A stretch of DNA of 64,000 nucleotides from an uncultured Gemmatimonadota bacterium (GTDB lineage: Bacteria; Latescibacterota; UBA2968; UBA8231): positions 7,666-71,665 of the forward strand of contig CAITNQ010000424.1 in NCBI GenBank assembly GCA_903893785.1, given 5' to 3'. Positions 1 through 64,000 of the stretch are shown here, in pieces. A model generated the notes under the pieces. That model was not told the origin of the DNA, ran no database searches, and saw nothing but the letters and a program-made list of their open reading frames with translations. Numbering within the stretch: the stretch's first letter is position 1; the number at the start of each line of letters is the position of its first letter. A program made the translations under genes and the position numbers.

Positions 1-18
1 ACTGGGAAGGCGAGACGA

Positions 19-2421
19 CTAGAAAATCAGCACCGACACCGACTTCTGGATCAGGGCAATGGAGATTGAGGCCATACCCATCAGCGCCATGCCGCAGGCA
101 AACCCCACCGCCAGGACCGGCGCATAGAGACGCCACTGCTTGGCGCCGTATTTGCGGAAGAAGTAGTAACGGGCCAGGAGCGCGCCGATGACCTCGGTGA
201 TGACCCAGTGCGGGATGCCGGTCAGCGCCCGGACAAAACCGAACACCAACAGCACCGGCAGGCCCAGCACCGACAACAGAGCATAGCTGCCGATGCCGAA
301 AACAGCCCCGGCGACGATGACCTTCTTCTTGATGGCGCGGAAGAGCCACGGCTCATCGGTGGATCGCTGGATCCACGGGCTGGTGAAATTCGGGTCCGTG
401 TCCAGCACAAAATAGTAGGTCCATCCCGGCGGCAGCGCCTCGCTGCCCGCCACCCGCAGGCGCGGTCGCGGCGCACGCATGACGCCGCCGTCCACGGGCG
501 GCTCAATGACCCGCAGCGCAGGTCCGTCGGCGGCGCTCCCACTGTCCGAACGGGCGACGGCCGCCACGGGTTCGGCCATGCGCTCCGGTTCGCCGGGGCT
601 GTAGTGGGTGTAGAAGCGCCCGGTGGGCGTCCACGGGCCGGCATGGCCGCGCTTGCCGCTGCTGCTGACCCACTCGCCATCGACCGCGCGAGCCCGCCAG
701 TACCACCACTCACGCTCGCTCAAGTTGGCCGGCTGCCACCCGGCCTCGCGCTGGTCGTCGGCGACCTGCAGCTCGCTGCGCAGGGTCCCGGTGAACCACA
801 GGCAGGTCTGATAGGCATTCAGCCGCCACATCAACTGGGCGTAGGGGTACGAGGCCGATGGCACCGGCGCCAGTTTCCAGATGTAGGACGAGTAGAGGAA
901 GCTGGCCACCAGCACGATCGGCACCATGGTCAACTCGGCCTTGACGATACTGGAGAAACGCGTGCCGGTCAGCTCGATCTCGCGGAATTTCTGCGTCTGC
1001 GCCCCGTAGTTGCCCAAGGGGAACGGGATGAACCAGATGTCGACGCCCTGGTACCCGGAAAGGATGATGGTCGCCTCGCGCACGTAGGGGATGGCGACGG
1101 TCTGCCCCACCAGGCCGACGAGGCGGGCGTTGACGAAGGACTGCAGCGGCGTGAAAACGAACCCGAAGAAGATGAAGAACCAGATGAACCGGCTGATCTC
1201 GGGCAGCAGCACCCAGGACACCAGAATGATCGCCAGGGTGCTCAGCGAGTAGAGCGCCACGGCGATCCAGATCGGGAAGTCGCCGCGGCCCGGCGGCGGT
1301 TGCCAGGTGCGCACCTGCACCAGCCCACCGACGCTAGTCTGGCTCTTGCGGAGGCTGTTGACGACCTGATAGATGCCGATAGCCGCGATGGCAATCGTGG
1401 TGCCGATGCCAAAGCTCATCCAGAAGTCGACGCTGTTGACGAAGAAGGTCTCGATCGTCCCCATGCCAGGCTGCCAGGTGGTCAGCAGCCCGTATTTATA
1501 CAGGAAGGGGTTGGCGATGGAACCGAGAACGACGCCGATGAAGGTGCCCATGACGCCCCAGAAGGGCATCACCAAACCGGAGAATATGGGCCCCAGATGG
1601 GCCGTGAAGCCCAGGGGCGTGGCCGGGATGAAGTTGCCCGTGACCTGCGTAAAGTCGATGAAGGGGATGGGGATCAACTGGATGGGCTCGTTCAGCAGCG
1701 CGCCGCTGATGGCTGGGATGGCCACGTACAGGGTGCCGAACACCAGACCGATCATGGCTCCTGCCGAGAACACCCGCCAGCGCCAGGTCTCCTCACCCGA
1801 GGTGCTCTCGGCCAGTGCGGTCGAACCCTGAGCCGCGACCGGCGCAAACGGGAACGGCAGACGCTCGTAGTCGGAGTTGAGACGGAAGAGAGCGTAGGCC
1901 ATGGTGTACCATGACACACGCGAGATGATCATGCCGACGACCAGCAGGATGATCGGCGCGACCCAGTCCGGATGCAGAAAGGTGCGCGCCGCCAGGGCCG
2001 GCGAGTCAGCGGGCGGGGCGAACCAGGTGGGCAGCAGCTTGGTCAGGCCAAATTGCTTGGCGGCCGGAGACTGCACCAGGTACTGGTTCCACAGCAGGCC
2101 GTTGAAGGCCCCGGTCTCAGCCGCGATGAGGCCGGAAGCCACATAGTAGAGGACGTAGATCTCCTGGCGCTTGAGCGTCGTGAACGACCGCTTGGTGATC
2201 TCGGCAAAGAGGATGATGGTCACCCACTCGGCCGCGGCGCCCAGCGACCCGCCCACCATCAACCCGAGGTACATATTGCCCGGGATCATGATGAAGGCGA
2301 CGAACAGGACGCCCAGCACCGTCTTGGTGGTGAACCCCTCCTCGTACTGGGTGGGGGTCTCGAGGAGATCGCGGTACTCGTCGATCTCCTGGTTCGGGTT
2401 CGACTTCGACCGTCCGAACAC
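19..2421 (-). CDS. OPT-like (oligopeptide transporter-related) polytopic membrane protein with an inserted soluble Fn3/Ig-like domain
   Basis: 800 aa; many hydrophobic segments; OPT-like N-terminus (EEGFTTKTVLGVLF...AAAEWVTIILFAE...QEIYVLY, ERLPFPFAPV); hydrophilic insert at about aa 545-695; GTG start with GGAGG RBS. Confidence 0.7.
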   Translation of the reverse strand: MFGRSKSNPNQEIDEYRDLLETPTQYEEGFTTKTVLGVLFVAFIMIPGNMYLGLMVGGSLGAAAEWVTIILFAEITKRSFTTLKRQEIYVLYYVASGLIAAETGAFNGLLWNQYLVQSPAAKQFGLTKLLPTWFAPPADSPALAARTFLHPDWVAPIILLVVGMIISRVSWYTMAYALFRLNSDYERLPFPFAPVAAQGSTALAESTSGEETWRWRVFSAGAMIGLVFGTLYVAIPAISGALLNEPIQLIPIPFIDFTQVTGNFIPATPLGFTAHLGPIFSGLVMPFWGVMGTFIGVVLGSIANPFLYKYGLLTTWQPGMGTIETFFVNSVDFWMSFGIGTTIAIAAIGIYQVVNSLRKSQTSVGGLVQVRTWQPPPGRGDFPIWIAVALYSLSTLAIILVSWVLLPEISRFIWFFIFFGFVFTPLQSFVNARLVGLVGQTVAIPYVREATIILSGYQGVDIWFIPFPLGNYGAQTQKFREIELTGTRFSSIVKAELTMVPIVLVASFLYSSYIWKLAPVPSASYPYAQLMWRLNAYQTCLWFTGTLRSELQVADDQREAGWQPANLSEREWWYWRARAVDGEWVSSSGKRGHAGPWTPTGRFYTHYSPGEPERMAEPVAAVARSDSGSAADGPALRVIEPPVDGGVMRAPRPRLRVAGSEALPPGWTYYFVLDTDPNFTSPWIQRSTDEPWLFRAIKKKVIVAGAVFGIGSYALLSVLGLPVLLVFGFVRALTGIPHWVITEVIGALLARYYFFRKYGAKQWRLYAPVLAVGFACGMALMGMASISIALIQKSVSVLIF

Positions 2422-2436
2422 GCGACGTCCCTCCCT

Positions 2437-5400
2437 TTACGCGGTGACGGCGCCGAGCGCGGCCGCCAGAATGTCTTCGCCCTGCTTGCGGTACCCTGCC
2501 TTGGCTTCGGCGTCAACCGTGCGCCAGATCAGGAACTGCTTGCGGATGACGTTCATGAAACGCTGGTTCACCCGCCGCCAGGAGGCTTCCTCACCGCTGA
2601 GGCGATGGATCTGCAGCCCGATGGCGAAGATGTTGTGCTCGGCCTCGGGCGTGGCTCGCAGTACTACGTGTTGGCTGACGCCCAGGTCGAACGGGGCCAG
2701 CCAGATATTCATGTCGATGGCATAGCCGTCGCCGTGCGGCGTCGGAAAGCGCTGCAAGTGGGCGCCATCGGTGTAGAAGGTGCCGATGGACTCTTCGCTG
2801 TACGAGTCGAAGTAACCGATCAGGAACACCGACAGCCCGACCACATCCTGGCCGCCTACCGTGAAGGGGAACTCGAAGTTCCATTGGTCGCCATCGGGCG
2901 GCGGCAGCTTCCACTTACGGGTAACGTCAGGCACGGCCATCTGCGACGCTTTGCGCGCCGGGTAGATGGTGGACAGCATGACCACCGCCATCACCAGCAT
3001 GCTGGAGAACACCGCGGACAGCGACGAATAGTTGAGCGTGAACCCGGCCAGCAGGTTCAGCTCAATCAGAACCTTGGCAATGATCTGCCCTGACAGGTAC
3101 CCAGCCACCACACCGAGCACTGAATAGACGCAGGACTCGGCAATGAAGAGCATGGCGATATGGCCCGGAGCCAGGCCCACGGACGAGTAGATGCCGATCT
3201 CACGGAATCGTTCGTACACGCTGCCCATCATGGTATTGAGCACGATCAAGGCCGCGATGATAATGGGGATCAGCAGGTTGGCGATGCCCGAGAACGAAGT
3301 CATGCCCAGCGAGCTGTAGATTGACACCCGGACGAACTGGTCTCCAGGCTCCTTGATGCCGGCGAACAGCGTGACGGCCAACCGCGACAGGAACTCCTCG
3401 ATCTGTTTGCGCTCATCGATGCCGGCGTGGAAGCGTACCGCCACTGACTGCAGCGGGTTGCCGCTGCCGACGTTGCGCAGGGTGGCGTAGGGCACGAGAA
3501 GGACATTGGCGGGCTCGAGGTGGACAAAGGGCTTGATCACCACCTTGGTGTCTTCCAGCCCCTGCTTCTCGCGCGATTCCTCCTCCGCCATTTCCTGCAC
3601 CGCCTGCCCCCCGGTAACCGCGAAGTCAGCCGGTGTCATGATCTCGTCGTCGAGGTCCTTGAGATCTTTCATGCGGCGCGAATCGAGCACGCCGATGACG
3701 GTGAACAGCTGGCCGAAAACGCGCACCTGGGCCGTACCCACCTCGGCCAGGTCAATGGCAAGCTTGTCGCTGGTAATCATGTCGCTGGGCAGGATGCAGA
3801 CTTTCTCGTCGCCCGGGGCGAACCAGCGCCCGGCCAGCAGAGCCCGATCCAGGCCCGTAACACCGCTCTCCTCCGGGCTCAGACCCAGGACGCCCAGGGC
3901 GTTATGGGTCTTGTCACCGTGCTTCATTTTGATATGCGCCTTGGCCCGGTTGTCGTACCACGAGCGGGGCGCCACCACGGCGATATCGCGGAAGGTGCTG
4001 CGGGCGTAGTCGAGGACGGACTCCTCGAGCGGGTTCCAGGCCTTGCTGCGGATCATCATGCCTTCGTACAAACCCTCGTTGTCGCGCTGAATCTGGTTGT
4101 AGCGCAGCGTGGTTTGCACCGAGGTGAAGGACAGCACCGTAAAGGTCAGCAGCAGCAGGGTGGCAAAGGTCAACCCGGTGCGCATCTTGCGCCGCTTCAT
4201 GTTGGAGATACCCAACTGGAAAGCCGCCATCGAAGCGCCCGCACGACTCACGTCCACATCGTGGATGACGGCCACCTCGGTGCGCAGTTTGCGCATCTGC
4301 TCGTTGAACCGGCCGGAGATGATCGACATCACCAGCACGGCCAGCACCAAGATGACAAAGGCCAGCAGGATGACGAAGGGGTTGGAGAGCTGGAAAGCCG
4401 GGTGCACCAGCCAGAGGATGATCCAGATGACCAGGAAGATGCCGGCAAAACCGAAGATCTGGTTCTTGATCGTAGCCGCCGTTATCAGCAGGCGTTCGGC
4501 GAAGAAAGCGCAGGGGATCACCAGCGCCATGAAGAAGATGATGCCTTGGATCACGTCGTTCTGGGTCGCCTTGACGTCCGGGTAGGCGCGGGACTCGAGA
4601 CCGATGGCCGAACGTGTGCGGCGCACGAACTCGGACCAGTGCCGCGCCGTCAGGGCCTCGGCGGCGGCGTCCAACTGGGCTTTGGCACGGCCGTGCAGGT
4701 CTGACAGCCGTTGGTTCTCAATGCCGAAGCCCTGCAGTTCGCGCATGCGCGACTCGTCCAGCGTCCACATGTCATGCGCAGCCAGGTAGGTAGTGCGCAG
4801 GAATGAGGTCCCGCTGCCGATCTCGAAACCAGAACCCAGGGCCGCCTCTTTGCTGCTGGCATCACGCGCATTGAGCAGCAGGTAGCGGAACCCCAGCAGG
4901 CCGGCGCCCAGCCCCACCTTCACGCGGGCCTCGGGTCGGGCAAACAGCACGCCCACCGGTTCATCACGGGCCGACGGGCCTTCGCCAATGGTGTAGCCGA
5001 ATTCCACGGGCGTGCTGTTGGTCTCGTCGAAGACCGTGATCTGGGACAACTTGGTCAGGTACCGCGGATCCACGATGTCGAAGAAGTTGTAGGCTACGCA
5101 CGGGAACAGCACGACCATCCACTGCTTGTCGCGCCAGTCCATGGCAATACGCATGGGGTAAACCTTGTCCCCCTGCACACCGCGGTCAGGCGCGTAGGCA
5201 ATGCTGCCGTTGAGCGGATCGAGGTAGTAGCCCTCGACCTGGACCTGGTTGACGCGAATCGAGTTGAGGTAGAAGGTACCGCGGTCGTCGGTCAGCTCGA
5301 AGTATTCGCCGCGCACGCCCTTGTACGATTTGGCGCGACCGTTGCGCACCACCCCGATGGCACCGGCGCGCGGCAGATCCGGGATGATGCTACGGCGCGG

Positions 5401-7194
5401 GAAGACCATCGTGCGGGCCTGCAGCGAGCGGAGCGTATCGCGCAGGCGCATCTTGAAGTCCGGGAACAGCTCAGGGTCGTCAAAGGCCTGGTGGAGCATA
5501 CCGGCCAGGGCGCGCACTTGGCGCGTCAGGTTGGCGCTGTTGGTGTGGGCGACGCGATCGAGGGGCGTATCGACGAGGAAACGCGCATCGTTGACCGTGA
5601 CAAAGGCCAGGGCCGGTGTGCCGGTGTCGAGCACCACCTCGCTGTTCACCGAGATCTGGCCAGGGACAAAGGTCTCCCAACTCATGCCGCCTTCGGGGCT
5701 GATGCCGTTGACCAGCACATCGCGGTAGTCGTACCCCAGGGCCCGGCTCAGACGCCGGGCATAGGCCATGAAGTTCTTGCCGAAGGGCGCGAAGTAGCGC
5801 TTGTAGTAGAAGCTGCTGTTGCTGTTCCAGACCCCCAACTCGTCGGTCTGGGTGGACAGGTCCAAACTGATGAAGAGCTTTACGTCCAGCGAGTCGGCGT
5901 GCCCCCGCGCCCACTCGCGGTACAACTCGGCGCGGCGGTTGGTGTTGTGGCGCACTTCCTGCCACAGGACCGCCTCATCGGCGTAGCGCTCCTGGCCCAG
6001 GCGCAACTGGCCCTGGTCGCGAACCACCACCCCCTCGGCCATGGCTGCGGTCAGCACCTGGCGCACCAGCACCGAGTCCGGGCCATCGATGCCGTGCACC
6101 AGGGCTTCTTTGCCCATGTACTCGTCGCCGCCGACCCGATAGATGACCCCGTCGCGGGCGATCATGCCGCGGTCCAGGGCCAGTTCCACCGCCCGGCGCA
6201 CCACCATGCGCTGGACGAAAGGGTCTTCTTTGCGCAGGTAGCGTTGAATGAAGTCGTCGATCCCCCGCAGTCCCAGATGGTGGGCCGAGGTGGCCAGGAA
6301 AACCACGGTGCGCGTCGGCGGATGGGCGCGGAAATAGCGGCCGAGTTCCAGCAGCGCGGTGATGCTGGCGGCCTGCTCGGCCCCCGGCGTAAGCGCCGGC
6401 ACCACCGACATGGCGTCGTAGTAGGCTTCGAGCACAACGATGTCTTTGGCCAGGACCGGATCGCTGCCCGGGATCACCCCCATGATGTTCCGCGCCGGTC
6501 GGCGCTCCCAGTCCATGCGCGACTGCAGGTGGACCGGCAGGGAGCCGCCGTTGGTGGCCACCTGCTCACGCAGGTGCTCGCCATCCTGGCGGTTGACCCA
6601 GAAGCGCGGCAGATCCAGCGGCATGGTCAGGAACTTGCGTTCGGCCTCCAGGTACACGGTCGAGTCCGGTTCGACAAACACGACCGCTGCCGCCCCCAGG
6701 TAGGCGCTGTTCAGCCAACTGTCGCCGGTGTTGAAGTCCAGCAGGACGGTCGCGCCCTGCACGTCCTGGCCGTCGAGTCGGGCATAGTCACCATCGCCGC
6801 CGTCGATCAGGCGCGAGGTCAGGCCCGCCGGCGGCAGGGTGGAGGTGCGCACCAGATTCGGCCACAGGGCACACAGGGGCACTCGCGCCCCAGTGGCAGT
6901 GACCTCCAGGAAACCGCCACGGTCCATGGGCACGGTGACGTCGTAGTCCTGCGTCACCACATCGCGCAGACCGGTCTGGCGGAACGCCGACTCGACAAAC
7001 GCAGCCGCGCTGTCGGCTCCGGGGTAGCCGGCAACGCGCGAGCCCAAACCGCCGAAGAAGGCCAGGCTGGCAGCCACCCGCTCCTCAGGCACGGCTTGGG
7101 ACAGGGCACCGAAGTCGACTTCGGCACCGGCCGGGCGAACCCACGCGCCGGCCAACAGGCATGCCAGCAGCGTCAAGCAACGAAGCCCCTGCAT
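2437..7194 (-). CDS. Large fusion protein: signal peptide, PA/M28-peptidase-like domain (degenerate), helical linker, TM helices, MacB/FtsX-like permease, C-terminal soluble domain
   Basis: Start reassigned to ATG 7194 (MQGLRCLTLLACLLAG..., signal peptide, GGGAGA RBS). M28-like motifs SRVAGYPG and NIMGVIPG...VVLEAYYD. FtsX signatures 'GISNMKRRKMRTGLT' and 'NTMMGSVYERFREIGIYSSVGL'. Confidence 0.8.
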   Translation of the reverse strand: MQGLRCLTLLACLLAGAWVRPAGAEVDFGALSQAVPEERVAASLAFFGGLGSRVAGYPGADSAAAFVESAFRQTGLRDVVTQDYDVTVPMDRGGFLEVTATGARVPLCALWPNLVRTSTLPPAGLTSRLIDGGDGDYARLDGQDVQGATVLLDFNTGDSWLNSAYLGAAAVVFVEPDSTVYLEAERKFLTMPLDLPRFWVNRQDGEHLREQVATNGGSLPVHLQSRMDWERRPARNIMGVIPGSDPVLAKDIVVLEAYYDAMSVVPALTPGAEQAASITALLELGRYFRAHPPTRTVVFLATSAHHLGLRGIDDFIQRYLRKEDPFVQRMVVRRAVELALDRGMIARDGVIYRVGGDEYMGKEALVHGIDGPDSVLVRQVLTAAMAEGVVVRDQGQLRLGQERYADEAVLWQEVRHNTNRRAELYREWARGHADSLDVKLFISLDLSTQTDELGVWNSNSSFYYKRYFAPFGKNFMAYARRLSRALGYDYRDVLVNGISPEGGMSWETFVPGQISVNSEVVLDTGTPALAFVTVNDARFLVDTPLDRVAHTNSANLTRQVRALAGMLHQAFDDPELFPDFKMRLRDTLRSLQARTMVFPRRSIIPDLPRAGAIGVVRNGRAKSYKGVRGEYFELTDDRGTFYLNSIRVNQVQVEGYYLDPLNGSIAYAPDRGVQGDKVYPMRIAMDWRDKQWMVVLFPCVAYNFFDIVDPRYLTKLSQITVFDETNSTPVEFGYTIGEGPSARDEPVGVLFARPEARVKVGLGAGLLGFRYLLLNARDASSKEAALGSGFEIGSGTSFLRTTYLAAHDMWTLDESRMRELQGFGIENQRLSDLHGRAKAQLDAAAEALTARHWSEFVRRTRSAIGLESRAYPDVKATQNDVIQGIIFFMALVIPCAFFAERLLITAATIKNQIFGFAGIFLVIWIILWLVHPAFQLSNPFVILLAFVILVLAVLVMSIISGRFNEQMRKLRTEVAVIHDVDVSRAGASMAAFQLGISNMKRRKMRTGLTFATLLLLTFTVLSFTSVQTTLRYNQIQRDNEGLYEGMMIRSKAWNPLEESVLDYARSTFRDIAVVAPRSWYDNRAKAHIKMKHGDKTHNALGVLGLSPEESGVTGLDRALLAGRWFAPGDEKVCILPSDMITSDKLAIDLAEVGTAQVRVFGQLFTVIGVLDSRRMKDLKDLDDEIMTPADFAVTGGQAVQEMAEEESREKQGLEDTKVVIKPFVHLEPANVLLVPYATLRNVGSGNPLQSVAVRFHAGIDERKQIEEFLSRLAVTLFAGIKEPGDQFVRVSIYSSLGMTSFSGIANLLIPIIIAALIVLNTMMGSVYERFREIGIYSSVGLAPGHIAMLFIAESCVYSVLGVVAGYLSGQIIAKVLIELNLLAGFTLNYSSLSAVFSSMLVMAVVMLSTIYPARKASQMAVPDVTRKWKLPPPDGDQWNFEFPFTVGGQDVVGLSVFLIGYFDSYSEESIGTFYTDGAHLQRFPTPHGDGYAIDMNIWLAPFDLGVSQHVVLRATPEAEHNIFAIGLQIHRLSGEEASWRRVNQRFMNVIRKQFLIWRTVDAEAKAGYRKQGEDILAAALGAVTA

Positions 7195-7258
7195 GGTGCG
7201 TCTCCCCCCGTCCGTCCACGGACAGATCAGCAACCGGCCACGGTGACGGTCGACGCCG

Positions 7259-9229
7259 TCAGATCCAGAACACCACATTGTCGGTCATGCCCGTCAGGTA
7301 GTCGACCAACAGCCACAGGCCGGCGATCACGAACTGCCCCATGATCAGGCCCAGGAAGAAAGGCCGGCTCTGCCGATACAACGCCGGCCCGCCGTATTTC
7401 ATCACCACCTGCTTGACCAGCCAGGCAAGGAAAATGCTGAACCACAGCTCGTCCATGAGCCACACGGCGCTGATGGGGTACCCCACCGGATGCAGTGGCC
7501 ACCACAGCAGGTGGTGCCGCGCCAGCATGAGCAGGGCCATGATGGCCCCCCCCACCACCGTGTGCAGCCAGCCGTCGCCGTAGACGGGCAGTGGGGTGGT
7601 CAACCCGGCGGCAATGTATTGGAAAGGCACCTGATTGCCGCCGGCGAAGAACCAACCGTTGAGGTTGATGCCCCCGTAGGCGTACGCCAGGTTCAGGATG
7701 GCCCACACCGAGCCACCCAGACTAACGACGATGGCCAACAGCATGGCCCAGAACAATGGGCGCACGCGGTGCCCCAACTGCTCGGTGAGTTTGAGGCCGT
7801 GGGCGCAGGCCGCCATGACGAAGGTGCGCATGTCCGCCGCCCAGACATAAGAGTATGCCATGGATACCATGCCGGGCGTGCCCAGGACTGACGAGCCGAC
7901 CGCGGAAACCACGGCCGAAGACGCGATCATCGGTCCCACGGCCGTGGCCACGCCACTCTCGACCACCACCCGCGTGAGCCCGACGAAGATCAGCACGGCC
8001 AGCAACAGTGTGATGGCGGCAGCCCACCACGGCAGGCCGGTGACCCAGAGCCAACCGGTCAGCACCAGGGACGACCCCAGCCACGCGAACACGGCAGCCC
8101 GGTACGACAGCATCTCGCCGGTGTCGTCCACGTTGGGGTCGCCACGGAAGGCCTTGCGGAACACATCACGCAGGTGACTGCGGCCGACCCACAGGCCGAA
8201 CAGGACCAGGACCATCAGTGCGCCCTGCCCCTGATGAGCCAAGATCGGCTCGGAGAAGGCACCGTACACGCCCAGCTTCTCCGTGCTGCCGACGCCCAGC
8301 AACGCCAGCGCGCCTTTGACCAGCTTGGCGACCACATTGAAGAACCAGAGACTGAAGGCGATATCGAGATTGATCAGATAGGAGAAGCCGACCATGGGGA
8401 AACTGAGGCGGAAGATGAGTCCCATGGTGTTGCGGAAAATCGGCACCGAGGACACGGTGGTGATGGCCGGCACGAAGTTGAAGTAGGCATGCAGCGCGTT
8501 GACACTGCTGACCACGACCGGGACGGCAAAGCCAATCCACAGCAACGGGCGACGGAACAGCGGCCGCACGGCGTGGCCGTCCTCCTGAACCATTTCCAGC
8601 GGCACCTGGACAATGGGGTAGATCAGCCGTTCGCGCTCCACCCACTGCCGGCGTAGAATGACCATCGAGGAGATCATCATCAGGTACAACGCCGCGGCCA
8701 GCACCAACCAGCAGGCCAACGGGCCGGCCCAAACGGCCCACGGGATGCCCATGCCGCGCGGGGCGCCCTCGTAAAACCACTTGATGGCTTCCTGGTCCTG
8801 CGGCACCAGCCAGGCCGGCACAAAGGGCAGGATGAGCTCGGCCCACTCGTTCTCCGGCGTGGCGTAGTATTGGGCGCCGGTGGTAATGGTCAACAGGTAC
8901 TCAGAGAAGCCCATGGTCGGGATGGCGGCGGCCACGACCATCATCACGTAGATGACGATCAGCTCGGTGCGCCGCAGCGCCCGACGCGGGGCGACGGCGG
9001 CAACGGCGGTGTTGGCTACGGCCACGAGGACAAAGAAGAGGAACAGGGCCCCGGCAGCGCTGAAGTCGTTGCCCATGTACGAGCCCCGGATCACCATGTT
9101 GGCGTAGGGGTCGCCCACGGCGATGGCCAGGGACAGGAGCGCCCCCAATACAAAAGCCCGGGCGCTGAACCCGGTACCCAGGGCACTCCCTGCTCCGGCA
9201 GGGCGCGGCTCGTTCTTCTGGACGTCCAT
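7259..9229 (-). CDS. DUF6785/DUF6784-like polytopic membrane protein (OPT-related)
   Basis: 656 aa; FSARAFVLG, ELIVIYVMM, LRRQWVERERLIYPI, WWPLHPVGY and 'VMKYGGPALYRQSRPFFLGLIMG' are typical of this family. Confidence 0.75.
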   Translation of the reverse strand: MDVQKNEPRPAGAGSALGTGFSARAFVLGALLSLAIAVGDPYANMVIRGSYMGNDFSAAGALFLFFVLVAVANTAVAAVAPRRALRRTELIVIYVMMVVAAAIPTMGFSEYLLTITTGAQYYATPENEWAELILPFVPAWLVPQDQEAIKWFYEGAPRGMGIPWAVWAGPLACWLVLAAALYLMMISSMVILRRQWVERERLIYPIVQVPLEMVQEDGHAVRPLFRRPLLWIGFAVPVVVSSVNALHAYFNFVPAITTVSSVPIFRNTMGLIFRLSFPMVGFSYLINLDIAFSLWFFNVVAKLVKGALALLGVGSTEKLGVYGAFSEPILAHQGQGALMVLVLFGLWVGRSHLRDVFRKAFRGDPNVDDTGEMLSYRAAVFAWLGSSLVLTGWLWVTGLPWWAAAITLLLAVLIFVGLTRVVVESGVATAVGPMIASSAVVSAVGSSVLGTPGMVSMAYSYVWAADMRTFVMAACAHGLKLTEQLGHRVRPLFWAMLLAIVVSLGGSVWAILNLAYAYGGINLNGWFFAGGNQVPFQYIAAGLTTPLPVYGDGWLHTVVGGAIMALLMLARHHLLWWPLHPVGYPISAVWLMDELWFSIFLAWLVKQVVMKYGGPALYRQSRPFFLGLIMGQFVIAGLWLLVDYLTGMTDNVVFWI

Positions 9230-9483
9230 GGACCCTTCCCGCGATGAGGCGGATCTGGGGCCGACAGCTGCGGGTCGACCCCGGGCCGGGGTCGCCTTTC
9301 AGGTTGACTCGACCGCCCCGGAGTGCGCCGACCCACCGTGACCGCCCGCCGCACCCGGCCAAGGTCAAGCGGGACTGAAATAAAGACCATCGCGGGGGGA
9401 GCGACAAGACCGCCCCCGGGTGGCGGCAGCAGGGCGACCTCGGCGTCTGGTCGATGGTCGCCCCGGCGCCCCGCGGCGGGGAC

Positions 9484-9984
9484 TCAGGCGCCGACGAGGC
9501 GGTCCAGACTCCAGCGTGCCACCAGGCCGATGAACACGCCGCTGACCAGCCCGGCCACCAGGCCCATGGGCAACAGGGACAGCAACGCGGGTTGGCCGGT
9601 GTACAGCCGGGCAACCCACAACTGCGTGGCTTGGTGGGCCACGGCGCCGGCGACGCTCACGCCCACGGTGCTGAACAACCCGGGACGCAGCCGATGCGCG
9701 CTGGCCATGGCTGCCAGGCTGGCCATTGCCGCAGCCCCGCCAATGATCGCCACGGGACCGAGCAGGCCGCCGCCGAACAGGCTACCGAGCAGCACCTTGA
9801 CCCCGGCTACCAGTACCGCCGCGCGCACGCCCTGCCCCATCAGCGCCACCAGCACCGGGATGTTCGCCAGTCCGAGCCGCAGCCACGGTAGCGGCGTCGG
9901 CACCGTGTTCTCGACCAGCGACAGCACCAGGGCCGTGCTGCTGAGCAGTCCGAGGCGAGCCAGGTCGCGCGTTGACGTGAACAT
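9484..9984 (-). CDS. Gx transporter family / heptaprenyl diphosphate synthase component I-like (EetB-like) membrane protein
   Basis: LVLSLVENTVPTPLPWLRLGLANI and GVSVAGAVAHQATQL motifs; about 5 TM; coupled to the upstream NusG-II gene. Confidence 0.8.
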   Translation of the reverse strand: MFTSTRDLARLGLLSSTALVLSLVENTVPTPLPWLRLGLANIPVLVALMGQGVRAAVLVAGVKVLLGSLFGGGLLGPVAIIGGAAAMASLAAMASAHRLRPGLFSTVGVSVAGAVAHQATQLWVARLYTGQPALLSLLPMGLVAGLVSGVFIGLVARWSLDRLVGA

Positions 9985-10409
9985 CAGCGACTGACGGCGT
10001 CAGGGCCGCCCGCTGGTGCGGGTCCGGCGATGACCACCACGACGCGGTTGGGCAGGCAGGCCACCACCTCGCCGGCGTGGCTTACCCAACCTTGGCGGAC
10101 ACAGGCTTGGTTGGCGCAGGGGGAGGTCAGCACCCGGGCGCCCTGAGGCCCCACCTGAACCTGGGTGACGCCCAGGGGGCCGGCTGCGGGCACGATGCGC
10201 GCCTCGGACAGCGGCAATGCCAGGTGCTCCCGCCCTTCGACCCGCACCGTGGCCGCGGGAGGGGGCGCCAACGGCCGCCACCAGAGCCCCAGGGACGTCG
10301 CCAGCACGAGCGCCATCAACCCCCAGTCGGCCCTGGTCAGGCGGTGTTCCAGGGCTGCCAGGCGGGGCCCCGCTGGCGGCGTCAACAGCCATCCTCGGCC
10401 GCGCGGCAC
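9984..10409 (-). CDS. NusG domain II-containing (EetA/Lin0431-like) membrane-anchored protein
   Basis: N-terminal TM, then 'SPCANQACVRQGWV...ACLPNRVVV' and C-terminal 'DAVSR'; start codon uncertain. Confidence 0.8.
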   Translation of the reverse strand: MPRGRGWLLTPPAGPRLAALEHRLTRADWGLMALVLATSLGLWWRPLAPPPAATVRVEGREHLALPLSEARIVPAAGPLGVTQVQVGPQGARVLTSPCANQACVRQGWVSHAGEVVACLPNRVVVVIAGPAPAGGPDAVSR

Positions 10410-10431
10410 CCCACCGGGGCACTCGCTCTGC

Positions 10432-10460
10432 TTGACATGCTTTCGGCTCCCACCTACTAT
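10432..10460 (+). promoter_or_regulatory. sigma70 promoter upstream of rpsU
   Basis: TTGACA (10432-10437), 17 bp spacer, TACTAT (10455-10460), in an AT-rich patch. Confidence 0.7.
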
Positions 10461-10789
10461 TTATATTCTGTTTTGCGCTGAACCATGGTTGCCAGGCGGT
10501 CCATCGCCTCAGCGATCAAGCCGGGCCCCTCGCGCGCCTGCCTTTCAGCGCTCTACCTTGTGTTCCCTGCCCCCCGTGGCTTGCCACCGTGCGGATCGGC
10601 AGGAAGCCGTTGGCCTCGAGCCGCGACGCTCAGAGTGCATGGAGGGGGTGGTCCCCAGTATTACCGGCGACCTGCGGCCGGACACGATACGTATCGGCCG
10701 CTGCTGGACGCGACGCCAGGCAATCGGTCTGTGCTCGCGGAGTCCCTTGAGTCTGCCCTCCCCCGCCACTTTCTGTCAATGAGGTCCTG

Positions 10790-10990
10790 GTGAGTAATTT
10801 CAGTGTCGAGGTCCGCAGCGGCGAACCCTTTGAGAAGGCCCTGCGTCGGTTCTCAAGCAAGCTGCGCAAGAACGGGATCCTGCAGGATCTGAAGCGGCGT
10901 CGCTTCTACACCAAGCCGTCGGTGCAGAAGAAGATTGACCGCCAGAAGAGCATTCGGCGTCACCAGAAGGCTATTCGCCTGGCCAAGTAG
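10790..10990 (+). CDS. rpsU: 30S ribosomal protein S21 (bS21)
   Basis: 66 aa; VEVRSGEPFEKALRRF...GILQDLKRRRFYTKPS; GAGG RBS before GTG. Confidence 0.95.
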   Translation: MSNFSVEVRSGEPFEKALRRFSSKLRKNGILQDLKRRRFYTKPSVQKKIDRQKSIRRHQKAIRLAK

Positions 10991-11035
10991 CTCGCGCGCG
11001 CGCCGTCACCACGGCGCCAGAGAGCCGAGGGCCCC

Positions 11036-11398
11036 ATGCACTGGTGGGTCATCAGCGTTGCCTGCATCTGCCTGGCCCTGCTGGTCCAGTATACATGCTC
11101 CAACCGCATCCTGCGGATGCGTCAGGGGCTGTCCCTGCGTTCAATGGCCGTACGCGAGGCCCGCAATGAGGCGCAGGAACTCGAGGAGCAGGCAACGCAG
11201 GTCCGCGGCCAGCAGACCAGCCTGGTGCACGCCATCGACCGCCTGCGGCCCGAACTCCGCCGCCTGCGGAACGAGCTGAAACAGAAGGGCGTGCCCCTAC
11301 CGGAGCCGACCTTCGACCTGGCGCTGCTGGGCGAAGACACCCCGGCGGCAGCCGCGGATCCGGAAGCGGGCGCCAACCACGACGCCGCTCCGGCGTAA
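11036..11398 (+). CDS. Hypothetical protein: N-terminal TM helix plus coiled coil
   Basis: 120 aa; hydrophobic N-terminus, heptad-like E/Q/R-rich middle; directly follows rpsU. Confidence 0.65.
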   Translation: MHWWVISVACICLALLVQYTCSNRILRMRQGLSLRSMAVREARNEAQELEEQATQVRGQQTSLVHAIDRLRPELRRLRNELKQKGVPLPEPTFDLALLGEDTPAAAADPEAGANHDAAPA

Positions 11399-11455
11399 CC
11401 AACGATTGCGGCCGGCGGCGGCCACGAGGCCGTCGAAGACGACTCTTCTGCTGTG

Positions 11456-11506
11456 GACCACCAGGGATCTGGCGTCGACGCCAGGTCCCTGGTGGTCTTT
11501 ATTTTT
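11456..11506 (+). terminator. Intrinsic terminator after the rpsU-hypothetical pair
   Basis: Near-perfect 42-bp inverted repeat GACCACCAGGGATCTGGCGTC/GACGCCAGGTCCCTGGTGGTC followed by TTTATTTTT. Confidence 0.7.
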
Positions 11507-11532
11507 GATCCAGCGTGCCCCGTGGGTATATT
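11505..11532 (+). promoter_or_regulatory. Candidate sigma70 promoter for rel
   Basis: TTGATC, 16 bp spacer, TATATT, about 65 bp before the ATG at 11597. Confidence 0.45.
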
Positions 11533-11596
11533 GGGGCAGCCCGTGCCCGGCCGCCGGCCATCGGCTACCCATTCCGGGAGACAGGCGAGATCCCCG

Positions 11597-13831
11597 ATGA
11601 CTGATACCCCGCTGCCGGCCCCGTCACCGGCACAACCCGCAGTGCAGCACCAGAGTCTCAATGCCGCCCTGGAACTGGCAGGAGACCAACTGCGGCTGCA
11701 GATGCTGCTGATCGAGGTAGCCGCCTCAGACGACCAGGCGGATCTGGACCTGATCGTCCGGGCGTACCAGTTCGCCCGCGCTCAGCACGAGGGCCAGGTC
11801 CGCAAATCAGGGCAGCCCTTCCTGACCCACTGCGTCGAGGTGGCCCGTTTGCTGACGCAGATGCGCATGGACGAGGCCACGATCGCGGCCGGTCTGCTGC
11901 ACGATGTCATCGAGGACACAGACACAACCCCGGCAGAGTTGACACGGCTGTTCGGCAAGACGATCACCTCGCTCATCGACGGGGTGACCAAGATCGACCG
12001 CCTGAGCTTCGAGAGCCGCGAAGCGCGCCAGGCGGAGACGTACCGCAAGATGCTGCTGTCGATGGTCCGCGACATCCGCGTCATACTCATCAAGCTGGTG
12101 GACCGGCTGCACAACATGCGCACGCTGGAGTTCGTCGATGGCGAGGCCCAGCAGCGCATCGCCCGCGAAACGCTCGAAGTGTACGCACCGCTGGCGCACC
12201 GCTTCGGCCTGGCCCGGATACGCTGGGAGTTGGAGGACCGCAGCCTGAAGTTCAGCGATCCCGAAGCGTACCGCGCGATCCGGGAAAAAGTGGCCATGAC
12301 CCGGCAGCAGCGGGAGCAGTATATCGAGGAGTTCAAAGAACCCATCGAGCAGGCGCTGGCGGACAACGGCATCGAGGCCGAGATCACCGGGCGGCCGAAA
12401 AACTTCTACAGCATCTACACCAAGATACAGGCCCGCGGCAAACCCTTCGAGGACATCTTCGACCTGCTGGCCATCCGCATCATTACCGGCAGTGTGCGCG
12501 ATTGTTATCACACGCTGGGACTGGTGCACAGCATCTACCGACCGCTGCCTGAACGGATCAAGGACTATATCTGTACCCCGAAGAGCAACATGTACCAGTC
12601 GCTGCACACCTCGGTGGTAGGCCCCAAAGGCAGGCCGGTGGAGGTGCAGATCCGCACCTGGGACATGCACCATACGGCCGAGATTGGCATTGCCGCCCAC
12701 TGGCGTTACAAGCTGGGCCTGGGCGCGGCTGGCGACTTGGACTCCCACTTTGCCTGGCTGCGCAAGGTCCTCGAATGGCAGCAGGAGGCCACCGACCCGG
12801 CCGAGTTCATGGCCAACCTCAAGATCGAGCTGTTCCAGGACGAGATCTTCGTGTTCACGCCCAAGGGCGATCTGCATCAGTTGCCCAAAGGGGCTACGCC
12901 GATCGATTTCGCCTTTGCGGTGCACACCAACGTCGGCCTGCACTGCCTGACGGCCAAGGTCGACGGGCAGGTGGTACCGCTCGGCCACGCGCTCAGCAGC
13001 GGCGATACGGTCCAGATCGTCACCTCGCCGCACCAGAAGCCCAGTCAGAGCTGGCTGGAGCTGGTCAAGACCACCAAGGCGCGCCAGCGGATCCGCCGCT
13101 GGCTAAAGGACGAGAGCCACACCCAGAGTGTCCGCCTCGGCGAGGAGATCCTGGAGCGCGAGTTCCGCCGCTACCGGGGCGTCGTGCCCAGCGAAAGCCT
13201 GGAGCACGTGGCCGCCGAGTTCGGCTTTACTGACCTGGAGACGCTGCACGCGGCCCTGGGCAGCGGCGATCTGTCAGTTGGCCGCGTGCTGGGCCGGATG
13301 TTCCCCAACCGGCCGCGGCCCCGCGCCCCGATGCCGATGCGCGACCGCCGCGGCATCCGCATTCAGGGCCTGACGAATCTGATGATCACCTTCGCGCGTT
13401 GCTGCAGCCCGATTCCGGGCGACCCGATTCTGGGCCTGATCACGCGCGGCCGCGGCATCACCGTGCACCGCACCGATTGCCCCAATCTGCACGACCTGGC
13501 TGCCGACCCGGAGCGCCTGCTGCCGGTGGAGTGGGACGTCCCCGACGAACGGGCCTTCACCGTGCAGCTGCGGTCGCGCAGCCACGACCGCAAGTACCTG
13601 CTGTCCGACATCACCAAGGCCATCAGCGACACCGGCTCCAACATCCGCCGGTCGGCCACTCGCGCCGTGGACGGCTTGGCCGAGCAGAGCTTCTGGATCG
13701 ATGTTCGCGATGTGCGGCAGGTGGCCACGATCCTGCAGCGAGTCTCCCAGGTCGAAGGCGTGATCGAGGTGCGCCGGGTGGACGACGAGATCGCCGCGGA
13801 CGCGGGCGGGGCCGACGGGGCTGCAGCCTAG
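11597..13831 (+). CDS. rel: Bifunctional (p)ppGpp synthetase/hydrolase (long RSH, Rel/SpoT)
   Basis: HD hydrolase 'GLLHDVIEDT' and 'KLVDRLHNMRTL'; synthetase 'RIKDYICTPKSNMYQSLHT' (RxKD type); TGS 'IFVFTPKG...DFAFAVHT'; 'ARCCSPIPGD'; C-terminal ACT; start moved to ATG 11597. Confidence 0.95.
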   Translation: MTDTPLPAPSPAQPAVQHQSLNAALELAGDQLRLQMLLIEVAASDDQADLDLIVRAYQFARAQHEGQVRKSGQPFLTHCVEVARLLTQMRMDEATIAAGLLHDVIEDTDTTPAELTRLFGKTITSLIDGVTKIDRLSFESREARQAETYRKMLLSMVRDIRVILIKLVDRLHNMRTLEFVDGEAQQRIARETLEVYAPLAHRFGLARIRWELEDRSLKFSDPEAYRAIREKVAMTRQQREQYIEEFKEPIEQALADNGIEAEITGRPKNFYSIYTKIQARGKPFEDIFDLLAIRIITGSVRDCYHTLGLVHSIYRPLPERIKDYICTPKSNMYQSLHTSVVGPKGRPVEVQIRTWDMHHTAEIGIAAHWRYKLGLGAAGDLDSHFAWLRKVLEWQQEATDPAEFMANLKIELFQDEIFVFTPKGDLHQLPKGATPIDFAFAVHTNVGLHCLTAKVDGQVVPLGHALSSGDTVQIVTSPHQKPSQSWLELVKTTKARQRIRRWLKDESHTQSVRLGEEILEREFRRYRGVVPSESLEHVAAEFGFTDLETLHAALGSGDLSVGRVLGRMFPNRPRPRAPMPMRDRRGIRIQGLTNLMITFARCCSPIPGDPILGLITRGRGITVHRTDCPNLHDLAADPERLLPVEWDVPDERAFTVQLRSRSHDRKYLLSDITKAISDTGSNIRRSATRAVDGLAEQSFWIDVRDVRQVATILQRVSQVEGVIEVRRVDDEIAADAGGADGAAA

Positions 13832-13887
13832 GCGCAGCCACCCCGGCCGGCCAACCCCCTCGGCCCGGGCCACACTGGGCGCCCGCG

Positions 13888-14166
13888 TCAGTCGTCGACT
13901 GGGGGCGTGGCCAAGGCTGCCTCCAGCTTGGCGCTGATGTCACGCTCCTCGGGTGTGCGAATCCGTCCCCCGAAACCGGCCGCCGAGGCGTCGTCGATCC
14001 AGTCCTGGACCATCTGCACCTGCAGCCGGGTGAGACAAAGGGGCGTACCGTCGGCCAGCGCCTGGCGCAGACGGCGGCACAGGCGTTCTTCGTCGGGCCA
14101 GAGGCGCTGACCTCGACCTGCTAGCAGGTACTCGACTTCGCGCCGGGTCAGCGGTACCCGCACCAC
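13888..14166 (-). CDS. Small hypothetical protein (~92 aa)
   Basis: GTG start with GAAGGGG RBS; MVRVPLTRREVEYLL...; fills the gap between rel and hisC. Confidence 0.55.
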   Translation of the reverse strand: MVRVPLTRREVEYLLAGRGQRLWPDEERLCRRLRQALADGTPLCLTRLQVQMVQDWIDDASAAGFGGRIRTPEERDISAKLEAALATPPVDD

Positions 14167-14178
14167 GGTCCCCCTTCG

Positions 14179-14207
14179 TTGACAGGCCAGGGGCGGCCGG
14201 CTATATT
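14179..14207 (+). promoter_or_regulatory. sigma70 promoter for hisC
   Basis: TTGACA (14179-14184), 17 bp spacer, TATATT (14202-14207). Confidence 0.75.
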
Positions 14208-14268
14208 GCCCGGCCCGCGCCCGTCGGCGCCCCCCCTCCCCCCGCAGGGCCACGCGATCGTGTCGAAC

Positions 14269-15333
14269 ATGAGCCTTCCTCCGGTACACCTCTTCCGTCC
14301 TGCGATCGCCGCCATGCAGGCGTACGTCCCCGGCGAACAGCCCACCGGCGGCACGTACCTCAAGCTGAACACCAACGAGAACCCCTACCCACCTCCGCCC
14401 GCCTTACTGGACCGGGTTCGCGACGCCTGTTCGGCTGAGTTGCGCCTGTATCCGGACCCGGAGGCCAGAGCCGTGCGGCAGCGGATGGCGGCCCTTTTCG
14501 GGGTGCGTCCGGAGCAGACCATGGTCGGCAATGGGTCCGACGAGCTGCTGGGCATTCTCATGCGCTCTTTCGTTGACCCTGACGACGTGGTGGCGTACGC
14601 GCACCCGACCTACAGCTATTACCAGCAACTCGTGCAGACCCAAGGCGGGCGATCAGTGCGGGTGGACTATCCCGACGACTACGCCCTGCCCGAGGACGAA
14701 CTGGTGGCGGCCAACGCCAAGCTGACGTTGCTGGTGAACCCCAATGCCCCCTCGGGGACACTGCTGGCGCAGGACCGCGTCGCCGCCCTGGCCCGTCGGG
14801 TGCGGGGCCTGCTGGTAGTCGATGAAGCATACGTAGACTTTGCCGACGGCGGCGCCATCCCGCTGCTGGCCGACGCCGCCAACCTGGTGGTGGTGCGCAC
14901 CATGTCCAAATCGTACTCGCTGGCCGGCATGCGCCTGGGCATGGCCTTCGCGCACGCGGACCTGATGACCGGCATGGCGAAGGTCAAAGACCACTACAAC
15001 GTCAACCGACTGAGCCTGCTGGCCGCTGAAGCCGCACTCGATCACATCGACGACATGCGCCGCAACGCCACCCGCATCGTGGCCACCCGCACGTGGTTGA
15101 CAGCTCAGCTGCGGCACCTGGGGTTCTTCGTCTGGGACTCGGCGGCGAATTTCGTTCTGTGCCGCCGGTCCGAGCCGAGCGCCCAGGCCATCTACGCGGC
15201 CCTCAAGGAGCGCCGCATCCTGGTCCGCCACTTCGCCACCCCGCGTCTGCAGGACTGCCTGCGCATCACGGTCGGCACGGATGAACAGGCCGCCGCGGTG
15301 GTCGCTGCCCTGGCTGACATCGTCCGCGCGTGA
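14269..15333 (+). CDS. hisC: Histidinol-phosphate aminotransferase
   Basis: YVPGEQP, KLNTNENPYPP, GNGSDE, NPNAPSG, DEAYVDF, RTMSKSYSLAGMRLG (PLP Lys), LRITVGT. Confidence 0.93.
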   Translation: MSLPPVHLFRPAIAAMQAYVPGEQPTGGTYLKLNTNENPYPPPPALLDRVRDACSAELRLYPDPEARAVRQRMAALFGVRPEQTMVGNGSDELLGILMRSFVDPDDVVAYAHPTYSYYQQLVQTQGGRSVRVDYPDDYALPEDELVAANAKLTLLVNPNAPSGTLLAQDRVAALARRVRGLLVVDEAYVDFADGGAIPLLADAANLVVVRTMSKSYSLAGMRLGMAFAHADLMTGMAKVKDHYNVNRLSLLAAEAALDHIDDMRRNATRIVATRTWLTAQLRHLGFFVWDSAANFVLCRRSEPSAQAIYAALKERRILVRHFATPRLQDCLRITVGTDEQAAAVVAALADIVRA

Positions 15334-15381
15334 GCGGCACCCGGTTCAGCACGGCGCGCGGGCTCGCCGCCGTTGACAGGT

Positions 15382-15876
15382 TCAGCGCTGCTGGTACTTG
15401 AGCATGCGCGCCATCAGTTCCACTTCGGCCACGCCCAAACGCACCCGGCGAGCCACCTCCGCGGCGTCCTGGCCCTGCGCCAGCAACTCCCAGGCCCGAT
15501 CGTAGCGATTGCCGCCGTTGTCGCCGCGGTCAGGGGTCGCCGCGGCGGCGGCGGGCGAGGCGTCCGCCCGCTTTGCCGGGCCCGGGCGCGCGCCCGGGCG
15601 GTGGTCGCTGTCGACGGCTTCCGGACGCGGCGATACGGCCCGCGGTGCCTCCTCCCCCGGGGTCACCCAACGCGCCTCTACCAGGGCGCACAGCCGTTCC
15701 AGGCGACCGGAAAGGCGGCCCAACTCCTGGCGCTGCACGGTCAATTCCTGCAGTGCCTGGTCCAGCCCCCTCTGCTGACATCGCACCCAGTTGCGGAACC
15801 AAAAGGTCAACCCCAGGGCGAGGAGCAGGAACGCCGCATCCACCAGGGCCAGACCCAACGTGTCTTCGCTCATCAT
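15382..15876 (-). CDS. Membrane-anchored flagellar-operon protein with a C-terminal HTH-like end (DUF2802/DUF6115-like)
   Basis: N-terminal TM, coiled coil, C-terminal 'YDRAWELLAQGQDAAEVARRVRLGVAEVELM'; overlaps the kinase stop codon. Confidence 0.65.
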   Translation of the reverse strand: MMSEDTLGLALVDAAFLLLALGLTFWFRNWVRCQQRGLDQALQELTVQRQELGRLSGRLERLCALVEARWVTPGEEAPRAVSPRPEAVDSDHRPGARPGPAKRADASPAAAAATPDRGDNGGNRYDRAWELLAQGQDAAEVARRVRLGVAEVELMARMLKYQQR

Positions 15877-17333
15877 TCAGATCCCCGGGCTTCCTGGCGA
15901 TTGAGGGGCAGGCGGAGGATGAACACGGCGCCATGCCCGGGTTCGCTGGCCACCGTTATCGTGCCCTGATGGGCCTCGATAATCCCGTAGCTGACCGCCA
16001 GGCCAAGCCCGGTCCCCCCTTCTTCCGGACGCGTGGTGAAAAACGGCTCGAAGATGCGATCGAGGTGTTCCGGCGCGATGCCGGTGCCCGTGTCGGCGAA
16101 ACGCACCTCGACCCACTCGCCGGCTCGCCGGACCTCCACCCGGAGTTCGCCGCCATCGGGCATGGCGTTGTGCGCGTTGAGGATCAGGTTGATGAAAACC
16201 TGCTCCAACTCGCCTTGGTTGCCCTGCAGCCGCGGCAGGTCCGAGTCGGCCTCGATAGCGGTGCGGATCAGTCGCTGTTCGAGTTGGTGGGCCACCAGGG
16301 CGAGGGCCTGGTGCAGCGAGTGCACCAGATCGAACTCGACCCAGTCGCTGTCGCGCACGTTGTGACCGGCGAAACCGAGCAGGGCGCGGATGATCCGCGA
16401 GATGCGGCGCACATTGCTCTCGATCAGCTGGAGCCCCTGGCGCAGCCGCTCGGGCCCGGGGGGCTGCAGCAGCAGCAACTGAACCCGGCTGAGGATGATC
16501 TGCAGGGGGTTGTTGACCTCGTGGGCCACGCCCCCGGCCAGTTCGCCGATGGCCGCCAGTTTCGCTGTCAGCAGGATCTGCCGCTGCGACTCCTGCAGCT
16601 GCCGGTGGGCGGTCTCCAGGTCGGTGTACAGCCGCGAGTTTTCGATGGCCACGGCCGTCTGGTTAGCCAGGACGCCCAAGACGTCGATCTCGCCGGCGGT
16701 GAAGTCATCTTTGGCGCGTCGGCAGTGCACTGAGTAGATGCCCAGTTCCTTGCCCCGGACGCGCAGGGGTATGGTGACGAAACTGGCTTCGTCCACGCCC
16801 GGCTGGTCGAGGGTATCGATGTCCTCGATGACCACCGGGTGACCTTCGCGGAGCACCCAGTCAATGATGCCGTCATCCCACTGCGACTGCACCTGGGTTG
16901 ACAGGCCCTCTGCCCCGCGCAGCCGCACCGTCTGCAGACCGGCCGCCTCCGCATCAAGCAGGAAAACGCCACAGCTGTCATACGGCACGAAGCGCGCCGA
17001 CAGATCCATCAATGAGGCAATGATGTCTTCCACATCGAAGCTGGTGCTGATGGTCTCGGCCAGTTCGCTCAGGTTCAGCAACTCGTCCATGGCCGTACGC
17101 AGGGCTGCGTACTGCTCATGCTCATGGTCGAGGCGCTGCTGCAGACGAGCCACCTCGGCCTCGGCTTCGCGCAACTGGGCCTGCTGAGCCTGGGCAGTGG
17201 CAGCCAGTTCAGCGACGGCGTCGGCCAACTCGCCGGGGCTGGCCGATGCCAGCTCGGGTTGGACCGAGACCAAGGCCGCCTGCAGGCGCGCCAGGGCGTC
17301 TGACTCGGCTGCGGTGGGCACCGGGCCGGTCAC
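15873..17333 (-). CDS. Cytoplasmic sensor histidine kinase (coiled coil, GAF, HisKA, HATPase; NtrB-like)
   Basis: H-box GELAGGVAHEVNNPL, N-box QVFINLILNA, DTGTGI, IFEPFFTT, GTGLGLAVSYGII; GAF 'PLRVRGKELG...LANQTAVAIENSRLY'; no TM; start reassigned to GTG 17333. Confidence 0.9.
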   Translation of the reverse strand: MTGPVPTAAESDALARLQAALVSVQPELASASPGELADAVAELAATAQAQQAQLREAEAEVARLQQRLDHEHEQYAALRTAMDELLNLSELAETISTSFDVEDIIASLMDLSARFVPYDSCGVFLLDAEAAGLQTVRLRGAEGLSTQVQSQWDDGIIDWVLREGHPVVIEDIDTLDQPGVDEASFVTIPLRVRGKELGIYSVHCRRAKDDFTAGEIDVLGVLANQTAVAIENSRLYTDLETAHRQLQESQRQILLTAKLAAIGELAGGVAHEVNNPLQIILSRVQLLLLQPPGPERLRQGLQLIESNVRRISRIIRALLGFAGHNVRDSDWVEFDLVHSLHQALALVAHQLEQRLIRTAIEADSDLPRLQGNQGELEQVFINLILNAHNAMPDGGELRVEVRRAGEWVEVRFADTGTGIAPEHLDRIFEPFFTTRPEEGGTGLGLAVSYGIIEAHQGTITVASEPGHGAVFILRLPLNRQEARGSE

Positions 17334-17412
17334 CGTTGCCCCCGGCCACGGCCCAGTACGGTCGCCGTGCGGAACCCGCCGCCCGATGCCTGCACGGCGC
17401 CTGCAGGCCCGG

Positions 17413-18498
17413 TCACGACGCGGCCGGGGGCGGGGCCGCAGCGGCGCCCCCCTCGGTGTTGGCGGCGGCTTCCTCAGGCGGGGTCGCGGCAGGTTTCTCG
17501 GGGTCGATACCGGGCTCGTCGGGGCGCACCAGGCTGGTGAAGGCGTCGGCGCGCCCCATCTCCTGGCGCAGCTGCTCGCCGTACCGCAGGATCCGGCGGA
17601 TGGCCGACCGCGGTTCCTCGTGGATGCCGAAGGCGCGCAACGCCGCCGGATCCAGGTGCGGCATGCGGACGCCGCCGCCGTCACCAATGCGCTCCTTGCG
17701 GGCCAGGAAATCAGCCAGGTGCACCAGCGAGGGCAGCTGGGCACCGCGCTCCAGACGGCCAGGAGCGTGGTGGAAGGCAATGGTATCGACGAGTTGGCGC
17801 GGCAGGTTCCACTTCTCGGCCAGCCAGCAGCCAATCTCGGCATGGGTCACACCAAGGACGGCTTCCTCGGCTTTGCCGATGTACACGTTCTCCTCGCGGA
17901 CCATGGCCATGACCCGCGCGAACTCGTCAGGGAAGTACTGACTCAGGATGAGCTTGCCAATATCGTGCAGGATGCCGGCCGCAAAGGCCTCGCCCTGCAC
18001 TCGGTATCGCAGCCGGGCGCCCAGCAGTTGGGCCGCGACGCCGACCGCGATCGAGTGCTCCCAGAACCGCTGGCGGTCGAAGGACGTCTCGGGGCCGCCG
18101 CCGGCGAAGCGCTCGAGCACCGACACGCTGAGGCCTAGGCTCTTGACGGTCTCGAAACCCAGGACAACCACGGCATGGTTCACCGTGGCGATGGTGCGGG
18201 GGAACCCGTAGAAGGCCGAGTTGGCCAGCTTGAGGATCTTGGCTGTCAGGGCCTGGTCAGTGGCGATCAGACGCGCCACGGCCCGCGCCGAGGTGCGCGG
18301 GTTGTCGATCAGGCCAATCATCTGGCTGACGACCGTTGGCAGGGTCGGCAGGCCGATAATGCTCTGGGTTACGCGTTTGAGGCGCTGTTGACGCACATCA
18401 GCCGCCGTGGGTCGGTCGGCCGCGGGCGCGGCCACGGCGCGTGGGGCCGCGGCCCCGGTGGCCCCGGGGCGGGAGGGAATGGGGCCGGCAGGAGACAT
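17413..18498 (-). CDS. HDOD domain protein
   Basis: LPTLPTVV, DQALTAKILKLANSAFYGFPRTI, FWEHSIAV, AGILHDIGKLIL, HAEIGCWLAEKWNLP, IAFHH. Confidence 0.9.
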   Translation of the reverse strand: MSPAGPIPSRPGATGAAAPRAVAAPAADRPTAADVRQQRLKRVTQSIIGLPTLPTVVSQMIGLIDNPRTSARAVARLIATDQALTAKILKLANSAFYGFPRTIATVNHAVVVLGFETVKSLGLSVSVLERFAGGGPETSFDRQRFWEHSIAVGVAAQLLGARLRYRVQGEAFAAGILHDIGKLILSQYFPDEFARVMAMVREENVYIGKAEEAVLGVTHAEIGCWLAEKWNLPRQLVDTIAFHHAPGRLERGAQLPSLVHLADFLARKERIGDGGGVRMPHLDPAALRAFGIHEEPRSAIRRILRYGEQLRQEMGRADAFTSLVRPDEPGIDPEKPAATPPEEAAANTEGGAAAAPPPAAS

Positions 18499-18499
18499 G

Positions 18500-18811
18500 T
18501 CAGGCAACGATATCGATGTGCGCCGGGCCAACCGATGCCGGGGCGTCCGGCGGCCCGGGCTGGGGCTCGGTTTCGCGGTGCTGCCGGCCCTGCCGGTGCG
18601 CACCCCCGCCGCCCGCATCGTCGTGATGGAACTCGGCACGATCGCCGGCCTCGGCCGGCAATGACCGGCTCAGGTCAACGACCTGCTGCTGGGCCGCGGC
18701 CTGGGCGGCATGGCGGTGCGCCATTTCGGGGGCCGACTGCTGGACGTGCTGGGCCCGGCCAGCCAGCGGCGCCTTGGACAGGTTGTCCTGCAGATCGATG
18801 GGTCTGACCAT
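18500..18811 (-). CDS. Small hypothetical flagellar-operon protein
   Basis: 103 aa; MVRPIDLQDNLSK...Q-rich...HIDIVA; lies between fliA and the HDOD gene on the same strand. Confidence 0.7.
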   Translation of the reverse strand: MVRPIDLQDNLSKAPLAGRAQHVQQSAPEMAHRHAAQAAAQQQVVDLSRSLPAEAGDRAEFHHDDAGGGGAHRQGRQHRETEPQPGPPDAPASVGPAHIDIVA

Positions 18812-18858
18812 CGGACTCGCCCCTGGCAGCGCCCGGGCGGCGGCATGGCGCCCGCCGG

Positions 18859-19644
18859 TCAGGCCATGAACCGCTTCCGCAGCTTCGCCCGCAGGCTGAG
18901 CACCGCCTTGGTGTGCAGCTGCGACACCCTGGATTCGGACAACTCGAGGACGAGCCCGATCTCCTTCAGGGTGAGTTCCTCATAGTAGTAAAGCGCGACC
19001 ACGAGCCGTTCCTGGTCACCCAACTCGCCCAGCGAGTCGGCCAGCAGATCACGCATCTCCTCGCGTTCCAGGTTGGCCAGCGCGTTGGGCTGGTCGCGGG
19101 AACGCAGGGTATCGACGAGGGGCACCGGCTTGTCGTCGTCGTCGCCGTGCGTCATCTCGTCCAGCGACAACAGCGAAGCCGAGCTGACGTCGTCGATCAT
19201 CTCGTAATACTCGTCCATTCCGACGCCCAGACCGGTTGCCAACTCGGTCTCGCTGGGGCTTCGCCCCAGTTCGCCTTCCAGACGCGAAATGGCCCGCTCG
19301 ATCTCACGCGACCGGGCCCGCGTTGACCGCGGTACCCAATCCATGCCACGGAGTTCGTCGAGGATGGCGCCGCGGATGCGCAGCGACGCATAGGTCTCGA
19401 ACTTCACCCCCTTGGCCACGTCGAAGTTGTGGTACGCCTCGATCAGCCCCACCACGCCGGCGTTGACCAAGTCGCTCAGTTCGACGGAACGCGGCAGGCC
19501 GATGGCCAGGCGGCCGGCGATATACTTGACCAGCGGCAGGTAGTCCACCAGCTGACTCTCGCGCTGCGCCTCGCCCACGACCTGCCCCTTGTGCTGGTCG
19601 TAACGCTGCGCCGCCTTCCTGGCCGTGGTCTTGTCGCCGGTCAT
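18859..19644 (-). CDS. fliA: RNA polymerase sigma-28 (FliA/WhiG)
   Basis: YLPLVKYIAGRL, KFETYASLRIRGAILDELRGMDWVPRS, LYYYEELTLKEIGLVLELSESRVSQLH; start at 19644 or 19680. Confidence 0.95.
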   Translation of the reverse strand: MTGDKTTARKAAQRYDQHKGQVVGEAQRESQLVDYLPLVKYIAGRLAIGLPRSVELSDLVNAGVVGLIEAYHNFDVAKGVKFETYASLRIRGAILDELRGMDWVPRSTRARSREIERAISRLEGELGRSPSETELATGLGVGMDEYYEMIDDVSSASLLSLDEMTHGDDDDKPVPLVDTLRSRDQPNALANLEREEMRDLLADSLGELGDQERLVVALYYYEELTLKEIGLVLELSESRVSQLHTKAVLSLRAKLRKRFMA

Positions 19645-19681
19645 CACGGTATCCGCTTGCGGTGCAGGAGAGCCCGTCATA

Positions 19682-20497
19682 TCAGGTGGAAGAAACCCAG
19701 GCCGCCTGGCGCTGCGCCAGGGCCCGAGCGAACAGGCCGCTGCCGATACCGTCGCCGCCGGCCGCCACCAGGCCCGAAGCCATCCGGGTGATGGCCACCG
19801 CCGCCGGCGGGGCCGGAACGCCGCACACCAGGGGTACCTGGCGCTTGCTGGCCTCCCGGACATTCCGATCTAACGGAATAAAGCCGAGGTTGTCAATCTC
19901 CACGCCGAGGAAACGGCGCGCCAACTCGGCGAAACGGCGGTGCAGCTCGGCAGCTTCGGCAGCCGAATCGGCCATGTTCACCAGCAGGCGCGGCTGCAGG
20001 CCGGCGGCGGCGCCGAGGAACACTTTCAGCGCCGCATAGGCGTCGGCAATGGCCGTGGGCTCGGGGGTCACCACGAGTATCAGGTCGGCCGCGGCCGAAA
20101 CGAAATCCACCGTTGCGGCGGGGATACCTGCGCCGGTGTCGACGATGACAAAGTCGAAACCGGATTCGAAGCCAGCCAGGGCCTCGACCGTGTCCGGCAG
20201 CACGTCGGTACGGAGCCAGTAGTCGGTCTGACCATCGGCCGCCGACGCCAGCAGGCAGAGGCCTTCAGGTCCGGCGAACGCGGCTTCGTCCACGCCGCAC
20301 TGACCACGCAGCAGGTCTTGAATGGTGTGGGGTGGGTCCACGCCAAGGAGCACGGCTGCCGCGCCCAGACCCAGGTCCGCATCCACCAGCAGGACCCGTT
20401 CGCCCAGACGTGCCATGGCCACCGCCAGGTTGACTGCGACGACGCTCTTGCCCACTCCCCCTTTGCCGCTGGAGACGGCCAGATACTTCACCCCCAT
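19682..20497 (-). CDS. flhG: MinD-like flagellar number regulator
   Basis: SSGKGGVGKS, VDADLGL, DTGAGI, TPEPTAIADAYA; lies between flhF and fliA. Confidence 0.9.
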   Translation of the reverse strand: MGVKYLAVSSGKGGVGKSVVAVNLAVAMARLGERVLLVDADLGLGAAAVLLGVDPPHTIQDLLRGQCGVDEAAFAGPEGLCLLASAADGQTDYWLRTDVLPDTVEALAGFESGFDFVIVDTGAGIPAATVDFVSAAADLILVVTPEPTAIADAYAALKVFLGAAAGLQPRLLVNMADSAAEAAELHRRFAELARRFLGVEIDNLGFIPLDRNVREASKRQVPLVCGVPAPPAAVAITRMASGLVAAGGDGIGSGLFARALAQRQAAWVSST

Positions 20498-20501
20498 GTG
20501 G

Positions 20502-21818
20502 TCACCGTTCCTTCGTGTCGGCGGCCGGCGCGCCAATGGCCCGCGCCACCCAGGCAGCCAGATCACCGGCCTCGATCTGCCCGGGAACGCCGTTGCCGAC
20601 GCCCAGATACGAAGTGGGCACCTGGCTGCGGATCGCGGCGCTGACCGCGGGCCCTGGCCTGAGCGTGTCGTCCATTTTGGTGAACAGCAGTCGACGCGTC
20701 GGGAAGACGGTCGCGGCCTCGATCTGGTCCAGCATGTGCTCCAGGCTGCTGCCGCCGTCCAGCACCACCTGGACCTCTTCCACGCCCGCGGCGGTGAGGA
20801 CCTGCACCTGCCGCTCGCGTTCACGCTGGTCCCGCGGGCCGCAGCCCGCCAAGTCGACCAGCACCAGGCGCACCTGCGGGTAGCGCGTCAGAACCTCGGC
20901 GATCTCGGCACCGTCATAGGCGGTCTCCAATGGCACACCGATGATACGGGCGTAGGCGCGGGCCTGGTCCAGGGCACCCACGCGGCGGTCGTCGGCGGAG
21001 ACCAGCAGGACCCGGCCGCCGCGCTTGAGGGCAAAGCCGGCAGCGATCTTGGCCGCGGCCGTGGTCTTGCCCGCCCCAGCGGCGCCGAAGAAGCCAACGA
21101 CCTGGCGTCGTGTGGTCAGGCGCAGGTCCCGGCATTCGGGCAGCTGCGCCGCCAGCAACGCCGCCGCGCGTTCGGCCACCACGTCCCGGTCCGACAGGGC
21201 CGTACCGTCCAGCTCGAGCAGCAGCGCTTGCACGGTCTGGTCCGCCAGGTCTGCGGCCAGTCCCAGGCTGCGCAGGCGCTCGTCCAGGCGGGCCAGCGCC
21301 TCTGGCAGGTCCACCCCGCCACCCCGGCGGCGCTCCAGACGGGCCACGGCCTCGTTGAGGTGTCGCAGGCCGCGCGCCAGCTGCTGCAGTTCCACGCCGC
21401 CCGTGGGTGCCGGTGCCAGTGGCGCTGGCGATGAGGGGCGACGCAGCGCTGCCGGCAGTGCCGGTGGGGTGCCGTCCGGGTCAGGAACCGCTGGCGCCGG
21501 GGCGGCTGGCGGCGCGGCCGGTGCCACCCCGCCCGAACCCGCGCGCGCTGACGGGATCGGCGCATACTGCCGTGCCGCCCACGGGGCGGCACGCGCCCCT
21601 GCGGGCTCGGCCGGCGGCGGCACGGCCGTGCCCCCCCCGGTGGGCGCCGTCTCGTCAAAGGCAGCCGTCACCTCGACCCGAGGCTCCTCCTGGGGACCGA
21701 AGCGGTTGTTGCGCCTGACCTGCCGCGTGTTCAGGATGACGGCGTGGTCGCCGAGGTCATCACGAACCTGCTGCAGGGCTTCCGGCATACTCCGGGCTAC
21801 GTACTTCCTGATCTTCAT
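20502..21818 (-). CDS. flhF: SRP-family GTPase FlhF
   Basis: MKIRKYVARSMPEALQQVRDDLGDHAVIL N-terminus; GAAGAGKTT; TKMDD. Confidence 0.9.
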   Translation of the reverse strand: MKIRKYVARSMPEALQQVRDDLGDHAVILNTRQVRRNNRFGPQEEPRVEVTAAFDETAPTGGGTAVPPPAEPAGARAAPWAARQYAPIPSARAGSGGVAPAAPPAAPAPAVPDPDGTPPALPAALRRPSSPAPLAPAPTGGVELQQLARGLRHLNEAVARLERRRGGGVDLPEALARLDERLRSLGLAADLADQTVQALLLELDGTALSDRDVVAERAAALLAAQLPECRDLRLTTRRQVVGFFGAAGAGKTTAAAKIAAGFALKRGGRVLLVSADDRRVGALDQARAYARIIGVPLETAYDGAEIAEVLTRYPQVRLVLVDLAGCGPRDQRERERQVQVLTAAGVEEVQVVLDGGSSLEHMLDQIEAATVFPTRRLLFTKMDDTLRPGPAVSAAIRSQVPTSYLGVGNGVPGQIEAGDLAAWVARAIGAPAADTKER

Positions 21819-23886
21819 GGCTTAGCGTCAGGCTTCCGACCGAAGAGACCTCCACGTCCGGCGCTATCTCGTTATAGGACAGGACGTACAGGCTGGGGAA
21901 ATTGGCGGCGGTCAACTTGCGGAACGCCAGGCGGAGGTGCGGCGCAGTCAGCACCACCGGCTGCTGGCCCGCCCCGATCATCTGGTCAACCAGGGACGTC
22001 AGACGGGCAAAGAGTTCGCTGGCCAGATCCGGTGCCAGGGCCACGGTGATGCCGCCCGGGGTCGCCTGAACGGCTTCCCGGATGAGCTCTTCCGCCTCGC
22101 CGTCCAGGGTCAGGACGGCCAATTCACGCTCCGGCGTATCCTTGAGCAGCGAGTTGCATATCTGCCGACGCAGCGACGTGCGCACGTATTCGCCCAGGAT
22201 TTCGGCGTCGCTCACCTCGGCGTAGTCGGCCAGGATCTCCAGAATGGTGCGCAGATCACGGATCGGCACCCGCTCGGACAGCAGGCTCTGCAGCACGCGT
22301 TGCAGCCGCCCCAACGGCACTACCGTAGGTACCAGTTCCTCGACCACCTTGGGGTAGACTTTCTTGAGCTCGTCGAGCAGGTGCTGCGTTTCCTGGCGAC
22401 CGAGCAGTTCCCTGGCGTGAGTATGGATGACCTCGGTCAGATGGGTTGCGATAACCGCCACGGGCTCGACGACATTGTACCCGAGCAACTCGGCCTTCTC
22501 GCGCAGGCCCGGCGCAATCCAGCGGGCGGCCAGCCCGAACACCGGATCGACCACCGGCGTGCCCTCGACCGGTCCCTCGGCAAACCCCGGATTGATGGCC
22601 AGCAGCTGGCGGGGCTGCAGTTCGCCCCGGGCCACGGTATTACCCTTCACCCGGATCTGGTAGTCGGCAGGCTTCAGGTCGGTGCTGTCACGCACGCGCA
22701 CTGGCGGTGCAATGAAACCCATCTCCATGGCAGCGACTTTGCGGATCTGCACGATCCGCTCGATCAGGTCACCGCCCTGACGCGCGTCCACCAGAGGCAC
22801 CAGTTGGTAACCCACCTGCACCTCGAGCGGATCCACGCGCAGGTAGTCCTCGGGCCGCTCCTCGGGTTTGGTCTCCACTTCCTGAGTGGCGCGGACGGCC
22901 GCCGCTTCCTCCCGATGCCGGCGTCGCACCAGACTCGCCGACGCAATGAGCAGGCCGCCGATGATCAGGAAAGGCCAGGCAGGCAGCCCGGGAACCAGAG
23001 CCAGGGCCAGCAGCATGGCGCCGGCGATGGCGCCGGCCTGGGGCCGCCCGGTAAGCTGGCGGCTGATGTCACGCCCGAGGTTGCCGTCCGTGGTCGCCCG
23101 GGTGACAATGATACCCGCGGCCGTAGAGGTGATCAGGGCCGGGATCTGCGTCACCAGGCCGTCGCCGACGGTCAGCAGGGTGTAGGTCTTCAGCGACTGG
23201 GCCAGATCCATGCCGTGCTGCAGCACGCCGATGGCGAAACCACCGATGATGTTGATCAGCGTGATGAGGATGCCCGCCACGGCATCGCCCCGAACGAACT
23301 TGCTGGCGCCGTCCATGGCTCCGTAGAAGTCCGCCTCGCGGGAGATGTCTTCGCGTCGTCGCCGCGCCGTTTTCTCGTCAATCAGACCGGCGTTCAGATC
23401 GGCGTCGATGGCCATCTGCTTGCCGGGCATGGCGTCCAGGGTGAACCGGGCCGCGACCTCGGCCACCCGCCCCGAACCCTTGGTGATGACGACAAAGTTG
23501 ATGATGATGACAATGGCGAAGATGATGAAACCCAGCACGTAGTTGCCGCGCACCACCACGCTGCCGAAGGCGGCGATCAGGCGGCCCGCGTCCGCGTCGC
23601 TGAGGATCAGGCGGGTCGACGCCACGTTGAGCGACAGGCGGAACAGCGTCAGCACGAGCAGCAGCCCGGGGAAAACGGACAGCTCAAGCGGGGCGGTGAT
23701 GTAGATCGTCAGCATCAGCACCAGCAGGGCCAGGCTGATGTTAAGGGCAATGAAGAAGTCCATCAGGTACGTGGGCAGTGGCACGATCATCACGCCGAGG
23801 ATCGTGACCACGCCCACGGCGATCAGGACGTCGGTATGCCCGGCCAGCTTACTGAGGAACTTGCGCAAGGCTCCCTGCTCTCTCAC
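21760..23886 (-). CDS. flhA: Flagellar export gate protein FlhA
   Basis: RVAEVAARFTLDAMPGKQMAIDADL, DFYGAMDGASKFVRGDA, GDGLVTQIP, ERVPIRDLRTILE. Confidence 0.98.
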   Translation of the reverse strand: MREQGALRKFLSKLAGHTDVLIAVGVVTILGVMIVPLPTYLMDFFIALNISLALLVLMLTIYITAPLELSVFPGLLLVLTLFRLSLNVASTRLILSDADAGRLIAAFGSVVVRGNYVLGFIIFAIVIIINFVVITKGSGRVAEVAARFTLDAMPGKQMAIDADLNAGLIDEKTARRRREDISREADFYGAMDGASKFVRGDAVAGILITLINIIGGFAIGVLQHGMDLAQSLKTYTLLTVGDGLVTQIPALITSTAAGIIVTRATTDGNLGRDISRQLTGRPQAGAIAGAMLLALALVPGLPAWPFLIIGGLLIASASLVRRRHREEAAAVRATQEVETKPEERPEDYLRVDPLEVQVGYQLVPLVDARQGGDLIERIVQIRKVAAMEMGFIAPPVRVRDSTDLKPADYQIRVKGNTVARGELQPRQLLAINPGFAEGPVEGTPVVDPVFGLAARWIAPGLREKAELLGYNVVEPVAVIATHLTEVIHTHARELLGRQETQHLLDELKKVYPKVVEELVPTVVPLGRLQRVLQSLLSERVPIRDLRTILEILADYAEVSDAEILGEYVRTSLRRQICNSLLKDTPERELAVLTLDGEAEELIREAVQATPGGITVALAPDLASELFARLTSLVDQMIGAGQQPVVLTAPHLRLAFRKLTAANFPSLYVLSYNEIAPDVEVSSVGSLTLSHEDQEVRSPEYAGSPAAGS

Positions 23887-23932
23887 CCCTGCTTAGCCCA
23901 TGCCCGTCGGCAGCATGGGCGATGGCACTGGT

Positions 23933-24997
23933 TCAGCCGCGATGGCGCAGACGGAACACGAAGGCCAGCACCTCGGCCACGGCTTTGAACAATGTCTCGG
24001 GAATCTCGTCGCCCAGGCGCACTGCCCGGTACAGGGCCTGTGCCAGGGGTTTGTTCTCCACTAACGGCACGCCCGCCTGGCGCGCCACCTCCTTGATGCG
24101 TTCGGCCACCAACCGTTGCCCCTTGGCCACCACCCGCGGCGCCGCCATGCTGTCCGGATCGTAGCGCAGGGCGATGGCTAGGTGCGTCGGGTTGGTGACC
24201 ACCACGTCGGCGGTGCGCACGTCCGCCATCATGCGCTTGCGCGACATCTCGCGCTGGACCGAGCGAATGCGGGCCCGGATCGCCGGGTCGCCTTCCTGCT
24301 GCTTGAGTTCCTCTTTGATCTCCTGATGGGTCATGCGCAGGCTGCGCTCATAATCCCATCGTTGATAGGCGTAATCCAGCACCGCCAGGACCAGCAGCAG
24401 GCCGACGATGCGGTAGCCCAGTTTGAGCGTCGCCGCGCCGCAGTGGGCCAGGATCTGCCCGGGTGCCATGTCAAGGTAGGTGACGAAGTTGCCCAGTTCG
24501 CCGCGGATGGTCACGTAGGTCAACCAGGCGACGGCGGCAATCTTCAGCAGGCCTTTGGCGAGCTCGACCAGCCCACGGCCGGACAGCAACCGCTGCGCCC
24601 CGGCCAGTGGGTCGATGCGGCTGAACTTGGGCATCAGCGGGTCGCCGGCCACTACCACGCCCACCTGCGCATACTCGATCGCCAAGGCAGCCGCCGTCAG
24701 CAGCGCGATGATGGGCGCCGCAATCAGCGCCGCTCGCCCACCCCAGGTCAGCACCAGCGTGCGCACACCGACCGCGTCCAGTTCCTGCAGCAGGCCGTTG
24801 CTGAACATGTCCGTGGTGAACCCGGCCAGGTGGCGCACCATGGTGCCCCCCAACGCCGACAGCGAGAGCAGCCCGACGGCGAGAATGGCCACCGAGGTAA
24901 GCTCGTTGCTGTGCGCGACCTGCCCTTTGCGCCGCGCCTCTTCGCGCCGCCGCGGGGTCGCCTGCTCGGTCTTTTCCTGGAACGATTCTTCGGCCAT
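23933..24997 (-). CDS. flhB: Flagellar export switch protein FlhB
   Basis: EKTEQATPRR, KQQEGDP, intact NPTH autocleavage site, VPLVENKPLAQALY. Confidence 0.97.
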   Translation of the reverse strand: MAEESFQEKTEQATPRRREEARRKGQVAHSNELTSVAILAVGLLSLSALGGTMVRHLAGFTTDMFSNGLLQELDAVGVRTLVLTWGGRAALIAAPIIALLTAAALAIEYAQVGVVVAGDPLMPKFSRIDPLAGAQRLLSGRGLVELAKGLLKIAAVAWLTYVTIRGELGNFVTYLDMAPGQILAHCGAATLKLGYRIVGLLLVLAVLDYAYQRWDYERSLRMTHQEIKEELKQQEGDPAIRARIRSVQREMSRKRMMADVRTADVVVTNPTHLAIALRYDPDSMAAPRVVAKGQRLVAERIKEVARQAGVPLVENKPLAQALYRAVRLGDEIPETLFKAVAEVLAFVFRLRHRG

Positions 24998-25007
24998 GGG
25001 ATCGCCT

Positions 25008-25778
25008 TCAGGCGAACAGAGCCACCAGGGTCATGAAGTTGCGCTCGAGATCCGTCCACAACTGCCGCAGCAGCACCTGGAAGAGCGGCATGGACGCCAG
25101 CAGCACCACGAGTCCGGCCGCGACCTGGACCGGGAAGCCGACCATGAAGACGTTCATCTGCGGCACGGTGCGAGCCAGCACCCCAAGGGCAACGGTGATC
25201 AGCAGCAGCGTCACCAGCACCGGGGCGCTGATCTTGACGGCGATGACGAAGACCTGTCCAGACAGGGCCAGCAGTTCGGCCATCATCGGCGGTCGCAGGT
25301 GCACCGCGCCCAAGGGCACGATATCGAAGCTGGCACACAGACCGCGGAGAATGAGGTGATGCCCGTCGGTGACCAGGACGGTCAGAATGGCGAGGGTATT
25401 GAGGAACTGACCGATTAGCGACACCTCTTCCTGCGACTGCGGGTCGATCACGTTGATGATCCCGAAGCCCATCTCAAGACCCGCGAGCTGGCCGGCAAAC
25501 TGGACGCCGACGAAGAGCAGCAGCACGGCAAAGCCCAGAGCCAGCCCCATGATCACCTCGCGCACCATCATCAGCGCGTACGGCAGCAGCGAAGGCGGCA
25601 CCACCGGACCACGGGCCGCCAACAAGGGCAGCAGCACGAAAGAGATCATCGCTGCCAGGCCGATCTTGGCGCGCCCCAGCAGCAGGCGGTGACCGAAGAT
25701 GGGCGCCACGATGAGCAGCGCGCTCACCCGCAGCAGGATGAGCAGGAAGATGTGGAACTGGTCGAGCCAGTAAGCCAC
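25008..25778 (-). CDS. fliR: Flagellar export protein FliR
   Basis: LRVSALLIVAPIFG, AGQLAGLEMGFG, DGHHLIL, LARTVPQMNVFMVGFP. Confidence 0.95.
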   Translation of the reverse strand: MAYWLDQFHIFLLILLRVSALLIVAPIFGHRLLLGRAKIGLAAMISFVLLPLLAARGPVVPPSLLPYALMMVREVIMGLALGFAVLLLFVGVQFAGQLAGLEMGFGIINVIDPQSQEEVSLIGQFLNTLAILTVLVTDGHHLILRGLCASFDIVPLGAVHLRPPMMAELLALSGQVFVIAVKISAPVLVTLLLITVALGVLARTVPQMNVFMVGFPVQVAAGLVVLLASMPLFQVLLRQLWTDLERNFMTLVALFA

Positions 25779-25796
25779 CGTCAGTCCTCGCGCCGA

Positions 25797-26066
25797 TCAG
25801 CCGGTGAGGGTCGGAATGGAGCTGATCAGGCCGACGGTGAAGTCGACCATCTTGCGGATGGTCCAGGGCAGCATGACCACCAGCACCACGGTCACGGCGA
25901 GCACCTTGGGGATGAACGTCAGGGTCATCTCGTGGATTTGGGTTACCGCCTGAACGATGGAGACGGCAAGGCCCACCAGCAGGGCCACCAGCAGCGCCGG
26001 ACCGGCTACCAGCAGCACCAGCAGCACCGTGTCATGGCTGAGTTTGAGCACGTACTCGGGCGTCAT
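25797..26066 (-). CDS. fliQ: Flagellar export protein FliQ
   Basis: VGLAVSIVQAVTQIHEMTLTFIPK. Confidence 0.96.
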   Translation of the reverse strand: MTPEYVLKLSHDTVLLVLLVAGPALLVALLVGLAVSIVQAVTQIHEMTLTFIPKVLAVTVVLVVMLPWTIRKMVDFTVGLISSIPTLTG

Positions 26067-26126
26067 GGTCCCTCGTTGGGTGGAAACGGACAACGGCGGG
26101 CCGCCGCTGCAGGTGCCGGCCCCAGA

Positions 26127-26912
26127 TCAATGGAAACTCTTGACCAGTGATTGGACGATCAGATTCCAGCCGTCGACCAACACGAAGAGCAGCAGCTTGA
26201 AGGGCAGCGACACCATCACCGGCGGCAGCATCATCATCCCCATGGACAGCAGGATGCTGGACACCACCAGGTCGATGACCAAGAACGGGATGAACAGGAT
26301 GAAGCCGATCTGGAAGGCGGTGCGGAGCTCGCTGATGATGAACGCGGGAATGACACAGGAGTTGGGGATGTCATCGACCGTGCGGGGTTGGTGCATCTTG
26401 GCCAACCGCACGAACAGCGCCAGGTCTTTCTCGCGGGTCTGCTTGAGCATGAACTCGCGCAGGGGCTGCATGCCGCGGTCCATGGCCTCGCGGTACGGGA
26501 TGCGGTCGGCCATCAATGGCTGCAGAGCCTCGTTGTTGACCCGGTCCCACACTGGCGCCATGACGAAGAAGGTGAGGAAGAGCGACAACCCCACCAACAA
26601 CTGGTTGGGAGGCATCTGCTGGGTGCCGATGGCCGTGCGCAGGAAGGACAACACGACCACGATCCGGGTGAACGAGGTCATCATGATCAGGATCGACGGC
26701 GCCAGCGACAGCACCGTGAGCAGGAAAATCAGCTGCAGCGACACCGCGGCATCGCCACCGCGCTTGGCGTCGTCCACCTGCAGGCTCAGGCGCGGCAGGC
26801 CCTGCGCCCCGACGGCCACGGCGGCCACCAGCAGCACCAGCAGGGCCAGCAGTACGGCCAGACCCCAACGGCGGCGGGGCAGCGCCCGCATTGCCTTCAT
26901 CCCGGACTTCAT
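26127..26912 (-). CDS. fliP: Flagellar export protein FliP
   Basis: [40 protein letters not shown]. Confidence 0.97.
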
Positions 26913-27487
26913 CCCTGACCTCCATCCGAAGCGCCAGCAGCGGGCGGCCGGTCGCCCAGTCGGGCACGCAGGTGGGCCGCAAAACCGGCGCGCGCCGGTT
27001 CTTCAGGGCGTACCGGCAGCTCGCCGGCGCGCCACTCGGCCAAACAGGTGATGCATTGATCAGTGATGCCCAGAGCAAGGGTCCGGTCGCCGATCTCCAC
27101 CATACAGAGGAGCTTCTTGGGGCCCAGGTACACCCGCTGGCCCAGACGGATGGGGCCCGTGGCACCGGCGGCCGGCTGCTGCCAGCCCAATCGTCGCAGC
27201 AGCCACACCCCCCCCCAGGCCAGCAGCACCACCAGGCCCAGGCCGCCGATCAGGCGCGCCACCAGCCCGGACAGGCTCGGTCCCTCGTCGGCGTCCACCC
27301 CGAGGAGAGCCGGGCTGGCTACCGGGGCCTGGGTCCAGGCCGTGTCGGCCGGCGCGGTCGCGGCGCTGGCCGGGGGCGGCGGGGCGGGGGCCGAACTCTC
27401 CTGCGCCCACAAGCGCTCGGTGGGCAGCATGATCAACAGCATGAGGGCGCCAGCGAGCCAGAATGGAGCAGTACGCGTCGCGGTCAT
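26909..27487 (-). CDS. fliO: Flagellar export chaperone FliO/FliZ
   Basis: Signal-like N-terminus, TM, then '[30 protein letters not shown]'; precedes fliP. Confidence 0.85.
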
Positions 27488-27532
27488 GGTCACCCGGTTC
27501 ACCGTCTCGAGGAAGGCCGTCGGGCGACAGGG

Positions 27533-27548
27533 AGCAACTGATATGCCA
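27533..27548 (-). promoter_or_regulatory. sigma54 (-24/-12) promoter for fliO-fliP-...-fliA
   Basis: Minus strand TGGCATATCAGTTGCT matches TGGCA-N6-TTGCW with exact spacing. Confidence 0.8.
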
Positions 27549-27848
27549 CGGGTACCCGGCCGGCGGGCCGAGGGCGCCCGGGCACCCCCGACAGTGCCGG
27601 CGCGGGACCCAGACAACTCACTGGGCCGCAGGCGTCGGCGACCGCCGCAGGGCACCCGCGGGCAGGGCCTCGGGCGGGCCTGCCGCGGGCGGGCGGCAGG
27701 TCACTCGGGCAGGTCACAGGGGTGACCGGGCGCAGCTGTGCCCGCAGGAACGGCAGAATGTTCCGCTGGGGGGAAAAGCATGCCTGCCGCCGGCGTGGGC
27801 CGCGGGCGGCTCGGGACTACAGGCGGGCCGGGCGGCGCTACCCCGATG

Positions 27849-28361
27849 TCAGGGGTCGATGACGCCGGGCAGCAGTTCGGTAATGCGGACGCCGAAATTC
27901 TCGCTGACCGTGACCACCTCGCCGCGGGCGAAGAGCTTGCCGTTGACGAGGACGTCTACGGGATCGCCTACCTGCTTGTTGAGTTCGACCAGGGATTGCT
28001 CGCCAAAGGCCAGCACGTGCTCCAGGGTTTCCTCGGCCCGGCCCAACTCGATGGTCACCGTAAGGACCACGTCCATGAGCCGGCTGACGCTGGAAGGGAG
28101 GCCCGTGGTGCTCTTGGCCGCCGCGGCGCCGGCGCCACCGAAGCCGCCCTCGGCCTCCATGGCCTTGAGCATCTCGGCCTCCATCATGCGATCGACATCC
28201 TCCTGAGAGGTGCCTTCGCCGCCCTCCTCCTCCATCATTTTGAGCATTTCCTGCGCCAGCGGATCGAGTTCCTCGTCACCGCCGCCGGCCTCTTCTTCCC
28301 CGCCCAGACCTGTCAGTCCATCCAGGTCGTCGGGCTCACTGCTGGCATCTGTCTTGGCCAT
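27849..28361 (-). CDS. fliN: Flagellar switch protein FliN with an acidic N-terminal extension
   Basis: SPOA domain 'LMDVVLTVTIELG...VDVLVNGKLFARGEVVTVSENFGVRITE'. Confidence 0.93.
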   Translation of the reverse strand: MAKTDASSEPDDLDGLTGLGGEEEAGGGDEELDPLAQEMLKMMEEEGGEGTSQEDVDRMMEAEMLKAMEAEGGFGGAGAAAAKSTTGLPSSVSRLMDVVLTVTIELGRAEETLEHVLAFGEQSLVELNKQVGDPVDVLVNGKLFARGEVVTVSENFGVRITELLPGVIDP

Positions 28362-28392
28362 GGCTTGCGATCCTCGTCAGGCGCGCGACGCC

Positions 28393-29448
28393 TCAGTCGG
28401 TCACGGCGCAGGAGTTATTCTTGAACCAGTACTCGTCGCCCGGGTCGATGGGTTCGGTGATCTGCATGGCCATCCGTCGACCCTTGCGGCCCGGCAGGCC
28501 GACGAACTTAGGCTCGTCCCCCACAAAGAGCACGGCCTTCTGTCGGTAGTCCGTATTACCCAGGGTCAGCAGGTCACCGACGCGCAGCTCCTGCAGCTGG
28601 CGCATGGTGACCTCGCCGCGGGCCAACTCGACGCTCAGAGGCAGCTTGGTCTTCTCCAAGCGCGTGCGGTTGGCGGCGCGTTGTTCGGCTTGGTTCGTCC
28701 GACTGATGCGGGCGTAGTTCTGGTTATTGCCCAACCGCGGCAGCACCGACTCCAGGGTGAAGAAGGGGTAGCAGAGGCTGACCAGCCCGGTGCAGTTGGT
28801 TGAGTTCACCTCGAAAGCCAGCAGAATGACAATCTCGCTAGGGGCGGTGATCTGCATGAACTCCGGGTTGGTCTCCAACTCGATGTCGGTGATCTCCACC
28901 CGCAGGATCGGTTCCCAGGTGGCCTCCAGGTCCTCGATCACGCGCTTGACGATGCGGTTGATCACCCCGGTCTCGATGGGCGTCAACTGCCTGGCATCGA
29001 TCCCGGCCGAGGATCCCTTGCCGCCGAAAATGCGGTCTACGAAGGCAAAGACCACGGGCATGGCAAAATCGATGATGGCCTGACCGCTGGTGGGCCCCAG
29101 GGTGAACTGGTACGAACAGGACGGGTTTGACAGCGACATGATGAACTCGGCATAGGTCGTCTGGTCGACAAACGCCGTATCCACGTCGACCACGGCACGC
29201 ATGGCCCCGGAAAAAGTCGAACTCAGCAGCCGGGCGAAGTTGTCGTGCAGGTTCTCCAGCGTGCGCAGCTGGTCTTTGTTGACCCGCGCCGGATGCTTGA
29301 AATCGTAGGTGGTGACGATGCGCTGGGACGCCGCATCGCTCAGCTCGCCGGCCTCGCCTCCGGAAGCCGCACCCCCACCGCCACCCTCGCCATCGTCAGT
29401 AGCCGAAAGCAGGGCATCGATTTCGTCCTGGGTGAGGATATCAGCCAT
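28393..29448 (-). CDS. fliM: Flagellar switch protein FliM
   Basis: MADILTQDEIDALL, YDFKHPARVNKDQLR, DRIFGGKG, ETNPEF. Confidence 0.97.
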   Translation of the reverse strand: MADILTQDEIDALLSATDDGEGGGGGAASGGEAGELSDAASQRIVTTYDFKHPARVNKDQLRTLENLHDNFARLLSSTFSGAMRAVVDVDTAFVDQTTYAEFIMSLSNPSCSYQFTLGPTSGQAIIDFAMPVVFAFVDRIFGGKGSSAGIDARQLTPIETGVINRIVKRVIEDLEATWEPILRVEITDIELETNPEFMQITAPSEIVILLAFEVNSTNCTGLVSLCYPFFTLESVLPRLGNNQNYARISRTNQAEQRAANRTRLEKTKLPLSVELARGEVTMRQLQELRVGDLLTLGNTDYRQKAVLFVGDEPKFVGLPGRKGRRMAMQITEPIDPGDEYWFKNNSCAVTD

Positions 29449-29469
29449 GGTCCTGTTCCCCCGCGCCGG

Positions 29470-30165
29470 TCACTGAATGACGATATCGGTGAAGATCACG
29501 TCCTTGGCCCTGACGATGGTCTTGTTGCCCTTATCCTTCAGGTAGAGCGTGGTCCAGCTCTTCTTGGTTTCCACCTTGAAGGCCTTCTCGAAGATCTCGG
29601 CGTTGAGGCTCTTGCGGATTTCATCGGCCGCGTCCGCCAAGCCGCTCTCGTCGGTCAGGTCGGCAACCGAGCGACGCCTCATGACATCGACGATGGTCGA
29701 CTTCATCAGGCCGACGTAGGAGTTCAGTTTCTCGTTGACCTCCGGCATCTCCTTGATCTTCTCGGTCAGGTTGCGCTTCTCCGGCTCTTCTTCATCGGTC
29801 TTGGTGGCGGTCAGGCCCAGTTGGACCGAGAACATGACGATATGTTTTGACTCGGATTCGGCCGGGTTGATGGTGATCTCGGTCAGGCTCTTGGGGGCGA
29901 AGACAAAGGGCAGCTCACCCTCTGCCTCGGCCGCGGCTTCCTCGGTATTGGCCGCGGATTCGGCATGTTTGGCCGCCTCCTTCGGCGACGCGTCAAAAAG
30001 CCCTTCGGCGTTCTCGGCGGCGGGTTTGCTCTGGAACAGGCCGGGCATGAAGTAGGTAACGGCCACGTAGGCCAGGGCCACCTGGGCTAGCAGCACCACC
30101 ACGACAAAGGGACCGTATTTCTGGAACACGCTGCCGCCTCCATCGCGACTGTCATCGTCCGCCAT
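29470..30165 (-). CDS. fliL: Flagellar basal-body-associated protein FliL (extended)
   Basis: Single N-terminal TM, 'EITINPAES', C-terminal 'KDVIFTDIVIQ'; precedes fliM. Confidence 0.8.
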   Translation of the reverse strand: MADDDSRDGGGSVFQKYGPFVVVVLLAQVALAYVAVTYFMPGLFQSKPAAENAEGLFDASPKEAAKHAESAANTEEAAAEAEGELPFVFAPKSLTEITINPAESESKHIVMFSVQLGLTATKTDEEEPEKRNLTEKIKEMPEVNEKLNSYVGLMKSTIVDVMRRRSVADLTDESGLADAADEIRKSLNAEIFEKAFKVETKKSWTTLYLKDKGNKTIVRAKDVIFTDIVIQ

Positions 30166-30207
30166 GTCTACTTCCTTTCCACGCCGCCGTCGCTGCGGCC
30201 GTCGGGC

Positions 30208-30420
30208 TCAGGAGGCGCGCGCCGCGTCGCTGCCGGGCCACTGGCCGCAGCGGCGCCGGTAATCGATCACGCGCTCGACCACTACGTCGACGGGTTCGGC
30301 CACCATCAACCGCTTGCCTGATTCCAGGGTGATCATCGTGTCCGGCGTGGCCTCGACGAACTCGATCATCTCGGCGTTGACGATGATCTCAGCGTGGTTT
30401 AACCGGGTGACGCGAATCAT
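30208..30420 (-). CDS. flbD: Flagellar FlbD (SwrD) family protein
   Basis: MIRVTRLNHAEIIVNAEMIEFVEATPDTMITL. Confidence 0.93.
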   Translation of the reverse strand: MIRVTRLNHAEIIVNAEMIEFVEATPDTMITLESGKRLMVAEPVDVVVERVIDYRRRCGQWPGSDAARAS

Positions 30421-30514
30421 CAGTAGGCCTTCCAGCCGGGCCCGGAGTGGCTCTGGTGGCTCCCAAGCCCGGCCCTGCCCGCGGGTCAGGCGTGCTCAGG
30501 CGCTAATATAACCA

Positions 30515-32488
30515 TCAGCGTTTGAGGTTAACTACCTCGTTGAGCAGGTCGTCCGAGGTGGTGATGGAGCGCGCGTTGGCCTGGAAGCCACGCTGGGCCA
30601 GCATCATCTCGGTGAATTCCTGCGCCAGGTCCACGTTGGACATTTCGACCGAACCTGATCGAATGCTGCCCTGGACGGTGGACTCGGCCGCGCCGACCAC
30701 CGCCTCTCCCGACGCCTGGGTGGCGGCAAACAGGTTGCTGCCTTCCCGCCGGAGACCACCGTCATTGCTGAAGGAGGCCAGCGCCACGCGTCCGAGGACC
30801 TCGGAGTTGCCGTTGCTGAACAGACCGATGATGCTGCCGCTGGATTCGATGCTGACCGACTCGAGGGTTCCGGCAGCCCTTCCGTCCTGACTGCGCACGG
30901 CCGCCGACGAGTCGGCGACAAACTGGGTCAAGCCACCGAAGGTGTCGGAACTGTTGGCGTCCAGGGCAATGACCACCGGCGCCGTGCCGTTGCCGGGGGT
31001 GAACCGCAGGGACGCCCCATCGGCGGCCTGGAACGAACGCAGGGTGCCGTCTTCGTTGAAGACGATCTTGCCGTTGCTGCCCGCATCGGGCGTCAGACCG
31101 TCGACCGTAGCCGACCAGTTCCATTCGTTGTCGACCGCACCTTTGGTGAAGTTGAGGGTCAACGAGTGGGAGTCGCCCTTCTGGTCATACACCTGGGTGT
31201 TGGTGCTGAGTTGGTAGGGTGGCTCGTTGCCGTAGATCCCCGAGCCATTACCGTTGTCGAGCAGCGAGAAGTTGATCTCGAAACCGGCCACCCGATCGCC
31301 GCTGGCCGCATCGGTCAAGATGAACTGCCCCGTCTGCGGGTCCAGCCCGGCCTTGACGCCGCCGTACACATTCTCCACGGCATGGAACAGGTCGCTGAGC
31401 TTGTCCCCGGTGCTGGCCTGGAAAGTGAAGGTGCCGTCAAATTGCTCGCCGTTGGGTTTGACGCCCGAGAAGCGCAGGACGTCCCCCTGCGTCAGGTCCT
31501 GGCTGACGTCGGCAAGCGAGTTGATGGTGTCCGTATCAGCGGCCCGACTCCCCTGCTGGCTGGTCCCGGTCGTCAGGCCCAGACGGGCCGCAACATTGAC
31601 CTGGGAATTGGCGTTGTCGATAGCCAGCGACACACCGGTGCCGCCGTCCACGGTGCGCAGCACCACCTGGCCCAGTTCGTTAGTACGGAACAGGGCGCGA
31701 TTGGCTAGCGTCGTGTTGGTGCCGATCTGGGCATTGAGCTCACTGACCAGGTCGGTCCGCTGCGCGTAGGAGCGCGCCGGAACACTGATTGTGCTCTGGT
31801 ACGTCTCACCGTTCTCGGTAACGGTGATTTTCAGCCCGGCGTCGGTCAGGGTGCTTAGGTCCAGGGGGAAGCCCGGGTTGGGGGAGCTGATGATGCGGGC
31901 GGGCTGGCCAAAGGTGGTGTCGTTGTCCCAGACTTTGTCGCCCTTGCCCGTTCCGCTGGCATTGAGATTACCCGAGAGCTGGATGTTCTGCGTCGCGGCC
32001 GCCTTGGACTCGCGGTCCAAAGGGATGACCAGATTCTCCAGCGGCGACTTGAGTTTGCCGGTGGCGTCGGCCATGTTGCCCTGCACGATCAGGCCCGTGC
32101 CCGGGTCAACCAGCCGGCCTTTGACATCGAAGGAGAAGGTGCCGTCCCGGGTATAGGCACGACTGGCTCCCTGGCCGAGGATGAAGTAGCCGTCGCCCTC
32201 CACCGCCAGGTCGGTGTCGATGCCAGTGGCCTGCAGTGTTCCCTGGGTCTGCACCAGGTCAACGCTGCTCAAAGCCACGCCTAGCCCTGACTGGACCGGG
32301 TTGGTGGCCACAGTGGTGCCGCTGGCCGGGTTGCCCTGGCCAAGCGAACGGCTCATCAGGTCGGCAAAGTTGGCGCGGCCGCTCTTATAGGCCGTGGTGT
32401 TGACATTGGCGACGTTGTTGCTGATGACGCCCATGCGGGTCTGGTGACTCCGGACGCCGGTGGCGCCGACGAATAACGAGTCGATCAT
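30515..32488 (-). CDS. flgE: Flagellar hook protein FlgE (657 aa, large insertion)
   Basis: MIDSLFVGATG...ISNNVANVNTTAYK; TGIDTDLAVEGDGYF; EMSNVDLAQEFTEMMLAQRGFQANARSI...LKR. Confidence 0.95.
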   Translation of the reverse strand: MIDSLFVGATGVRSHQTRMGVISNNVANVNTTAYKSGRANFADLMSRSLGQGNPASGTTVATNPVQSGLGVALSSVDLVQTQGTLQATGIDTDLAVEGDGYFILGQGASRAYTRDGTFSFDVKGRLVDPGTGLIVQGNMADATGKLKSPLENLVIPLDRESKAAATQNIQLSGNLNASGTGKGDKVWDNDTTFGQPARIISSPNPGFPLDLSTLTDAGLKITVTENGETYQSTISVPARSYAQRTDLVSELNAQIGTNTTLANRALFRTNELGQVVLRTVDGGTGVSLAIDNANSQVNVAARLGLTTGTSQQGSRAADTDTINSLADVSQDLTQGDVLRFSGVKPNGEQFDGTFTFQASTGDKLSDLFHAVENVYGGVKAGLDPQTGQFILTDAASGDRVAGFEINFSLLDNGNGSGIYGNEPPYQLSTNTQVYDQKGDSHSLTLNFTKGAVDNEWNWSATVDGLTPDAGSNGKIVFNEDGTLRSFQAADGASLRFTPGNGTAPVVIALDANSSDTFGGLTQFVADSSAAVRSQDGRAAGTLESVSIESSGSIIGLFSNGNSEVLGRVALASFSNDGGLRREGSNLFAATQASGEAVVGAAESTVQGSIRSGSVEMSNVDLAQEFTEMMLAQRGFQANARSITTSDDLLNEVVNLKR

Positions 32489-32621
32489 GGTTTTCTGCTC
32501 CCCACCCCGCGACTGGCCGGGTGCCTGAGCTCGCCGCGCCTCATCCGGGGCCCTGCGAGCTGTTTTCGCCACGACCTTCCCTGACCGCAGTTCTTGTGTC
32601 TGGCCATCGGTTCCCGGTCGA

Positions 32622-33302
32622 TCAATCGTCGGCGACCACACCGGCCAGGTCAGCTACCGAGAGCTGGCGTCCCCCGGCCCACACCTGGGCGCTGTTGCCG
32701 CCATAGCGCACGGCGTCGACGCGAGCTCGGGCCACGATCTGGCCGGTAACGGTATCGCCGGCCGCGTTCAAACCGGTCACGGCGACCCGGTAGTCACCCT
32801 CGGGGACCGCCACCCCATCGTCGCTGCGACCGTCCCACGAAACCGTTCCGGTCGTGCCACCCGGGTCCAGGGTGTAGCCACGCACGGTGCGCCCCAGGGC
32901 GTCGGTGACCGCCAAACTGGCCTGCTTCCACCCCTGGCCCAGGCGGTAATCCATCGACGCGTCGCTGCTGCCATCCCACGTCACCTGGGTCACCGGGACC
33001 TCGACCGTTCGGCCCACCAGGGAGGTGGCGCGGTCCGTGGCCAGCGCGGTCTTCAGGTCGCTGTCGGCGCTCAGGCTCTGCGTCAAGGTCGAATTCATGT
33101 TCTGGAGTTGCTCGAGCGAGGTGAACTGGGCCATCTGGGCGATGAATTCCTTGTTGTCCATCGGATCCATCGGGTCCTGGTACTGCAGCTGAACCGTCAA
33201 CAGGCGCAGGAAATCGTCCTTGCCCAGCTGGTTCTTGCTCGAACTGGTGCCCGCCGTGCTGGTCTGGCTGGTCTTGGCGCTGGTGATATCGCTGATGTTC
33301 AT
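32622..33302 (-). CDS. flgD: Hook-capping protein FlgD
   Basis: [35 protein letters not shown]; WDGRSDDG. Confidence 0.96.
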
Positions 33303-33336
33303 GGCGCTCCCACTTCCGGGGCCTGGCCCCTCGAAG

Positions 33337-35244
33337 TCAGATGGTATAGTCGACGCCGTGCAGGCCCCCTCCCACGCGCACGGGTGTCACACTCTGGGTC
33401 CCGCTGGCCGCCGGGGCCGACGCGGGCGCGCCGGCGGGGCCGGAGCCGTCGTCGCCACTCCATCCGGCAGCCGGCTGGCGCTGATGGTTCACATTGACGT
33501 CGAAGCCCCCCAATTGCAGGCCGTGTTCGAGCAGCGCCGAACGCAACCGGTCCACGTGGGAATCTAGCAGCTGCTTGATCGCCGGCTGCTGCACCGATAC
33601 CTGCCCGTGGACCACCGCGTCGCGGGTGCTCACGCGCAGTTCGACATCGCCCAGCTCGGCCGGGCGCAGGTGCAGGCGCATCTCGGCATTGCCGTCCTGC
33701 ACGAGGCTGGCGATGCCCCGCGTCACTTCTGGAAGCACAGTCCGTGCCAGGTCCGCGAAAGCCGTGGCGCGATCAGGGCCCACGGCCTGCTGCAGGCGCT
33801 GCAATACCTGGCCCGGGGCGGGGTCAGCGCGGAGCGAGGGGTCAAGCCATTCGCGCAGGCTGAGCAGGCTGGCCGGGCCGCTGTCGCCGGCGCCGGGGGA
33901 AGCATTGTCAGTATCGCGGGAAAAACCGACCCGTGCCGCCGCCAACCCGGCCGGGTCGGCCCAGCCGCGGTCCAGCACCACCGCGCCCGGCGCCGCACCT
34001 GTCGCGGGGGCTGCGCCGGCATGGGCCGGACGCGGTGCTGCAGCGGCGCTTCCCGGCACGGCCGATGAAGCAGGGCCGGCGGCCATGGCTGACGACCCGT
34101 CCGGAGTGACTGCGGGGGCGGCCGGCACGACGTTAGCGTCGAGACCCGCGGCCAGGCTGCCGGTCGGCAGTGGCGGCGGCGCGGCCGCGGGGGGTGGCGG
34201 GGCACTGTCGTCAACTGAGGGTGCCGGCTCGGCCGGCGGCGCCCCTGAAGCGGGCATGGGTACCGCTGCCGAACCGAGGAGCACGGCCGCTACCGGATCC
34301 GGCACGGCTGCCAAGTCCGCGCCGACGACGGGCCGGGCGTCTTCGGTGGCGGTCCCATCGGCGACGGTGCCGGAAGCGGGCGTCGAAATAGCGGGCGATG
34401 CCGGCGCGGCCGCCGTGGTGGCGCCGGCAGGCCGGGCCATGGCGGGCCGGAACCGTGGGGCGGTCACTGCGGCCGTCGCCGCGGTGGACTCGGCCGCCAG
34501 GGCCGCCCCGGACCCGCTAGCACTGGCAGTCATCGAGGTGGCGTCCGGCGCCGCCTCGACCGGTTTGGTGCCCTCCCCCGCCAACGGCGGCAGGTCAGGC
34601 AGTGCAGCGGCAACCGGGGCGGCGGCCGACGACGAGGTGCCGGCGGCGGCCACGGGCGACCCGGTGGGCGGCGGAACGGTACCGCCCGGGGCGCCGGCCA
34701 CCGCGGTTTGCGGGCCCGGGCCCGGCGTCCCGGGTGACGTCGCGCTTGAGCCGTCTTCCACGGCCGACCCGGTGGCAGTTGCCCCCCCGTCGTCGGCGGC
34801 ATCGGCGTTGCCGCGGTTCGCTGCCGAGGACGTGGACCGGCCACGCTCAACGCGGTCGCGCGTGGCCAACCGATCGCCGGGTCCCGCCGACCTGGCGTCA
34901 GCGTCATCGGCCGCCGAGTCGGCATCTTCGGGACCGGCGTCAACCGCCGCGTCGGCCAGGTCGTCGGCCGCCCGGTCAGGAGCCTCGTCGCGCGTGGCGG
35001 CCCCGCCGTCGACGCCGCGGGCCGATCCACTGGCGCGGCGCCGCGCAGACCCGACGGCTGCCGGCGACGGCCGCGATGTCGGGCCCGTCGACGCCCGAGG
35101 TGCGCCCGATGGGCCGGTCGGTTCCGGCTCCTCGACCGCGGCCAGGACAGCGCTGAACGGGCGCGTTGCCGGCGCTCGTGATGACCGTGCCTCAGGCGGC
35201 GTCGCCGCCCCTCGACCCAACGTGGCGGGTGTGTGCATGGCCAT
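33337..35244 (-). CDS. fliK: Hook-length control protein FliK
   Basis: Long Ala/Pro/Ser-rich region plus T3S4 domain '[17 protein letters not shown]...[10 protein letters not shown]'. Confidence 0.9.
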
Positions 35245-35771
35245 CAGTCTCCTTGGTCCGGGGACATCGACACCGCTAGGCGGCCGGCCACCGCCGGCCT
35301 CATCGCCTCTTCTTCGGCCACCTCATCGCGTCGCCGACGCTGGTGCAGTTGCTCGCCGATCTCGTCGAGCAGGCGGCGCTCGCTCTGCTGCTGTTCCTCG
35401 CGGTGTCGAGCCCGAGCCTGCTCCCGGAGGATTTCGTATGTCCGCCGCTCACGGGCGGCGACGGCCAGACGCTGCCGACGTTCCTCGACCACCGCTTCTA
35501 CCTGCCGTATGCGCTGCTCCTGGGCGCCGATCTCGCCGCGCAACCGCTGCAGATAGCCAGCGCCCAGTCCCAGCACCACGGCGTCCAGGCGAGCCGCGGC
35601 CGGCGTCGCCGAGGCCTGCCGGTAGGTATCCCGCATACGCTGCAGATCGGCCAATCGATCGCGCTCATAGTTGAGCACGGCCACGGCTTCACCCAGCGAG
35701 GCCCGCCGCGCCTCCTCAAGGCGCTCCTTGACGGTCAGGATGGGCTGGAAACGGAAACGGAAGCGTTTCAC
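35244..35771 (-). CDS. fliJ: Flagellar export protein FliJ
   Basis: MKRFRFRFQPIL...EQQQSERRLLDEIG; follows fliI. Confidence 0.9.
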   Translation of the reverse strand: MKRFRFRFQPILTVKERLEEARRASLGEAVAVLNYERDRLADLQRMRDTYRQASATPAAARLDAVVLGLGAGYLQRLRGEIGAQEQRIRQVEAVVEERRQRLAVAARERRTYEILREQARARHREEQQQSERRLLDEIGEQLHQRRRRDEVAEEEAMRPAVAGRLAVSMSPDQGD

Positions 35772-37111
35772 CGGCGTCTCCGGCTGGTCGGTAAGGGTTC
35801 GGGCGGCGCCACCAGCAGGCCCATCAGGCGCTGGACGTGCTGATCGAGGCGCCCCGGCGAAACGCTGTCTTGGCGCAGATAGGCGTTGATCGGCTCGATG
35901 AACTTCAGGGCGCGGTCGATCCGCGGGTTACTGCCGCGGGCATAGGCGCCGATATTGATCAGGTCCTCGGCCTCGGCATGAGCGGCCAGCAACGACTTGA
36001 TCTCGACGCTGCGTTCCCAGTGCGCCGGCGTCACCACATCTTTCATCGCCCGGCTGATGCTCTCCATGACATCGATCGGCGGGTAGTGCCCGCGTGAAGT
36101 CAGGCGGCGGGACAGCACCACGTGACCGTCCAAGATCGCGCGGGCCGCATCGGCGATGGGTTCGTCCATGTCGTCGCCCTCGACAAGCACGGTGTAAAGC
36201 CCGGTGATGCTGCCGTGGCGCGTCCCCCCGGCCCGTTCCAGCAGTCGCGGCAACAGGGCGAAGACCGAGGGCGTGTACCCCCGCGTGGTCGGCGGCTCGC
36301 CGGCTGCCAGGCCGATCTCGCGCTGGGCCATGGCGACGCGGGTGATCGAATCCATCATCAGCATCACGTCGAGCCCTCGGTCGCGGAAATACTCCGCCAC
36401 CGTGGTGGCCACCAAGGCCGCCTTGAGCCGGATAAGCGCCGGTTGGTCCGACGTGGCGACGACCACGACCGATCGACGTAGTCCTTCGTGACCCAGATTG
36501 TCTTCGAGGAAGTCCAGCACCTCCTTGCCGCGCTCGCCGACCAGGCCGATGACATTGACATCAGCCTCGGAATGGCGCGAGATCATCCCCAGGAGCGTGC
36601 TCTTCCCCACGCCAGACCCGGCGAATATCCCCAGGCGCTGCCCTTTGCCCACGGTGACCATGCCGTCCAGAGCCCGTACACCTGTGCCCAGGGGTTCCCG
36701 GACGCGCGCCCGGCTGAGCGGGTCCGGAGCAGCGCCGTGCACCGACACCGAAGCCTCGGCGTAGACCGGGCCTTTGCCGTCCAGCGGTTCGCCCAGACCA
36801 TTGAGGATACGGCCCTGCAGTCCCCGCCCGACGGCGATGCGCAGCGGCGCGCCGGTGGCAAACACCGCGGTGCCCGGGCGGATACCCTCGATCGGGCCCA
36901 GCGGCGTCAGCAGTACCTGCTTGCCGCGGTACCCGACCACCTCGGCGCGCACCCCGCGAGCCCGGCTGTCGCCGATGTAGCACAACTCGCCCAGAGCCAC
37001 CCCTTCTGGGCCCAGGGCTTCCACGATAAGGCCCACGACCTTGGCAACGCGGCCATAGGGCTGCAGCGGCCGGGCCTGATCGACGGCACGGAGAAGAGCC
37101 TCTGCTTCCAC
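35768..37111 (-). CDS. fliI: Flagellar export ATPase FliI
   Basis: GQRLGIFAGSGVGKS, GERGKEV, MMDSITR, LLERAG, ILDGHVVL, EDLINIGAY. Confidence 0.97.
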   Translation of the reverse strand: MEAEALLRAVDQARPLQPYGRVAKVVGLIVEALGPEGVALGELCYIGDSRARGVRAEVVGYRGKQVLLTPLGPIEGIRPGTAVFATGAPLRIAVGRGLQGRILNGLGEPLDGKGPVYAEASVSVHGAAPDPLSRARVREPLGTGVRALDGMVTVGKGQRLGIFAGSGVGKSTLLGMISRHSEADVNVIGLVGERGKEVLDFLEDNLGHEGLRRSVVVVATSDQPALIRLKAALVATTVAEYFRDRGLDVMLMMDSITRVAMAQREIGLAAGEPPTTRGYTPSVFALLPRLLERAGGTRHGSITGLYTVLVEGDDMDEPIADAARAILDGHVVLSRRLTSRGHYPPIDVMESISRAMKDVVTPAHWERSVEIKSLLAAHAEAEDLINIGAYARGSNPRIDRALKFIEPINAYLRQDSVSPGRLDQHVQRLMGLLVAPPEPLPTSRRRR

Positions 37112-37113
37112 AG

Positions 37114-37893
37114 CTAGTCTCCTTCGGGGCCGGTCGCCGGCGGCGCCAAGGCAGCACGGAGGGCCTGGTGCAGGGCCTCCAGTTGGGTCTCCAGACGGGC
37201 GTCCACATTGCCCTCATCGCCCTCGACCATGCACCCCCCACGACCGACCGCGTCACTGGCAACGACGCGGAGAGCGGTGGCCTGAGCCACCTTGTCAACC
37301 CACCGGGCCGCGAATCGGCGCGCCAGTTGCACGTCCTCGGGATGCACTTTGATTTCCAGCCGGCTTTCCTGCGCCAAGGCCTCCAGAGCCGCACGGATAC
37401 CTCGCACCAGGACGCGCGACTCGGCTTCGACCTGCACGCCGGTGATGCGTCGGGCCGTGGCCACTGCCAGGTCGACGACGAGGGTCTCGGCGCCTCGCAG
37501 CACCTGCGCCCGGTCTTCTTCCAGGGAACGGTGCAGCGCTGCAAAGCGCTCGACGGCCTCGCGGGCCTCGGCCTCTTTGGCCTCGATGCCCGCCTGGTAC
37601 CCCTCCTCGTAGCGCTGCTGGTGCACCTGCTGGCGGTCAGCTTCGGCACGCGCTGCAGCCTGGCGCAGCCGCTGCTCGGCGTCGGCCTGAAGCTGAGCGC
37701 GCTCCTGCGCCAAACGGGCCGCGGACTCGGTCTCCAGTTGCTGCCGCAGGGCTTGCACCCGGGCCTGTACCAAACCCGGCAGATCAATTGCGGACGGTCC
37801 GCTGGGTTCGGTGCTCAGGTACAGCTCACGCTCCGCCTGGCCCAGGGTGACTACGGGTCCGGTTACCCGTACCGTGCGGATGATCTTCGACAC
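37114..37893 (-). CDS. fliH: Flagellar assembly protein FliH
   Basis: YEEGYQAG repeat, VHPEDV, VGRGGCMVEGDEGNVDARLETQL. Confidence 0.9.
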   Translation of the reverse strand: MSKIIRTVRVTGPVVTLGQAERELYLSTEPSGPSAIDLPGLVQARVQALRQQLETESAARLAQERAQLQADAEQRLRQAAARAEADRQQVHQQRYEEGYQAGIEAKEAEAREAVERFAALHRSLEEDRAQVLRGAETLVVDLAVATARRITGVQVEAESRVLVRGIRAALEALAQESRLEIKVHPEDVQLARRFAARWVDKVAQATALRVVASDAVGRGGCMVEGDEGNVDARLETQLEALHQALRAALAPPATGPEGD

Positions 37894-37948
37894 GATCGTG
37901 GGCTCCGCCGGCAGCGGGGTCAGACCCCAGAGGCCGGATTCGGGGGCA

Positions 37949-39475
37949 TCACACTTTCTCTTCCAGTAACATCGTCTTGATCAGCTTGGCCGCGTCTTCG
38001 GGCCGGTCCCGGACCATCTGCTGCACCCGGGCCAAGATGATGTCATGGGGCGTCTCCGGGCGCTCGAACGATTCCTCGGCAACGTCGGGCTGCACTTCGC
38101 CGAGCACTTCGAGCTCTTCTTCCACGCCGACCCCGCGCCCGATGGCCTGGATGATGAAGCGCAGGGTTACCAGCGCCGCGACAATGCCGAGGATCTTGGC
38201 CACGGTGACGGCGATACCGGTCCAGAACTCCTTGCGCTGCTCGGCTTCGGCTGCCTTCTTGGCCTGCAGTTCCTCGGTTTTCTCGAACGGCATGGCGAAG
38301 ATGGTGATCTGATCGCCGCGCTTCTCGTCGAGACCGACCGCGTTGATCGCCAGTTGCCTGAGGTGCTCGATCTCCTGGTCGGTGCGCTTCTCTTCGATGT
38401 ACTCGTTGGGGTTATTGGGGTCGACGACAACCTTGGTCTCGTCGATGGTCAGGGCCATGGACATGCGCTCGATTCGCCCGACCGCACCGACGATGTTCTG
38501 CACCGTACGGTTGACCTCGTAGTTGCGTATCGTCTGCTCGTCGGTCCCCTGCTCGGCCGAGCTCTTCTCGTTGGTCTCCTCGCTGACCACCACCTGCGTT
38601 TCGCCGGGATCCACCGTGTTACTCTGCGTCTGGCGCTGACTGAAATCCAGCGTGCAGTTGATCCGGACCCGCGAGCGGTCCTTGGCAATGACCTGGTCCA
38701 TCAGGCTCTGGACTTTCTGCTCCAGGGCCCGCTCAACCTGCTGCTGCATCTCGAACTGCTTGTTGGCCACCTTGACCAGCGGGTCTTTCTCCTCGGAGAG
38801 CATGTTGCCCGACTGATCGAGGACCACCACGTTGGCCGGTTCCAGGCCTTCGACGCTAGCACTGACGAGGTTGACGATGGCGTCCACGCGCTCGCGCTTC
38901 AGGCGCGCATTCTTGGCCAGCGTCAGGGACACCGAGGCAGTCGTGGGGTTCTGCGTTTCGCTGAACAGGCTGGGGGCCGGGATCACCAGGTGCACGCGCG
39001 CGGAGCGAACCCCGTCAATGCGCTCGAGGGTCTTCTCCAATTCCTCCTGCAGGGCCCGCTGGAAATTGACTTTCTGCAGGAAGTCGGTCATGGTGAGCTG
39101 CGCGTCTTTGAAGATGTCGTAGCCCATGCGTCCGGTCTTGGGGTACCCTTCGCCAGCCAGACGCAAGCGCAGGTCGCGGACCTCGTCGGCGGGCACGAGA
39201 ATGGCGCTGGCATCGTTGGTCAGCCGATGCCGCACCTGCATGTCCGTGAGTCGCCGGCTGACGTCGGCCGCTTCCTGGTAGTCCAGGTCGGCATACAGAA
39301 TCGCGCCGTCCCAGTTTTTGTCGTCTTTGCCGGTCGAGGCGAAGATGGCAATGGCGATGGCGAGGACCACGGCAGCCGCCACGCCCACGACCAAACCGCG
39401 CTGCATCTGGTTGGCGCCACCCCACCAGGCTCGGGAGCGATCGGCGATGTCGTTGATTGGAGTCGGCAGGTTCAT
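37949..39475 (-). CDS. fliF: Flagellar MS-ring protein FliF
   Basis: Two TMs; LRLRLAGEGYP, GYDIF, QRALQEELEKT, ARVHLVIP, PTTASVSL, NYEVNRT. Confidence 0.96.
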   Translation of the reverse strand: MNLPTPINDIADRSRAWWGGANQMQRGLVVGVAAAVVLAIAIAIFASTGKDDKNWDGAILYADLDYQEAADVSRRLTDMQVRHRLTNDASAILVPADEVRDLRLRLAGEGYPKTGRMGYDIFKDAQLTMTDFLQKVNFQRALQEELEKTLERIDGVRSARVHLVIPAPSLFSETQNPTTASVSLTLAKNARLKRERVDAIVNLVSASVEGLEPANVVVLDQSGNMLSEEKDPLVKVANKQFEMQQQVERALEQKVQSLMDQVIAKDRSRVRINCTLDFSQRQTQSNTVDPGETQVVVSEETNEKSSAEQGTDEQTIRNYEVNRTVQNIVGAVGRIERMSMALTIDETKVVVDPNNPNEYIEEKRTDQEIEHLRQLAINAVGLDEKRGDQITIFAMPFEKTEELQAKKAAEAEQRKEFWTGIAVTVAKILGIVAALVTLRFIIQAIGRGVGVEEELEVLGEVQPDVAEESFERPETPHDIILARVQQMVRDRPEDAAKLIKTMLLEEKV

Positions 39476-39602
39476 CGGTGCGGTCCTCGATGGGTGGATA
39501 ACCGGTAACAGGGGCAGACCGTACGGACCCCAAGCCGGCGGCCGCCAGCCCCTACCCGGGCGGCCCCGACGCTGCCGGCGCAGGCGGGCCGGCAGACGGG
39601 CG

Positions 39603-39947
39603 CTACACCTGCATGCGGATCAGTTCCTGGTACCCTTCCAGGACGCGGTTGCGGATTTCCAGCATCAGGTCCATGGCCACCGAAGCCTCCTCCACCGCAA
39701 TCATCACCTGGTGCACATCGGTCGACTTGCCCGTGGCCAGGCCGTTGATGGCGTCGCCGGCGGAGAACTGAAGGTCATTGACGTCACTGGCAAAGTCCTT
39801 CACCAGATCGCCGAACGTGCGTTGCGTCCCGGCCTCCTGTGGCGTAGCCACGGCCGTGCCGGTTGGCACCGCGTCGCGCGACGGCAACTGGAGGCGGAAA
39901 GCCCCCTCGCTGCGGCCGGTGAAGTCGCGGATCGCCTGAATAGCCAT
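39603..39947 (-). CDS. fliE: Hook-basal body protein FliE
   Basis: DVHQVMIAVEEASVAMDLMLEIRNRVLEGYQELIRMQV. Confidence 0.96.
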   Translation of the reverse strand: MAIQAIRDFTGRSEGAFRLQLPSRDAVPTGTAVATPQEAGTQRTFGDLVKDFASDVNDLQFSAGDAINGLATGKSTDVHQVMIAVEEASVAMDLMLEIRNRVLEGYQELIRMQV

Positions 39948-39948
39948 C

Positions 39949-40587
39949 TCAGCGCACCTCGACTTGGCCGAGTTGCCGGCGCAGGCGCATGACCCGAGGT
40001 ACGTACTCCCGTGTCTCCAGGGGCATCCGCCCCTGCTCGACGGCCTGTGGCCCGGCGTTGTAGGCCCACAGCGCCACCTCAACAGTGCGATACCGGTCGA
40101 GCAGCGAACGCAGATACCGCGTGCCCGAGGCAATGTTGTGCTCCGGGTCAAACAGATCGCCGGCGCCCAGGGACTTGCCCGTGGCCGGCATGAGTTGCAT
40201 CAGTCCCCGGGCCCCTTTGCGCGACACGGCGCGGGGGTCGCCCCCGGACTCGGCCTGGATCACCGCGCGCACCAGGTTGGCGTCCAGGCGGTTCTCGGCG
40301 CTGTAGCGGTCGACCAGTTCATCGTAGTGTGCCCCCCGCGGTCCGGTGTCCCGGCGGTCGCGATCGGGTTCGCCGATCCGCCCCAGGAACGGCCGCGGTT
40401 GGCCGTGGACGGGACGGCTGCTGCGGCCGACGATACCGGCCACCGTATGGTTGGCGAAGCTGTTGGCGATGATCGCCGCCAGCGGGTCGGCGGGGGGTGA
40501 CCCGGCCATCAGCGCCGACGCGGTGCCCAGGGTCGTGACCCAGGCAGCGACGGCGGCACGCGGCGCGCGGCGGCAGCGGGCGGTCAC
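39949..40587 (-). CDS. Lytic transglycosylase (SLT domain)
   Basis: AVIQAESGGDPRAVSRKGARGLMQLMP (catalytic Glu), NIASGTRYL, AYNAG, ETREYV. Confidence 0.92.
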   Translation of the reverse strand: MTARCRRAPRAAVAAWVTTLGTASALMAGSPPADPLAAIIANSFANHTVAGIVGRSSRPVHGQPRPFLGRIGEPDRDRRDTGPRGAHYDELVDRYSAENRLDANLVRAVIQAESGGDPRAVSRKGARGLMQLMPATGKSLGAGDLFDPEHNIASGTRYLRSLLDRYRTVEVALWAYNAGPQAVEQGRMPLETREYVPRVMRLRRQLGQVEVR

Positions 40588-40922
40588 GCGGTCAGGTCCA
40601 TCAGCCCGCCCAGGCTCACCCCGGTGCTGGCCGCGCGGACACCGCGCAGACCGTATACCGAAGGGGAGGGGGCGGTGGCTGCAGCCGGGGCCGCGAAGGC
40701 GTCGCGCAGGGCCTGCGTTTCAGCGGCACTGAGCACGGCCTGCAGTCTGGGGCTCGAGGTGACCTGGGTCGCGGCCGGCGAAACCGGGGGTGCCGGGGCC
40801 GAGGGGCGGTCGACCCTGGGGGTGGAGACGCCGCGGCGGCCGTCGATGGTCAGGTCAGCCTGGGCCCTTGGCGCCAGGGCGCGAGGCAGCGCCCCGCCCG
40901 AGGCTGTGCGGTTGATGTTCAT
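40584..40922 (-). CDS. Small hypothetical flagellar-operon protein
   Basis: 112 aa; GGAGG RBS; MNINRT...VLSAAETQAL...LGGLMDLTA; overlaps the SLT start. Confidence 0.7.
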   Translation of the reverse strand: MNINRTASGGALPRALAPRAQADLTIDGRRGVSTPRVDRPSAPAPPVSPAATQVTSSPRLQAVLSAAETQALRDAFAAPAAATAPSPSVYGLRGVRAASTGVSLGGLMDLTA

Positions 40923-40970
40923 GGGTTCCCTCCCCGTGGCAGATCACGGCGCCCGGCGGGCGCCGCCGGG

Positions 40971-41462
40971 CTAGATCTCCAGCGACCGGTTGATCATGTC
41001 CTTGGCCGCGCCCAGCACCGTGACGTTAGCCTCGTAGGCGCGCGACGTGGCGATCATGTCCACCATCTCGGTGATCGGATTGATGTCCGGAAGCAGCACC
41101 ATGCCGTCTTCGCGGGCATCCGGATGGTTCGGGTCGTACACCATGCGCGGTTTGACCGGCTCCTCGCGCACCTCGGCGGTGCGCACGCCGGAGCCGACGA
41201 TGAACTCCCCCGGCTGCGGCGCCCCCTCCTCCATGTGCGCCGCCTGCGTCCGCCGCAGGCGGTTCTGTTCGCGATCGAGGACGGTGTTGAAGGTGCTGGC
41301 CTTGGGCGCCTCCATCATGATCACACGCTTGCGCTTGTACGGGCCGCCCTCGTCGGTGCGCGTGGTGTCAACGTTGGCCAGGTTGCTGGCGATAGCGGTC
41401 AGGCGACGCCGCTGCGCGCTCAGACCCGTGCCGCTGATGTCGATGGTATCGAAGATGCGCAT
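40971..41462 (-). CDS. flgC: Proximal rod protein FlgC
   Basis: ISGTGLSAQRRRL...NLANVDTT; YDPNHPDA; EMVDMIATSRAYEAN. Confidence 0.97.
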   Translation of the reverse strand: MRIFDTIDISGTGLSAQRRRLTAIASNLANVDTTRTDEGGPYKRKRVIMMEAPKASTFNTVLDREQNRLRRTQAAHMEEGAPQPGEFIVGSGVRTAEVREEPVKPRMVYDPNHPDAREDGMVLLPDINPITEMVDMIATSRAYEANVTVLGAAKDMINRSLEI

Positions 41463-41525
41463 GCGGGTTCACTCGCGGTTGCCGCGCGACCCTGGAGGGT
41501 CAGCGCCGGTGGCGGGCGGCGGAGC

Positions 41526-41939
41526 TCAGCGCGAGCGTCCGGTGATGGCTTTGCGCAGTCCGTCGAACTGCCGCGCCATCAGCTTCTGGCCGGCGTTGAA
41601 GAACAGGTGGTTCTCGGCCAGGGTGGCCATCTCCTGGTCGATGTCGACATTGTTCAGTCCTGAGTCGTTGACACTGGATTCGGGCTCGAAGACTTCCGGG
41701 TTGGCCGTGGGGCTAGGGATCGCCAGGTGCCGCGGGTCGCTACGGCGTCCCTCGATCGCGGTGTTGCCGACAATGGACTCCAGATAGTCCTGGAAGCGCA
41801 CGTCCTGGCGCCGGTACCCCGGGGTGCTGACGTTGGCGACGTTGTTAGCCAGCACGCGCTGCCGGAGCTGGGTAACGTCCAGCACGCCGGTGAGCACCGG
41901 GACCTTGGTCTTGTTGAACAGCACCTTGTCGAGGAACAT
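41526..41939 (-). CDS. flgB: Proximal rod protein FlgB
   Basis: RQRVLANNVANVSTPGYRRQDV; NNVDIDQEM. Confidence 0.96.
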   Translation of the reverse strand: MFLDKVLFNKTKVPVLTGVLDVTQLRQRVLANNVANVSTPGYRRQDVRFQDYLESIVGNTAIEGRRSDPRHLAIPSPTANPEVFEPESSVNDSGLNNVDIDQEMATLAENHLFFNAGQKLMARQFDGLRKAITGRSR

Positions 41940-41987
41940 GCTTCACCCTCCGCGTGGACCGCGCGAACCCGCATCGGCAGGGGCGGG

Positions 41988-42003
41988 AGCAAAGCCTATG
42001 CCA
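41988..42003 (-). promoter_or_regulatory. sigma54 (-24/-12) promoter for the flgB operon
   Basis: Minus strand TGGCATAGGCTTTGCT matches TGGCA-N6-TTGCW with exact spacing, 48 bp before the flgB start. Confidence 0.8.
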
Positions 42004-42199
42004 TGACCACCCAGAGAGTGCGGTAGGGCCTTGGCGCGGTTGTGGTTGCGGCAACCGCGGCCGGGCCGGGCCGAGCCCGGCAGAGGGAAGGATGGGAGCC
42101 CAGCGGCACGATGGCGGGAAAATCCTGCCCTCGGCGGCGGGCGTGGCCACCCGAGGGGTCAGGGTCGCCGACGGCCAGGCGGTGGACGCACGGGGTGCC

Positions 42200-43177
42200 T
42201 CAGTCGCGGGGCGCGCCGACGCGGCGTTCCACGGGCGGCACGTGCCCGCCCTGCTGGTTGGCGCTGGCCAGCATGTCGCCGATCAGGCCGGTGGAGATGA
42301 ACTGCACGCCGACGACCAGGAGCAGCACCGCCAGCATGAGCAGCGGGTGGCGGTTCTGGATGTCGCCGAAGCGCAGGCGCAGGGAGGCGATGTACAGGGC
42401 GATCACACTGCCGATGCCGGCCGCCACCACACCGAGGGCGCCGAAGACGTGCATGGGCCGGGTCATGAAGCGCATCACGAAGGTGATGCTCAGCAAGTCC
42501 AGGAAGCCGCTCAGCAGACGTCGCGCCCCGAACTTGGAGTAACCGTACCGGCGCGGATGGTGCAGGACCACGACCTCGCCCACGCGGTAACCGAGCCAGT
42601 GCGCCATCGCCGGCAGATAGCGGTACAGCTCGCCGTACAGATAGGGCAGCACGTCTTGGGTGACTTCGCGGCGATAGGCCTTGAGGCCGCAGTTGAAGTC
42701 GTGCAGGCGGATGCCGGCCACGGCCGAGGTGACCCGGTTCCACACCTTGGAGGGCAGCGTCTTGCTCAGCGGGTCATGGCGCCGGCGCTTCCAGCCCGAG
42801 ATCAGATCGTGGTCGGGTTCGAGGGCCGCAAGCAGGTGCGGGATCTCCTGCGGGTCGTCTTGGAGGTCGGCGTCCATGGTGATGACGATCCGGCCCCGAG
42901 CCTCGCGGAAGCCGGCCGACAGGGCGGCCGCCTTGCGGTAGTTGCGGCGGAAACGCACCCCGCGGATGCGCGGATCGGCCTGGTGCAGGGCCTCGACGAC
43001 GGCAAAGGACCCGTCTGTGCTGCCGTCGTCAACGAAGACCACCTCACTGGCGAAGGGCAACGTGGCCAGGACCGGGGCGAGTTGGTCATAGAGCGGGCGC
43101 AGGCTCTCAACTTCGTTGTACACAGGTATGACCACGGAAAGCCCGACGTCGGTCGGGGCTGCCTGCTCGGGTACCAT
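42200..43177 (-). CDS. GT2 polyprenol-phosphate glycosyltransferase (ArnC/GtrB-like)
   Basis: SVVIPVYNE, VDDGSTD, MDADLQDDP, HDFNCGLKAYR; two C-terminal TMs. Confidence 0.92.
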   Translation of the reverse strand: MVPEQAAPTDVGLSVVIPVYNEVESLRPLYDQLAPVLATLPFASEVVFVDDGSTDGSFAVVEALHQADPRIRGVRFRRNYRKAAALSAGFREARGRIVITMDADLQDDPQEIPHLLAALEPDHDLISGWKRRRHDPLSKTLPSKVWNRVTSAVAGIRLHDFNCGLKAYRREVTQDVLPYLYGELYRYLPAMAHWLGYRVGEVVVLHHPRRYGYSKFGARRLLSGFLDLLSITFVMRFMTRPMHVFGALGVVAAGIGSVIALYIASLRLRFGDIQNRHPLLMLAVLLLVVGVQFISTGLIGDMLASANQQGGHVPPVERRVGAPRD

Positions 43178-45429
43178 CACCTGCCCTCCTGGTTCTGGCC
43201 GGTCGCCTCCAGCCGCTTGGCCAGTGCCAGCGCCTCCTGGTGGCCGGGATAACGCGTCAACACCAGCCGCGCCTGCGCCAGGGCCTGGTCCGGGCGGCCC
43301 TGCCGTTCGAAAACCTGGGCCAGGGCCAGGCGCCAGGGGGTGGGATCCGCGGCGCGGAAACACGCCAGCATTAGGGCTTTCTCGGCGTCGGCCAGACGCC
43401 CGTTGCGCAGATACAGCGTGCCCAGATGCCCCTGCCCGCGGTCGTCCTGCGGCCGCAGGGCGACGGCTCGCTCCAGCAGTGCCAGGCCCTCCTCGCGGCG
43501 TCCCAGGGCGTCGTATTCGATGCCCAGGTTGATCAGCAGATCCGGTGCATCGGGCCAGAAGACCCGCGCCTGCTCGAATGTGGCCGCCGCCACGTCGTGA
43601 CGGCCGTCGCGAATGGCCAGGACCGCCAGCCAGGTGTAGCCATCGGGGTCCAGGGGCGTCAGCGCAATGCTGCGGCGGAAAAGCTGCTCGGCTTCGGGAT
43701 TGCGGCCGCCCTGCTCAAGGATGGCACGGCCCAGCAGGCGCAGGGCACGAGCATTGTTGGGGTGGAGCGCCAGGCTCTGCCGCAACGCAGCCTCGGCTTC
43801 TGGATACCGCTCCTCGCGCAGGTGGGCCAAACCGAGCATGTGGTAATACGAGTAGTCACTGCCGCGCCAGCGGGCCGCCTGGGCAAAGGCCAGCGCCGCC
43901 CTGTTGTTGTAGCCCAGCTGGTTGTTCCACAATCCCCGGAAGTAGTGGTAGTCGGCGGCCAGGAGGCGCACGCTCTGCGCCACGCCCACCGCGGCCACCA
44001 GACAGGCCAGGGCCAGCACCCCCACCCGCTTGCCGCGGCCCAGGAGCACGCCGACCTGGGGCGGGCCAGCAGACGGCCGCGGCAACGACACGGCCAAGCC
44101 GGCCAGGAGCCAGAAATGGGTCGCCGAGGTGGGGTCCTGCAGGTTGAAGCTGAAGAGCGCGTGCACCACCACGGCGACCTGGCCCACCAACACGGCTTCG
44201 GTCAAGATGCCGTCACCGCTGCCGGCGACGAGCCGCTCGCGGGCCAGGCGATGGGTATGCCACAGCACGGCGGCGAGCAACCAGACAAACGCCGCCGCCC
44301 CGACCACGCCGGTCTGGGCCATGGTCTCGAGGTACTCGTTGTGGGCCTGATAGGCCAGCTCAATGCGGTCGTCCATGACCTGGCGCCACTCGCGATGCCG
44401 GTCCAGCGTGCGATAGGCCGGCAGCTGGAAGCGGAAGTTGCCCGGTCCCACGCCCAGCAGCGGGTGGTCATGGATCAAGTCGATGGTGTCGGCCCAGATC
44501 AGGCGGCGTTGGGCGACGCTGAATTCGTGCGCATCGAAGCTGCTGAGGAACCGCGTCCAGCTGCGCCAGACCAGGACACTGGCACGCGCCCGCAGACTAC
44601 CCGGATCGACGGCGGGTGAGGTGGTCACGGCAACCAACAGCAGCACGGCCAGCACCCCACCGGCCACCGCGCCCACGGGGGCCAACCGGCGCCACGGCAC
44701 GCGCCGACGCCAGCGAAGGACGCCAAAGGCAGCCGCCGCCATCAGCGCCAGCCAACCGCCGCGGTTCTGGATGACGACCAGATGCCCCAGCACGGCCGCC
44801 AGGGCCAGCCCGAGCAGGACGCGGGTGCGCAGCCGGGAAACCACCAGCAGCAGCCCGACAAGCAGCGGCACGGCCACATCATAATAGTGGGCCACGTAGT
44901 TCGTGTTGCCCAAGGTGGAGACCGGCAGGTCGCCGTAGTCGCGGGGCAATGGAATCAGGTGCACGCCGAGGTACTGCAGCAGCCCCAGGGCGGCGACGGC
45001 GCCGGCCACGGCCGCGACCGTCCACATGGGCCAACGGGCCTGCCCCGTCGGCGACGGGCAGTTGGCGGCGAGGAAGTAGACGACGAACCACCCCACCTGG
45101 CCCAACACGGCTTCGATCCCCGCAGGCCGGTTGCCGGCCGTGGCCACAGAGAGCAGGGATACGCCAAGGAAAACGCCCATCGGCAGCAGTGCGGGCGTGG
45201 GCGTCCACGCCAGCCGGCCGCTGCGCACGGCGGCAACCAGCCACGCGGCCAGCCCCAGGCCAGCCAAGACGGAAACGGCCGCGAACTTGGGCACCATGTA
45301 CTCGGTGAAGAACGGGAAGTACAGCACGGTAACGGCCGCTGCCAACAAGGCCAGACCACCGGGTAATGCCCCTGTCCAGAGCCGAGCCGCCGTTCGCGGC
45401 CCGACCGCCGGGCTACCTGCTGCAGTCAT
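43177..45429 (-). CDS. O-antigen ligase / O-oligosaccharyltransferase-like protein (Wzy_C) with C-terminal TPRs
   Basis: About 12 TMs; STLGNTNY, NRGGWLA, RRLIWADT...PLLGVGPGNF, 'AHNEYLETMAQTGVVG'; TPR tail. Confidence 0.88.
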   Translation of the reverse strand: MTAAGSPAVGPRTAARLWTGALPGGLALLAAAVTVLYFPFFTEYMVPKFAAVSVLAGLGLAAWLVAAVRSGRLAWTPTPALLPMGVFLGVSLLSVATAGNRPAGIEAVLGQVGWFVVYFLAANCPSPTGQARWPMWTVAAVAGAVAALGLLQYLGVHLIPLPRDYGDLPVSTLGNTNYVAHYYDVAVPLLVGLLLVVSRLRTRVLLGLALAAVLGHLVVIQNRGGWLALMAAAAFGVLRWRRRVPWRRLAPVGAVAGGVLAVLLLVAVTTSPAVDPGSLRARASVLVWRSWTRFLSSFDAHEFSVAQRRLIWADTIDLIHDHPLLGVGPGNFRFQLPAYRTLDRHREWRQVMDDRIELAYQAHNEYLETMAQTGVVGAAAFVWLLAAVLWHTHRLARERLVAGSGDGILTEAVLVGQVAVVVHALFSFNLQDPTSATHFWLLAGLAVSLPRPSAGPPQVGVLLGRGKRVGVLALACLVAAVGVAQSVRLLAADYHYFRGLWNNQLGYNNRAALAFAQAARWRGSDYSYYHMLGLAHLREERYPEAEAALRQSLALHPNNARALRLLGRAILEQGGRNPEAEQLFRRSIALTPLDPDGYTWLAVLAIRDGRHDVAAATFEQARVFWPDAPDLLINLGIEYDALGRREEGLALLERAVALRPQDDRGQGHLGTLYLRNGRLADAEKALMLACFRAADPTPWRLALAQVFERQGRPDQALAQARLVLTRYPGHQEALALAKRLEATGQNQEGR

Positions 45430-45586
45430 CGGTTCCCTCTCAACGCACGCCACCTCTGCCGGGGCTGCCCTCGTCCGGGCTGGGCCAGCCGTGGCGCGCA
45501 AGGCCACAGGAATGGCAAAATACGCCCGCGCGCTACCCGGGTCCAGCCAGTTGGGGCCGCCGGCGGCGCTGCGGCCAGACCGGCGG

Positions 45587-46696
45587 TTAGACAAAATCCG
45601 GATCGCGCTGTTCGACCCAGATCACCTCGGCTGCCAGCACAAGCAGGCCAACCGCGACCAGTGGCCAGCCCCATGGGGTGCCGACGATCGCGACCAGGTA
45701 CCCCCCGGCGCCCAGCAGGAGGTTGACGGCGAGCACCAACAGGTCGACGCATCCAGGAGGCCACCCCAGCCGGCAGAGGCGCTGATACAAGTGCTTGCGG
45801 TGCGCCAGGGTGACGTTCTCGCCCCGTACGGCACGCCGCGCCAGGGTGTAGCTGGTATCGAAGGCGTGGTAGCCCAGATACAGGGCCACCAGCGCGATGG
45901 GCAGTCCCTGGCGTGCCGCCAGGACGCCAACGCCGGCAAGGGTGAAGCCCAGGAAGGTGGAGCCCACGTCACCCATGAAGATCCGGGCCGGCGGCCGGTT
46001 GTACACCAGGAACCCGGCTGCGGCCGCGCCCACCAGCACCACCTCGTGCCAGGGCAGGCCCAGATGGGCCAGCGAGAGGGCGATCAGGGCGGCAGCGGAA
46101 AGCGTCCCGGTGCAGGTGATACCGTCGATGCCGTCGATGAAGTTGAAGGCATTGCTGACGGCCAGCAGCCAGAAGGCGGTCAGGGGCCCGCCCCAGGCGC
46201 CCAGTTCGACCCGGCCCAAGCCCGGAACATCGAGCTGCTCCAGGTGCGGTCCCAAGCCCAGCCACAGCCCGGTGGCGGTCAGTAACAGCAGAGACTTCTC
46301 GGCAACGCCGAGGGGACGAACCACGTCGTCGATCCACAGCAGGAGCAGGACCACGGCCGCAGCGGCCCAGGCCCGCAGCCCCGAACCCAGGAGCAGCCCC
46401 GAGGCCTGGTCGTGGCCGGCCAGTACCCACGCCCCAACCGCCACACCGGCCACGATGGCCACCCCGCCCCCGGTGGGGGTGGGCAGTTGGTGCGAACTGC
46501 GGGAGTTGGGGCGATCCACCAGCTGCCAGGCGCGAGCCAGACGCACATAGCCAGCCGTACCGGCGACGGTAACCAGCAGCACCAGCACGGCTGCCCCCCA
46601 CACGGCCGGCAACTCAGTCACGTGCCCCCCGCCCAGCGCGGTCAACCGGCCCGCCAACGGCCCGGGGTCGGGCTGGGAGGGCTGATCCCGAGCCAT
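45587..46696 (-). CDS. WecA/MraY-family undecaprenyl-phosphate sugar-1-P transferase
   Basis: DRPNSRSSH..PTPTGGG, NAFNFIDGIDG, NRPPARIFMGDVGS, AHRKHLYQRL; start may be GTG 46619. Confidence 0.92.
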   Translation of the reverse strand: MARDQPSQPDPGPLAGRLTALGGGHVTELPAVWGAAVLVLLVTVAGTAGYVRLARAWQLVDRPNSRSSHQLPTPTGGGVAIVAGVAVGAWVLAGHDQASGLLLGSGLRAWAAAAVVLLLLWIDDVVRPLGVAEKSLLLLTATGLWLGLGPHLEQLDVPGLGRVELGAWGGPLTAFWLLAVSNAFNFIDGIDGITCTGTLSAAALIALSLAHLGLPWHEVVLVGAAAAGFLVYNRPPARIFMGDVGSTFLGFTLAGVGVLAARQGLPIALVALYLGYHAFDTSYTLARRAVRGENVTLAHRKHLYQRLCRLGWPPGCVDLLVLAVNLLLGAGGYLVAIVGTPWGWPLVAVGLLVLAAEVIWVEQRDPDFV

Positions 46697-47534
46697 GCAC
46701 CTGGGTCAGGCCTTCGACCAGGCCCATGGGGACGAAGTCCAAGTCCGCGGTGGCGGCGGTTATTGACGCCGTCTTGTCTTCCTGGAGGCGGAGTATCTGT
46801 TCGGCCACCAAGCCCACCCTCCTGCCCCAGGCAGCCGGCACCCAACGCGCTGCCGCCAGGGCCACGTTGACCGGGATGTGGCAGAGACGCGGTCGAACAC
46901 CCACGGCGCGGCCCACGGCCTCGACCAACTCACTGTAGGCCATGGGTTGCGGCCCCGCCAGGTCATACTGGCGCCCGGCCACCGCGGGCCGGGTCAGGGC
47001 CGCCAGCAGCGCCGCAATGACATCGTCCACGTGCACCGGCTGCTGCAGGGCCTGGCCGTCGCCGTAGACCGGCAGCCAACGGCATCGACGGAGAAAGGCC
47101 GCCAGACGTGTCAGGTTGCGGTCGTCGTCAGGGCCGTAGATCATCGACGACCGCAGGAGCACCACGCGTTCGCCCGCCGCCCGGGCCTGTCGTTCCCCTT
47201 CGCGCACCTGGCCCACGGACGGCGACGGGACACGGGAGTTGCCCCGTTGTGAACTCACCACCACCACCCGTGTCACGTGGGGCCCCAGGGCCGCCAGCAG
47301 CGCTCCGGTGTAGCGGACATGGGCCAGGTGCAGGGCGGCGCAGATGCCGTCGTCCACGCCCGCGAGGGTGGCTGGCTGCTCCAGGTCGCCGCGGTGCAGG
47401 ACCAGGCGCGGATGGGGGGCGAAGGCGGTTGATCTGCCTGGGCGCACCAGGCAGCGTACCGACCACCCGCCCGCCATCAGGTGGGGCACCAGGCGACGCC
47501 CTACGTAGCCGGTGGCGCCCGTGACCAAGATCAT
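46614..47534 (-). CDS. NAD-dependent epimerase/dehydratase (atypical SDR)
   Basis: MILVTGATGYVG, LRSSMIYGPDD, QPVHVDDV. Confidence 0.88.
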   Translation of the reverse strand: MILVTGATGYVGRRLVPHLMAGGWSVRCLVRPGRSTAFAPHPRLVLHRGDLEQPATLAGVDDGICAALHLAHVRYTGALLAALGPHVTRVVVVSSQRGNSRVPSPSVGQVREGERQARAAGERVVLLRSSMIYGPDDDRNLTRLAAFLRRCRWLPVYGDGQALQQPVHVDDVIAALLAALTRPAVAGRQYDLAGPQPMAYSELVEAVGRAVGVRPRLCHIPVNVALAAARWVPAAWGRRVGLVAEQILRLQEDKTASITAATADLDFVPMGLVEGLTQVHGSGSALPARPRAVGGPVDRAGRGARD

Positions 47535-48694
47535 GGGCGGACGCCAGGGGCGGCGAGCAGCTGGCGGTAGCATTCGCCCACCTGGCCGAGCATGGCGTCG
47601 CGGCCAAAGTGCCGGACGGCGCGATCCTGACCGGCCCGGCCCAGACGGCGGCCCCATTCGCGGTCGGCCAGGACGGCGGTCGCGGCGCGCGCCAGGGCAG
47701 CCGGGTCTTCTGGATCCACGAGCACGCCCGTAACGCCATCGACCACCGCCTCGGGGATGCCGCCGACACGGCTGGCCACGATGGGCACGCCCATGGCCAT
47801 GGCCTCGATGATCACCGTCGGCAGCCCCTCGCGCCGCGATGGGACCAGCAGCACCGACAGTCCCGCCAGCCAGGGTCGCACGTCGGCCACGATGCCGGCG
47901 AAGCCCACGGACCGCGCCAACCCCAGGTGATGGACCTGCTGCGCCAGGTGCGGTTGCTGCGGCCCCCCACCGACGATCCACAGCCGGGCCCCGGGGTGCT
48001 CGCGACAGATGGCCGGCATCGCCGCCAACAGAAGGTCGAAGCCCTTCTCCTCGGTGAGGCTGCCGATGGCGCCCAGGCAGGGCGTGCGGGCGCCGTCGGC
48101 AGGTCCACCCCCTGACGGAGCATAGCCCACGAAACGCGCCAGGTCGACGCCGTTGTAGACTACGCGGTACTGGTCCGGGCGACCGATCCCCATGGCCAGG
48201 CAGGCGCGGGCCGTGTCCTGGCTGACCGCGAGGATGCACTGGGTGCGTCGAGCCACGGCCCGTTCGCACCAGCGGAACACCAACCCCACCAGAGTTGGGC
48301 GCTGAACCTCGGCTACCTGACCGTGGTAGGTGTGGACCGTGGCAGTAATGCCCATCCGGGCGGCAGCCACGCGCCCCAGGATGCCGGCCTTGGAGATATG
48401 CGTATGCACCAGGTCGTACTGCCCCAGGGCCAGGCGCCGGCAAAGGCCCCGGTACGCCACCCAATCACGCCGGGGGTCAACCTGACGCTGCAGGGCGGGC
48501 ACCTGCCACGTGGTGATCCCCAGGTCACGCGCTTCGTCCCACAGATCGCCCTCGCCCGGCTCGCTGCGGCCGGCCAGGACGTCCACGGTGAACTCTTCGC
48601 GGTCGAGCCCCGCAGCCAGGGACAGGACGTGTCGGGGCACGCCGCGCACGGCCAGGCGCGTGCATACCTGCAGAATGCGGTAGGGTCGCGTCAC
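47531..48694 (-). CDS. GT4 family glycosyltransferase
   Basis: VHTHISKAGILGR, YNGVD, EEKGFDLL, PSRREGLPTVIIEAMAMG, VGGIPE. Confidence 0.92.
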   Translation of the reverse strand: MTRPYRILQVCTRLAVRGVPRHVLSLAAGLDREEFTVDVLAGRSEPGEGDLWDEARDLGITTWQVPALQRQVDPRRDWVAYRGLCRRLALGQYDLVHTHISKAGILGRVAAARMGITATVHTYHGQVAEVQRPTLVGLVFRWCERAVARRTQCILAVSQDTARACLAMGIGRPDQYRVVYNGVDLARFVGYAPSGGGPADGARTPCLGAIGSLTEEKGFDLLLAAMPAICREHPGARLWIVGGGPQQPHLAQQVHHLGLARSVGFAGIVADVRPWLAGLSVLLVPSRREGLPTVIIEAMAMGVPIVASRVGGIPEAVVDGVTGVLVDPEDPAALARAATAVLADREWGRRLGRAGQDRAVRHFGRDAMLGQVGECYRQLLAAPGVRP

Positions 48695-49659
48695 CAACGG
48701 CAGACCAGTGGCGCGAGCCCCGAGGAGCGCACCGCCCGGCGCGCCTGAATCAGCCGACGTCGGCGCCAGGTCCCGGGCAGCAGTCGCAGCACGTCCCGCA
48801 GAGCCAGAAGGAGATAAGGGACGCTCCGGGGACGGTGCATGAGTAGAAGCCCCCAAACGAGTGGTTCGGCCAACAGGAAAGCAGGCAGGATGCGCAGCAT
48901 CAGGCCAGGCGAGAGGTTCTTGACCAGTGTCAGGTAACGGTTCTTGAGCACATGGCGCTGGAACAGGGGTGGCTTGTCCAAGAACCGCAAGTGCCCGGCC
49001 AGTGACCCCGAACCGACATGCCAGGCCCTGGCTTCGGGTCGGTACCGGGCGCGCCAACCCGCCAGCTGCGCGCGCCATGCCAGGTCAATGTCCTCCCCAT
49101 AAGCAAAGTACGTCTCGTCGAAGTAGCCAGTGTCAAGCCGCACTTGCTCGAGCATCGCGCGTCGACAGAGCATGACCGCGCCGGTACATCCGAATACTTC
49201 CTCGGGCGCGTCGCGGTGCGGGCTGTGCCGCAGCCGCATCTGGGGACGCAGGAAGAAACCGCCATTGAGCCATTCGCGGGTGCCTTCCTGGTACACCTGG
49301 CCTGTCACGGTACCGACAGAAGCGCCGTCGGCAAAGCCGGCGAGCGCCCGGGCGATGAAGTCGGGCGCCAGGAAGACATCGGTGTTGATCACCAGGACGA
49401 CCGCGGCGCGCCCGGCAGCAATGGCTCGGTTGTAGCCAGCGGCGAACCCCAGATTGGTCGGGTTCTCCAGCAGCAGGACGCCCGGATAACGGCGCCGCAG
49501 GAGATCGCACGAACCGTCGGTCGATCCGTTGTCGACGACGGTGATGCTGGCCAGCGGCGCCGTCTGGGCCAGCACCGAGTCGAGGCAACGAACCAGATAA
49601 TGAGCGCCGTTCCAATTCGCCAGGGAAACATCGACCGGGCCGAGACCGGCGTCGGTCAC
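48691..49659 (-). CDS. GT2 family glycosyltransferase
   Basis: NWNG, VDNGSTDGS, NLGFAAGYN, INTDV, FDETYFAYGEDIDLAWR. Confidence 0.92.
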   Translation of the reverse strand: MTDAGLGPVDVSLANWNGAHYLVRCLDSVLAQTAPLASITVVDNGSTDGSCDLLRRRYPGVLLLENPTNLGFAAGYNRAIAAGRAAVVLVINTDVFLAPDFIARALAGFADGASVGTVTGQVYQEGTREWLNGGFFLRPQMRLRHSPHRDAPEEVFGCTGAVMLCRRAMLEQVRLDTGYFDETYFAYGEDIDLAWRAQLAGWRARYRPEARAWHVGSGSLAGHLRFLDKPPLFQRHVLKNRYLTLVKNLSPGLMLRILPAFLLAEPLVWGLLLMHRPRSVPYLLLALRDVLRLLPGTWRRRRLIQARRAVRSSGLAPLVCRW

Positions 49660-51041
49660 GTGCGCGTTCTCTGGGCCGTTGCTCCACTGCGCGGCGTGGC
49701 GTCCGCGTCCGCGGCACGTAAGCCCGCGATCTCCTGCATCAACACCTGTTGCTCAGCCAGAATGCGATCGCGGTCCGGCCCCACGGCCGTGGCAAGGTAA
49801 CTCTCATAATACCGTATGGCCAGGGCATAGGCCTGGGAGGCCGCGGCGCCATCGCCGCGGGCCACGGCCAGCTGGGCCTGGCGCCAGTTGATGCGGGCTT
49901 GCCTGAACCACCAGGCCCGCTGTAGGTCGGTGACCCGGACCAGGGCCGATAGTACGGACTCGGATCCGGTCCGGCGTTGCGCCATGGCCAGAATCGCGAA
50001 CGCCCGGGTGGTGTTGGCCGCACGGTCGTCCTCGTCGACCTCAGTGCTGGCCAGATCGGTGTACAGCTTGCCCAGTTGGGTCAGGAAGCGGTCGAGCGAG
50101 CGGTTCAGGCTGACCTGTTGCGGGTCTAGCGGCAGCGCGCGCGCCGGGACCTCCTCGCGCCGGCGGCCCCGGCCGGCGGGAACCGCAGCGGCGGCTTCGG
50201 CCTGACGGCGAAGGCGGTCGAGGCGTTGGTAGCGATCGAGGGCACCGGCCTCCAGGACCCGCAGCCGCTGGGCGACCCACTCGGTCGGTTCACGGTCCTG
50301 GGCCACGGCCAATCGAGCCAGGCCCAGGTATGTCTGCTCAAGGCCCTTGAAAAGCGCGTTGAGCACGGGTTCCTGGGCATCCGCCAGGCCGTCGCTGAGC
50401 TTGAGCTCGAGGAACAACGCCACGGCCAGGTTGCCTTTGACTTCGTCGACAAGGCGCGCGGAGTCCAGTGGCGTGGCATACATGGCCTCCCGTGCCCGCC
50501 CCAGGAACAGGCCCGGGTCACGGGAGATCCGCTGGTGGTCCAGCTTCATCTGGCGCTCGCGGGCCGCAGTCAACTGCTCGCCCAAGACGAGCAGAGAGTC
50601 GTAGAAGGACTGGAGGGCAACGCCGTCCGGGACGTAGGCGAAGTTGGCGGCGAACCAGTTGTCATTGAGGTCCGCCGGCATCTGCGCGATGGCTGCTGCC
50701 ACTCGCTCCTTCAGTTGCCGCCGGGCTTCCAGCCGGGTCATCTGCACTTCGCGCGGCGCCTCGGCGGCGGCTGAGGTGACCCGAACGGGGGTCGGAGCGC
50801 TGGTGTCGGCGACCACGCCGGCAGAAACGGGGGCCGCGTCCTGAACCGCCGTGGGCTTTCGGATCGTCGGCTTGGCCGGGGCCAGTGGGTTCCGCGGTTG
50901 CTCCACCTCGACGACAGGGGCAGCGGCGTGGTGCTGCTGGTACCACAGACGCCCTCCCATGGCCACAGCCACCAGCGTGCACAGCGTCCCCAACCACAGA
51001 AAGATCGGGGAGCCTGAGCCAGGGAACTTCATCATCCTCAC
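49656..51041 (-). CDS. Hypothetical membrane-anchored helical protein
   Basis: 461 aa; N-terminal TM, Pro/Ala/Thr linker, all-alpha body; overlaps the GT2 start. Confidence 0.7.
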   Translation of the reverse strand: MRMMKFPGSGSPIFLWLGTLCTLVAVAMGGRLWYQQHHAAAPVVEVEQPRNPLAPAKPTIRKPTAVQDAAPVSAGVVADTSAPTPVRVTSAAAEAPREVQMTRLEARRQLKERVAAAIAQMPADLNDNWFAANFAYVPDGVALQSFYDSLLVLGEQLTAARERQMKLDHQRISRDPGLFLGRAREAMYATPLDSARLVDEVKGNLAVALFLELKLSDGLADAQEPVLNALFKGLEQTYLGLARLAVAQDREPTEWVAQRLRVLEAGALDRYQRLDRLRRQAEAAAAVPAGRGRRREEVPARALPLDPQQVSLNRSLDRFLTQLGKLYTDLASTEVDEDDRAANTTRAFAILAMAQRRTGSESVLSALVRVTDLQRAWWFRQARINWRQAQLAVARGDGAAASQAYALAIRYYESYLATAVGPDRDRILAEQQVLMQEIAGLRAADADATPRSGATAQRTRT

Positions 51042-51489
51042 CTCACACAGGGCCGGCCCTCGCGTGCACCGCGGTGGGCCCTGGAATACCTAATGTACCG
51101 GCCGGTAGGGAGGCCAGCAAACACCCCCGCGCCCGGCCCAACGCCCGGGACTGTGCGCCCGTTGCAGCGCCCGCCACGCGATCACCGACCGCCGCCTCAT
51201 TCAGGCTATCGGACAACGGGCCAATCACTTGACACTTTGCCGACGGAATGGGGACATTCGGGTACGTACACCGAGGCACAGCCCACGGGCCGGTGGGGTG
51301 ACAGATTCTGCCGCCTGAGGGCCGGACGCAGCGTCGGCGCGCGGCTGTCCCGGACGTCGCCCGGGGCCGCCCTCAACCATCGTCGACCCAGGAACACGGC
51401 CTAGCAGTCGGGCCCGATGTGGGCCTCAACACGCAGCGCCATCGCGCGACGAGGCCGCGTGGCGCCAGAGCCGCCGTCGGTGGGGTGGT

Positions 51490-51807
51490 CGTGCGTTGAC
51501 TGCCAGGCCTCAAGCGCGGTGCCGTCGCGCGGCAGACCCGCCAGGGGCCGGGGTGGCCTCGGGCGGGGTTGCCGTGCGTTGACTGCCAAGCCCCCACTCG
51601 CGGCTCAGGCGCGCGGCGGTTGGCGGTCGACACGGGCGGCGCACGGGCCCGGCGCCCGCTCCGAGGCAGGCCCGCCTGGTGCCGGGGTGGCCTCGGACGG
51701 GGTTGCCGTGCGTTGACTGCCAGGCCCCAACTCGCGGCCCAGGCGCGCAGCGGTTCGCGATCGACACGGGCGGCGCAAGGGCCCGGCGCCCGTCCCGAGG
51801 CAGGCCC
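51490..51807. repeat. Intergenic tandem repeat: two ~134-bp units plus a partial third
   Basis: Units start at 51547 and 51681 and are nearly identical; core CGTGCGTTGACTGCCA occurs at 51490, 51573 and 51707. Confidence 0.9.
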
Positions 51808-51812
51808 CAAGA

Positions 51813-53258
51813 ATGAAGGACCGAAAACGTATGGAACTGGCCCCGGGTGCTCGGATTCATCTGATCGCCGCGTGCGGCACCGCCATGGGGGCACTGGCCG
51901 GCATGCTGCGCGAGCGTGGGTACCGCGTCACCGGTTCGGATACCCATGTATACCCGCCCATGAGCACCTTCTTGAGCCAGATCGGCGTCTGCGTGCAGGA
52001 AGGTTTCGACGCGGACCGGCTGGAGCCCCCACCCGACCTGGTGGTCGTCGGCAATGCAGTCTCGCGGGGGAACCCGGAGGTCGAGGCCACGCTAGCCCGG
52101 CGGCTACCCTACGCCTCCCTGCCCGAGGTGCTTCGCGAGCATTTCCTGCGCCATCGGCTGCCAGCGGTAATCACCGGAACCCACGGCAAGACCACCACCA
52201 CTGCCATGGCTGCCTACCTGTTGAGCCAGTGCGGTCAGGACCCCTCTTTCTTGGTGGCGGGTATCCCCGTCGACTTCCCGCAGCCCTACCACCTTGGGGC
52301 TGGGCAGGCATTCGTGATTGAGGGCGACGAGTACGACACGGCGTTCTTCGCCAAGCACCCCAAGTTCCTCTATTACCTGCCACACACGGTGGTCATCAAC
52401 AACATTGAGTTCGACCACGCAGACATCTACGCCGACCTGGCCGAGATAGAGCGATCGTTCCGGCAATTGGTCAACATCATCCCAGCCAATGGCCTGCTCC
52501 TGGCCAACGCCGAAGACCCGACCGTTGCCGGCCTGCTGCCAGCAGCCCCCTGTCGGGTCGAAACCTTCGGGCTGCAGGACGACGCCGACTGGGGCGCGGA
52601 GAACGTGGTCACGGCATCCGACGGGATGGCCTTCACCGTACGCCACGCAGGGTCACGCCTGGGCTCATGCCGCCTTGCCCACCATGGTCTGCACAACGTG
52701 CGCAATGCGCTGGCCGCCCTGGCGATCGCCATCCATGGCGGCGCAACTGCGGAGGCCGCATTGGCGGCCGTGGGGGGGTTTGGCGGCGTTCGGCGACGTC
52801 AGGAGCGCGTCGGGACCGTAGCCGGCATCGAACTGATAGACGATTTTGCCCACCACCCCACGGCCGTGGCGGCAACCCTAGCGGCCGTGCGTCTGGCGCG
52901 CCCCGTCGGCGCGCTCTGGGTTCTGTTCGAACCGGCCAGTTCGACCAATGCCAGAGCGTTGTTCGAAGACCAATACGCCGAGGCGTTCCGCGCCGTGGAC
53001 CATTGCCTGATCGGGCGGGTACCACGGCCCGAACGGGCGCGTCGCGATCCGCCGTTCTCGCCCGAGCGATTAGCGGCTCACATCGGCCGACTGGGCGGAG
53101 ATGGCCGCTACATCCCTGAAGCTGCCGACATGGTGACCACCGTGGTCCAAGAGGTTCTGCCGGGCGATACGGTGGTGTTCATGAGCAACGGCGGCTTCGG
53201 CGGCGTCCAACGCCTGCTGCTGGCCGCTCTCCAGGAGCGCTACGGCACCCCGGCTTGA
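51813..53258 (+). CDS. mpl: Murein peptide ligase (UDP-MurNAc:L-Ala-gamma-D-Glu-mDAP ligase)
   Basis: HLIAACGTAMGALA...GSDTHVYPPMST; GTHGKTTT; EGDEYDTAFF; EFDHADIY; DDFAHHPTA; MSNGGFGG; start may be 51831. Confidence 0.93.
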   Translation: MKDRKRMELAPGARIHLIAACGTAMGALAGMLRERGYRVTGSDTHVYPPMSTFLSQIGVCVQEGFDADRLEPPPDLVVVGNAVSRGNPEVEATLARRLPYASLPEVLREHFLRHRLPAVITGTHGKTTTTAMAAYLLSQCGQDPSFLVAGIPVDFPQPYHLGAGQAFVIEGDEYDTAFFAKHPKFLYYLPHTVVINNIEFDHADIYADLAEIERSFRQLVNIIPANGLLLANAEDPTVAGLLPAAPCRVETFGLQDDADWGAENVVTASDGMAFTVRHAGSRLGSCRLAHHGLHNVRNALAALAIAIHGGATAEAALAAVGGFGGVRRRQERVGTVAGIELIDDFAHHPTAVAATLAAVRLARPVGALWVLFEPASSTNARALFEDQYAEAFRAVDHCLIGRVPRPERARRDPPFSPERLAAHIGRLGGDGRYIPEAADMVTTVVQEVLPGDTVVFMSNGGFGGVQRLLLAALQERYGTPA

Positions 53259-53273
53259 GCCGACAACGCCGAG

Positions 53274-54164
53274 ATGAAACTCTTCCGAGTGCTCCTGATC
53301 GCGGGCCTTCTGGGCCCGTGGACAGCCACAGCGCAGGACGCACGCATCGCGCGACTGGGGGCCCAACTGGGCAGCGCGGATCCTGGTCTCAGGCGCCAGG
53401 CAGCTGTGGCACTGGGTCGAGTGAGCCTGGTGCAAAGCGTCGAGTTACTGCGCCGCGCCCGTCCAGCCGAAACGAACACCGCAGTCCGCCTTGAGATCGT
53501 CCGTGCGCTGCGCAACATCGTTTTCATGCGGTACCCGGGCTACCCGCAGGCGGTGACCGCCCTGGGCGAAGCCTGCGACGCCACGCTCGAGAGCGACGAG
53601 CTCATTCGCCTGCGGGCGCTGGAGGCCATGTGGGAGGCGGCCTCTCGCGACGTTCTGGAACCGATCCCTTACCTGAACCGCGGTCTTGCTGATCCCAGTG
53701 AGCGTCTCCGCCTGGCTGCCGTGGCCATGCTCCGCAAGTATGCCGCCCCCTCTACTGTCCAGCCGCTGGGCAACGCGGCTCTCGATCGCGGCCAACCCGA
53801 TGCCGTCCGCAAGGCCGCTATCGCTGCCCTGGGGGCAGTGCCGCTAGTTGACCCGGGCCCGGCCGGCGAGGCGACCCTACGCGCCAACCAGAAGGCGGCC
53901 GAGGCCTTGGGGACCCAGCCGATCGCCGATGCGGCACTCCTGCAGCACCGACAGGAGACCCAAGTCACATACCTCGCTCGCCTGCTGCGGAACCCCCAGA
54001 CCCAGCCGGAACTGGCTCTGGCGGCAGTGCGGGCTTTGGGCCAGGTGAAGCACCACTCGGCCGTCGCGGTACTGCAGGAGGTGGCGCTGGGTTACCGCGA
54101 TGGAGCGGTGCGGAAGCAGGCCAGCCGCGCCCTCAGCCACGTGCTGGCGCGCCAATACGAGTAG
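53274..54164 (+). CDS. Exported HEAT-repeat protein
   Basis: Signal peptide MKLFRVLLIAGLLGPWTATA; repeated 'RRQAAVALG', 'RKAAIAALG', 'AAVRALG', 'RKQASRAL'. Confidence 0.8.
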   Translation: MKLFRVLLIAGLLGPWTATAQDARIARLGAQLGSADPGLRRQAAVALGRVSLVQSVELLRRARPAETNTAVRLEIVRALRNIVFMRYPGYPQAVTALGEACDATLESDELIRLRALEAMWEAASRDVLEPIPYLNRGLADPSERLRLAAVAMLRKYAAPSTVQPLGNAALDRGQPDAVRKAAIAALGAVPLVDPGPAGEATLRANQKAAEALGTQPIADAALLQHRQETQVTYLARLLRNPQTQPELALAAVRALGQVKHHSAVAVLQEVALGYRDGAVRKQASRALSHVLARQYE

Positions 54165-54430
54165 GCGCGCCTCTTCTGCGGACGCGTCGCCCCCAGCAGC
54201 GCCCACCCGCACAAGCGCCCATGCGACCCCAGCGTGCCCCCCGGCGCGTATGGCTGCTCGTGCCGGTAGCGCATGCACCCGAGACCCGGTCGGGGTCGGC
54301 GAAGCATTCCGGGCTCGCGGCCCAGCGGAGCATCGCAACAGGTACCCACAGCCCTGACAACGCGCGCCGCACGAAGAGCTGTCCCGAGCGCAGGGCTGCC
54401 GCCAGGCGGGACGCCGCCACCCCGTGTTGC

Positions 54431-54516
54431 TTGACCCGGCGGCACCACAGAGCAACGTCGCGGGCCTAAGTCCGCCTATCTTGTTTGACCCGGCGGCACC
54501 ACAGAGCAACGTCGCG
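54431..54516. repeat. Two exact 32-bp direct repeats (period 54 bp)
   Basis: TTGACCCGGCGGCACCACAGAGCAACGTCGCG at 54431 and 54485. Confidence 0.9.
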
Positions 54517-54758
54517 CGGGCCGGCCCGGCTCATCTTGTTCCAGCTGGCGGCGGCGCAGACGAGACACGCGCGTGTGGCACGGTCACGCCTCCCACGCCT
54601 TCCGCCACCCGCCTCGTCACCGAGCAGACGCTACCCGCCGCGACGGCTATGACCGCAGCCTGGTTCCAGAACCAGAGCTTGCCCACGGGGGCCCCGCCCA
54701 AGCCGACCAGTTGCCGACCGAGGTCGAGACACCACAGGCCCAACGCCAAAGGGCCGGC

Positions 54759-54791
54759 AAAACAAAAGGGAACGGGCATTGCCCGTTCCCT
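54759..54791 (-). terminator. Intrinsic terminator of the exbBDD operon
   Basis: Inverted repeat AGGGAACGGGCA/TGCCCGTTCCCT followed on the minus strand by TTTGTTTT. Confidence 0.8.
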
Positions 54792-54827
54792 CTCGCTTCC
54801 GCTTCTGTTCAGATGCTCCGAGATCCC

Positions 54828-56090
54828 TTACTGCGTGAACTGGCTCACGTTAGCGATACCACCGGGCTGCGTCAGCGCGAACACGATCAGGTTCACCCCG
54901 AACTGCAGGCCGCGCTCGCGCGCATCTGCGAACTCGTCACCCCAATACCAACTGATGTTCAGGTCACTGAAGATCACCGCGACCCGCCCACGCAGTTCAA
55001 GCAGTTCCAGAGCGAAAACATTCCCCGACGGCGCCCCGCCGCGCGGCGGACCATCCGGGAACTCATAGAAGCTGCTGAACAAGGCGTGGTTGTTAGCGAT
55101 CTTCTGCCACTTGTCGCCATCGCCGCCGAGAACCATCGGGTCCTTAATCAGATCTTTGAACTGCCGATCAAACGGGGTCCCGGCCACGCCCGCATCTTTC
55201 CCATCCAGACCCGTGTTCGGATCGCTCTGACGGATGTCCTCTGCGAAAAGGAATCCCCCTCCCTTGAGGTACTCACCGAGATTCTTCTTCTCAGTGTCCG
55301 TAATCTGCAGCGTGGCGCTGTTCCCGGTCATGTACAGGAACGGTGCCCCCATGATCTGCGGATCGCTCAACTCCACTGTGTTGCCCTGGATCCGCGCCTT
55401 GATGTCCGTATGATCGCGCATGTACCGCATAAGTTCCTCAACAGCCGTCGGGAACCTGTCTATGTTCTTGTCAGCCAGGTCATAATCGATGACGGTCATG
55501 TTGAAGTAGCCCTTGATCTTTCGCTTGTTCGCAGGATCTTGGATGATAACGGCCTGATAGCGTCCGATATCAAGATCCTGGACATTGAGCAACTCCTGGT
55601 TCAGGCTCAATGCCTCCTGCGTAGCACCGCCGGCGCCCGAGAGCTCCACCATCTTCACAGACTCAGACGTGGGCGCCATGGCCTTGCTGCCGACCATGGA
55701 CTCCAAGCCCGCCCTGTTCATGCTCCCCAGACTAGTTGGCGTTGCACCGATTACATCCGCCGCCCCGCCGCCACCAGACCCGGTTGCGAACATGTCTTGA
55801 GATAACTGGACATCCGGTGTCATGGCTGCCGTCTGCAGCATCTCCATCTGCACCTCGGAGATTTCCGGCCTTTTGGCCAACTCGAAACTCTTCTGCAGGA
55901 TGGGCCGCGGCGGATCGAAAACGACTTTCTGCACGGAATTGTCTTCTTCCTTGCCCCCCGCACGGAAGAGCAGGAAGAACGCTACAGCGTGAACCAGGAG
56001 CGACAGGATCGCTCCCCCCCGAGCCTCCTTGCGGAACTCAGGAGGGGTGAAGACCTGGTGGCCCCCTGTAACGCTCTGCCTATCTGACAT
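54828..56090 (-). CDS. DUF4159-domain protein with a TonB/TolA-like N-terminal membrane anchor
   Basis: TM 'GAILSLLVHAVAFFLLF' (SxxxH); C-terminal DUF4159-like 'PTAVEEL...PFLYMTG...EKKNLGEYLKGGGFLFAED...QFGVNLIVFALT'. Confidence 0.8.
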   Translation of the reverse strand: MSDRQSVTGGHQVFTPPEFRKEARGGAILSLLVHAVAFFLLFRAGGKEEDNSVQKVVFDPPRPILQKSFELAKRPEISEVQMEMLQTAAMTPDVQLSQDMFATGSGGGGAADVIGATPTSLGSMNRAGLESMVGSKAMAPTSESVKMVELSGAGGATQEALSLNQELLNVQDLDIGRYQAVIIQDPANKRKIKGYFNMTVIDYDLADKNIDRFPTAVEELMRYMRDHTDIKARIQGNTVELSDPQIMGAPFLYMTGNSATLQITDTEKKNLGEYLKGGGFLFAEDIRQSDPNTGLDGKDAGVAGTPFDRQFKDLIKDPMVLGGDGDKWQKIANNHALFSSFYEFPDGPPRGGAPSGNVFALELLELRGRVAVIFSDLNISWYWGDEFADARERGLQFGVNLIVFALTQPGGIANVSQFTQ

Positions 56091-56137
56091 CTCCTACCTC
56101 CAGGGCCAGGGGCCCTGAGAAATCGCTGCCCCCAGGT

Positions 56138-56548
56138 CTACCGGATGCCGATCGCTTCCACCCCGTGCTGCTTGAGAATGTCCATCACTACGATTACGCG
56201 CTCGTAGCTGGCTTTCTTGCCACCCGAGAAGATGACGTTCTTCTCCTTCTGCACATCAGGCGGGAAGAAATCGTTCAGCTTCTTCACCAGGCCTTCCTCG
56301 TTGACCTCTACCCCATTCACCTGAATCGTGTTGTTGTCGGTGACCGTGACGAGGAACTCCTGTTCCTCCTTCCACGCCGACGCCGCGCCACCCGACTGGG
56401 GCAGGTTAGCTGCGAACGAATACAGGATCACGGGAGTGATCACCAGAAAGAAGATCAGCAGCACAAGCACGATGTCCACCATCGGCGTGACGTTGATCTC
56501 CGATGAGAGCTGTCCAATACTGAATCGCTCTTTGGCCCGCTTGGACAT
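56138..56548 (-). CDS. exbD: ExbD/TolR family protein (copy 2)
   Basis: SEINVTPMVDIVLVLLIFF (conserved Asp); YERVIVVMDIL. Confidence 0.92.
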   Translation of the reverse strand: MSKRAKERFSIGQLSSEINVTPMVDIVLVLLIFFLVITPVILYSFAANLPQSGGAASAWKEEQEFLVTVTDNNTIQVNGVEVNEEGLVKKLNDFFPPDVQKEKNVIFSGGKKASYERVIVVMDILKQHGVEAIGIR

Positions 56549-56611
56549 AACTCCAATCCTTTAAGGAAGGTTGGCGCCAGTACGCAACTCGCGCGGCATC
56601 ACCCTTCTTGA

Positions 56612-57040
56612 TCAGCCTTCCTGATCCGCCTTCTTGGCCATCAGTTCCACCTCGGCAACACCCACCTGACGACAGGTGTTCATCAAGGACAAAATGTCCC
56701 CGTACTCGAGATTGCGGGCGCCCTTGAGGATCACCGGTTGGCCTTCATGGCCGCGGTAGGCCAGCAGCAACTCGCGCTCAAGCTGCGCCAGGTCCGACAT
56801 GGGCTTCATGTTAAGGAAGATCGCCCGCTCCTCGTTGATGGCCACCGTCGTCAGCTTGTCCTGGTCGCCAGTCGAACGGTTCGTCGCATGCTGGGCTATG
56901 GGAACCTCGACACTGACGCCCTGACGGATCATGGCCGTCATAACCATGTACGTGATCAGGAGCACCAACGCCACGTCCACAAGAGGCGTCACATTGATAC
57001 CTGATTGCACCTTGCCGGGACCGCCCGATCCTACTTGCAC
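56612..57040 (-). CDS. exbD: ExbD/TolR family protein (copy 1)
   Basis: SGINVTPLVDVALVLLITYMV (conserved Asp); YGDILSLM. Confidence 0.92.
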   Translation of the reverse strand: MQVGSGGPGKVQSGINVTPLVDVALVLLITYMVMTAMIRQGVSVEVPIAQHATNRSTGDQDKLTTVAINEERAIFLNMKPMSDLAQLERELLLAYRGHEGQPVILKGARNLEYGDILSLMNTCRQVGVAEVELMAKKADQEG

Positions 57041-57073
57041 GGTCGCGTCCTCCTATGTTGGCCCGGTTCTCGG

Positions 57074-57760
57074 CTACTTGCTGGTCGGGAATTCGCGCCG
57101 CAGCAAGCGCTCCACAACGCGCCCCGCCGTGCTGTTCAGTTCGACCGTCATCGCGTCGATCTGATCGGCGAAGAAATTGTACGCCCACATGGCCGGGATA
57201 GCTACGAACAGACCGACCAGCGTGCCGATCAGGGCCTCGCCAATACCGCCCGATACCGCCGCGATACCGCCCGACTCAGTCGTGGCAATCTCCTGGAACG
57301 ACCGAATCAGACCCATGATCGTGGCAAACAAACCAATGAACGGCGCGCCTGACGCGGAAGTAGCCAGCGAGACCAGCCGCTTGCGCAACTGCGTCACGGT
57401 CAGCACGATGGCTCGCCCCAGGGTGTCCTGAGCGGCTTCGAAGATGACCGCCGGCCCCTGCCCTTCCCGCGTCAGTAACTCGGCCTCCTTCAGGGACGCC
57501 AGCACGACCTGTCCCAAGAAGCAGTACTTACCGCGCGTGGGATCCGACGCCACTTTGATGACGTGCGCCATGCGGAGATTCGGGTCCTCGTTGTCCACCA
57601 ACTTAGCGAAGGCAGCCGAAGCAGCCTTACCGCGCTTGAGCACCAACCAACGTTCGAGCATGACGGCGAGCGTGTACACCGACATGAAGAGCATGAGGAC
57701 GACCAGGATCTTGGGGATGATCCCCATGTGGCCCCAGATGCTCACCAATGAAAAATCCAT
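57074..57760 (-). CDS. exbB: MotA/TolQ/ExbB proton channel protein
   Basis: LATSASGAPFIGLFAT, GGIGEALIGTLVGLFVAIPA; GGAG RBS before ATG 57760. Confidence 0.92.
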   Translation of the reverse strand: MDFSLVSIWGHMGIIPKILVVLMLFMSVYTLAVMLERWLVLKRGKAASAAFAKLVDNEDPNLRMAHVIKVASDPTRGKYCFLGQVVLASLKEAELLTREGQGPAVIFEAAQDTLGRAIVLTVTQLRKRLVSLATSASGAPFIGLFATIMGLIRSFQEIATTESGGIAAVSGGIGEALIGTLVGLFVAIPAMWAYNFFADQIDAMTVELNSTAGRVVERLLRREFPTSK

Positions 57761-57855
57761 ATACGGTCTCCTCCCTTGGGTAGGTGTCCAACGCACCTAG
57801 TGATCGGTCTACGATCGACTCGCGGTCGGGCGCCGTGCGCCTAACCGCGGGGGCC

Positions 57856-60800
57856 TCACAGAACCTGCGCCTTCTCCATGCTGGTAATCTGCTGCTTGGC
57901 GAACTCGACCTGCGTCTCGTACTTGGTCACCGTACCCCAACGTTCAACCACTTCTTTGTAAGCTGCGCCAGCCTTCTTGTAATCCTGCTGGTTCTGGTAG
58001 ACCACACCGATCTGGACACACGCGTTGACCGCCTGCATGCTCTCGGGGAACTTCTCGATCACGTCCCGGAAAACCTTGACGGCGTCGTCGTACTCCTTCT
58101 CGTCAAAGAACTTCTCTCCCTCCAGGTACAGGTTGTACGCGCGGATTTCACCGAGGTGCTCCAGCAATGTGGCCGCCTTCTTCCGCAGGGCCAGGTCCTG
58201 GGACGACGTCAGCTTGTCTTCCGGGTACAGATCCAGGAAGTGCTGATAGCTCTCCTTGGCTTTGTCATACTCTTTAAGACTGTAGTAGTAATCACCCACG
58301 GTGAACTGGCTGCGCGGCCCGTAGCGATCGTACGGGAACCGCGCCACCACCTGTTCGAACAGCCCCATCGCCTCGGCTTCACGCTTGAGGTTGATCAAGC
58401 ACCAGGCTTTGGAATAGAGGGCATCGTCAGTGTACTCGGAGTTGCTGTACCCGTTGATCAGGCGGTCGAAGAAGGTTAGCGACTCGCGGAAGTGCGCGTC
58501 CTTGTCTTCGTCAACCATGGCGCGCCGGTTAAAGGCCGCTTCACCGGCGCGGAAGAGGGCCTCGGCGCAGTACTCGCTCTGCGGGAACCTGTCCACCATT
58601 TCCCCGAAGACCTTGCTCGCCTCCTTCCAGTTGCCCAGGCGGTACTGAGCCCAGGCAGTGTAGTAATAGGCGTGCACCGCCTTCTCGTCGTTCGCGTACT
58701 TTGTATAGAACTCCTTAAACGCGGTTGCCATAGGCGTCAGAGCCGCGGTCTGAGCAGTAGACGCCTCGTTGTAGGCCACGCCTATCTGGAACAGCGACGC
58801 CTTCGCCCAGTTGCTGTTCGGGTACTGATCAACTACCTTGCGGAAGGTCTCGAGCGCCTTGTTGACGTCGCGGTTCTTGAAATAGGCCGAACCCTGGATG
58901 AACAGGGCGTTGGCCTTTATGTCTTCCGTCTTCGCGATGTCTACCGTCTGCTGCGCGACTTCGATGCTCTTGGGGAAATTGTTGACGCGGTAGTAGCTGT
59001 TGGCCAAGCGGACTAGGATCTTTTCACGATCCTCCGGGGTCGTCAGCTGGGGCAACATCTCCTCGTATGTAGCGATCGACTCATTCGGGTCAGCATCCTC
59101 AGCCAGAGTAACGAGCTTCAGGCGCGCTGACCGCTGCAGTTCCGCGTCCCCGGCCGTGATGACTTCCTTGAGCAGTCCGGTGGCTTCCTGGTTCTTGCTC
59201 AATGCGGCATAGGCCAGCGCCATCGAATACTTGACCTTCACCAGCATGTCGGGCGGCATGTCGGACTTGAGCAGGTATTCGTAGTCGCTCAAAGCCTTGT
59301 CGTACTTGCCAACGTTGAAGAAGGCCAACCCGCGGCCGTAATGGGAATCCCGCACAGGGCTTGTACTGGGATACTGATCGATCACCTTGGTGAAACCCGC
59401 GAGCGCTTCCGGGTACCGTTTGGAGTTGAGATCCAACTGCGCCAGGTGGTACAGCGCTTTCGATTCCAGGTCCGGCTTGCCCGAGACCGTCTGGAGCAAC
59501 TCTGTGAGCATCTTCCGTGCTTCGTCGCTCTTGCCCTGCTCGACCAGGATGCCTGCCTTGCCGGTCAAGGCGGCGACATAGGAGTCGCCTGCGTCAGGCG
59601 GGACCTTGGAGAAGGCGGCCAGTGCCTCGGCGATCTTGCCCTGACTGCGGTACAGAACGCCCAACCCGTACATGGCGTCAGCACCGGTCTTGGTCGAGCC
59701 GTACTCGTCTGCCAGCTTCTCGTAAATCTTGAACGCCTCTTCGGTCTGGCCATTCTTGTATTTGATCTGGCCCAACCTGAGCAGGCAGGACGGTGCGAAC
59801 TCAGAACGCGGGTATTTCTCGACCACCTCGCCAAACAGCGCCTCTACTTGCGCATAGTCACCCAGCTTCTCGGAAGCGAAGCCGGCGTTATACAGGGCAA
59901 GGGCCCGCAACTCGGTATCGACATCCGGGTAGTTCTTGATGACGGCCAGGTAGTCGTCACGCGCTTCCGAGTACTTCCCCGCGTAGTACCGCGCTTCGCC
60001 CTTATTGTACTGCGCGTTTGGCGGGTATGGAGTGTCTGCGTAAAGGTTGATGACCTGGTCGTAGGCGCTCCAAGCGTCGTCGTACTTCTTCCATTCCATG
60101 TAATTGTCGCCGATGCGCATCTGCACCTTCGCCTTGTAGAAGCGCTCTTCGGCGATCTCCTGCACGGCGATCAACTCTTTGTACGCTTCCTCAAAGCGCC
60201 CGTCCTTGCGGAAGATCTCGGCGACACGCAGAGACGAGGTCTCGAACAGCTCGCGGTACTTCTCGAAATCGAGGTTCTTGCCTTCACGGAAGGACCCGCG
60301 GAGGAGCTCGAACATGCGATCGTAGAGACCACGCACATTACGGTAGCTGGCGATGGCTTCATCGGAACGCCCGAGCTTGTCAAGTGAACTGGCTTTGAGG
60401 TACTCTGCCTGAGCGATGATCGGGTTGTTGGGGTACTGGTCGAGAATCTTCTGGGCGAAATCGACCGCGGTCTGGTAGTCGCCCTTCTCGAAGTGCGCGC
60501 TGGCAATCTGGAATTGGGCGTCCGGCGCGTACTTGTCGTCGGGGTATTTGGCAAGCATGTTCTGCAACGTAACGATGCTCTTGTCGTACTCTTTGGCAAA
60601 GAACTCAGACCAGCCGCTGTAGTAGTACGCCTTCCCCGCAAGCTTGGAGTTGGGGAACAGATTCACGTACGACATGTATTCCTGCGATGCTTCCCCGTAT
60701 TTCTTCTGCAGGAAGCGGCTCTCGGCGATCTCGTACTGCACCATCGACCGGAACTGCTCTGGCACTGAGTGCCCCGTTACCACGTGCCGGTACGCTTCGA

Positions 60801-61095
60801 CAGCCTCGTCGTGCTGGCCGCTCTTCTTGCGGGAGTTGCCTAGCTGGTACCATGCGGCCGCCATGACCGGGAGCTCCAACTGCTCGCCGAATTTGACGCG
60901 CACACTGTCGACCCGCACGGCTTTGCTGTTGAACTTCACGATTTTGTTGTATTCGATGATGGCGCCCTCGTACTCGCCCAAGGCGTAGAGGGACTGCCCG
61001 GCATCGAAGTTGGTCATGAGGTTCTGCGGGACTGGCATGAAGACGCTGGCCCCTAACCCCAAACCGACCGCGACTAGCCCTAGCCACACTACCAT
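57856..61095 (-). CDS. Large TPR-repeat protein (BamD/CpoB-like repeats) with an N-terminal signal or anchor
   Basis: 1079 aa of tandem 'A.Y..G..Y...K.Y..A...Y..V...YP.S' units; hydrophobic N-terminus. Confidence 0.88.
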   Translation of the reverse strand: MVVWLGLVAVGLGLGASVFMPVPQNLMTNFDAGQSLYALGEYEGAIIEYNKIVKFNSKAVRVDSVRVKFGEQLELPVMAAAWYQLGNSRKKSGQHDEAVEAYRHVVTGHSVPEQFRSMVQYEIAESRFLQKKYGEASQEYMSYVNLFPNSKLAGKAYYYSGWSEFFAKEYDKSIVTLQNMLAKYPDDKYAPDAQFQIASAHFEKGDYQTAVDFAQKILDQYPNNPIIAQAEYLKASSLDKLGRSDEAIASYRNVRGLYDRMFELLRGSFREGKNLDFEKYRELFETSSLRVAEIFRKDGRFEEAYKELIAVQEIAEERFYKAKVQMRIGDNYMEWKKYDDAWSAYDQVINLYADTPYPPNAQYNKGEARYYAGKYSEARDDYLAVIKNYPDVDTELRALALYNAGFASEKLGDYAQVEALFGEVVEKYPRSEFAPSCLLRLGQIKYKNGQTEEAFKIYEKLADEYGSTKTGADAMYGLGVLYRSQGKIAEALAAFSKVPPDAGDSYVAALTGKAGILVEQGKSDEARKMLTELLQTVSGKPDLESKALYHLAQLDLNSKRYPEALAGFTKVIDQYPSTSPVRDSHYGRGLAFFNVGKYDKALSDYEYLLKSDMPPDMLVKVKYSMALAYAALSKNQEATGLLKEVITAGDAELQRSARLKLVTLAEDADPNESIATYEEMLPQLTTPEDREKILVRLANSYYRVNNFPKSIEVAQQTVDIAKTEDIKANALFIQGSAYFKNRDVNKALETFRKVVDQYPNSNWAKASLFQIGVAYNEASTAQTAALTPMATAFKEFYTKYANDEKAVHAYYYTAWAQYRLGNWKEASKVFGEMVDRFPQSEYCAEALFRAGEAAFNRRAMVDEDKDAHFRESLTFFDRLINGYSNSEYTDDALYSKAWCLINLKREAEAMGLFEQVVARFPYDRYGPRSQFTVGDYYYSLKEYDKAKESYQHFLDLYPEDKLTSSQDLALRKKAATLLEHLGEIRAYNLYLEGEKFFDEKEYDDAVKVFRDVIEKFPESMQAVNACVQIGVVYQNQQDYKKAGAAYKEVVERWGTVTKYETQVEFAKQQITSMEKAQVL

Positions 61096-61143
61096 GGCGC
61101 CGTCTCCTTACTCACGCTGGTGTGCCCAGACCGCAAGCCGGCC

Positions 61144-62073
61144 TCAGAACCGATACCCGAACGAGAAACGGTGCGCGCCGTTGGTTTCCGTCAGGTCGAG
61201 TGGCAGGTTGTAACCGTAGTCAAAGAGCACTTTGCCCATGGTGTAACCCAGACCCGCGTTGATGTCGCCCGAGGCGTCCGACTCAAAGAGTTTGCTGCCG
61301 CCGGCCCGCAACATCAGGCCACCGACAACGCGCATCTCGCCACCGACCAGCAACCGACTGGTCTTCTGGTCAGACACGTCGCGCAGGATCCACTGGGCCG
61401 AGATCAGCGAGTTCTCGTGCATCCGGTACGACGCGCCCACATGCAGGTCCATGGGCAGTTTGCCCGCGTCGCTGTCGCCCTTGACCGTGGTCTTCGCCAT
61501 GTTGGGCTGGTTCAGATTCTTGACCAGCACGCCGAACTGCGCGCCTTGGATCGGCGACTTCCACAACAGTCCCAAATCCACGCCAATGTTGCCCTTGCTG
61601 GAACCCGACACCGGGTCTGCAGCGTCAAAGTCATCAACCTGCCAGAACAGGTACTTGCCGGTCAACCCCAGGTTCAGGTTCTGCCCCAACTTGTACGACA
61701 GCGCCAGGAAAGCCCCGTTCTCGGCCATCAGGTCGCTGCCGATGCGCTCGTAACCCAGGCCGAAGCCCATCCGGGCGCCCAACGGCCGGACGTAACTGGC
61801 CACATGCTGGCCCAGATCATCGCCCTCAATTCCGCCGTAGAGCATGGACACATTGGTGTAGGAGATCTCCTGGTGCGTGATCTGACCCAGTCCGGCCGGG
61901 TTCTCGAATACTGCGTCCCCGTCGTCGGCCACAGCCACGACACTGTTCCCCAGAGCAGCGGCCCGGGCGCCGGCACCGATATTCTGGATGTTCACCACTG
62001 CTTGGGCCGTCATTGCCGATCCGAGCAGCACCGCCACGGCCGCCGCCACGCCGATGTACTTGGGGGTTCTCAT
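61144..62073 (-). CDS. PorV/PorQ (UPF0164)-like outer-membrane beta-barrel
   Basis: Signal peptide; 'IGAGARAAALG...ADDGDAVFENPAGL'; C-terminal beta-signal 'HRFSFGYRF'; AGGAGG RBS before ATG 62073. Confidence 0.85.
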   Translation of the reverse strand: MRTPKYIGVAAAVAVLLGSAMTAQAVVNIQNIGAGARAAALGNSVVAVADDGDAVFENPAGLGQITHQEISYTNVSMLYGGIEGDDLGQHVASYVRPLGARMGFGLGYERIGSDLMAENGAFLALSYKLGQNLNLGLTGKYLFWQVDDFDAADPVSGSSKGNIGVDLGLLWKSPIQGAQFGVLVKNLNQPNMAKTTVKGDSDAGKLPMDLHVGASYRMHENSLISAQWILRDVSDQKTSRLLVGGEMRVVGGLMLRAGGSKLFESDASGDINAGLGYTMGKVLFDYGYNLPLDLTETNGAHRFSFGYRF

Positions 62074-62310
62074 CAGAGTCTTCCTCCTCATGACTGGATG
62101 ACGCCCTTTTTGACGCGAATCCGTTGCGTCGCTGCCTTTGGCCTGCCCCCGCAGGTCAACTCGCGGGCTGCCGGCCCCGAGCTGAGGCAGTGACATTGAT
62201 CCCATGGTGGAATTGCGTTAACCCCTCCCCAGCGCCCGGCCTCGGTGCGCGATCGGAACGCCTGGACCCAACCGGGCAGGACCGACGGCCAACCTAAAGG
62301 CGGTCGGTTA

Positions 62311-63279
62311 TCACGGCTCGGCAGTGCGTTGCTCGTGACCGCCTGTCGCCAGCGCCTTGAGGCCGCCCCAGCCGACGCCTTGCACCCCGGTAGGAAAGAT
62401 ACCGTCAACGGGCATGAGCATCAAGTCGGCGAACCGATCGGCCAGCTGGAACGAGTTCTGCCCCCCCGACAGCGACCACTTGGCGTCCAAAAGCTCAGAA
62501 AATCGGTCGTAATCGTCAATTTCCACGTTGAAACCGATTACCTCGCCCTCCCGCAATTGATGCTCGTCGCTGAGGAAAACGGCGTTGACATCGACACGGT
62601 CGAACGGCACGAACATGGCCTCATACGTGATCTCGGTCCCGCCAGCCGGCAGGTCCCGTAACTGGTACGCGGCCGCTGTGTACGGCCCGTTGGCCAGCGA
62701 ATACCAGGCTGCCGCGGAGAAATTCACGAAATAGTCGCCGTCCGGCGGCGGCCCGGCGATGACAAAGTGATTCGCTTGAGTACCGTTCTGGCGCACTTGC
62801 TCGACGGCCGACAGATCGACGAAGTTGGCGAACTGGCCGCCTGAATGGTCCGCGTCGATGAAGACCTCCATGGCGTCGTCCTGGAAAATGCGGAGCGCAG
62901 CACTGCCAGCCGGCCGGTCGATCTGGTGGATGTCGTCAGTCACGGTGGCGGCTACCCATAGCCGGTTGACCGAGGGGTTCCAGCCCACCCCAAGGCGGAT
63001 ACCCAAATCCCTGTTGTCGACGGCGCTGCCGTGAACCAGGTCGGTAAAGGCTTCAGTGCTCAGCCAGTAGGAACCCCCGACGGCATTCCAGTCAGACAGG
63101 TTCCCATCAACGACAGGGAGCCGATCATCGGTGAATTGGTAGGCCCGGATGGTCCCCGCCGGGGTCAGGTGCCCCCAGACTTGATCGGGGCCCCCCGCAA
63201 GGCCAGCAGTCAGGAACACCGCGCACACGTAAACGCAGAAGGTCGGCCGGAACCGACGCCCAGGCAATGTGTTTTTCAA
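62311..63279 (-). CDS. Exported CBM9/DOMON-like sugar-binding protein with a C-terminal WGxxK tail
   Basis: Signal peptide; PVVDGNLSDW, LWVAATVTDD, DAMEVFIDADHSGG, IGFNVEIDDYD; ends PTGVQGVGWGGLKA. Confidence 0.75.
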   Translation of the reverse strand: MKNTLPGRRFRPTFCVYVCAVFLTAGLAGGPDQVWGHLTPAGTIRAYQFTDDRLPVVDGNLSDWNAVGGSYWLSTEAFTDLVHGSAVDNRDLGIRLGVGWNPSVNRLWVAATVTDDIHQIDRPAGSAALRIFQDDAMEVFIDADHSGGQFANFVDLSAVEQVRQNGTQANHFVIAGPPPDGDYFVNFSAAAWYSLANGPYTAAAYQLRDLPAGGTEITYEAMFVPFDRVDVNAVFLSDEHQLREGEVIGFNVEIDDYDRFSELLDAKWSLSGGQNSFQLADRFADLMLMPVDGIFPTGVQGVGWGGLKALATGGHEQRTAEP

Positions 63280-63300
63280 AAATTAGCTCAGCGAGGCTGT

Positions 63301-63329
63301 ATGATAACCACCGCCCGTGGCAGTGTCAA
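63301..63329 (-). promoter_or_regulatory. sigma70 promoter P1 for the CBM9-like gene
   Basis: Minus strand TTGACA, 17 bp spacer, TATCAT. Confidence 0.7.
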
Positions 63330-63367
63330 GGCGACGGGGGCGGCGGGCCAGAACCGTTCCCTTTTTG

Positions 63368-63396
63368 ATGGTAGGCCAAAAAGGAGGGGTTGTCAA
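63368..63396 (-). promoter_or_regulatory. sigma70 promoter P2 (tandem) for the CBM9-like gene
   Basis: Minus strand TTGACA, 17 bp spacer, TACCAT. Confidence 0.6.
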
Positions 63397-63499
63397 CCAC
63401 GTTCGCGTGGCCCGGCGAGCGGCCGCCGGGTACGCCCCAAGAACCCCGCAGCGATGCACTCAACATGTTGTTTTTTATGTTTTTGTATAAGATGTTGAA

Positions 63500-63680
63500 G
63501 AGCCGTGGTGGCGCCCCGGCGGGAAATGCGCGCCGAGCCGACCGGGGCTCCGGGAGTGGACCCCGCGCGCGAACGACCAAGGCGCCGCGCCGGCGCGGCG
63601 CCTTGGTCCGCCTGTTCCCGGTGCCGCCCATTTGCGGGGCGAAGTGCGGCTCGCCATTGAGGCGAGCGGGCTTTTTTGTT
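63500..63680 (+). ncRNA. Candidate structured leader or sRNA ending in an intrinsic terminator
   Basis: Nested complementary blocks, a perfect 34-bp palindrome at 63575-63608, and the hairpin GCTCGCC/GGCGAGC followed by CTTTTTTGTT. Confidence 0.45.
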
Positions 63681-63724
63681 ATAGTTGGAGACCAGTCAAT
63701 CGGAGTCTTCACTGGAGGCATGGG

Positions 63725-64000
63725 ATGCGTAGACTGTGCGTGGTGATGCTCTGCTCGTTGTTGCTGGCGTCGACCCAAGAGGTCGGGGCAGCGGTCAAGC
63801 GCTGGCGGATGGGCGACGGCGCCCAGGCCTGGAACCTCACCCCGGTCACCGGACGCCTGTCGTGGGGCCGAGGTTGGGCCTGCGAGATCCTTGCCGACGA
63901 CGACGGCGACGGCAAGGTCGACGAGGATCCGGTGGAGTTGGTCGACAATGACGACGACGGCCTGGTCAACGAGGACCCCCCCGAAGCGCAGATCGACAAT
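63725..64000 (+). CDS. Exported protein with DxDxDG calcium-binding repeats (truncated by the window end)
   Basis: GGAGG RBS; MRRLCVVMLCSLLLASTQEVGA signal; DDDGDGKVDED and DNDDDGLVNED repeats; not listed in the ORF track because it has no stop codon in the window. Confidence 0.75.
   Translation, partial: MRRLCVVMLCSLLLASTQEVGAAVKRWRMGDGAQAWNLTPVTGRLSWGRGWACEILADDDGDGKVDEDPVELVDNDDDGLVNEDPPEAQIDN

Follow-up and report, generated by a model that had tools for sequence, protein, structure and literature searches.

Three co-oriented membrane-protein genes

The window, that is the whole stretch of DNA analysed, is 64,000 nt long, and begins with three genes on one strand, here called A, B and C:

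7259..9229, minus strand: gene A, a DUF6785/DUF6784 polytopic membrane protein of 656 aa (ORF, Pfam)
2437..7278, minus strand: gene B, a giant fusion of a PA/M28-like head with MacB_PCD and FtsX domains (ORF, Pfam)
19..2421, minus strand: gene C, a predicted divergent OPT-fold permease of 800 aa (ORF, AF2/Foldseek)

The packed arrangement described in a first-pass annotation of this DNA was recovered exactly, ORF by ORF: the end of A and the longest B ORF share 20 nt, and 15 nt separate the B stop from the C start. B is 1613 aa long from its first ATG and 1585 aa, the length given in the first-pass annotation, from the second (residue 29, nt 7194), the probable start. No indels appear where contigs from independent public runs span the two junctions, A-B and B-C, and 35 of the 40 strain differences listed for B, out of 83, are synonymous; this shows that the genes are no product of assembly and evolve under purifying selection. 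Annotation of the neighbouring genes revealed no ATPase adjoining A, B or C in the window, in keeping with the first-pass annotation. The host was taken as a freshwater Latescibacterota bacterium, and phylum-wide counts refer to that phylum.

B joins a peptidase-fold head to a MacB/FtsX-type permease

The following parts were distinguished in B:

7123..7194, minus strand: residues 29-52, putative signal-peptide-like hydrophobic N-terminus, MQGLRCLTLLACLLAGAWVRPAGA (translation)
4564..7122, minus strand: residues 53-905, extracytoplasmic head (AF2, Foldseek)
4294..4563, minus strand: residues ~906-995, three extra predicted TM helices joining the head to the FtsX module (hydrophobic stretches)
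2938..4221, minus strand: residues ~1020-1447, MacB-type half transporter with TM1, periplasmic core domain and TM2-4 (Pfam, 5lil)
2440..2937, minus strand: residues 1448-1613, C-terminal domain of no known family (invariant columns)

Pfam placed three domains in B, namely Peptidase_M28 (31.1 bits, cut-off 21.3), MacB_PCD at residues 1047-1220, between TM1 and TM2 (32.5 bits, cut-off 27), and FtsX (PF02687) at residues 1337-1447, covering TM2-TM4 (51.9 bits, cut-off 25.5). Sequence matches in the PDB were to YwaD and MacB, the latter (5lil) with an E of 5.8e-12 when a profile was used. Among the named NCBIfam equivalogs MacB, LolC/E, FtsX and ADOP, none was above cut-off, the best being MacB with 38.3 bits against 966. 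Orthologues of B start near residues 29-52, a segment whose composition suggests a signal peptide.

In the AF2 model of the head (pLDDT 93.0, pTM 0.91), a PA + M28 aminopeptidase fold with an insert of ~110 aa is accompanied by a beta-rich domain and a three-helix bundle. Foldseek returned 2ek8 (E 2.4e-21), BSAP/YwaD (6hc6, 5.7e-21), TfR1 (1e-17) and GCPII (7e-16); fold and domain order, with PA inserted within M28, are like those of the PA-M28 aminopeptidases (6hc6, 2ek8, PaAP). The co-catalytic zinc ligands of M28 enzymes are His, Asp, Glu, Asp and His, plus a catalytic Glu. In the B head, the canonical ligands were absent at all three positions that could be aligned, the last two ligands not being alignable by sequence. 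In alignments with YwaD and the Vibrio aminopeptidase, Tyr286 (Ser in B') stands in place of the His ligand and Gln302, a variable position (D/A/N), in place of the bridging Asp, while the Glu-Glu pair has become His333, which is invariant, and His334, which is variable. With these canonical metal ligands missing, the head more likely serves for binding than for catalysis, and is probably an inactive peptidase. TfR1 and nicalin have likewise not kept the catalytic metal site. The B head differs from all these proteins by its fusion to a membrane transporter, its additional beta-rich domain and helix bundle, and an invariant Asp288/His333 pair, which could form a remodelled yet active site.

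The three extra hydrophobic stretches were kept in 42 sequences; their topology is a prediction. Strong conservation was also found in the C-terminal domain, with the motifs WLAPFDLGVSQ and RKQFLIWRT and invariant columns in sets of 7 and 42 sequences. This domain had no sequence match in the PDB and no match in the Atlas; it is presumably cytoplasmic because it is positioned after TM4.

C and A are probable OPT-superfamily permeases

C matched no Pfam family. When its AF2 model (pLDDT 81.6, pTM 0.81) was submitted to Foldseek, the only significant PDB folds were structures of barley Yellow Stripe 1, HvYS1 (7wst, E 5.8e-9, TM 0.64 on target; 7wsr, E 1.9e-8, TM 0.66), the following match having an E of 0.14. 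The OPT model PF03169 matched neither A nor C, nor anything in the whole host genome. It did match C homologues at ~30% identity, such as P0196 (64.2 bits): among 15 homologues tested, 8 reached E <= 0.1 and 5 were above cut-off. The C family, which amounts to 973 representative clusters, is like the OPT/Yellow-Stripe-like transporters (PF03169, HvYS1) in predicted fold and in having members that reach the OPT model; A and C themselves stay below PF03169, and C differs further by an insert:

352..774, minus strand: residues ~550-690 of C, low-confidence insert of ~140 aa between helices (AF2)

In this insert, pLDDT falls below 50 at residues 561-663 and 667-688. Some homologues carry a domain at the same site, PDZ in P0124 and a Reg_prop repeat in P0126.

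A matched the DUF6785 (PF20581, 431.5 bits) and DUF6784 (PF20580, 113.1 bits) models, in that order, and is one of 9 DUF6785 matches in the host genome. Plain BLASTP of A against C gave no significant match (best E 0.087). When a profile of 53 C-family proteins was compared with a profile of 8 DUF6785 proteins, hhalign yielded a probability of 98.2% and an E of 3.9e-14 over 562 columns, pairing ERLPFPF with ERLIYPI and FRKYGAKQ with MKYGGPAL. At the profile level, then, the motifs common to A and C reflect true homology and not chance; judging from its model, C is an OPT-fold protein remotely homologous to A. A is a predicted OPT-superfamily permease, its fold being assigned through the hhalign link to C, and is an optional first gene of the cluster. 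The earlier proposal that A and C are OPT-related paralogues is thus upheld. Of the heterodimer also proposed, the paralogy stands but an obligate pairing is not supported, since 10 Latescibacterota-type genome loci do without A, as do 28 of 49 metagenome loci. DUF6785 copies adjacent to B did not group in a single clade in a quick tree. Stand-alone DUF6785 paralogues of the host adjoin M20 peptidase and aminotransferase genes, and others adjoin oxidoreductases.

Linkage of B and C across genomes

Metagenome loci were counted if they had at least 600 nt downstream of B; they are 40-84% identical to B. In 49 of 56 such loci the next gene after B was C, and in 44 of 48 evaluable genome loci C was adjacent to B, with one more at 6.4 kb; as the loci are mutually related, these counts overstate independence. 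In five of the seven metagenome exceptions, a DUF6785 gene was located upstream instead. B and C form the conserved core, to which A is often, though not always, added. The three families are functionally linked across genomes, as the first-pass annotation had it, but around a B-C core and not as an A-B-C unit.

Could A, B and C be independent membrane proteins, adjacent by shared descent in one lineage? One phylum supplies most of the loci and keeps a wider synteny there (RelA, NusG_II, Hpre_diP_synt_I, flagellin). Each family is also found alone: C-family and DUF6785 genes occur by themselves, and in two Armatimonadota loci B has no OPT gene nearby and is flanked by phosphodiesterase-like and ceramidase-like genes. 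However, B-C adjacency holds at 40-50% identity and in Armatimonadota with different surroundings, and the four B paralogues of the host each abut an OPT-superfamily gene of their own (4/4) in differing contexts. The same members also recur in varying order, the small FtsX permease and ATPase described below being found on either side of B-C. We consider the absence of a joint function very improbable indeed.

Four further components

It had been suggested that the operon may run leftwards, where an ATPase was to be sought. It does go on left of the window, with D (about 335 aa, belonging to no known family) and the PqqD-like E, and then stops; the ATPase, G, was found apart, on contig C491 of the host, next to a small FtsX permease, F. 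E matches PF05402 with 48 bits (cut-off 23.4), and PqqD-family NCBIfam models below their cut-offs. G is the host's best match to the Armatimonadota cluster ATPase (62% identity), and F its best FtsX match; G scored highest against the LolD, MacB and DarD models, reaching no equivalog cut-off. Where B has its periplasmic core domain, F has a loop of just 20-60 aa. The host has a single F-G pair.

In Armatimonadota locus L052 the order is B-C-D-(PqqD fused to FtsX)-ATPase, the PqqD part forming the N-terminus of the small permease, and in another Armatimonadota locus it is small FtsX-ATPase-B-C. B-C-D-PqqD-small FtsX-ATPase are contiguous in three other families of the host's phylum (L169-L171). 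In all, the ATPase is contiguous with B-C in L052, L091, L130, L151 and L169-L171, and D-PqqD-small FtsX-ATPase are contiguous in 6 of 14 loci. D was present in 18 and E in 15 of 62 loci, many B-C loci having neither. A small FtsX gene was found in 27 of 32 B-positive genomes, as against 0 of 9 B-negative ones; the five B-positive genomes without it are only 60-89% complete.

Type VII permeases work with two FtsX-type units per complex; B itself has one, and its gene linkage suggests a B+F heterodimer. Folding of B(1015-1613) with F gave an ipSAE of 0.32 (runs 0.33, 0.32 and 0.31; best control 0.00), graded as weak support. In the calibration, 116 of 157 solved complexes and 2 of 215 mismatched pairs attained the mark used, but values up to 0.60 were given by just 18 of the 157 solved complexes plus both passing mismatches; these figures apply roughly here, as our own alignments were used. 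The runs had at least 75% of contacts in common, with a partner pLDDT of 65-66. The score could reflect likeness to solved MacB/LolCE dimers.

With E comes the question of direction. In an export or envelope-assembly system, the PqqD-like protein, with D, would recognise a cytoplasmic peptide or peptide-linked molecule, the OPT-fold protein would move it across the inner membrane, and the MacB-type module and head would extract, trim or pass it outward, as in MacAB-TolC, LolCDE or YbbAP-TesA. OPT proteins are known as importers, which speaks against such a role, and several paralogous B/OPT sets per genome resemble substrate-specific uptake sets more. PqqD-type domains are, from NCBIfam names, peptide chaperones of RiPP pathways, and the fusion seen in L052, at the cytoplasmic N-terminus of the small permease, would suit cytoplasmic peptide recognition for export at least as well as uptake. 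Yet the fixed partners of E are D and the small FtsX permease, unlike those of PqqD/RiPP recognition elements: no precursor-peptide gene and no radical-SAM or other RiPP modifying enzyme was annotated among the neighbours at the host locus, L052 and L091, and no MacA-like adaptor or outer-membrane duct in the annotated loci. Many B-C loci, moreover, do without D and E. B relatives are near-universal in the host's phylum (138 of 151 genomes), as expected of a housekeeping envelope function, and according to a published account, characterised type VII ABC systems all act outward, on the periplasmic or membrane side (PMC12646458). On balance we regard export as unlikely.

A regulator of the FtsEX kind was also considered, in which a non-transporting motor would switch the head, or a protein bound to it, and thereby govern the turnover of cell wall or surface proteins, with released peptides being recycled by the OPT-fold permeases. 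The literature offers FtsEX-EnvC/PcsB/RipC and YbbAP-TesA as examples of a type VII motor coupled to a hydrolase or a dead hydrolase-like activator (among others PMC12646458), and the B head has a hydrolase fold whose site is degenerate. A gene for an S41 C-terminal processing peptidase precedes F-G in the host and lies ~1 kb upstream of F-G in G012, but it is outside the contiguous operons of L169-L171. The conserved cluster includes no cell-wall enzyme gene, and four paralogous sets in one genome are unlike a division function. We regard this proposal as quite improbable.

Discussion

A type VII ABC core and an OPT-fold permease very probably form one conserved functional system. A, B and C belong to a bigger machine, conserved widely and so far unstudied, that couples an ATP-driven MacB/FtsX-type motor, with its giant and probably inactive aminopeptidase-like outer head, to OPT-fold permeases. 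We moderately favour the reading in which A to G make up a mechanotransmission complex of this type, capturing peptide-like substrates and feeding OPT-fold importers. Of the seven components of this envelope machine, A, B and C would come first, with B as large subunit of a MacB/LolCDE/FtsEX-type ABC complex, partnered by F, which lacks a periplasmic domain, and by the LolD/MacB-type ATPase G. D and E, the latter with a PqqD-like peptide-binding fold, would be two cytoplasmic proteins, and C (with B as a rule) and A (often) OPT-fold secondary permeases. The periplasmic head of B, its canonical zinc site lost, would bind a peptide-like substrate; ATP hydrolysis by G would, via the F/B membrane pair, move the head and the MacB-type periplasmic core; the OPT-fold permease or permeases would then receive the substrate and carry it across the inner membrane, D and E acting as adaptor or sensor on the cytoplasmic side. 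The host's four B paralogues may all be driven by a single F-G motor.

Members of the OPT family (TC 2.A.67) are known as proton-coupled importers, taking up oligopeptides or metal chelates. Together with the M20 peptidase and aminotransferase neighbours of stand-alone DUF6785 genes and the PDZ inserts in C homologues, this analogy favours uptake of peptide-like nutrients, a plausible but tentative assignment. Counting against uptake, those MacB-type systems that have been characterised work in the outward direction or inside the envelope.

Several known systems share parts of this design. A type VII system with an SGNH hydrolase partner also has a MacB/FtsX-type permease, a LolD-like ATPase and a hydrolase-fold periplasmic partner, with mechanotransmission presumed. 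Here, in contrast, hydrolase-fold part and permease are one fused protein, the fold is PA/M28 and lacks canonical metal ligands, the permease pair would be asymmetric (giant B, minimal F), and the system further includes OPT-fold permeases, D and a PqqD-like protein. B shares its FtsX domain and MacB periplasmic core domain with LolCDE, MacAB-TolC and FtsEX-EnvC, and the proposed B/F pair would be heteromeric as LolC/LolE is; unlike these systems, B adds three TM helices, a head of ~850 aa and a conserved C-terminal domain, and no LolA-like, EnvC-like, adaptor or outer-membrane duct partner was found in the loci. We know of no OPT protein working with an ABC motor, and literature searches gave none. 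Nor did they give a characterised system joining a type VII ABC permease, a peptidase-fold head and OPT-fold carriers, in agreement with the first-pass annotation. That annotation had proposed a novel peptide or polymer import or processing complex; no paper describing the combination was found in these searches, while import or processing is kept here as a conditional reading.

A bolder and doubtful extension would be a hybrid transporter class, in which one motor (small FtsX and ATPase) serves several interchangeable giant receptors, each with its own OPT-fold permease. An ATP-driven dead-peptidase head would load proton-driven carriers, amounting to ATP-gated, receptor-dependent secondary uptake, and the PqqD-like domain would sense the imported peptide inside.

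Results

Gene content of the window

Three ORFs lie close together on the minus strand between positions 19 and 9229 of the window (G000:C424:7666-71665):

7259-9229, minus strand: gene A, ORF of 656 aa, DUF6785/DUF6784 protein
2437-7278, minus strand: gene B, ORF of 1613 aa counted from the first ATG, fusion of a PA/M28-like head with MacB_PCD and FtsX
19-2421, minus strand: gene C, ORF of 800 aa, OPT-fold protein

The first-pass annotation had placed all three exactly, and its size of about 1585 aa for B corresponds to a start at the ATG at residue 29, just after which a signal-peptide-like stretch is found. There is a 20-nt overlap between A and the longest B frame, and a 15-nt gap between B and C. 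Both junctions (A-B and B-C) are spanned without indels by contigs from independent public lake or freshwater runs. For B, 35 of 40 listed strain differences are synonymous, and 43 more exist beyond these. Among the public runs listed as carrying these sequences, none was an RNA run. A promoter and terminator scan gave no signal above shuffled sequences. A weak terminator-like hairpin is seen ahead of A (9407-9387, minus strand), between A and the NusG_II-domain and Hpre_diP_synt_I genes (9484-10409, minus strand). These two genes were considered as members of the system and rejected, being syntenic within Latescibacterota-type loci only and not among the annotated Armatimonadota neighbours.

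The genes at 11453-25778 are unrelated to the finding: RelA/SpoT (11453-13831, plus strand), an aminotransferase, a GAF histidine kinase (15873-17843, minus strand), an HDOD protein, a sigma-28-type factor and flagellar export genes (FlhF-like, FlhA, FlhB, FliR). The histidine kinase ORF, also of 656 aa, had been a candidate second DUF6785 gene, and was rejected on this assignment.

B carries a peptidase-shaped head on a MacB-type unit

Pfam recognises Peptidase_M28 (residues 264-349), MacB_PCD (1047-1220) and FtsX (1337-1447) in B, and the NCBIfam matches are to MacB/Lol/FtsX only, all sub-threshold. With sequence profiles, residues 31-353 resemble the PA-M28 aminopeptidases YwaD/BSAP and 2ek8 (E about 1e-14) and, more weakly, transferrin receptor 1 and nicalin; the C-terminal part resembles MacB (E 5.8e-12). 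AF2 modelling of residues 30-905 from 42 sequences gave a confident structure (pLDDT 93.0, pTM 0.91), which matches PDB folds of PA-M28 aminopeptidases (E 2e-21 to 1e-18), TfR1 (1e-17) and GCPII (7e-16). As read from the translation, B continues past the head with three hydrophobic helices and a short loop, then the MacB-type unit (TM1, periplasmic core, TM2-4), and ends in a C-terminal domain of 166 residues. The latter is among the best-conserved regions of B, and no likeness to it was found in the Atlas or, by sequence, in the PDB.

The positions which we take from the literature to be M28 ligands were read from alignments to YwaD and the Vibrio aminopeptidase. B has Tyr or Ser at the first His ligand, Gln, Asp, Ala or Asn at the bridging Asp, and an invariant His333 plus a variable residue at the Glu-Glu pair; Asp288 is invariant. 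Given these substitutions, the canonical di-zinc site is not retained at the three alignable ligand positions, the last two ligands being unplaced. The head of B is thus probably non-catalytic, albeit peptidase-shaped.

A and C belong to the OPT superfamily

A consists of DUF6785 and DUF6784 in Pfam. C matched no Pfam family, and neither A nor C had an NCBIfam match. Comparison of A and C by BLASTP gave no significance, and their homology becomes visible through profiles: the C-family and DUF6785-protein profiles align end to end over 562 columns (probability 98.2%, E 3.9e-14), with both motif pairs that the first-pass annotation had proposed as common to A and C in register. A and C are therefore remote paralogues inside the OPT superfamily. 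The PF03169 (OPT) model is reached by neither protein, nor matched anywhere in the source genome, a member of the Latescibacterota. Among 15 scanned C homologues, 8 matched it at E ≤ 0.1, five of them passing the cut-off. The AF2 model of C (53-sequence alignment; pLDDT 81.6, pTM 0.81) had barley Yellow Stripe 1 as its sole PDB match (E 5.8e-9 and 1.9e-8; next best 0.14).

An exhaustive search with C returned 973 representative clusters. The model of C contains a low-confidence insert at residues ~550-690, a site occupied in C-family homologues by a PDZ domain (P0124, residues 753-789) or a Reg_prop repeat (P0126, residues 605-627). One Armatimonadota C-family gene stands alone (L092:3131-11339, on G001:C87), with an FAD_oxidored gene after it and a bacterial alpha-2-macroglobulin gene adjoining.

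In a quick DUF6785 tree (27 rows including one C outgroup, with three stand-alone copies only), B-adjacent copies are spread over several clades and intermingled with stand-alone paralogues of the source genome. The idea of A as a single old dedicated partner lineage was dropped for this reason.

An OPT-superfamily gene accompanies B across genomes

Neighbourhoods of B were surveyed, in line with a proposal of the first-pass annotation, and B and C do co-occur across genomes and metagenomes. We collected 51 genome loci with B (48 Latescibacterota-type and 3 Armatimonadota), 48 of them with sequence downstream of B. C adjoins B in 44 of these 48, and is absent from two Armatimonadota loci. In metagenomes, a scan with the B alignment gave at least 600 relatives, and 62 loci at 40-84% identity were retained; in 49 of the 56 having at least 600 nt downstream of B, C comes immediately after it. 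Of the seven exceptions, five carry a DUF6785 gene upstream of B instead. The position of A is more variable: over 49 metagenome loci it is the immediate upstream neighbour in the same orientation in 17, diverges in 4 and is lacking in 28, and it is missing from 10 Latescibacterota-type genome loci whose upstream neighbour is present.

Four B-family genes occur in the source genome, every one of them next to a gene of the OPT superfamily; two of the three further paralogues are cut by contig ends.

B-family genes of the source genome (G000)
C424: the B gene of the window, C beside it
G000:C7:32487-39063 (L065:5539-12067): B paralogue, DUF6785 gene directly beside it
G000:C320:402-5696: B paralogue, C-type gene directly beside it
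G000:C187:20362-24809: B paralogue, DUF6785 gene directly beside it

These loci are related to one another, and the adjacency counts cannot be read as independent trials. The link between B and an OPT partner nevertheless survives changes in gene order, OPT subfamily and phylum.

Some loci depart from the common arrangement. There is 6.4 kb of extra DNA between B and C at L048:12794-19185, and 2 kb between C and the next gene, D, at L006:8337-10343; downstream of 12791 in L016 no C is found within 8 kb of B. These may be insertions splitting the operon. In several metagenome loci the DUF6785 gene upstream of B is a remnant or broken into 3-4 frames (L103:5062-6928, L104:4265-6132, L105:4959-6915, L106:2215-3982, L098:6400-6849), which may reflect decay of A or assembly errors; the broken form is seen in some marine loci. 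Armatimonadota B genes without an OPT neighbour (L050:5880-14701 and L051:3866-12523) are flanked by type I phosphodiesterase/AlkP-like and ceramidase-like genes, surroundings of another kind, which might point to a lipid or phosphoester substrate.

Two further genes lie left of the window

Continuation of the operon leftwards, possibly to an ATPase, had been suggested. Two genes, D and E, do follow on the same strand left of position 1, but no ATPase is found there, and after E comes a flagellin gene on the opposite strand. E is PqqD-like (48 bits).

G000:C424:6512-7582 (L001, left of the window), same strand as A-B-C: gene D, ORF of 356 aa (about 335 aa in the Atlas record, which starts at residue 22)

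D has no match in Pfam, NCBIfam or the PDB (the latter searched with an 11-sequence profile), and its Atlas neighbours are all hypothetical proteins. It is apparently duplicated internally, its start W..F.W.G..L.VP..W being present twice. His245, Cys283, Cys315 and His316, invariant or nearly so in 11 sequences, possibly form a metal site. A RiPP cluster was considered and rejected, as neither enzymes nor precursor were found among the annotated neighbours.

The probable motor is encoded on another contig

The three-gene system described at first pass holds in that A, B and C are linked, but the unit extends beyond the window, to D, E, a small FtsX permease (F) and a LolD/MacB-type ATPase (G). 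In the Armatimonadota locus L052 the order is B, C, D, a PqqD-FtsX fusion and a LolD/MacB-type ATPase. When the last two were searched against the source genome, one place stood out as best, contig C491, where F (241 aa, periplasmic loop almost nil) shares 42% identity with the FtsX half of the fusion and G, after it, 62% with the ATPase. Another Armatimonadota locus runs from small FtsX and ATPase (69% identity to that of C491) to B and C. Within the phylum, D, PqqD, small FtsX and ATPase are contiguous in 6 of 14 loci examined, and genomes of three other families carry the run from B through C, D, PqqD and small FtsX to the ATPase uninterrupted, two of these loci with a DUF6785 gene about 1 kb upstream. 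The small FtsX is present in 27 of 32 B-positive genomes (the five misses being 60-89% complete) and in 0 of 9 B-negative ones, all of one family; it is single-copy wherever present. From the gene orders, the best matches at C491 and this co-distribution, we take the C491 pair to be the motor of the B-C system, and the operon to have been split in the lineage of the source genome. The small-FtsX/ATPase pair, D and E occur once each in that genome, and a single pair for four B genes suggests a common motor.

Folding B residues 1015-1613 with the small FtsX gave weak support (ipSAE 0.32 versus 0.00 for the best control; partner pLDDT 65-66; at least 75% of contacts shared among runs), at a level, ipSAE ≤ 0.60, where passes comprised 18 of 157 solved complexes and both of the two mismatched pairs, among 215, that passed. 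This pass may reflect likeness to solved MacB/Lol dimers.

Directly upstream of F-G on C491 lies an S41 C-terminal processing peptidase gene with a PDZ domain (G000:C491:34504-36288; L082:5504-7288). The same arrangement, with a gap of about 1 kb, is seen in genome G012 (L172), and not in the contiguous operons.

Discussion

We class the B system as a type VII ABC system whose architecture and set of partners are without known precedent. Among characterised systems YbbAP-TesA comes nearest, then LolCDE, MacAB-TolC and FtsEX; all of them lack an OPT-fold partner, and likewise a fused PA/M28 head and a PqqD-like component. In the open papers searched, no description of a B-C-type system was found, nor anything on DUF6785/DUF6784 or on PqqD with FtsX. 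FtsX with OPT, M28 and Latescibacter returned irrelevant papers only, type VII ABC with oligopeptide transporter one irrelevant match, and the matches listed for the OPT family with MacB/FtsX did not link the two. The absence of a characterised system with this combination, claimed at first pass, is thus borne out in the literature searched. New here are the place of the split-off motor in the source genome, the contiguous seven-gene forms within the phylum, the co-distribution of B and small FtsX, and the inventory of four receptors and one motor.

Beyond the parts list and the genomic linkage, which are observed, the action of the system is what we infer. Mechanotransmission is presented, in PMC12646458, as the principle of type VII ABC systems, and by analogy a model of this type would be the most economical. 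The ATPase would power the B/F membrane pair, whose movement would be transmitted to the periplasmic core and peptidase-shaped head of B; the head would bind a peptide-like ligand, which the OPT-fold permease would take from it across the membrane.

Uptake is the job we favour, tentatively and a little short of an even chance, because OPT proteins are known as importers, stand-alone DUF6785 paralogues adjoin catabolic genes, there are several receptor/permease sets per genome, and C homologues carry PDZ inserts. The PqqD-like protein has its part in the main rival reading, according to which it would recognise a cytoplasmic peptide to be handled outward; we hold this to be rather unlikely. A regulatory role, as for FtsEX, comes next and seems improbable.

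Known type VII ABC jobs are a handful, namely efflux, lipoprotein release, cell-wall hydrolase control and lipid extraction, and OPT transporters are regarded as stand-alone carriers. Coupling of the two, if true, would be a new working mode for both families, and would give a role to two Pfam DUFs, to the orphan OPT-like family to which C belongs and to a PqqD-like protein outside RiPP synthesis. Nearly all Latescibacterota sampled carry the system (138 of 151 genomes); it occurs also in Armatimonadota, and its metagenomic relatives number in the hundreds. It may explain the uptake of peptide-like nutrients by these uncultured degraders.

Follow-up and report, generated by a model that had tools for sequence, protein, structure and literature searches.

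The flagellar operon and its two short spacers

The window, which is the whole 64,000-nucleotide stretch of contig C424 analysed here, carries a flagellar operon of 25 genes on the minus strand that runs from 41939 to 18859. Our Pfam search of the window translations gave the order flgB-flgC-ORF-SLT-fliE-fliF-fliH-fliI-fliJ-fliK-flgD-flgE-flbD for the first half and fliL-fliM-fliN-fliO-fliP-fliQ-fliR-flhB-flhA-flhF-flhG-fliA for the second, and so named every gene of a preliminary description of the locus in the order given there. The operon begins with the proximal rod gene flgB (41526..41939; Flg_bb_rod, e-value = 7.9e-07) and the rod gene flgC (40971..41462; Flg_bb_rod and Flg_bbr_C). These are followed by a 112-aa ORF without a Pfam match (40584..40922), which has a 51% identical counterpart at the same position in the same-genus genome G001 (locus L188), and by an SLT lytic transglycosylase gene (39949..40587; SLT, e-value = 2.4e-27) which adjoins fliE in relatives too and may have a role in the passage of the rod through the peptidoglycan. 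Next come fliE (39603..39920; e-value = 1.2e-23) and the MS-ring gene fliF (37949..39475; YscJ_FliF and YscJ_FliF_C).

Between the fliF stop and the GTG start of fliH lie 55 nt (37894..37948), the site of fliG in other lineages. The genes for export and the hook then follow: fliH (37114..37893; e-value = 7.4e-19), the export ATPase gene fliI (35768..37111; ATP-synt_ab and T3SS_ATPase_C), fliJ (35244..35771; FliJ), the hook-length control gene fliK (33337..35244; Flg_hook at residues 511-590), the hook cap gene flgD (32622..33302; FlgD, FlgD_ig and FLgD_tudor), the hook gene flgE (30515..32491, in a frame open up to 32641; Flg_bb_rod, LlgE_F_G_D1, FlgE_D2 and Flg_bbr_C) and flbD (30208..30420; e-value = 7.9e-26). 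A second spacer of 42 nt (30166..30207), with the ribosome-binding site GGAAAGGAAG, separates the flbD stop from the ATG of fliL and is where the same-family genomes G014 and G021 carry motAB. Both spacers were read directly. No pseudogene remnant was found at the fliG and motAB positions, as the preliminary description had also noted, and both spacers are too short for a gene or its remnant, so the operon is truly without fliG and motAB. Further, a whole-genome profile search gave no FliG_C match on C424, and the sole MotA_ExbB match on this contig is an ExbB gene followed by two ExbD genes (56138-57796).

The second half consists of fliL (29470..30165; FliL), fliM (28393..29448; FliM and FliMN_C), fliN (27849..28361; FliMN_C), fliO (26909..27490; FliO), fliP (26127..26912; e-value = 1.6e-86), fliQ (25797..26066; Bac_export_3), fliR (25008..25778; Bac_export_1), flhB (23933..24997; Bac_export_2, e-value = 1.9e-127), flhA (21760..23886; FHIPEP, e-value = 3.3e-267), the SRP-type GTPase gene flhF (20502..21818; SRP54), the MinD/ParA-type ATPase gene flhG (19682..20500; ParA, CbiA and AAA_31) and fliA, encoding a sigma-28 type sigma factor (18859..19650; Sigma70 r2, r3 and r4). 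Past fliA, on the same strand, lie genes for an HDOD-domain protein (17413..18639; e-value = 1.9e-66) whose position is kept in G008 and G030, a GAF-HisKA-HATPase histidine kinase of uncertain start (15873..17400, frame open to 17843; GAF, HisKA and HATPase_c) and a DUF2802 protein (15382..15876; e-value = 5.8e-09). The translations contain the NPTH motif of FlhB and the Walker A motif GSGVGKST of FliI, in agreement with the earlier view that the export gate looks intact. We thus confirm an operon that lacks fliG and motAB and is otherwise intact in appearance. The rod and hook genes of this locus, like those for FliK, FliL and FlbD, are specific to flagella.

In content and order the operon is alike throughout to the fla/che-type operon of Firmicutes, spirochaetes, Thermotogae and FCB-group phyla, which begins flgB-flgC-fliE-fliF-fliG-fliH-fliI-fliJ, continues to flgD-flgE and ends flbD-motA-motB-fliL-fliM-fliN-fliOPQR-flhB-flhA-flhF-flhG-fliA. 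It differs in that fliG lies outside it in the whole class and motAB in the host genus, and in that an SLT transglycosylase gene and a small unnamed ORF stand between flgC and fliE. In E. coli and Salmonella motAB form part of a separate operon, and in alpha-proteobacteria fliG is apart from fliF. The present genome resembles these bacteria in that rotor and stator genes are apart from those of the MS ring and export apparatus, but here the long single-operon layout is kept and only fliG, together with motAB in the genus, is gone.

Motor and filament genes elsewhere in the genome

The host genome is a Latescibacterota MAG of 7.26 Mb in 561 contigs (estimated 93.8% complete with 7.8% contamination). 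The preliminary description had called the torque genes missing, which holds for the operon but not for the genome, as fliG is found on C301 and C160 and motAB on C112. FliG_C was matched at 11 places. Two of the proteins are stand-alone FliGs of canonical length (C301, 346 aa; C160, 371 aa) with FliG_N, FliG_M and FliG_C domains each above the Pfam cut-offs. The C301 FliG matches Thermotoga maritima FliG 1lkv (e-value = 4e-55) with a conserved EHPQT motif and SER...EE...GPMR segment, and all 57 of the canonical-length FliGs in alignment A1, C301 and C160 included, have the torque-helix Arg. An AF2 model of one FliG paralogue aligned to full-length FliG 3hjl with Z = 19.5 and an rmsd of 19.0 over 300 residues; this high rmsd fits a difference in domain arrangement. 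FliF appears to retain the C-terminal tail to which FliG_N is bound in solved complexes: its last 36 residues aligned end to end, albeit weakly (e-value = 0.064), with the peptide of FliF in crystal 5wuj_A (FliF-FliG).

On C112, a MotA gene (MotA_ExbB and MotA_N) adjoins a MotB gene (MotB_plug and OmpA), the one MotAB pair found in the genome. Both proteins aligned over their full length with solved structures (MotA with 9lu9, e-value = 3e-54; MotB with 6ysf, e-value = 2e-42), and the Asp within TYADLITLLL of this MotB is conserved and aligns to the MotB Asp of 6ysf. C28 carries flgF, flgG, flgA, flgH, flgI, the rod-binding flgJ, flgN, flgK and flgL as well as fliW, three flagellins, flaG, fliD and fliS. 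Flagellin_N was matched at 8 places genome-wide, one of them on C424 itself (4894-5304), ~2.4 kb upstream of the window start, and CheW at 6 places, one within an open frame that at 741 aa has the size of CheA. The N-terminus of the operon's FliM is MADILTQDEIDALL, with an LTQDEIDALL segment which we take to be the CheY-P binding motif. A genome-wide profile search had been proposed in the preliminary description as a check on its own reading; the intact fliG, motAB, flagellin and che genes found, alongside rod, ring and hook-junction genes, are the very outcome by which it had said that reading would be refuted.

The export genes fliH, fliJ, fliO, fliP, fliQ, fliR, flhB and flhA are single-copy in the genome, as are flgB, flgC, fliE, fliF, fliK, flgD and fliL, and the genome has one flagellar system only.

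The fliF-fliH junction and fliG copies across the class

Synteny across the lineage, another check suggested at the outset, placed fliH next after fliF, with no fliG between them, at every informative locus: 16 of 16 in families f1 and f3, and 5 of 5 in families f2 and f4. The direct fliF-fliH junction characterises the whole class (21/21 informative relatives), with fliG elsewhere in these genomes. Four relatives whose assemblies consist of one or two contigs (G014, G030, G067 and G092) combine the junction with several fliG on the same chromosomes. Adjacent fliF-fliG, by contrast, is retained in other classes of the phylum (8 of 8), and fliE-fliF-fliG-fliH-fliI occurs in 58 of 79 loci fetched from other phyla (Zixibacteria, Fibrobacterota, Gemmatimonadota, Eisenbacteria, Rhodothermota, Acidobacteriota and others), as the preliminary description had stated for other groups. 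Its form flbD-motA-motB-fliL is likewise found, in the two same-family genera that keep operonic motAB (G014 and G021); the C112-type motAB of the host genus shares 31-39% identity with this operonic motAB. The arrangement follows phylogeny. The proposed parallel with injectisomes, which lost both fliG and motA, does not apply here: the exit of fliG from the operon is an ancient rearrangement shared by the class, whose genomes retain fliG at other loci.

All FliGs of the class group together in a single clade (SH-aLRT 100), next to which stand the operonic FliGs of Zixibacteria and of another Latescibacterota lineage, and both canonical ortholog groups (C301 and C160) are conserved across the family. 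FliG_N was matched in 21 of 41 genomes and FliF in 20 of 41, these being the same genomes except for G028. In copy number, FliG_N occurs 2-9 times in 38 of 41 in-class genomes with a match versus exactly once in 12 of 12 genomes of other classes; rotor genes are unusually numerous in this lineage.

A probable rotary flagellum with dispersed motor genes

These data make it very probable that the core operon in the window belongs to a conventional rotary flagellum, one that has outer-membrane rings and whose torque parts are encoded elsewhere in the genome. Of the two interpretations offered earlier, that of motor genes at separate loci stands, while that of an immotile T3SS or hook-type appendage does not. 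The operon encodes the export gate, ATPase complex, MS ring, proximal rod and the hook with its cap and ruler, along with FlbD, FliL, FliM, FliN, the FlhF/FlhG placement system and sigma-28. FliG, from the C301 or C160 paralogues, would attach to FliM and to the C-terminal tail of the FliF encoded in the operon, and its C-domain would be what the C112 MotAB stator pushes against. We infer from sequence that these parts assemble, that the motor rotates and that one or other of these paralogues serves it. The closed relative G008 retains 8 FliG_N matches beside a degraded operon, so at least some FliG copies may persist where no flagellum works.

It is possible, though doubtful, that the single MS ring is in addition fitted with alternative switch complexes, the two canonical FliGs and several fliN-fliN-fliG-fliM modules being expressed under different regulators and the extra-operonic fliG being part of a rotor-swapping design; this would add to a conventional flagellum rather than exclude it. 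Beside its one fliF, the genome has six FliG_N places, at least 6 FliM-type genes and more than 10 FliN domains, and C436, C69 and C546 carry three modules of the order fliN-fliN-fliG-fliM, that of C546 adjoining an ECF-type sigma factor. An N-terminal segment of the LTQDEIDALL type is kept in 4 of the 6 FliM paralogues examined, and the multiplication of FliG_N in the class points the same way. However, there is just the one MotAB pair, the conserved torque-helix Arg is present in 0 of 6 module FliGs, and the FliF-tail-like segment that this subfamily carries in cis would compete with docking on FliF.

Spirochaetes, too, combine one type of flagellum with several FliG paralogues: FliG1/FliG2 in Borrelia, and three FliG and two MotA copies in Leptospira interrogans (PMC11800159). 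Here, FliG copies reach 9-10 per genome. Whole fliN-fliN-fliG-fliM modules, FliG/MotA chimeras and a FliF-tail::FliG subfamily occur as well, and we met none of these in the literature consulted on spirochaete multi-FliG motors. Switch-complex proteins duplicated and diverged within one motor are likewise described for the expanded C ring of Campylobacter jejuni (FliY, FliM and FliN; PMC6946799). Those paralogues are parts of one C ring, unlike the several complete FliG-FliM-FliN gene sets found here.

It is very unlikely that the operon builds a secretion system or hook-type appendage that derives from a flagellum but does not rotate, in an organism without the FliG/MotA interface. An operon without fliG and motAB yet otherwise intact-looking could be read in this way, and the degraded operon of G008 goes together with the lack of any MotB_plug match there, so motility loss does occur in the family. 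Against this reading, the host genome has intact fliG, motAB, flagellins, fliD, flgKL, P- and L-ring genes and che genes, the operon's FliM retains its N-terminal segment, and FliL and FlbD, which are stator-associated, remain in the operon; the junction without fliG is moreover shared by all informative class relatives, with fliG elsewhere in them. The analogy with the injectisome T3SS, or with the reduced flagellar basal bodies of the Buchnera type that serve secretion, rests on an export gate and ring proteins that occur where FliG and MotAB do not; it fails because this genome keeps fliG, motAB and the flagellin, hook, junction, cap and che genes.

There is only the slimmest chance that binning brought in the fliG and motAB contigs from another organism and that the operon's owner lacks these genes. 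The fragmentation and estimated contamination of the MAG would allow it, and the short contig C436 ranks low in tetranucleotide similarity to C424 (2nd percentile). However, C301, C160, C112 and C28 are at the 65th-99th percentile (correlations of 0.987-0.995 versus a bin median of 0.983), and a flagellated contaminant would be expected to bring a second fliF, flhA, flhB and fliPQR, none of which is in the bin. The relatives in one or two contigs pair the same junction with several fliG, and G001 has orthologues of the C301 FliG (82% identity) and of the C112 MotAB (66% and 60%). Finally, a non-flagellar T3SS or an immotile secretion system of flagellar descent would require FliG, MotAB, flagellin and che genes to be absent from the genome, in which all are present.

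For the conventional flagellum, we suggest that the departure of fliG from the fliF-fliH junction dates back to the ancestor of this Latescibacterota class and that operonic motAB was lost later, in the host genus, where the divergent motAB pair at another locus would be used instead. After its exit from the operon fliG multiplied, and the unusual part of this system lies outside the window.

The flagellar operon and its two gaps

The window has a G+C content of 59-74% (2-kb steps) and spans 7666-71665 of contig C424 of G000, a 7.26-Mb metagenome-assembled genome (MAG) of 561 contigs with a completeness of 93.8% and a contamination of 7.8%. We translated the long minus-strand frames from 41939 to 15382 and scanned 28 of them against Pfam, which agreed with every gene of the operon in the order previously listed. 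Reading from 41939 downward, these are flgB, flgC, a 112-aa ORF belonging to no family, an SLT transglycosylase gene, fliE, fliF, fliH, fliI, fliJ, fliK, flgD, flgE, flbD, fliL, fliM, fliN, fliO, fliP, fliQ, fliR, flhB, flhA, flhF, flhG and fliA, followed by genes for an HDOD protein, a GAF histidine kinase and a DUF2802 protein (to 15382). In the sequence itself, the fliF stop is separated from the fliH start by 55 nt and the flbD stop from the fliL start by 42 nt, so neither fliG nor motAB, nor a remnant of either, lies in the operon. The preliminary description was therefore right that both are absent without pseudogene scars, and the export-gate motifs that it reported as intact are present in the translations, NPTH in FlhB and GSGVGKST in FliI.

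The sole MotA_ExbB-family gene within the window (57074-57796) was considered as a hidden motA and rejected, as two ExbD genes follow it and MotB is absent; it encodes ExbB and not a stator protein. In the stretch 54828-62205 (minus strand), this ExbB-ExbD-ExbD set is preceded by a gene for a 1079-aa TPR protein and followed by one for a DUF4159 protein. Also in the window (2437-9229, minus strand), a 1613-aa protein composed of Peptidase_M28, a MacB periplasmic domain and FtsX adjoins a DUF6785/DUF6784 membrane protein.

Motor, filament and chemotaxis genes elsewhere in the genome

The preliminary description had read the two gaps as a possible non-rotating secretion system or appendage derived from a flagellum, with relocation of the motor genes as the plainer alternative, and had named a whole-genome profile search as the check. 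Our search of the whole G000 assembly matched FliG_C at 11 places, MotA_ExbB at 4, Flagellin_N at 8 (one of them directly upstream of the window, at C424:4894-5304) and CheW at 6, and the motor genes found were intact. Pfam scans identified two fliG genes that stand alone, on contigs C301 (346 aa) and C160 (371 aa), each of canonical length and encoding the three FliG domains, and a motA-motB pair on C112 (extracted locus L037:8648-10442) in which MotA_N and MotA_ExbB adjoin MotB_plug and OmpA. Contig C28 carries the series flgF-flgG-flgA-flgH-flgI-flgJ-flgN-flgK-flgL-fliW together with three flagellin genes, flaG, fliD and fliS. The filament cap protein FliD of this contig (L039:8774-12457) is unusually long at 1227 aa. 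Two other MotA_ExbB matches were rejected as stators: the C258 match belongs to a cluster of Tol-Pal type that also contains TonB_C, TolB and OmpA genes, and the C307 match is ExbB-ExbD.

Aligned to T. maritima FliG, the C301 FliG keeps EHPQT as well as the charged segment of the torque helix, and alignments of the C112 MotA and MotB to solved stators cover the full length of both proteins and keep the channel Asp. A weak alignment (E 0.064) pairs the C-terminal 36 residues of the window's FliF, from end to end, with the FliF peptide of the crystallised FliG_N complex. Among solved structures the C112 MotA matches 9lu9 best, an entry whose B chain is a Paenibacillus sp. TCA20/E. coli chimera. 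When the operon proteins were searched against G000 by tblastn, flgB, flgC, fliE, fliF, fliH, fliJ, fliK, flgD, fliL, fliO, fliP, fliQ, fliR, flhB and flhA were each found in one copy, and the bin therefore holds one flagellar system and not two organisms' worth. Tetranucleotide correlation to C424 is 0.987-0.995 for the contigs carrying fliG, motAB and the late genes (bin median 0.983).

Comparison of the G000 loci with those of relatives found no conserved partner gene beside the stand-alone fliG. Neither the 490-aa ORF after the C301 fliG nor the LysM-amidase gene after the C160 fliG recurs beside the fliG of relatives, and across six loci from relatives fliG has varied neighbours, among them genes for a sigma factor, HDOD, FapA and metabolism. 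The sole recurrent neighbour is a divergent 368-aa ORF upstream of C160-type fliG, seen in three relatives' loci (L153, L154, L174). A strict search of all of G000 for TAAA-N14-17-GCCGATA, the sigma-28 consensus, gave 4 matches in total, 2 of them directly upstream of flagellin genes (C28:26728, C377:4355); neither fliG nor motA is preceded by one. The missing pattern says little, as fliG normally belongs to the early flagellar genes.

These data do not support an immotile device, since G000 carries fliG, motAB, flagellin and CheW genes elsewhere, the outcome that the preliminary description had itself named as refuting. They support relocation, with fliG on C301 and C160 and motAB on C112. 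The system is very probably an ordinary rotary flagellum driven by protons or other ions; it is of a known kind, with a layout specific to the lineage. The operon would supply the export apparatus, MS ring, rod, hook, lower C ring, placement system and sigma-28, other loci would supply FliG and MotAB, and C28, C377 and the part of C424 upstream of the window would supply the late genes. The analysis shows that the genes are present, with intact domains and conserved residues; from this gene set we infer assembly and rotation, as well as the identity of the motor FliG. Torque genes encoded elsewhere, not lost, are the ordinary answer to the operon gap, and such a gap therefore does not amount to loss of function without a whole-genome check.

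Departure of fliG and motAB from the operon

FliF is present in G000 and in 19 of the 40 relatives compared (20 of the 41 genomes), and fliH directly follows fliF in all 16 loci that cover the fliF 3' end and the downstream DNA. These informative loci comprise 12 full-length and 2 partial ones from the window's own family (f1) and 2 from family f3; 4 further fliF loci are cut by contig ends and uninformative for the junction. The same junction was found in 5/5 genomes of families f2 and f4 of this Latescibacterota class, and the 8/8 genomes from other classes of the phylum keep fliE-fliF-fliG. The synteny comparison proposed earlier thus places the fliG-less junction across the whole class.

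We also sorted 79 loci fetched by FliG query according to their fliG context. fliF and fliG are adjacent in 58, from other phyla and one other Latescibacterota lineage; fliG precedes fliH/fliI with the fliF side cut off in 2, lies in fliN/fliM modules in 2 and stands alone in 17. The last group is made up of 13 close relatives at 71-82% identity and 4 loci from a Glassbacteria-like clade, one of them on a 1.7-kb contig. In three loci from MAGs labelled Glassbacteria/Gemmatimonadales (L094, L098, L099), stand-alone fliG has no fliF or fliH within 6 kb, so duplication or relocation of fliG is not unique to Latescibacterota. The other members of their clade (L092, L096, L102) have operonic fliG.

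In our FliG trees, which are quick searches with SH-aLRT support only, one clade (support 100) holds all FliGs of the class and adjoins the operonic FliGs found in Zixibacteria and in the other Latescibacterota lineage. Family f1 has three ortholog groups, the C301 type, the C160 type and a third, divergent one without a member in G000. It follows from the single clade, taken together with the class-wide junction, that fliG made one exit from the operon, in the ancestor of the class.

The history of motAB differs from that of fliG. Two relatives in the window's family keep flbD-motA-motB-fliL (G014, L180:11097-12732; G021, L182:10669-12159), and operonic motAB is absent from G000 and G001, both of the window's genus g1. 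The motAB that these two genomes carry at another locus shares only 31-39% identity with the operonic pairs; the same comparison gives ~45-75% for most other operon proteins and a lower 33-47% for FlhF, FliO and FliL. Given the 31-39% identity, motAB of genus g1 may be a replacement rather than a relocated pair.

A degraded operon was observed in a single-contig relative (G008:C1:2018400-2044000; L186, L187). It has lost fliE, flgBC, the N-terminal part of fliF and everything from a point inside fliI through fliR. G008 has no MotB_plug match and retains 8 FliG_N matches, of which some are split. Either genuine decay or an error of assembly could account for this degradation.

Rotor-gene copies, modules and chimeras

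FliG_N copies were counted per genome at E<=1e-15. Among 41 genomes of the class with a match, 38 have 2-9 copies and 3 have 1 copy; in other classes of the phylum, 12/12 genomes with a match have exactly 1. FliG_N occurs in 21/41 of the set comprising G000 and its relatives, the same genomes that have FliF but for G028. G000 contains three fliN-fliN-fliG-fliM modules, on C436 (L023:1794-5044), C69 (L024:8517-11105) and C546 (L025:7102-10395). An ECF-type sigma factor gene precedes the C546 module. On C321 (L030:3564-10801), genes for a sigma-54 response regulator and for an N-extended FliM of 464 aa are clustered with those for FliN, a FliN::FGE-sulfatase fusion and a protein of 752 aa that joins a FliF-tail-like motif, FliG_N and FliG_M to a HisKA kinase core. 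The N-terminal LTQDEIDALL-type segment is kept in 4/6 FliM paralogues examined. Nearly identical FliG triplets were seen within single genomes, in G030 (L150, L155, L160) and G014 (L163, L168, L176); their branch lengths of 0-0.036 in the tree suggest very recent duplication or gene conversion.

Parts of FliG and MotA are also combined in single proteins. A 239-aa protein on C290 (L027:7002-7721) joins FliG_C to the cytoplasmic loop and C-terminal tail of MotA, without TM3/TM4, and matches the C112 MotA by BLASTP (E 9e-9 and 6e-5). Similar soluble FliG_C/MotA chimeras on C329 (L029:2-637) and C383 (L028:464-1771) were called by eye only. A MotA-like membrane protein with FliG_C fused at its C-terminus is encoded in a Latescibacterota MAG (L083:3932-5275), directly upstream of a module of fliN, extended fliG and fliM.

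The module FliG is ~450 aa long, and the segment directly N-terminal of its FliG_N can be aligned with the C-terminal 23-31 residues of the FliF encoded in the window (E 8e-5 for C69 and 0.003 for C436). The C546 FliG gave no significant match to the tail of the window's FliF, and the corresponding segment of a relative (L066) shares 77% identity with the FliF tail across 35 residues. A search of 5.8 billion proteins for relatives of residues 1-125 of the C436 FliG returned the query's own cluster alone, and the extension is conserved in the tail motif only. In the AF2 model of the C69 protein (mean pLDDT 74.9, pTM 0.35), the tail segment forms two helices at pLDDT ~80-87 and the remainder has the FliG fold; a fold search with the extended-FliG model confirmed the FliG fold but gave no position for the tail, because the structure bank stores FliF peptides as separate chains. 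The torque-helix Arg is found in 0/6 extended FliGs versus 57/57 canonical FliGs, C301 and C160 among them, in our FliG alignment.

For the tail (residues 76-117) paired with FliG_N (118-216), complex prediction gave a score of 0.52, with the best control at 0.00, agreement between runs in at least 84% of contacts and a partner pLDDT of at least 61. The pass mark was reached by 116/157 solved complexes and 2/215 mismatched pairs, and scores of 0.60 or lower comprise just 18/157 solved complexes plus both mismatched pairs that passed. The prediction gives weak support to docking of the tail on FliG_N; because a like complex, FliF_C-FliG_N, is already solved, the pass may reflect likeness only.

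Once fliG had left the fliF-fliH junction, motor-derived proteins radiated in this class. The radiation comprises 2-10 FliG paralogues per genome and the complete fliN-fliN-fliG-fliM modules, along with the FliG_C::MotA-cytoplasmic-domain chimeras, the MotA::FliG_C fusion and the FliF-tail-FliG_N/M::histidine-kinase fusion. The cis copy of the FliF tail would occupy the module FliG's own FliF-binding groove, in a protein that has lost the torque-helix Arg. We tentatively hypothesize that these proteins form switch-complex-like assemblies with no MS-ring anchor and no stator drive, which would signal as CheY-responsive scaffolds or would compete with the real rotor or brake it. The putative assemblies would be tied to the flagellum because they are present in flagellated genomes only.

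The literature, mainly at the level of titles and abstracts, reports flagella encoded by Latescibacteria (PMC4454575) and C-ring diversification in C. jejuni (PMC6946799), and we found no description there of fliG displacement or amplification in Latescibacterota. Spirochaetes are known to have two to three FliG paralogues (PMC11800159), whereas the window's class has up to 9-10 FliG per genome. The interest of this genome lies in the rotor-gene radiation outside the operon, a class-wide and datable event in which the exit of fliG preceded rotor-gene amplification and recombination. If the N-extended FliG modules and FliG/MotA chimeras work at the motor or next to it, they would offer natural probes for the docking of FliG on FliF, the contact of rotor and stator, and the assembly of the C ring. 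These three interfaces are otherwise studied with engineered fusions such as the FliF-FliG fusions in the structure bank (8z4d).

Follow-up and report, generated by a model that had tools for sequence, protein, structure and literature searches.

A conserved Latescibacterota operon of ExbB/ExbD proteins, a TonB-like DUF4159 protein and a PorV-class barrel, a possible third energiser of the outer membrane

The AglRQS-Glt and Nfs machineries of Myxococcus, which serve a surface process rather than uptake, are built from a motor of the TolQ/TolR type, large TPR proteins, barrels in the outer membrane and TonB-like anchors. The Ton system has MotA_ExbB and ExbD proteins with the TM Glu and Asp, and a transducer in which a long linker joins an S-x3-H helix to a globular head in the periplasm. 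The Tol-Pal system consists of the TolQ/TolR motor, TolA with its anchor motif and domain III, TolB, Pal and TPR modules of the CpoB/YbgF type. In type IX secretion (T9SS), the motor is PorLM and PorV is the barrel of the SprA translocon; a PMF motor that acts on a carrier of the PorV type is reported in PMC10994853. The DUF4159 fold is represented by Hoch_4089 (4i66), a structural-genomics protein that consists of just the 200-residue domain and has been given no function. Literature searches found no published description of the operon system described below.

The window, a stretch of 64,000 nucleotides from contig C424 of an uncultured Latescibacterota genome, carries six co-oriented minus-strand genes at 54828-62073. 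The features of this region are as follows.

63632..64000, plus strand: 5' part of a divergent 921-aa gene, running off the window, product with a C-terminal tail of T9SS type (CHU_C, FlgD_ig)
62311..63279, minus strand: CBM9-like secreted protein, 322 aa, conserved upstream neighbour (CBM9_1 21.4 bits, below cut-off)
61144..62073, minus strand: outer-membrane barrel, 309 aa, signal peptide, 14 strands, PorV/PorQ/PorP-FadL class (NCBIfam, AF2, PDB match)
57856..61095, minus strand: TPR protein, 1079 aa, hydrophobic N-terminus, three-TPR modules of YbgF/CpoB and BamD type (Pfam, NCBIfam)
57074..57796, minus strand: ExbB/TolQ-type proton-channel subunit, GTG start (PF01618)
56612..57040, minus strand: ExbD/TolR paralogue 1, 142 aa (PF02472)
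56138..56548, minus strand: ExbD/TolR paralogue 2, 136 aa (PF02472)
54828..56090, minus strand: TonB/TolA-like transducer with DUF4159 head, 420 aa (PF13709, AF2 model)
54759..54790, minus strand: intrinsic terminator, operon end (read from the sequence, folding)

The minus-strand ORFs were called at 61144-62205, 57856-61095, 57074-57796, 56612-57040, 56138-56548 and 54828-56090, with intergenic gaps of 33-63 nt. The barrel gene starts at ATG 62073, with the SD sequence GAGGAGG 9 nt upstream, which yields the same 309-aa form as the public gene calls and agrees with the end coordinate of the original prediction. For ExbB, an ATG located 12 codons after the listed GTG (MDFSL...) gave a better fit to the alignment with E. 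coli ExbB/TolQ. The terminator, GGGAACGGGC-AAT-GCCCGUUCCC followed by UUUUGUUUU, lies 38 nt 3' of the last stop codon; it was spotted by reading the sequence and is absent from the list of the consensus scan, and its folding gave −31.5 kcal/mol (z = −5.4; none of 200 shuffles equally stable). Both the ORF calls and this hairpin bear out the predicted set of six co-oriented genes ending at a terminator. The predicted lack of a TonB-dependent receptor, TonB_C and tolB/pal also held, as Pfam detected none of the Plug, TonB_dep_Rec, TonB_C, TolB and OmpA/Pal domains, nor PF03544 or PF13103, in the six proteins.

The ExbB protein matched MotA_ExbB (PF01618) at 87 bits, and the two ExbDs, 28% identical to each other, matched PF02472 at 75.3 (paralogue 1) and 82.5 bits (paralogue 2). 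Among NCBIfam models, the motor scored best with TolQ (123.7 bits, cut-off 221) and TolR (90.9 and 88.2 bits, cut-off 127.3); the ExbB model gave 87.6 bits, and the operon proteins also stayed below the equivalog cut-offs of the exbB and ExbD models. In the tree, ExbB clusters with E. coli ExbB/TolQ, and the alignment indicated that it retains the TM3 Glu. The essential TM Asp, expected in both ExbDs, is indeed present in both and aligns with that of E. coli ExbD and TolR.

The 420-aa protein was originally labelled a TonB anchor with DUF4159, and Pfam, the AF2 model and motif alignment supported a TonB/TolA-type anchor in which DUF4159 replaces TonB_C. DUF4159 (PF13709) was detected at 98.8 bits (cut-off 25.9), and the AF2 model consisted of a TM helix (21-44), a disordered linker (about 45-170) and the DUF4159 alpha/beta head (175-420). 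S30-x3-H34 in the TM helix lines up with S16..H20 of E. coli TonB, and the S-x3-H motif is common to the transducer, E. coli TonB and TolA, and the TonB and TolA of the same genome. His34 was found in 67 of 73 aligned relatives, with Ser (25) or Ala (39) at position −4. The head was superimposed on the crystal structure of Hoch_4089 with Z 21.2 and rmsd 2.1 over 188 residues (26% identity), and on ThuA/class I GATase-like folds with Z 8-10. Assignment as a class I glutamine amidotransferase was rejected because no Cys, the nucleophile that this class conserves along with His and Glu, occurs in invariant or near-invariant columns of the 73 sequences and the fold match reaches only Z 8-9. The head more probably serves in docking than in catalysis. 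Unlike Hoch_4089, it is carried on a TonB-like anchor within an ExbBD operon, and unlike TonB, the transducer has a ThuA/GATase1-like head instead of TonB_C and a linker that is not proline-rich.

Starting from the observed domain identities, anchor motif, folds, gene order and co-distribution, we infer the protein contacts, the direction of transport and the client. The core of the system is probably a proton-driven ExbBD motor that pulls the DUF4159 arm. An ExbB pentamer enclosing an ExbD/ExbD' heterodimer would convert proton flow into movement, which the 420-aa protein would take up at the S-x3-H motif of its single TM helix, in the manner of TonB and TolA. The flexible linker of about 130 residues could then let the periplasmic head reach partners in the outer membrane. 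The 1079-aa TPR protein would act as the scaffold in the periplasm, with the PorV-class barrel as the operon-encoded partner in the outer membrane.

The PorV-like nature of this barrel was supported by its fold, for which PorV of the type 9 translocon ranked first; by sequence, the PorV_fam model (NF033709) gave 73.4 bits, under its cut-off of 90. In the genome scan with this model, the barrel scored 67.6 bits, and five other loci exceeded the cut-off. Scores with the PorQ, PorP, PorV2 and BamG models were weaker than with PorV_fam. The top PDB match of the 14-stranded AF2 model (pLDDT 83) was PorV 6h3i_F (TMq 0.73, E 3.5e-13, rmsd 4.1), followed by 8gl6_F, FadL/TbuX/TodX and BamG 9hiv_F, and FadL-type uptake channels are almost as near to the fold as PorV. 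The TPR protein matched many Pfam TPR families (scores up to 282 bits), tol_pal_ybgF at 333 bits over 10 stretches and BamD at 243 bits over 9 stretches (NCBIfam); its natural PDB sequence matches were CpoB, YbgF and BamD.

Conservation of the gene set was then analysed among relatives. The barrel-TPR-ExbB-ExbD-DUF4159 module was found again in 27 orthologous loci, confirming that the genes are conserved as a unit and that their arrangement goes beyond chance. ExbB and ExbD lie immediately upstream of the DUF4159 gene in all 27, the TPR gene of about 1080 aa was present in all 26 loci that extend far enough, and the barrel lies immediately upstream of it in 16 of the 17 loci with at least 900 nt of upstream sequence. 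Paralogous systems show looser forms of it, as do one MAG of the Neomarinimicrobiota and another labelled Cytophagia. The motor itself differs among these loci. A one-TM anchor together with a classical ExbB and two ExbDs was found at the present locus and at L015, L027 and L030; one ExbB with two ExbDs occurs in 3 of the 27 orthologous loci plus our own. The remainder carry one ExbD and an ExbB of a different clade, combined with a three-segment anchor in 19 scored loci and, by eye, in L016. The two-ExbD motor is confined to a small clade, in which the usual motor with one ExbD appears to have given way to a cassette with the classical-type ExbB, with alteration of the anchor architecture as well.

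The same genome was surveyed for other energy-transducing systems. Three of its four MotA/ExbB loci are a TolQ-TolR-TolA-TolB-CpoB cluster (the canonical Tol-Pal cluster, contig C258), a PBP-TPR-ExbB-ExbD-ExbD-TonB operon of the FCB type (contig C307) and a MotAB pair. Nine Plug ORFs were detected in the genome, none of them on contig C424. The presence of a canonical Tol-Pal cluster, a standard Ton operon and nine Plug receptors indicates that the operon is a third, dedicated system. We tentatively propose, with somewhat less than even confidence, that the six genes form a system of the Ton/Tol type that energises a dedicated surface-protein module of the outer membrane. More tentative again is the output, in which the pull would be used on surface proteins with T9SS-type C-terminal tails. 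On the pattern of SprA, from which PorV-cargo is removed in a motor-dependent way, the PorV/SprF-like barrel would be the target of the DUF4159 arm, and the output partners may include the CBM9-like protein, a 248-aa lipoprotein and a co-distributed family of about 915 aa.

The neighbouring genes were examined with respect to this output. Homologues of the CBM9-like gene, which is preceded by a sigma-70-like promoter match at 63329-63301 (11 of 12 positions), lie upstream of the barrel in nine relatives' loci. The divergent 921-aa protein contains CHU_C (35 bits) and FlgD_ig (38.6 bits) domains above cut-offs and a type B sorting domain below cut-off (28 bits), and homologues occupy the same divergent position at L018, L019, L023, L024 and L026. 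A gene of the ~915-aa family immediately precedes the TPR gene at L037, L044, L063 and L065, and this family and T9SS-tail genes adjoin paralogous TPR-DUF4159 pairs at L046-L049, L053, L055 and L057. Since the genome encodes about 49 CTD tails, some adjacency between operon and tail genes is expected by chance. Presence or absence of the ~915-aa family and of DUF4159 query matches agreed in 13 of 14 families of the phylum, a co-distribution derived from related genomes in which losses were perhaps few, families f2, f3 and f4 forming one class. The DUF4159 query matched none of the 56 genomes of these three families in the phylum scan; matches in f7, f8 and f10 were weak (best E-values 1e-21 to 1e-35), only one being seen to cover the anchor. 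The ~915-aa gene nearest to the operon is 18.6 kb off, beyond the window, and the linked 248-aa lipoprotein gene is missing from the window. That the module, the ~915-aa family and the lipoprotein together make a self-contained second pathway for export and surface attachment of proteins with type-B-like tails is doubtful.

The same neighbours may be read in terms of energised import, with the DUF4159 arm serving as the TonB of a new class of outer-membrane importers; these would be the FadL/PorV-like barrel or, alternatively, the ~915-aa family. Lectin-like tail-anchored proteins, the CBM9-like protein and the lipoprotein would then catch the substrate, making a PUL-like unit of a saccharolytic phylum. 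The gene order TPR-ExbB-ExbD-ExbD-transducer is shared with the Ton operon on contig C307, the barrel has a fold of the FadL class and its relatives carry the JGI label 'long-subunit fatty acid transport protein', the domains of neighbouring genes include CBM9, F5/8 type C and GHL10, and the gene after DUF4159 at L065 has a TonB C-terminal match below cut-offs (24.8 bits NCBIfam, 19.3 bits Pfam). The ~915-aa family has no sequence relative in Pfam, NCBIfam or PDB; its sole named look-alike, a TonB-dependent-receptor-like barrel cluster in the Atlas (score 0.89), is a lead that would also favour import. In contrast, neither this family nor any operon gene contains a Plug or TonB_dep_Rec domain, and the operon, unlike Ton, has a PorV-class barrel gene instead of a Plug/TBDT partner. 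The genome is already equipped with the standard Ton operon and the nine Plug receptors, and the named NCBIfam matches of the barrel are all protein-handling barrels of T9SS or BAM. FadL-family channels are not known to require energy, which also counts against import. Taken together, we consider import unlikely, though the likeliest of the rival readings.

The original prediction suggested that ExbBD replaces PorLM, and the operon might accordingly be the motor of SprA-based type IX secretion where PorLM/GldLM is missing. The likeness to T9SS lies in the barrel fold and in the T9SS-tail neighbours. A search for sprA and porK/L/M/N was positive in part: the genome encodes SprA (588 bits), PorU (594 bits) adjoining PorV, and the CTD tails, but GldL, GldM and GldN gave no match and GldK stayed below cut-off in this genome and seven relatives. 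The models detected GldK/L/M/N in a Cyclobacteriaceae control genome, although very distant homologues of GldL/M could escape them. GldL was also undetected in all nine other operon-bearing genomes. SprA was found in 10 of 10 genomes tested, nine with a full-length anchored DUF4159 locus and the tenth being the control, and in the paralogous operon at L063 the ExbD genes flank an FGE-sulfatase gene that resembles GldK (79 bits, cut-off 350). On the other hand, SprA lies on contig C160, apart from the operon. All 10 genomes tested of the sister families f2 and f3, which belong to the class of the source genome, contain SprA without detectable GldL, and DUF4159 occurs in them only as short secreted forms of about 247 aa, never anchored. 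The operon is therefore not a general stand-in for PorLM, and a role as the motor of SprA is improbable; the suggested replacement agrees with the undetected GldK/L/M/N beside SprA, but is weakened by the retention of SprA in sister families devoid of the operon.

A Tol-like role in envelope maintenance or division, by which the outer membrane would be tethered or remodelled through the YbgF/BamD-like TPR modules, is very improbable. TolQ and TolR being the top motor models, the TPR modules, the TolA-like anchor motif and the high identity between relatives of all operon parts (60-85%) are in line with such a role, but the operon differs from Tol-Pal by the lack of TolB, Pal and TolA domain III, the genome has its canonical cluster at another site, and the ExbB of most orthologous operons belongs to a non-TolQ-like clade. 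Its patchy distribution, with absence from 56 of 56 f2-f4 genomes, indicates that the operon does not provide a core envelope function.

Less probable still is an Agl-Glt-like machine moving an adhesin along the cell surface, since the likeness to AglRQS-Glt (one TolQ-like and two TolR-like genes, large TPR protein, barrel and TonB-like anchor) and the CHU_C/type-B-like tail of the divergent gene, as on gliding adhesins, are set against a DUF4159 head, no TonB_C protein of the GltG/J kind, a GltC score of 20 bits against a cut-off of 450, and restriction to one clade of the two-ExbD pattern that prompted the comparison.

The preferred reading thus remains that of a third, dedicated energiser, tentative as it is. 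The operon suggests an undescribed route for energy to the cell surface, in which a TonB-like arm ends in an uncharacterised domain. If the second export pathway considered above is true, it would represent a compact, ExbBD-driven analogue of T9SS in FCB phyla without detectable GldK/L/M/N.

The operon was found to consist of six ORFs on the minus strand, separated by intergenic gaps of 33-63 nt and transcribed in the order from the barrel gene to the gene for the DUF4159 protein.

Genes of the operon (window positions; ORF calls, the barrel from its start at ATG 62073)
62073-61144, minus strand: barrel of the PorV/FadL class
61095-57856, minus strand: TPR protein
57796-57074, minus strand: ExbB
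57040-56612, minus strand: ExbD
56548-56138, minus strand: second ExbD (ExbD')
56090-54828, minus strand: 420-aa DUF4159 protein

The sequence GAGGAGG is located 9 nt 5' of ATG 62073, and the 309-aa form of the barrel starting there is the same as in other gene calls. A GC-rich hairpin of 10 perfectly paired bp, with UUUUGUUUU after it (54759-54790), lies 38 nt past the final stop codon; folding of the hairpin gave -31.5 kcal/mol (z = -5.4), and this terminator was absent from the output of a simple consensus terminator scan. The domain list of the original prediction was borne out by both Pfam and NCBIfam, and in these two collections none of the six proteins carries a Plug, TonB_dep_Rec, TonB_C, TolB or Pal domain. 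The G+C content of the operon is 0.56-0.62, against 0.687 for the genome. As GC3 is the same in the operon genes (0.74-0.83) as in the genes on either side (0.78-0.82) and the drop sits in codon positions 1 and 2, the low G+C reflects amino-acid make-up, and horizontal transfer was ruled out as its source. About 250-330 nt beyond the terminator, two exact 29-nt copies (54431-54459 and 54485-54513) were detected 54 nt apart; no other copy exists elsewhere in the genome, and Tandem Repeats Finder detected no tandem repeats 3' of the operon. A Mur-ligase gene (51813-53258) and a HEAT-repeat gene (53274-54164), both 3' of the operon on the opposite strand, appear to be unrelated to it.

ExbB retains the Glu of TM3, and both ExbDs retain the TM Asp when aligned with E. 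coli ExbD and TolR. The identity between ExbD and ExbD' is only 28%. The AlphaFold2 model of the 420-aa protein (73-row alignment, mean pLDDT 73) shows a TM helix at residues 21-44 (...GAILSLLVHAVAFF...), disorder over about 45-170 and, over 175-420, an alpha/beta domain predicted with confidence. The S30-x3-H34 motif aligns with S16..H20 of E. coli TonB and S18..H22 of E. coli TolA, and also with TonB and TolA of the same genome. This anchor His is present in 67 of the 73 relatives, and the -4 position is occupied by Ser in 25 and by Ala in 39. The DUF4159 head matched the structural-genomics DUF4159 protein 4i66 with Z 21.2, against only Z 8-10 for ThuA-like and class I amidotransferase-like folds. 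Because the alignment of relatives contains no conserved cysteine in the head, we take it to be a putative binding module and not an amidotransferase. Residues G278-G279, H335 and N400 lie on the face of the head that is conserved. An Atlas search with the DUF4159 protein returned matches from its own family only. The barrel was modelled with 14 strands (pLDDT 83), and its nearest structure is PorV in the SprA translocon (6h3i_F, TMq 0.73), followed by FadL/TbuX/TodX and, more weakly, BamG; its sequence score of 73.4 bits is below the PorV_fam cut-off of 90. The TPR protein has a hydrophobic N-terminus followed by chained CpoB/YbgF- and BamD-type modules.

Searching with the 420-aa protein gave 381 matches at E <= 1e-3 in a 90%-clustered collection, many of them 60-80% identical, and 822 representatives at 50% clustering, many of which measure about 415 aa and align over the whole stretch between anchor and C-terminus. 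With one genome scanned per species, 78 loci were obtained, and their ORFs were searched with seven window proteins; organism labels of these relatives are those of the submitters, and their start codons were set by rule. Orthologous loci numbered 27 (L015-L040 and L077; identity 46-83%), with records labelled Latescibacterota, Gemmatimonadota or not at all. In 27/27, the DUF4159 gene is directly preceded by ExbB and ExbD genes of the same strand, and the TPR gene of about 1080 aa is present in 26/26 loci of sufficient extent. Among the 17 loci in which 900 nt or more precede the TPR gene, 16 have the barrel gene there, a count that leaves out nine loci in which the sequence ends too early; the exception, L037, carries a gene for a protein of about 915 aa where the barrel would be. 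Conservation of gene order, the check proposed with the original prediction, was thus observed for the order barrel-TPR-ExbB-ExbD-DUF4159.

The combination of one ExbB with two ExbDs, likened at the outset to the Myxococcus AglRQS-Glt gliding machinery, is correct for the window but does not represent a general pattern, as two ExbDs were found in only three of the 27 relatives (L015, L027 and L030). In a 40-row ExbB tree, for which the program flagged long branches, ExbB of the window grouped with those of L027 and L030 (support 100/99), and this group joined E. coli ExbB, E. coli TolQ and TolQ of the same genome (99/99). ExbBs of 23 other orthologous operons formed a separate clade (98/90) near those of paralogous and distant systems. 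An anchor with one hydrophobic segment and S-x3-H is paired with two ExbDs in the window, L015, L027 and L030; an anchor with two or three segments is paired with one ExbD in 19 scored loci, and likewise by eye in L016, the His being located in the first or the last segment or in both. L037-L039 combine a single-segment anchor with one ExbD. From these sequence comparisons, we read an apparent replacement of the motor cassette in the lineage of the window, with the anchor altered to match. Such a joint change would argue that anchor and motor touch, and would represent a natural experiment on the fit between motor and transducer.

The source genome, whose contig C424 carries the window at 7666-71665, is a fragmented and somewhat contaminated metagenome-assembled genome of 7.26 Mb (561 contigs, 93.8% complete, 7.8% contaminated). 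Four MotA/ExbB loci were identified, the operon under study included.

Other MotA/ExbB loci of the source genome (by contig)
C258: canonical TolQ-TolR-TolA-TolB-...-CpoB cluster
C307: PBP-TPR(638 aa)-ExbB-ExbD-ExbD-TonB operon
C112: MotA/MotB pair

The remaining five DUF4159 loci encode short secreted forms, one of them on contig C52 adjoining a DUF4175 protein, and a fusion with an ECF sigma factor; none is TonB-like. Since the canonical Tol cluster and the Ton operon lie elsewhere and the other DUF4159 loci are not TonB-like, the operon is the third ExbBD-type system of the genome, separate from the other two and served by a transducer of its own. The fusion is a 620-aa protein (C391:575-2437), in which an ECF sigma factor (regions 2 and 4) is joined to a C-terminal DUF4159; its composition suggests that DUF4159 can act as an extracytoplasmic sensing or binding module. 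The genome also encodes nine ORFs with a Plug domain, SprA (588 bits, C160), PorU (594 bits, C192) with the top PorV_fam barrel directly after it, and about 49 further ORFs matching the tail of the PorU model. In the wider survey (G000, the source genome, with G002-G010 and G047-G065), SprA was detected in 20/20 genomes tested, the control aside; these are Latescibacterota and one Neomarinimicrobiota genome. GldL was detected in 0/19 genomes tested and not in the source genome, in which PorU-PorV is present; the Bacteroidota control was positive.

A homologue of the 322-aa CBM9-like gene was found 5' of the barrel in nine relatives, and a lipoprotein gene of about 248 aa (lipobox ...SGC/LGC; L018:3604-4347 is an example) lies between the two in 10 of 11 relatives with enough upstream sequence. 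The window is without this lipoprotein gene, the segment 62088-62389 being 540 bp shorter than L030:549-1390 of the same genus; either a genuine deletion or an artefact of the assembly could account for this. Elsewhere in the genome, the lipoprotein has four paralogues. The product of the divergent gene at 63632 is a 921-aa protein whose CHU_C/FlgD_ig tail is of T9SS type, and homologues occupy the same place in five relatives. In the distant loci L044 (a metagenome-assembled genome labelled Cytophagia), L065 (Neomarinimicrobiota) and L063, genes for the barrel, a protein of about 915 aa, TPR, ExbB, ExbD and one or two DUF4159 proteins lie on the same strand, and L065 carries tail-bearing genes at both ends. 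An FGE-sulfatase gene is located between two ExbD genes of L063 (L063:8120-9595), its best NCBIfam match being GldK/PorK with 79 bits against a cut-off of 350. The gene after DUF4159 in L065 (11203-12474) and L047 (11122-12363) encodes a protein of about 415-423 aa beginning with a lipoprotein-family domain; at the C-terminus of the L065 protein, weak matches to the TonB C-terminus were noted (24.8 and 19.3 bits, both below cut-offs). A paralogous class with 29% identity (L046-L050, L053, L055 and L057) is organized in two divergent units, TPR(~1090 aa)-DUF4159-413 aa-...-tail protein-two ~915-aa genes and ExbB-ExbD-ExbD-CBM9-TPR.

The ~915-aa family has Asp-rich calcium-type repeats and no sequence relative in Pfam, NCBIfam or PDB, the best E value of the PDB profile search being 0.06. 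Four copies were found in the source genome (C424:82355-85192, C219, C289 and C415), each beside a lipoprotein paralogue; the nearest, on the contig of the window but outside it, is 18.6 kb from the operon. In the 18 genus g12 genomes listed for both queries, the distance between a ~915-aa gene and the DUF4159 gene is about 22-26 kb. Within the phylum, the DUF4159 query matched 102/168 genomes at E <= 1e-20 and the ~915-aa query 105/168 at E <= 1e-15. By family, presence or absence agreed in 13/14, with weak matches in f7, f8 and f10 and a difference in f13 (one genome); both queries were negative in f2 (0/3), f3 (0/22), f4 (0/31) and f14 (0/5). Since related genomes are not independent, this co-distribution is a lead and not a statistic.

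From these parts, we consider it likely that a chain of the Ton type forms the core of the system. It would start with ExbB5-ExbD/ExbD', a stator driven by protons, from which the S-x3-H anchor and then the flexible linker would carry the output toward the DUF4159 head, and the head would dock at the outer membrane. As to the output, we tentatively propose the handling of tail-bearing surface proteins, which may be their release, attachment or turnover, in which the PorV/SprF-like barrel would act along with the ~915-aa family and TPR would serve as a scaffold. This possible output is favoured because all named relatives of the barrel are protein-handling barrels and tail genes recur in independent paralogous systems. 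The main rival, energised import through a new class of receptor, appears unlikely, and Tol-like maintenance and gliding were ranked after it.

The specific version of the original prediction in which ExbBD is the motor of a SprA-based type IX secretion system lacking PorLM is now improbable. The PorV-like fold of the barrel, the T9SS-type tails of neighbours and the GldK-like gene within the paralogous L063 operon agree with it, as do the detection of SprA in 10/10 genomes of one test (nine with a full-length anchored DUF4159 locus, the tenth being a Cyclobacteriaceae control) and the failure to detect GldL in the source genome and in nine tested others that bear the operon. GldL, GldM and GldN were unmatched in the source genome and seven relatives, and the only matches of GldK there were to FGE-sulfatases, below threshold; in the Cyclobacteriaceae control, GldK/L/M/N were all above cut-off in a single cluster. 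However, SprA was also found in 10/10 genomes, most of them closed chromosomes, from f2 and f3, two families belonging to the same class, with GldL in 0/10 and the control positive in the same run, and the only DUF4159 proteins of these genomes are forms of about 247 aa without anchor. These observations indicate that SprA-based secretion in the phylum is independent of the operon.

We class the Ton-like system, as predicted from its genes, as a machine in which an ExbBD motor is combined with a transducer head and an outer-membrane module that are both new. It would work like Ton and Tol but belongs to neither, being without TonB_C, Plug, TolB and Pal domains; it has a barrel of the T9SS class but not PorLM/KN, and resembles Agl-Glt in outline only. 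In the main text of open-access literature, DUF4159 was found by name only in the Pfam database paper, and neither this gene set nor an ExbBD operon containing DUF4159 was found described. Likewise, no report on type IX secretion in Latescibacteria was found, and searches for T9SS with SprA and Gemmatimonadetes, or for ExbB, ExbD, TPR and PorV, gave nothing relevant. The passages of PMC4454575 on ExbB/ExbD and Latescibacteria mention only ordinary TonB-dependent import, and in passages of a review on T9SS (PMC11205867), motors of bacteria other than Bacteroidota are not treated.

The finding bears on how surface processes are powered in FCB bacteria that carry SprA, PorU, PorV and dozens of tail-bearing proteins with GldKLMN undetectable. 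To our knowledge, among arms linking ExbB/TolQ-type motors to the outer membrane, only TonB and TolA have been studied well, and these two share the fold in which they end. In the present operon, which is conserved and encodes its own outer-membrane barrel and scaffold, this anchor motif precedes a head of another kind, the uncharacterised DUF4159. If the proposed chain is true, the set of 5:2-motor machines would be extended, and DUF4159 would gain its first functional setting.
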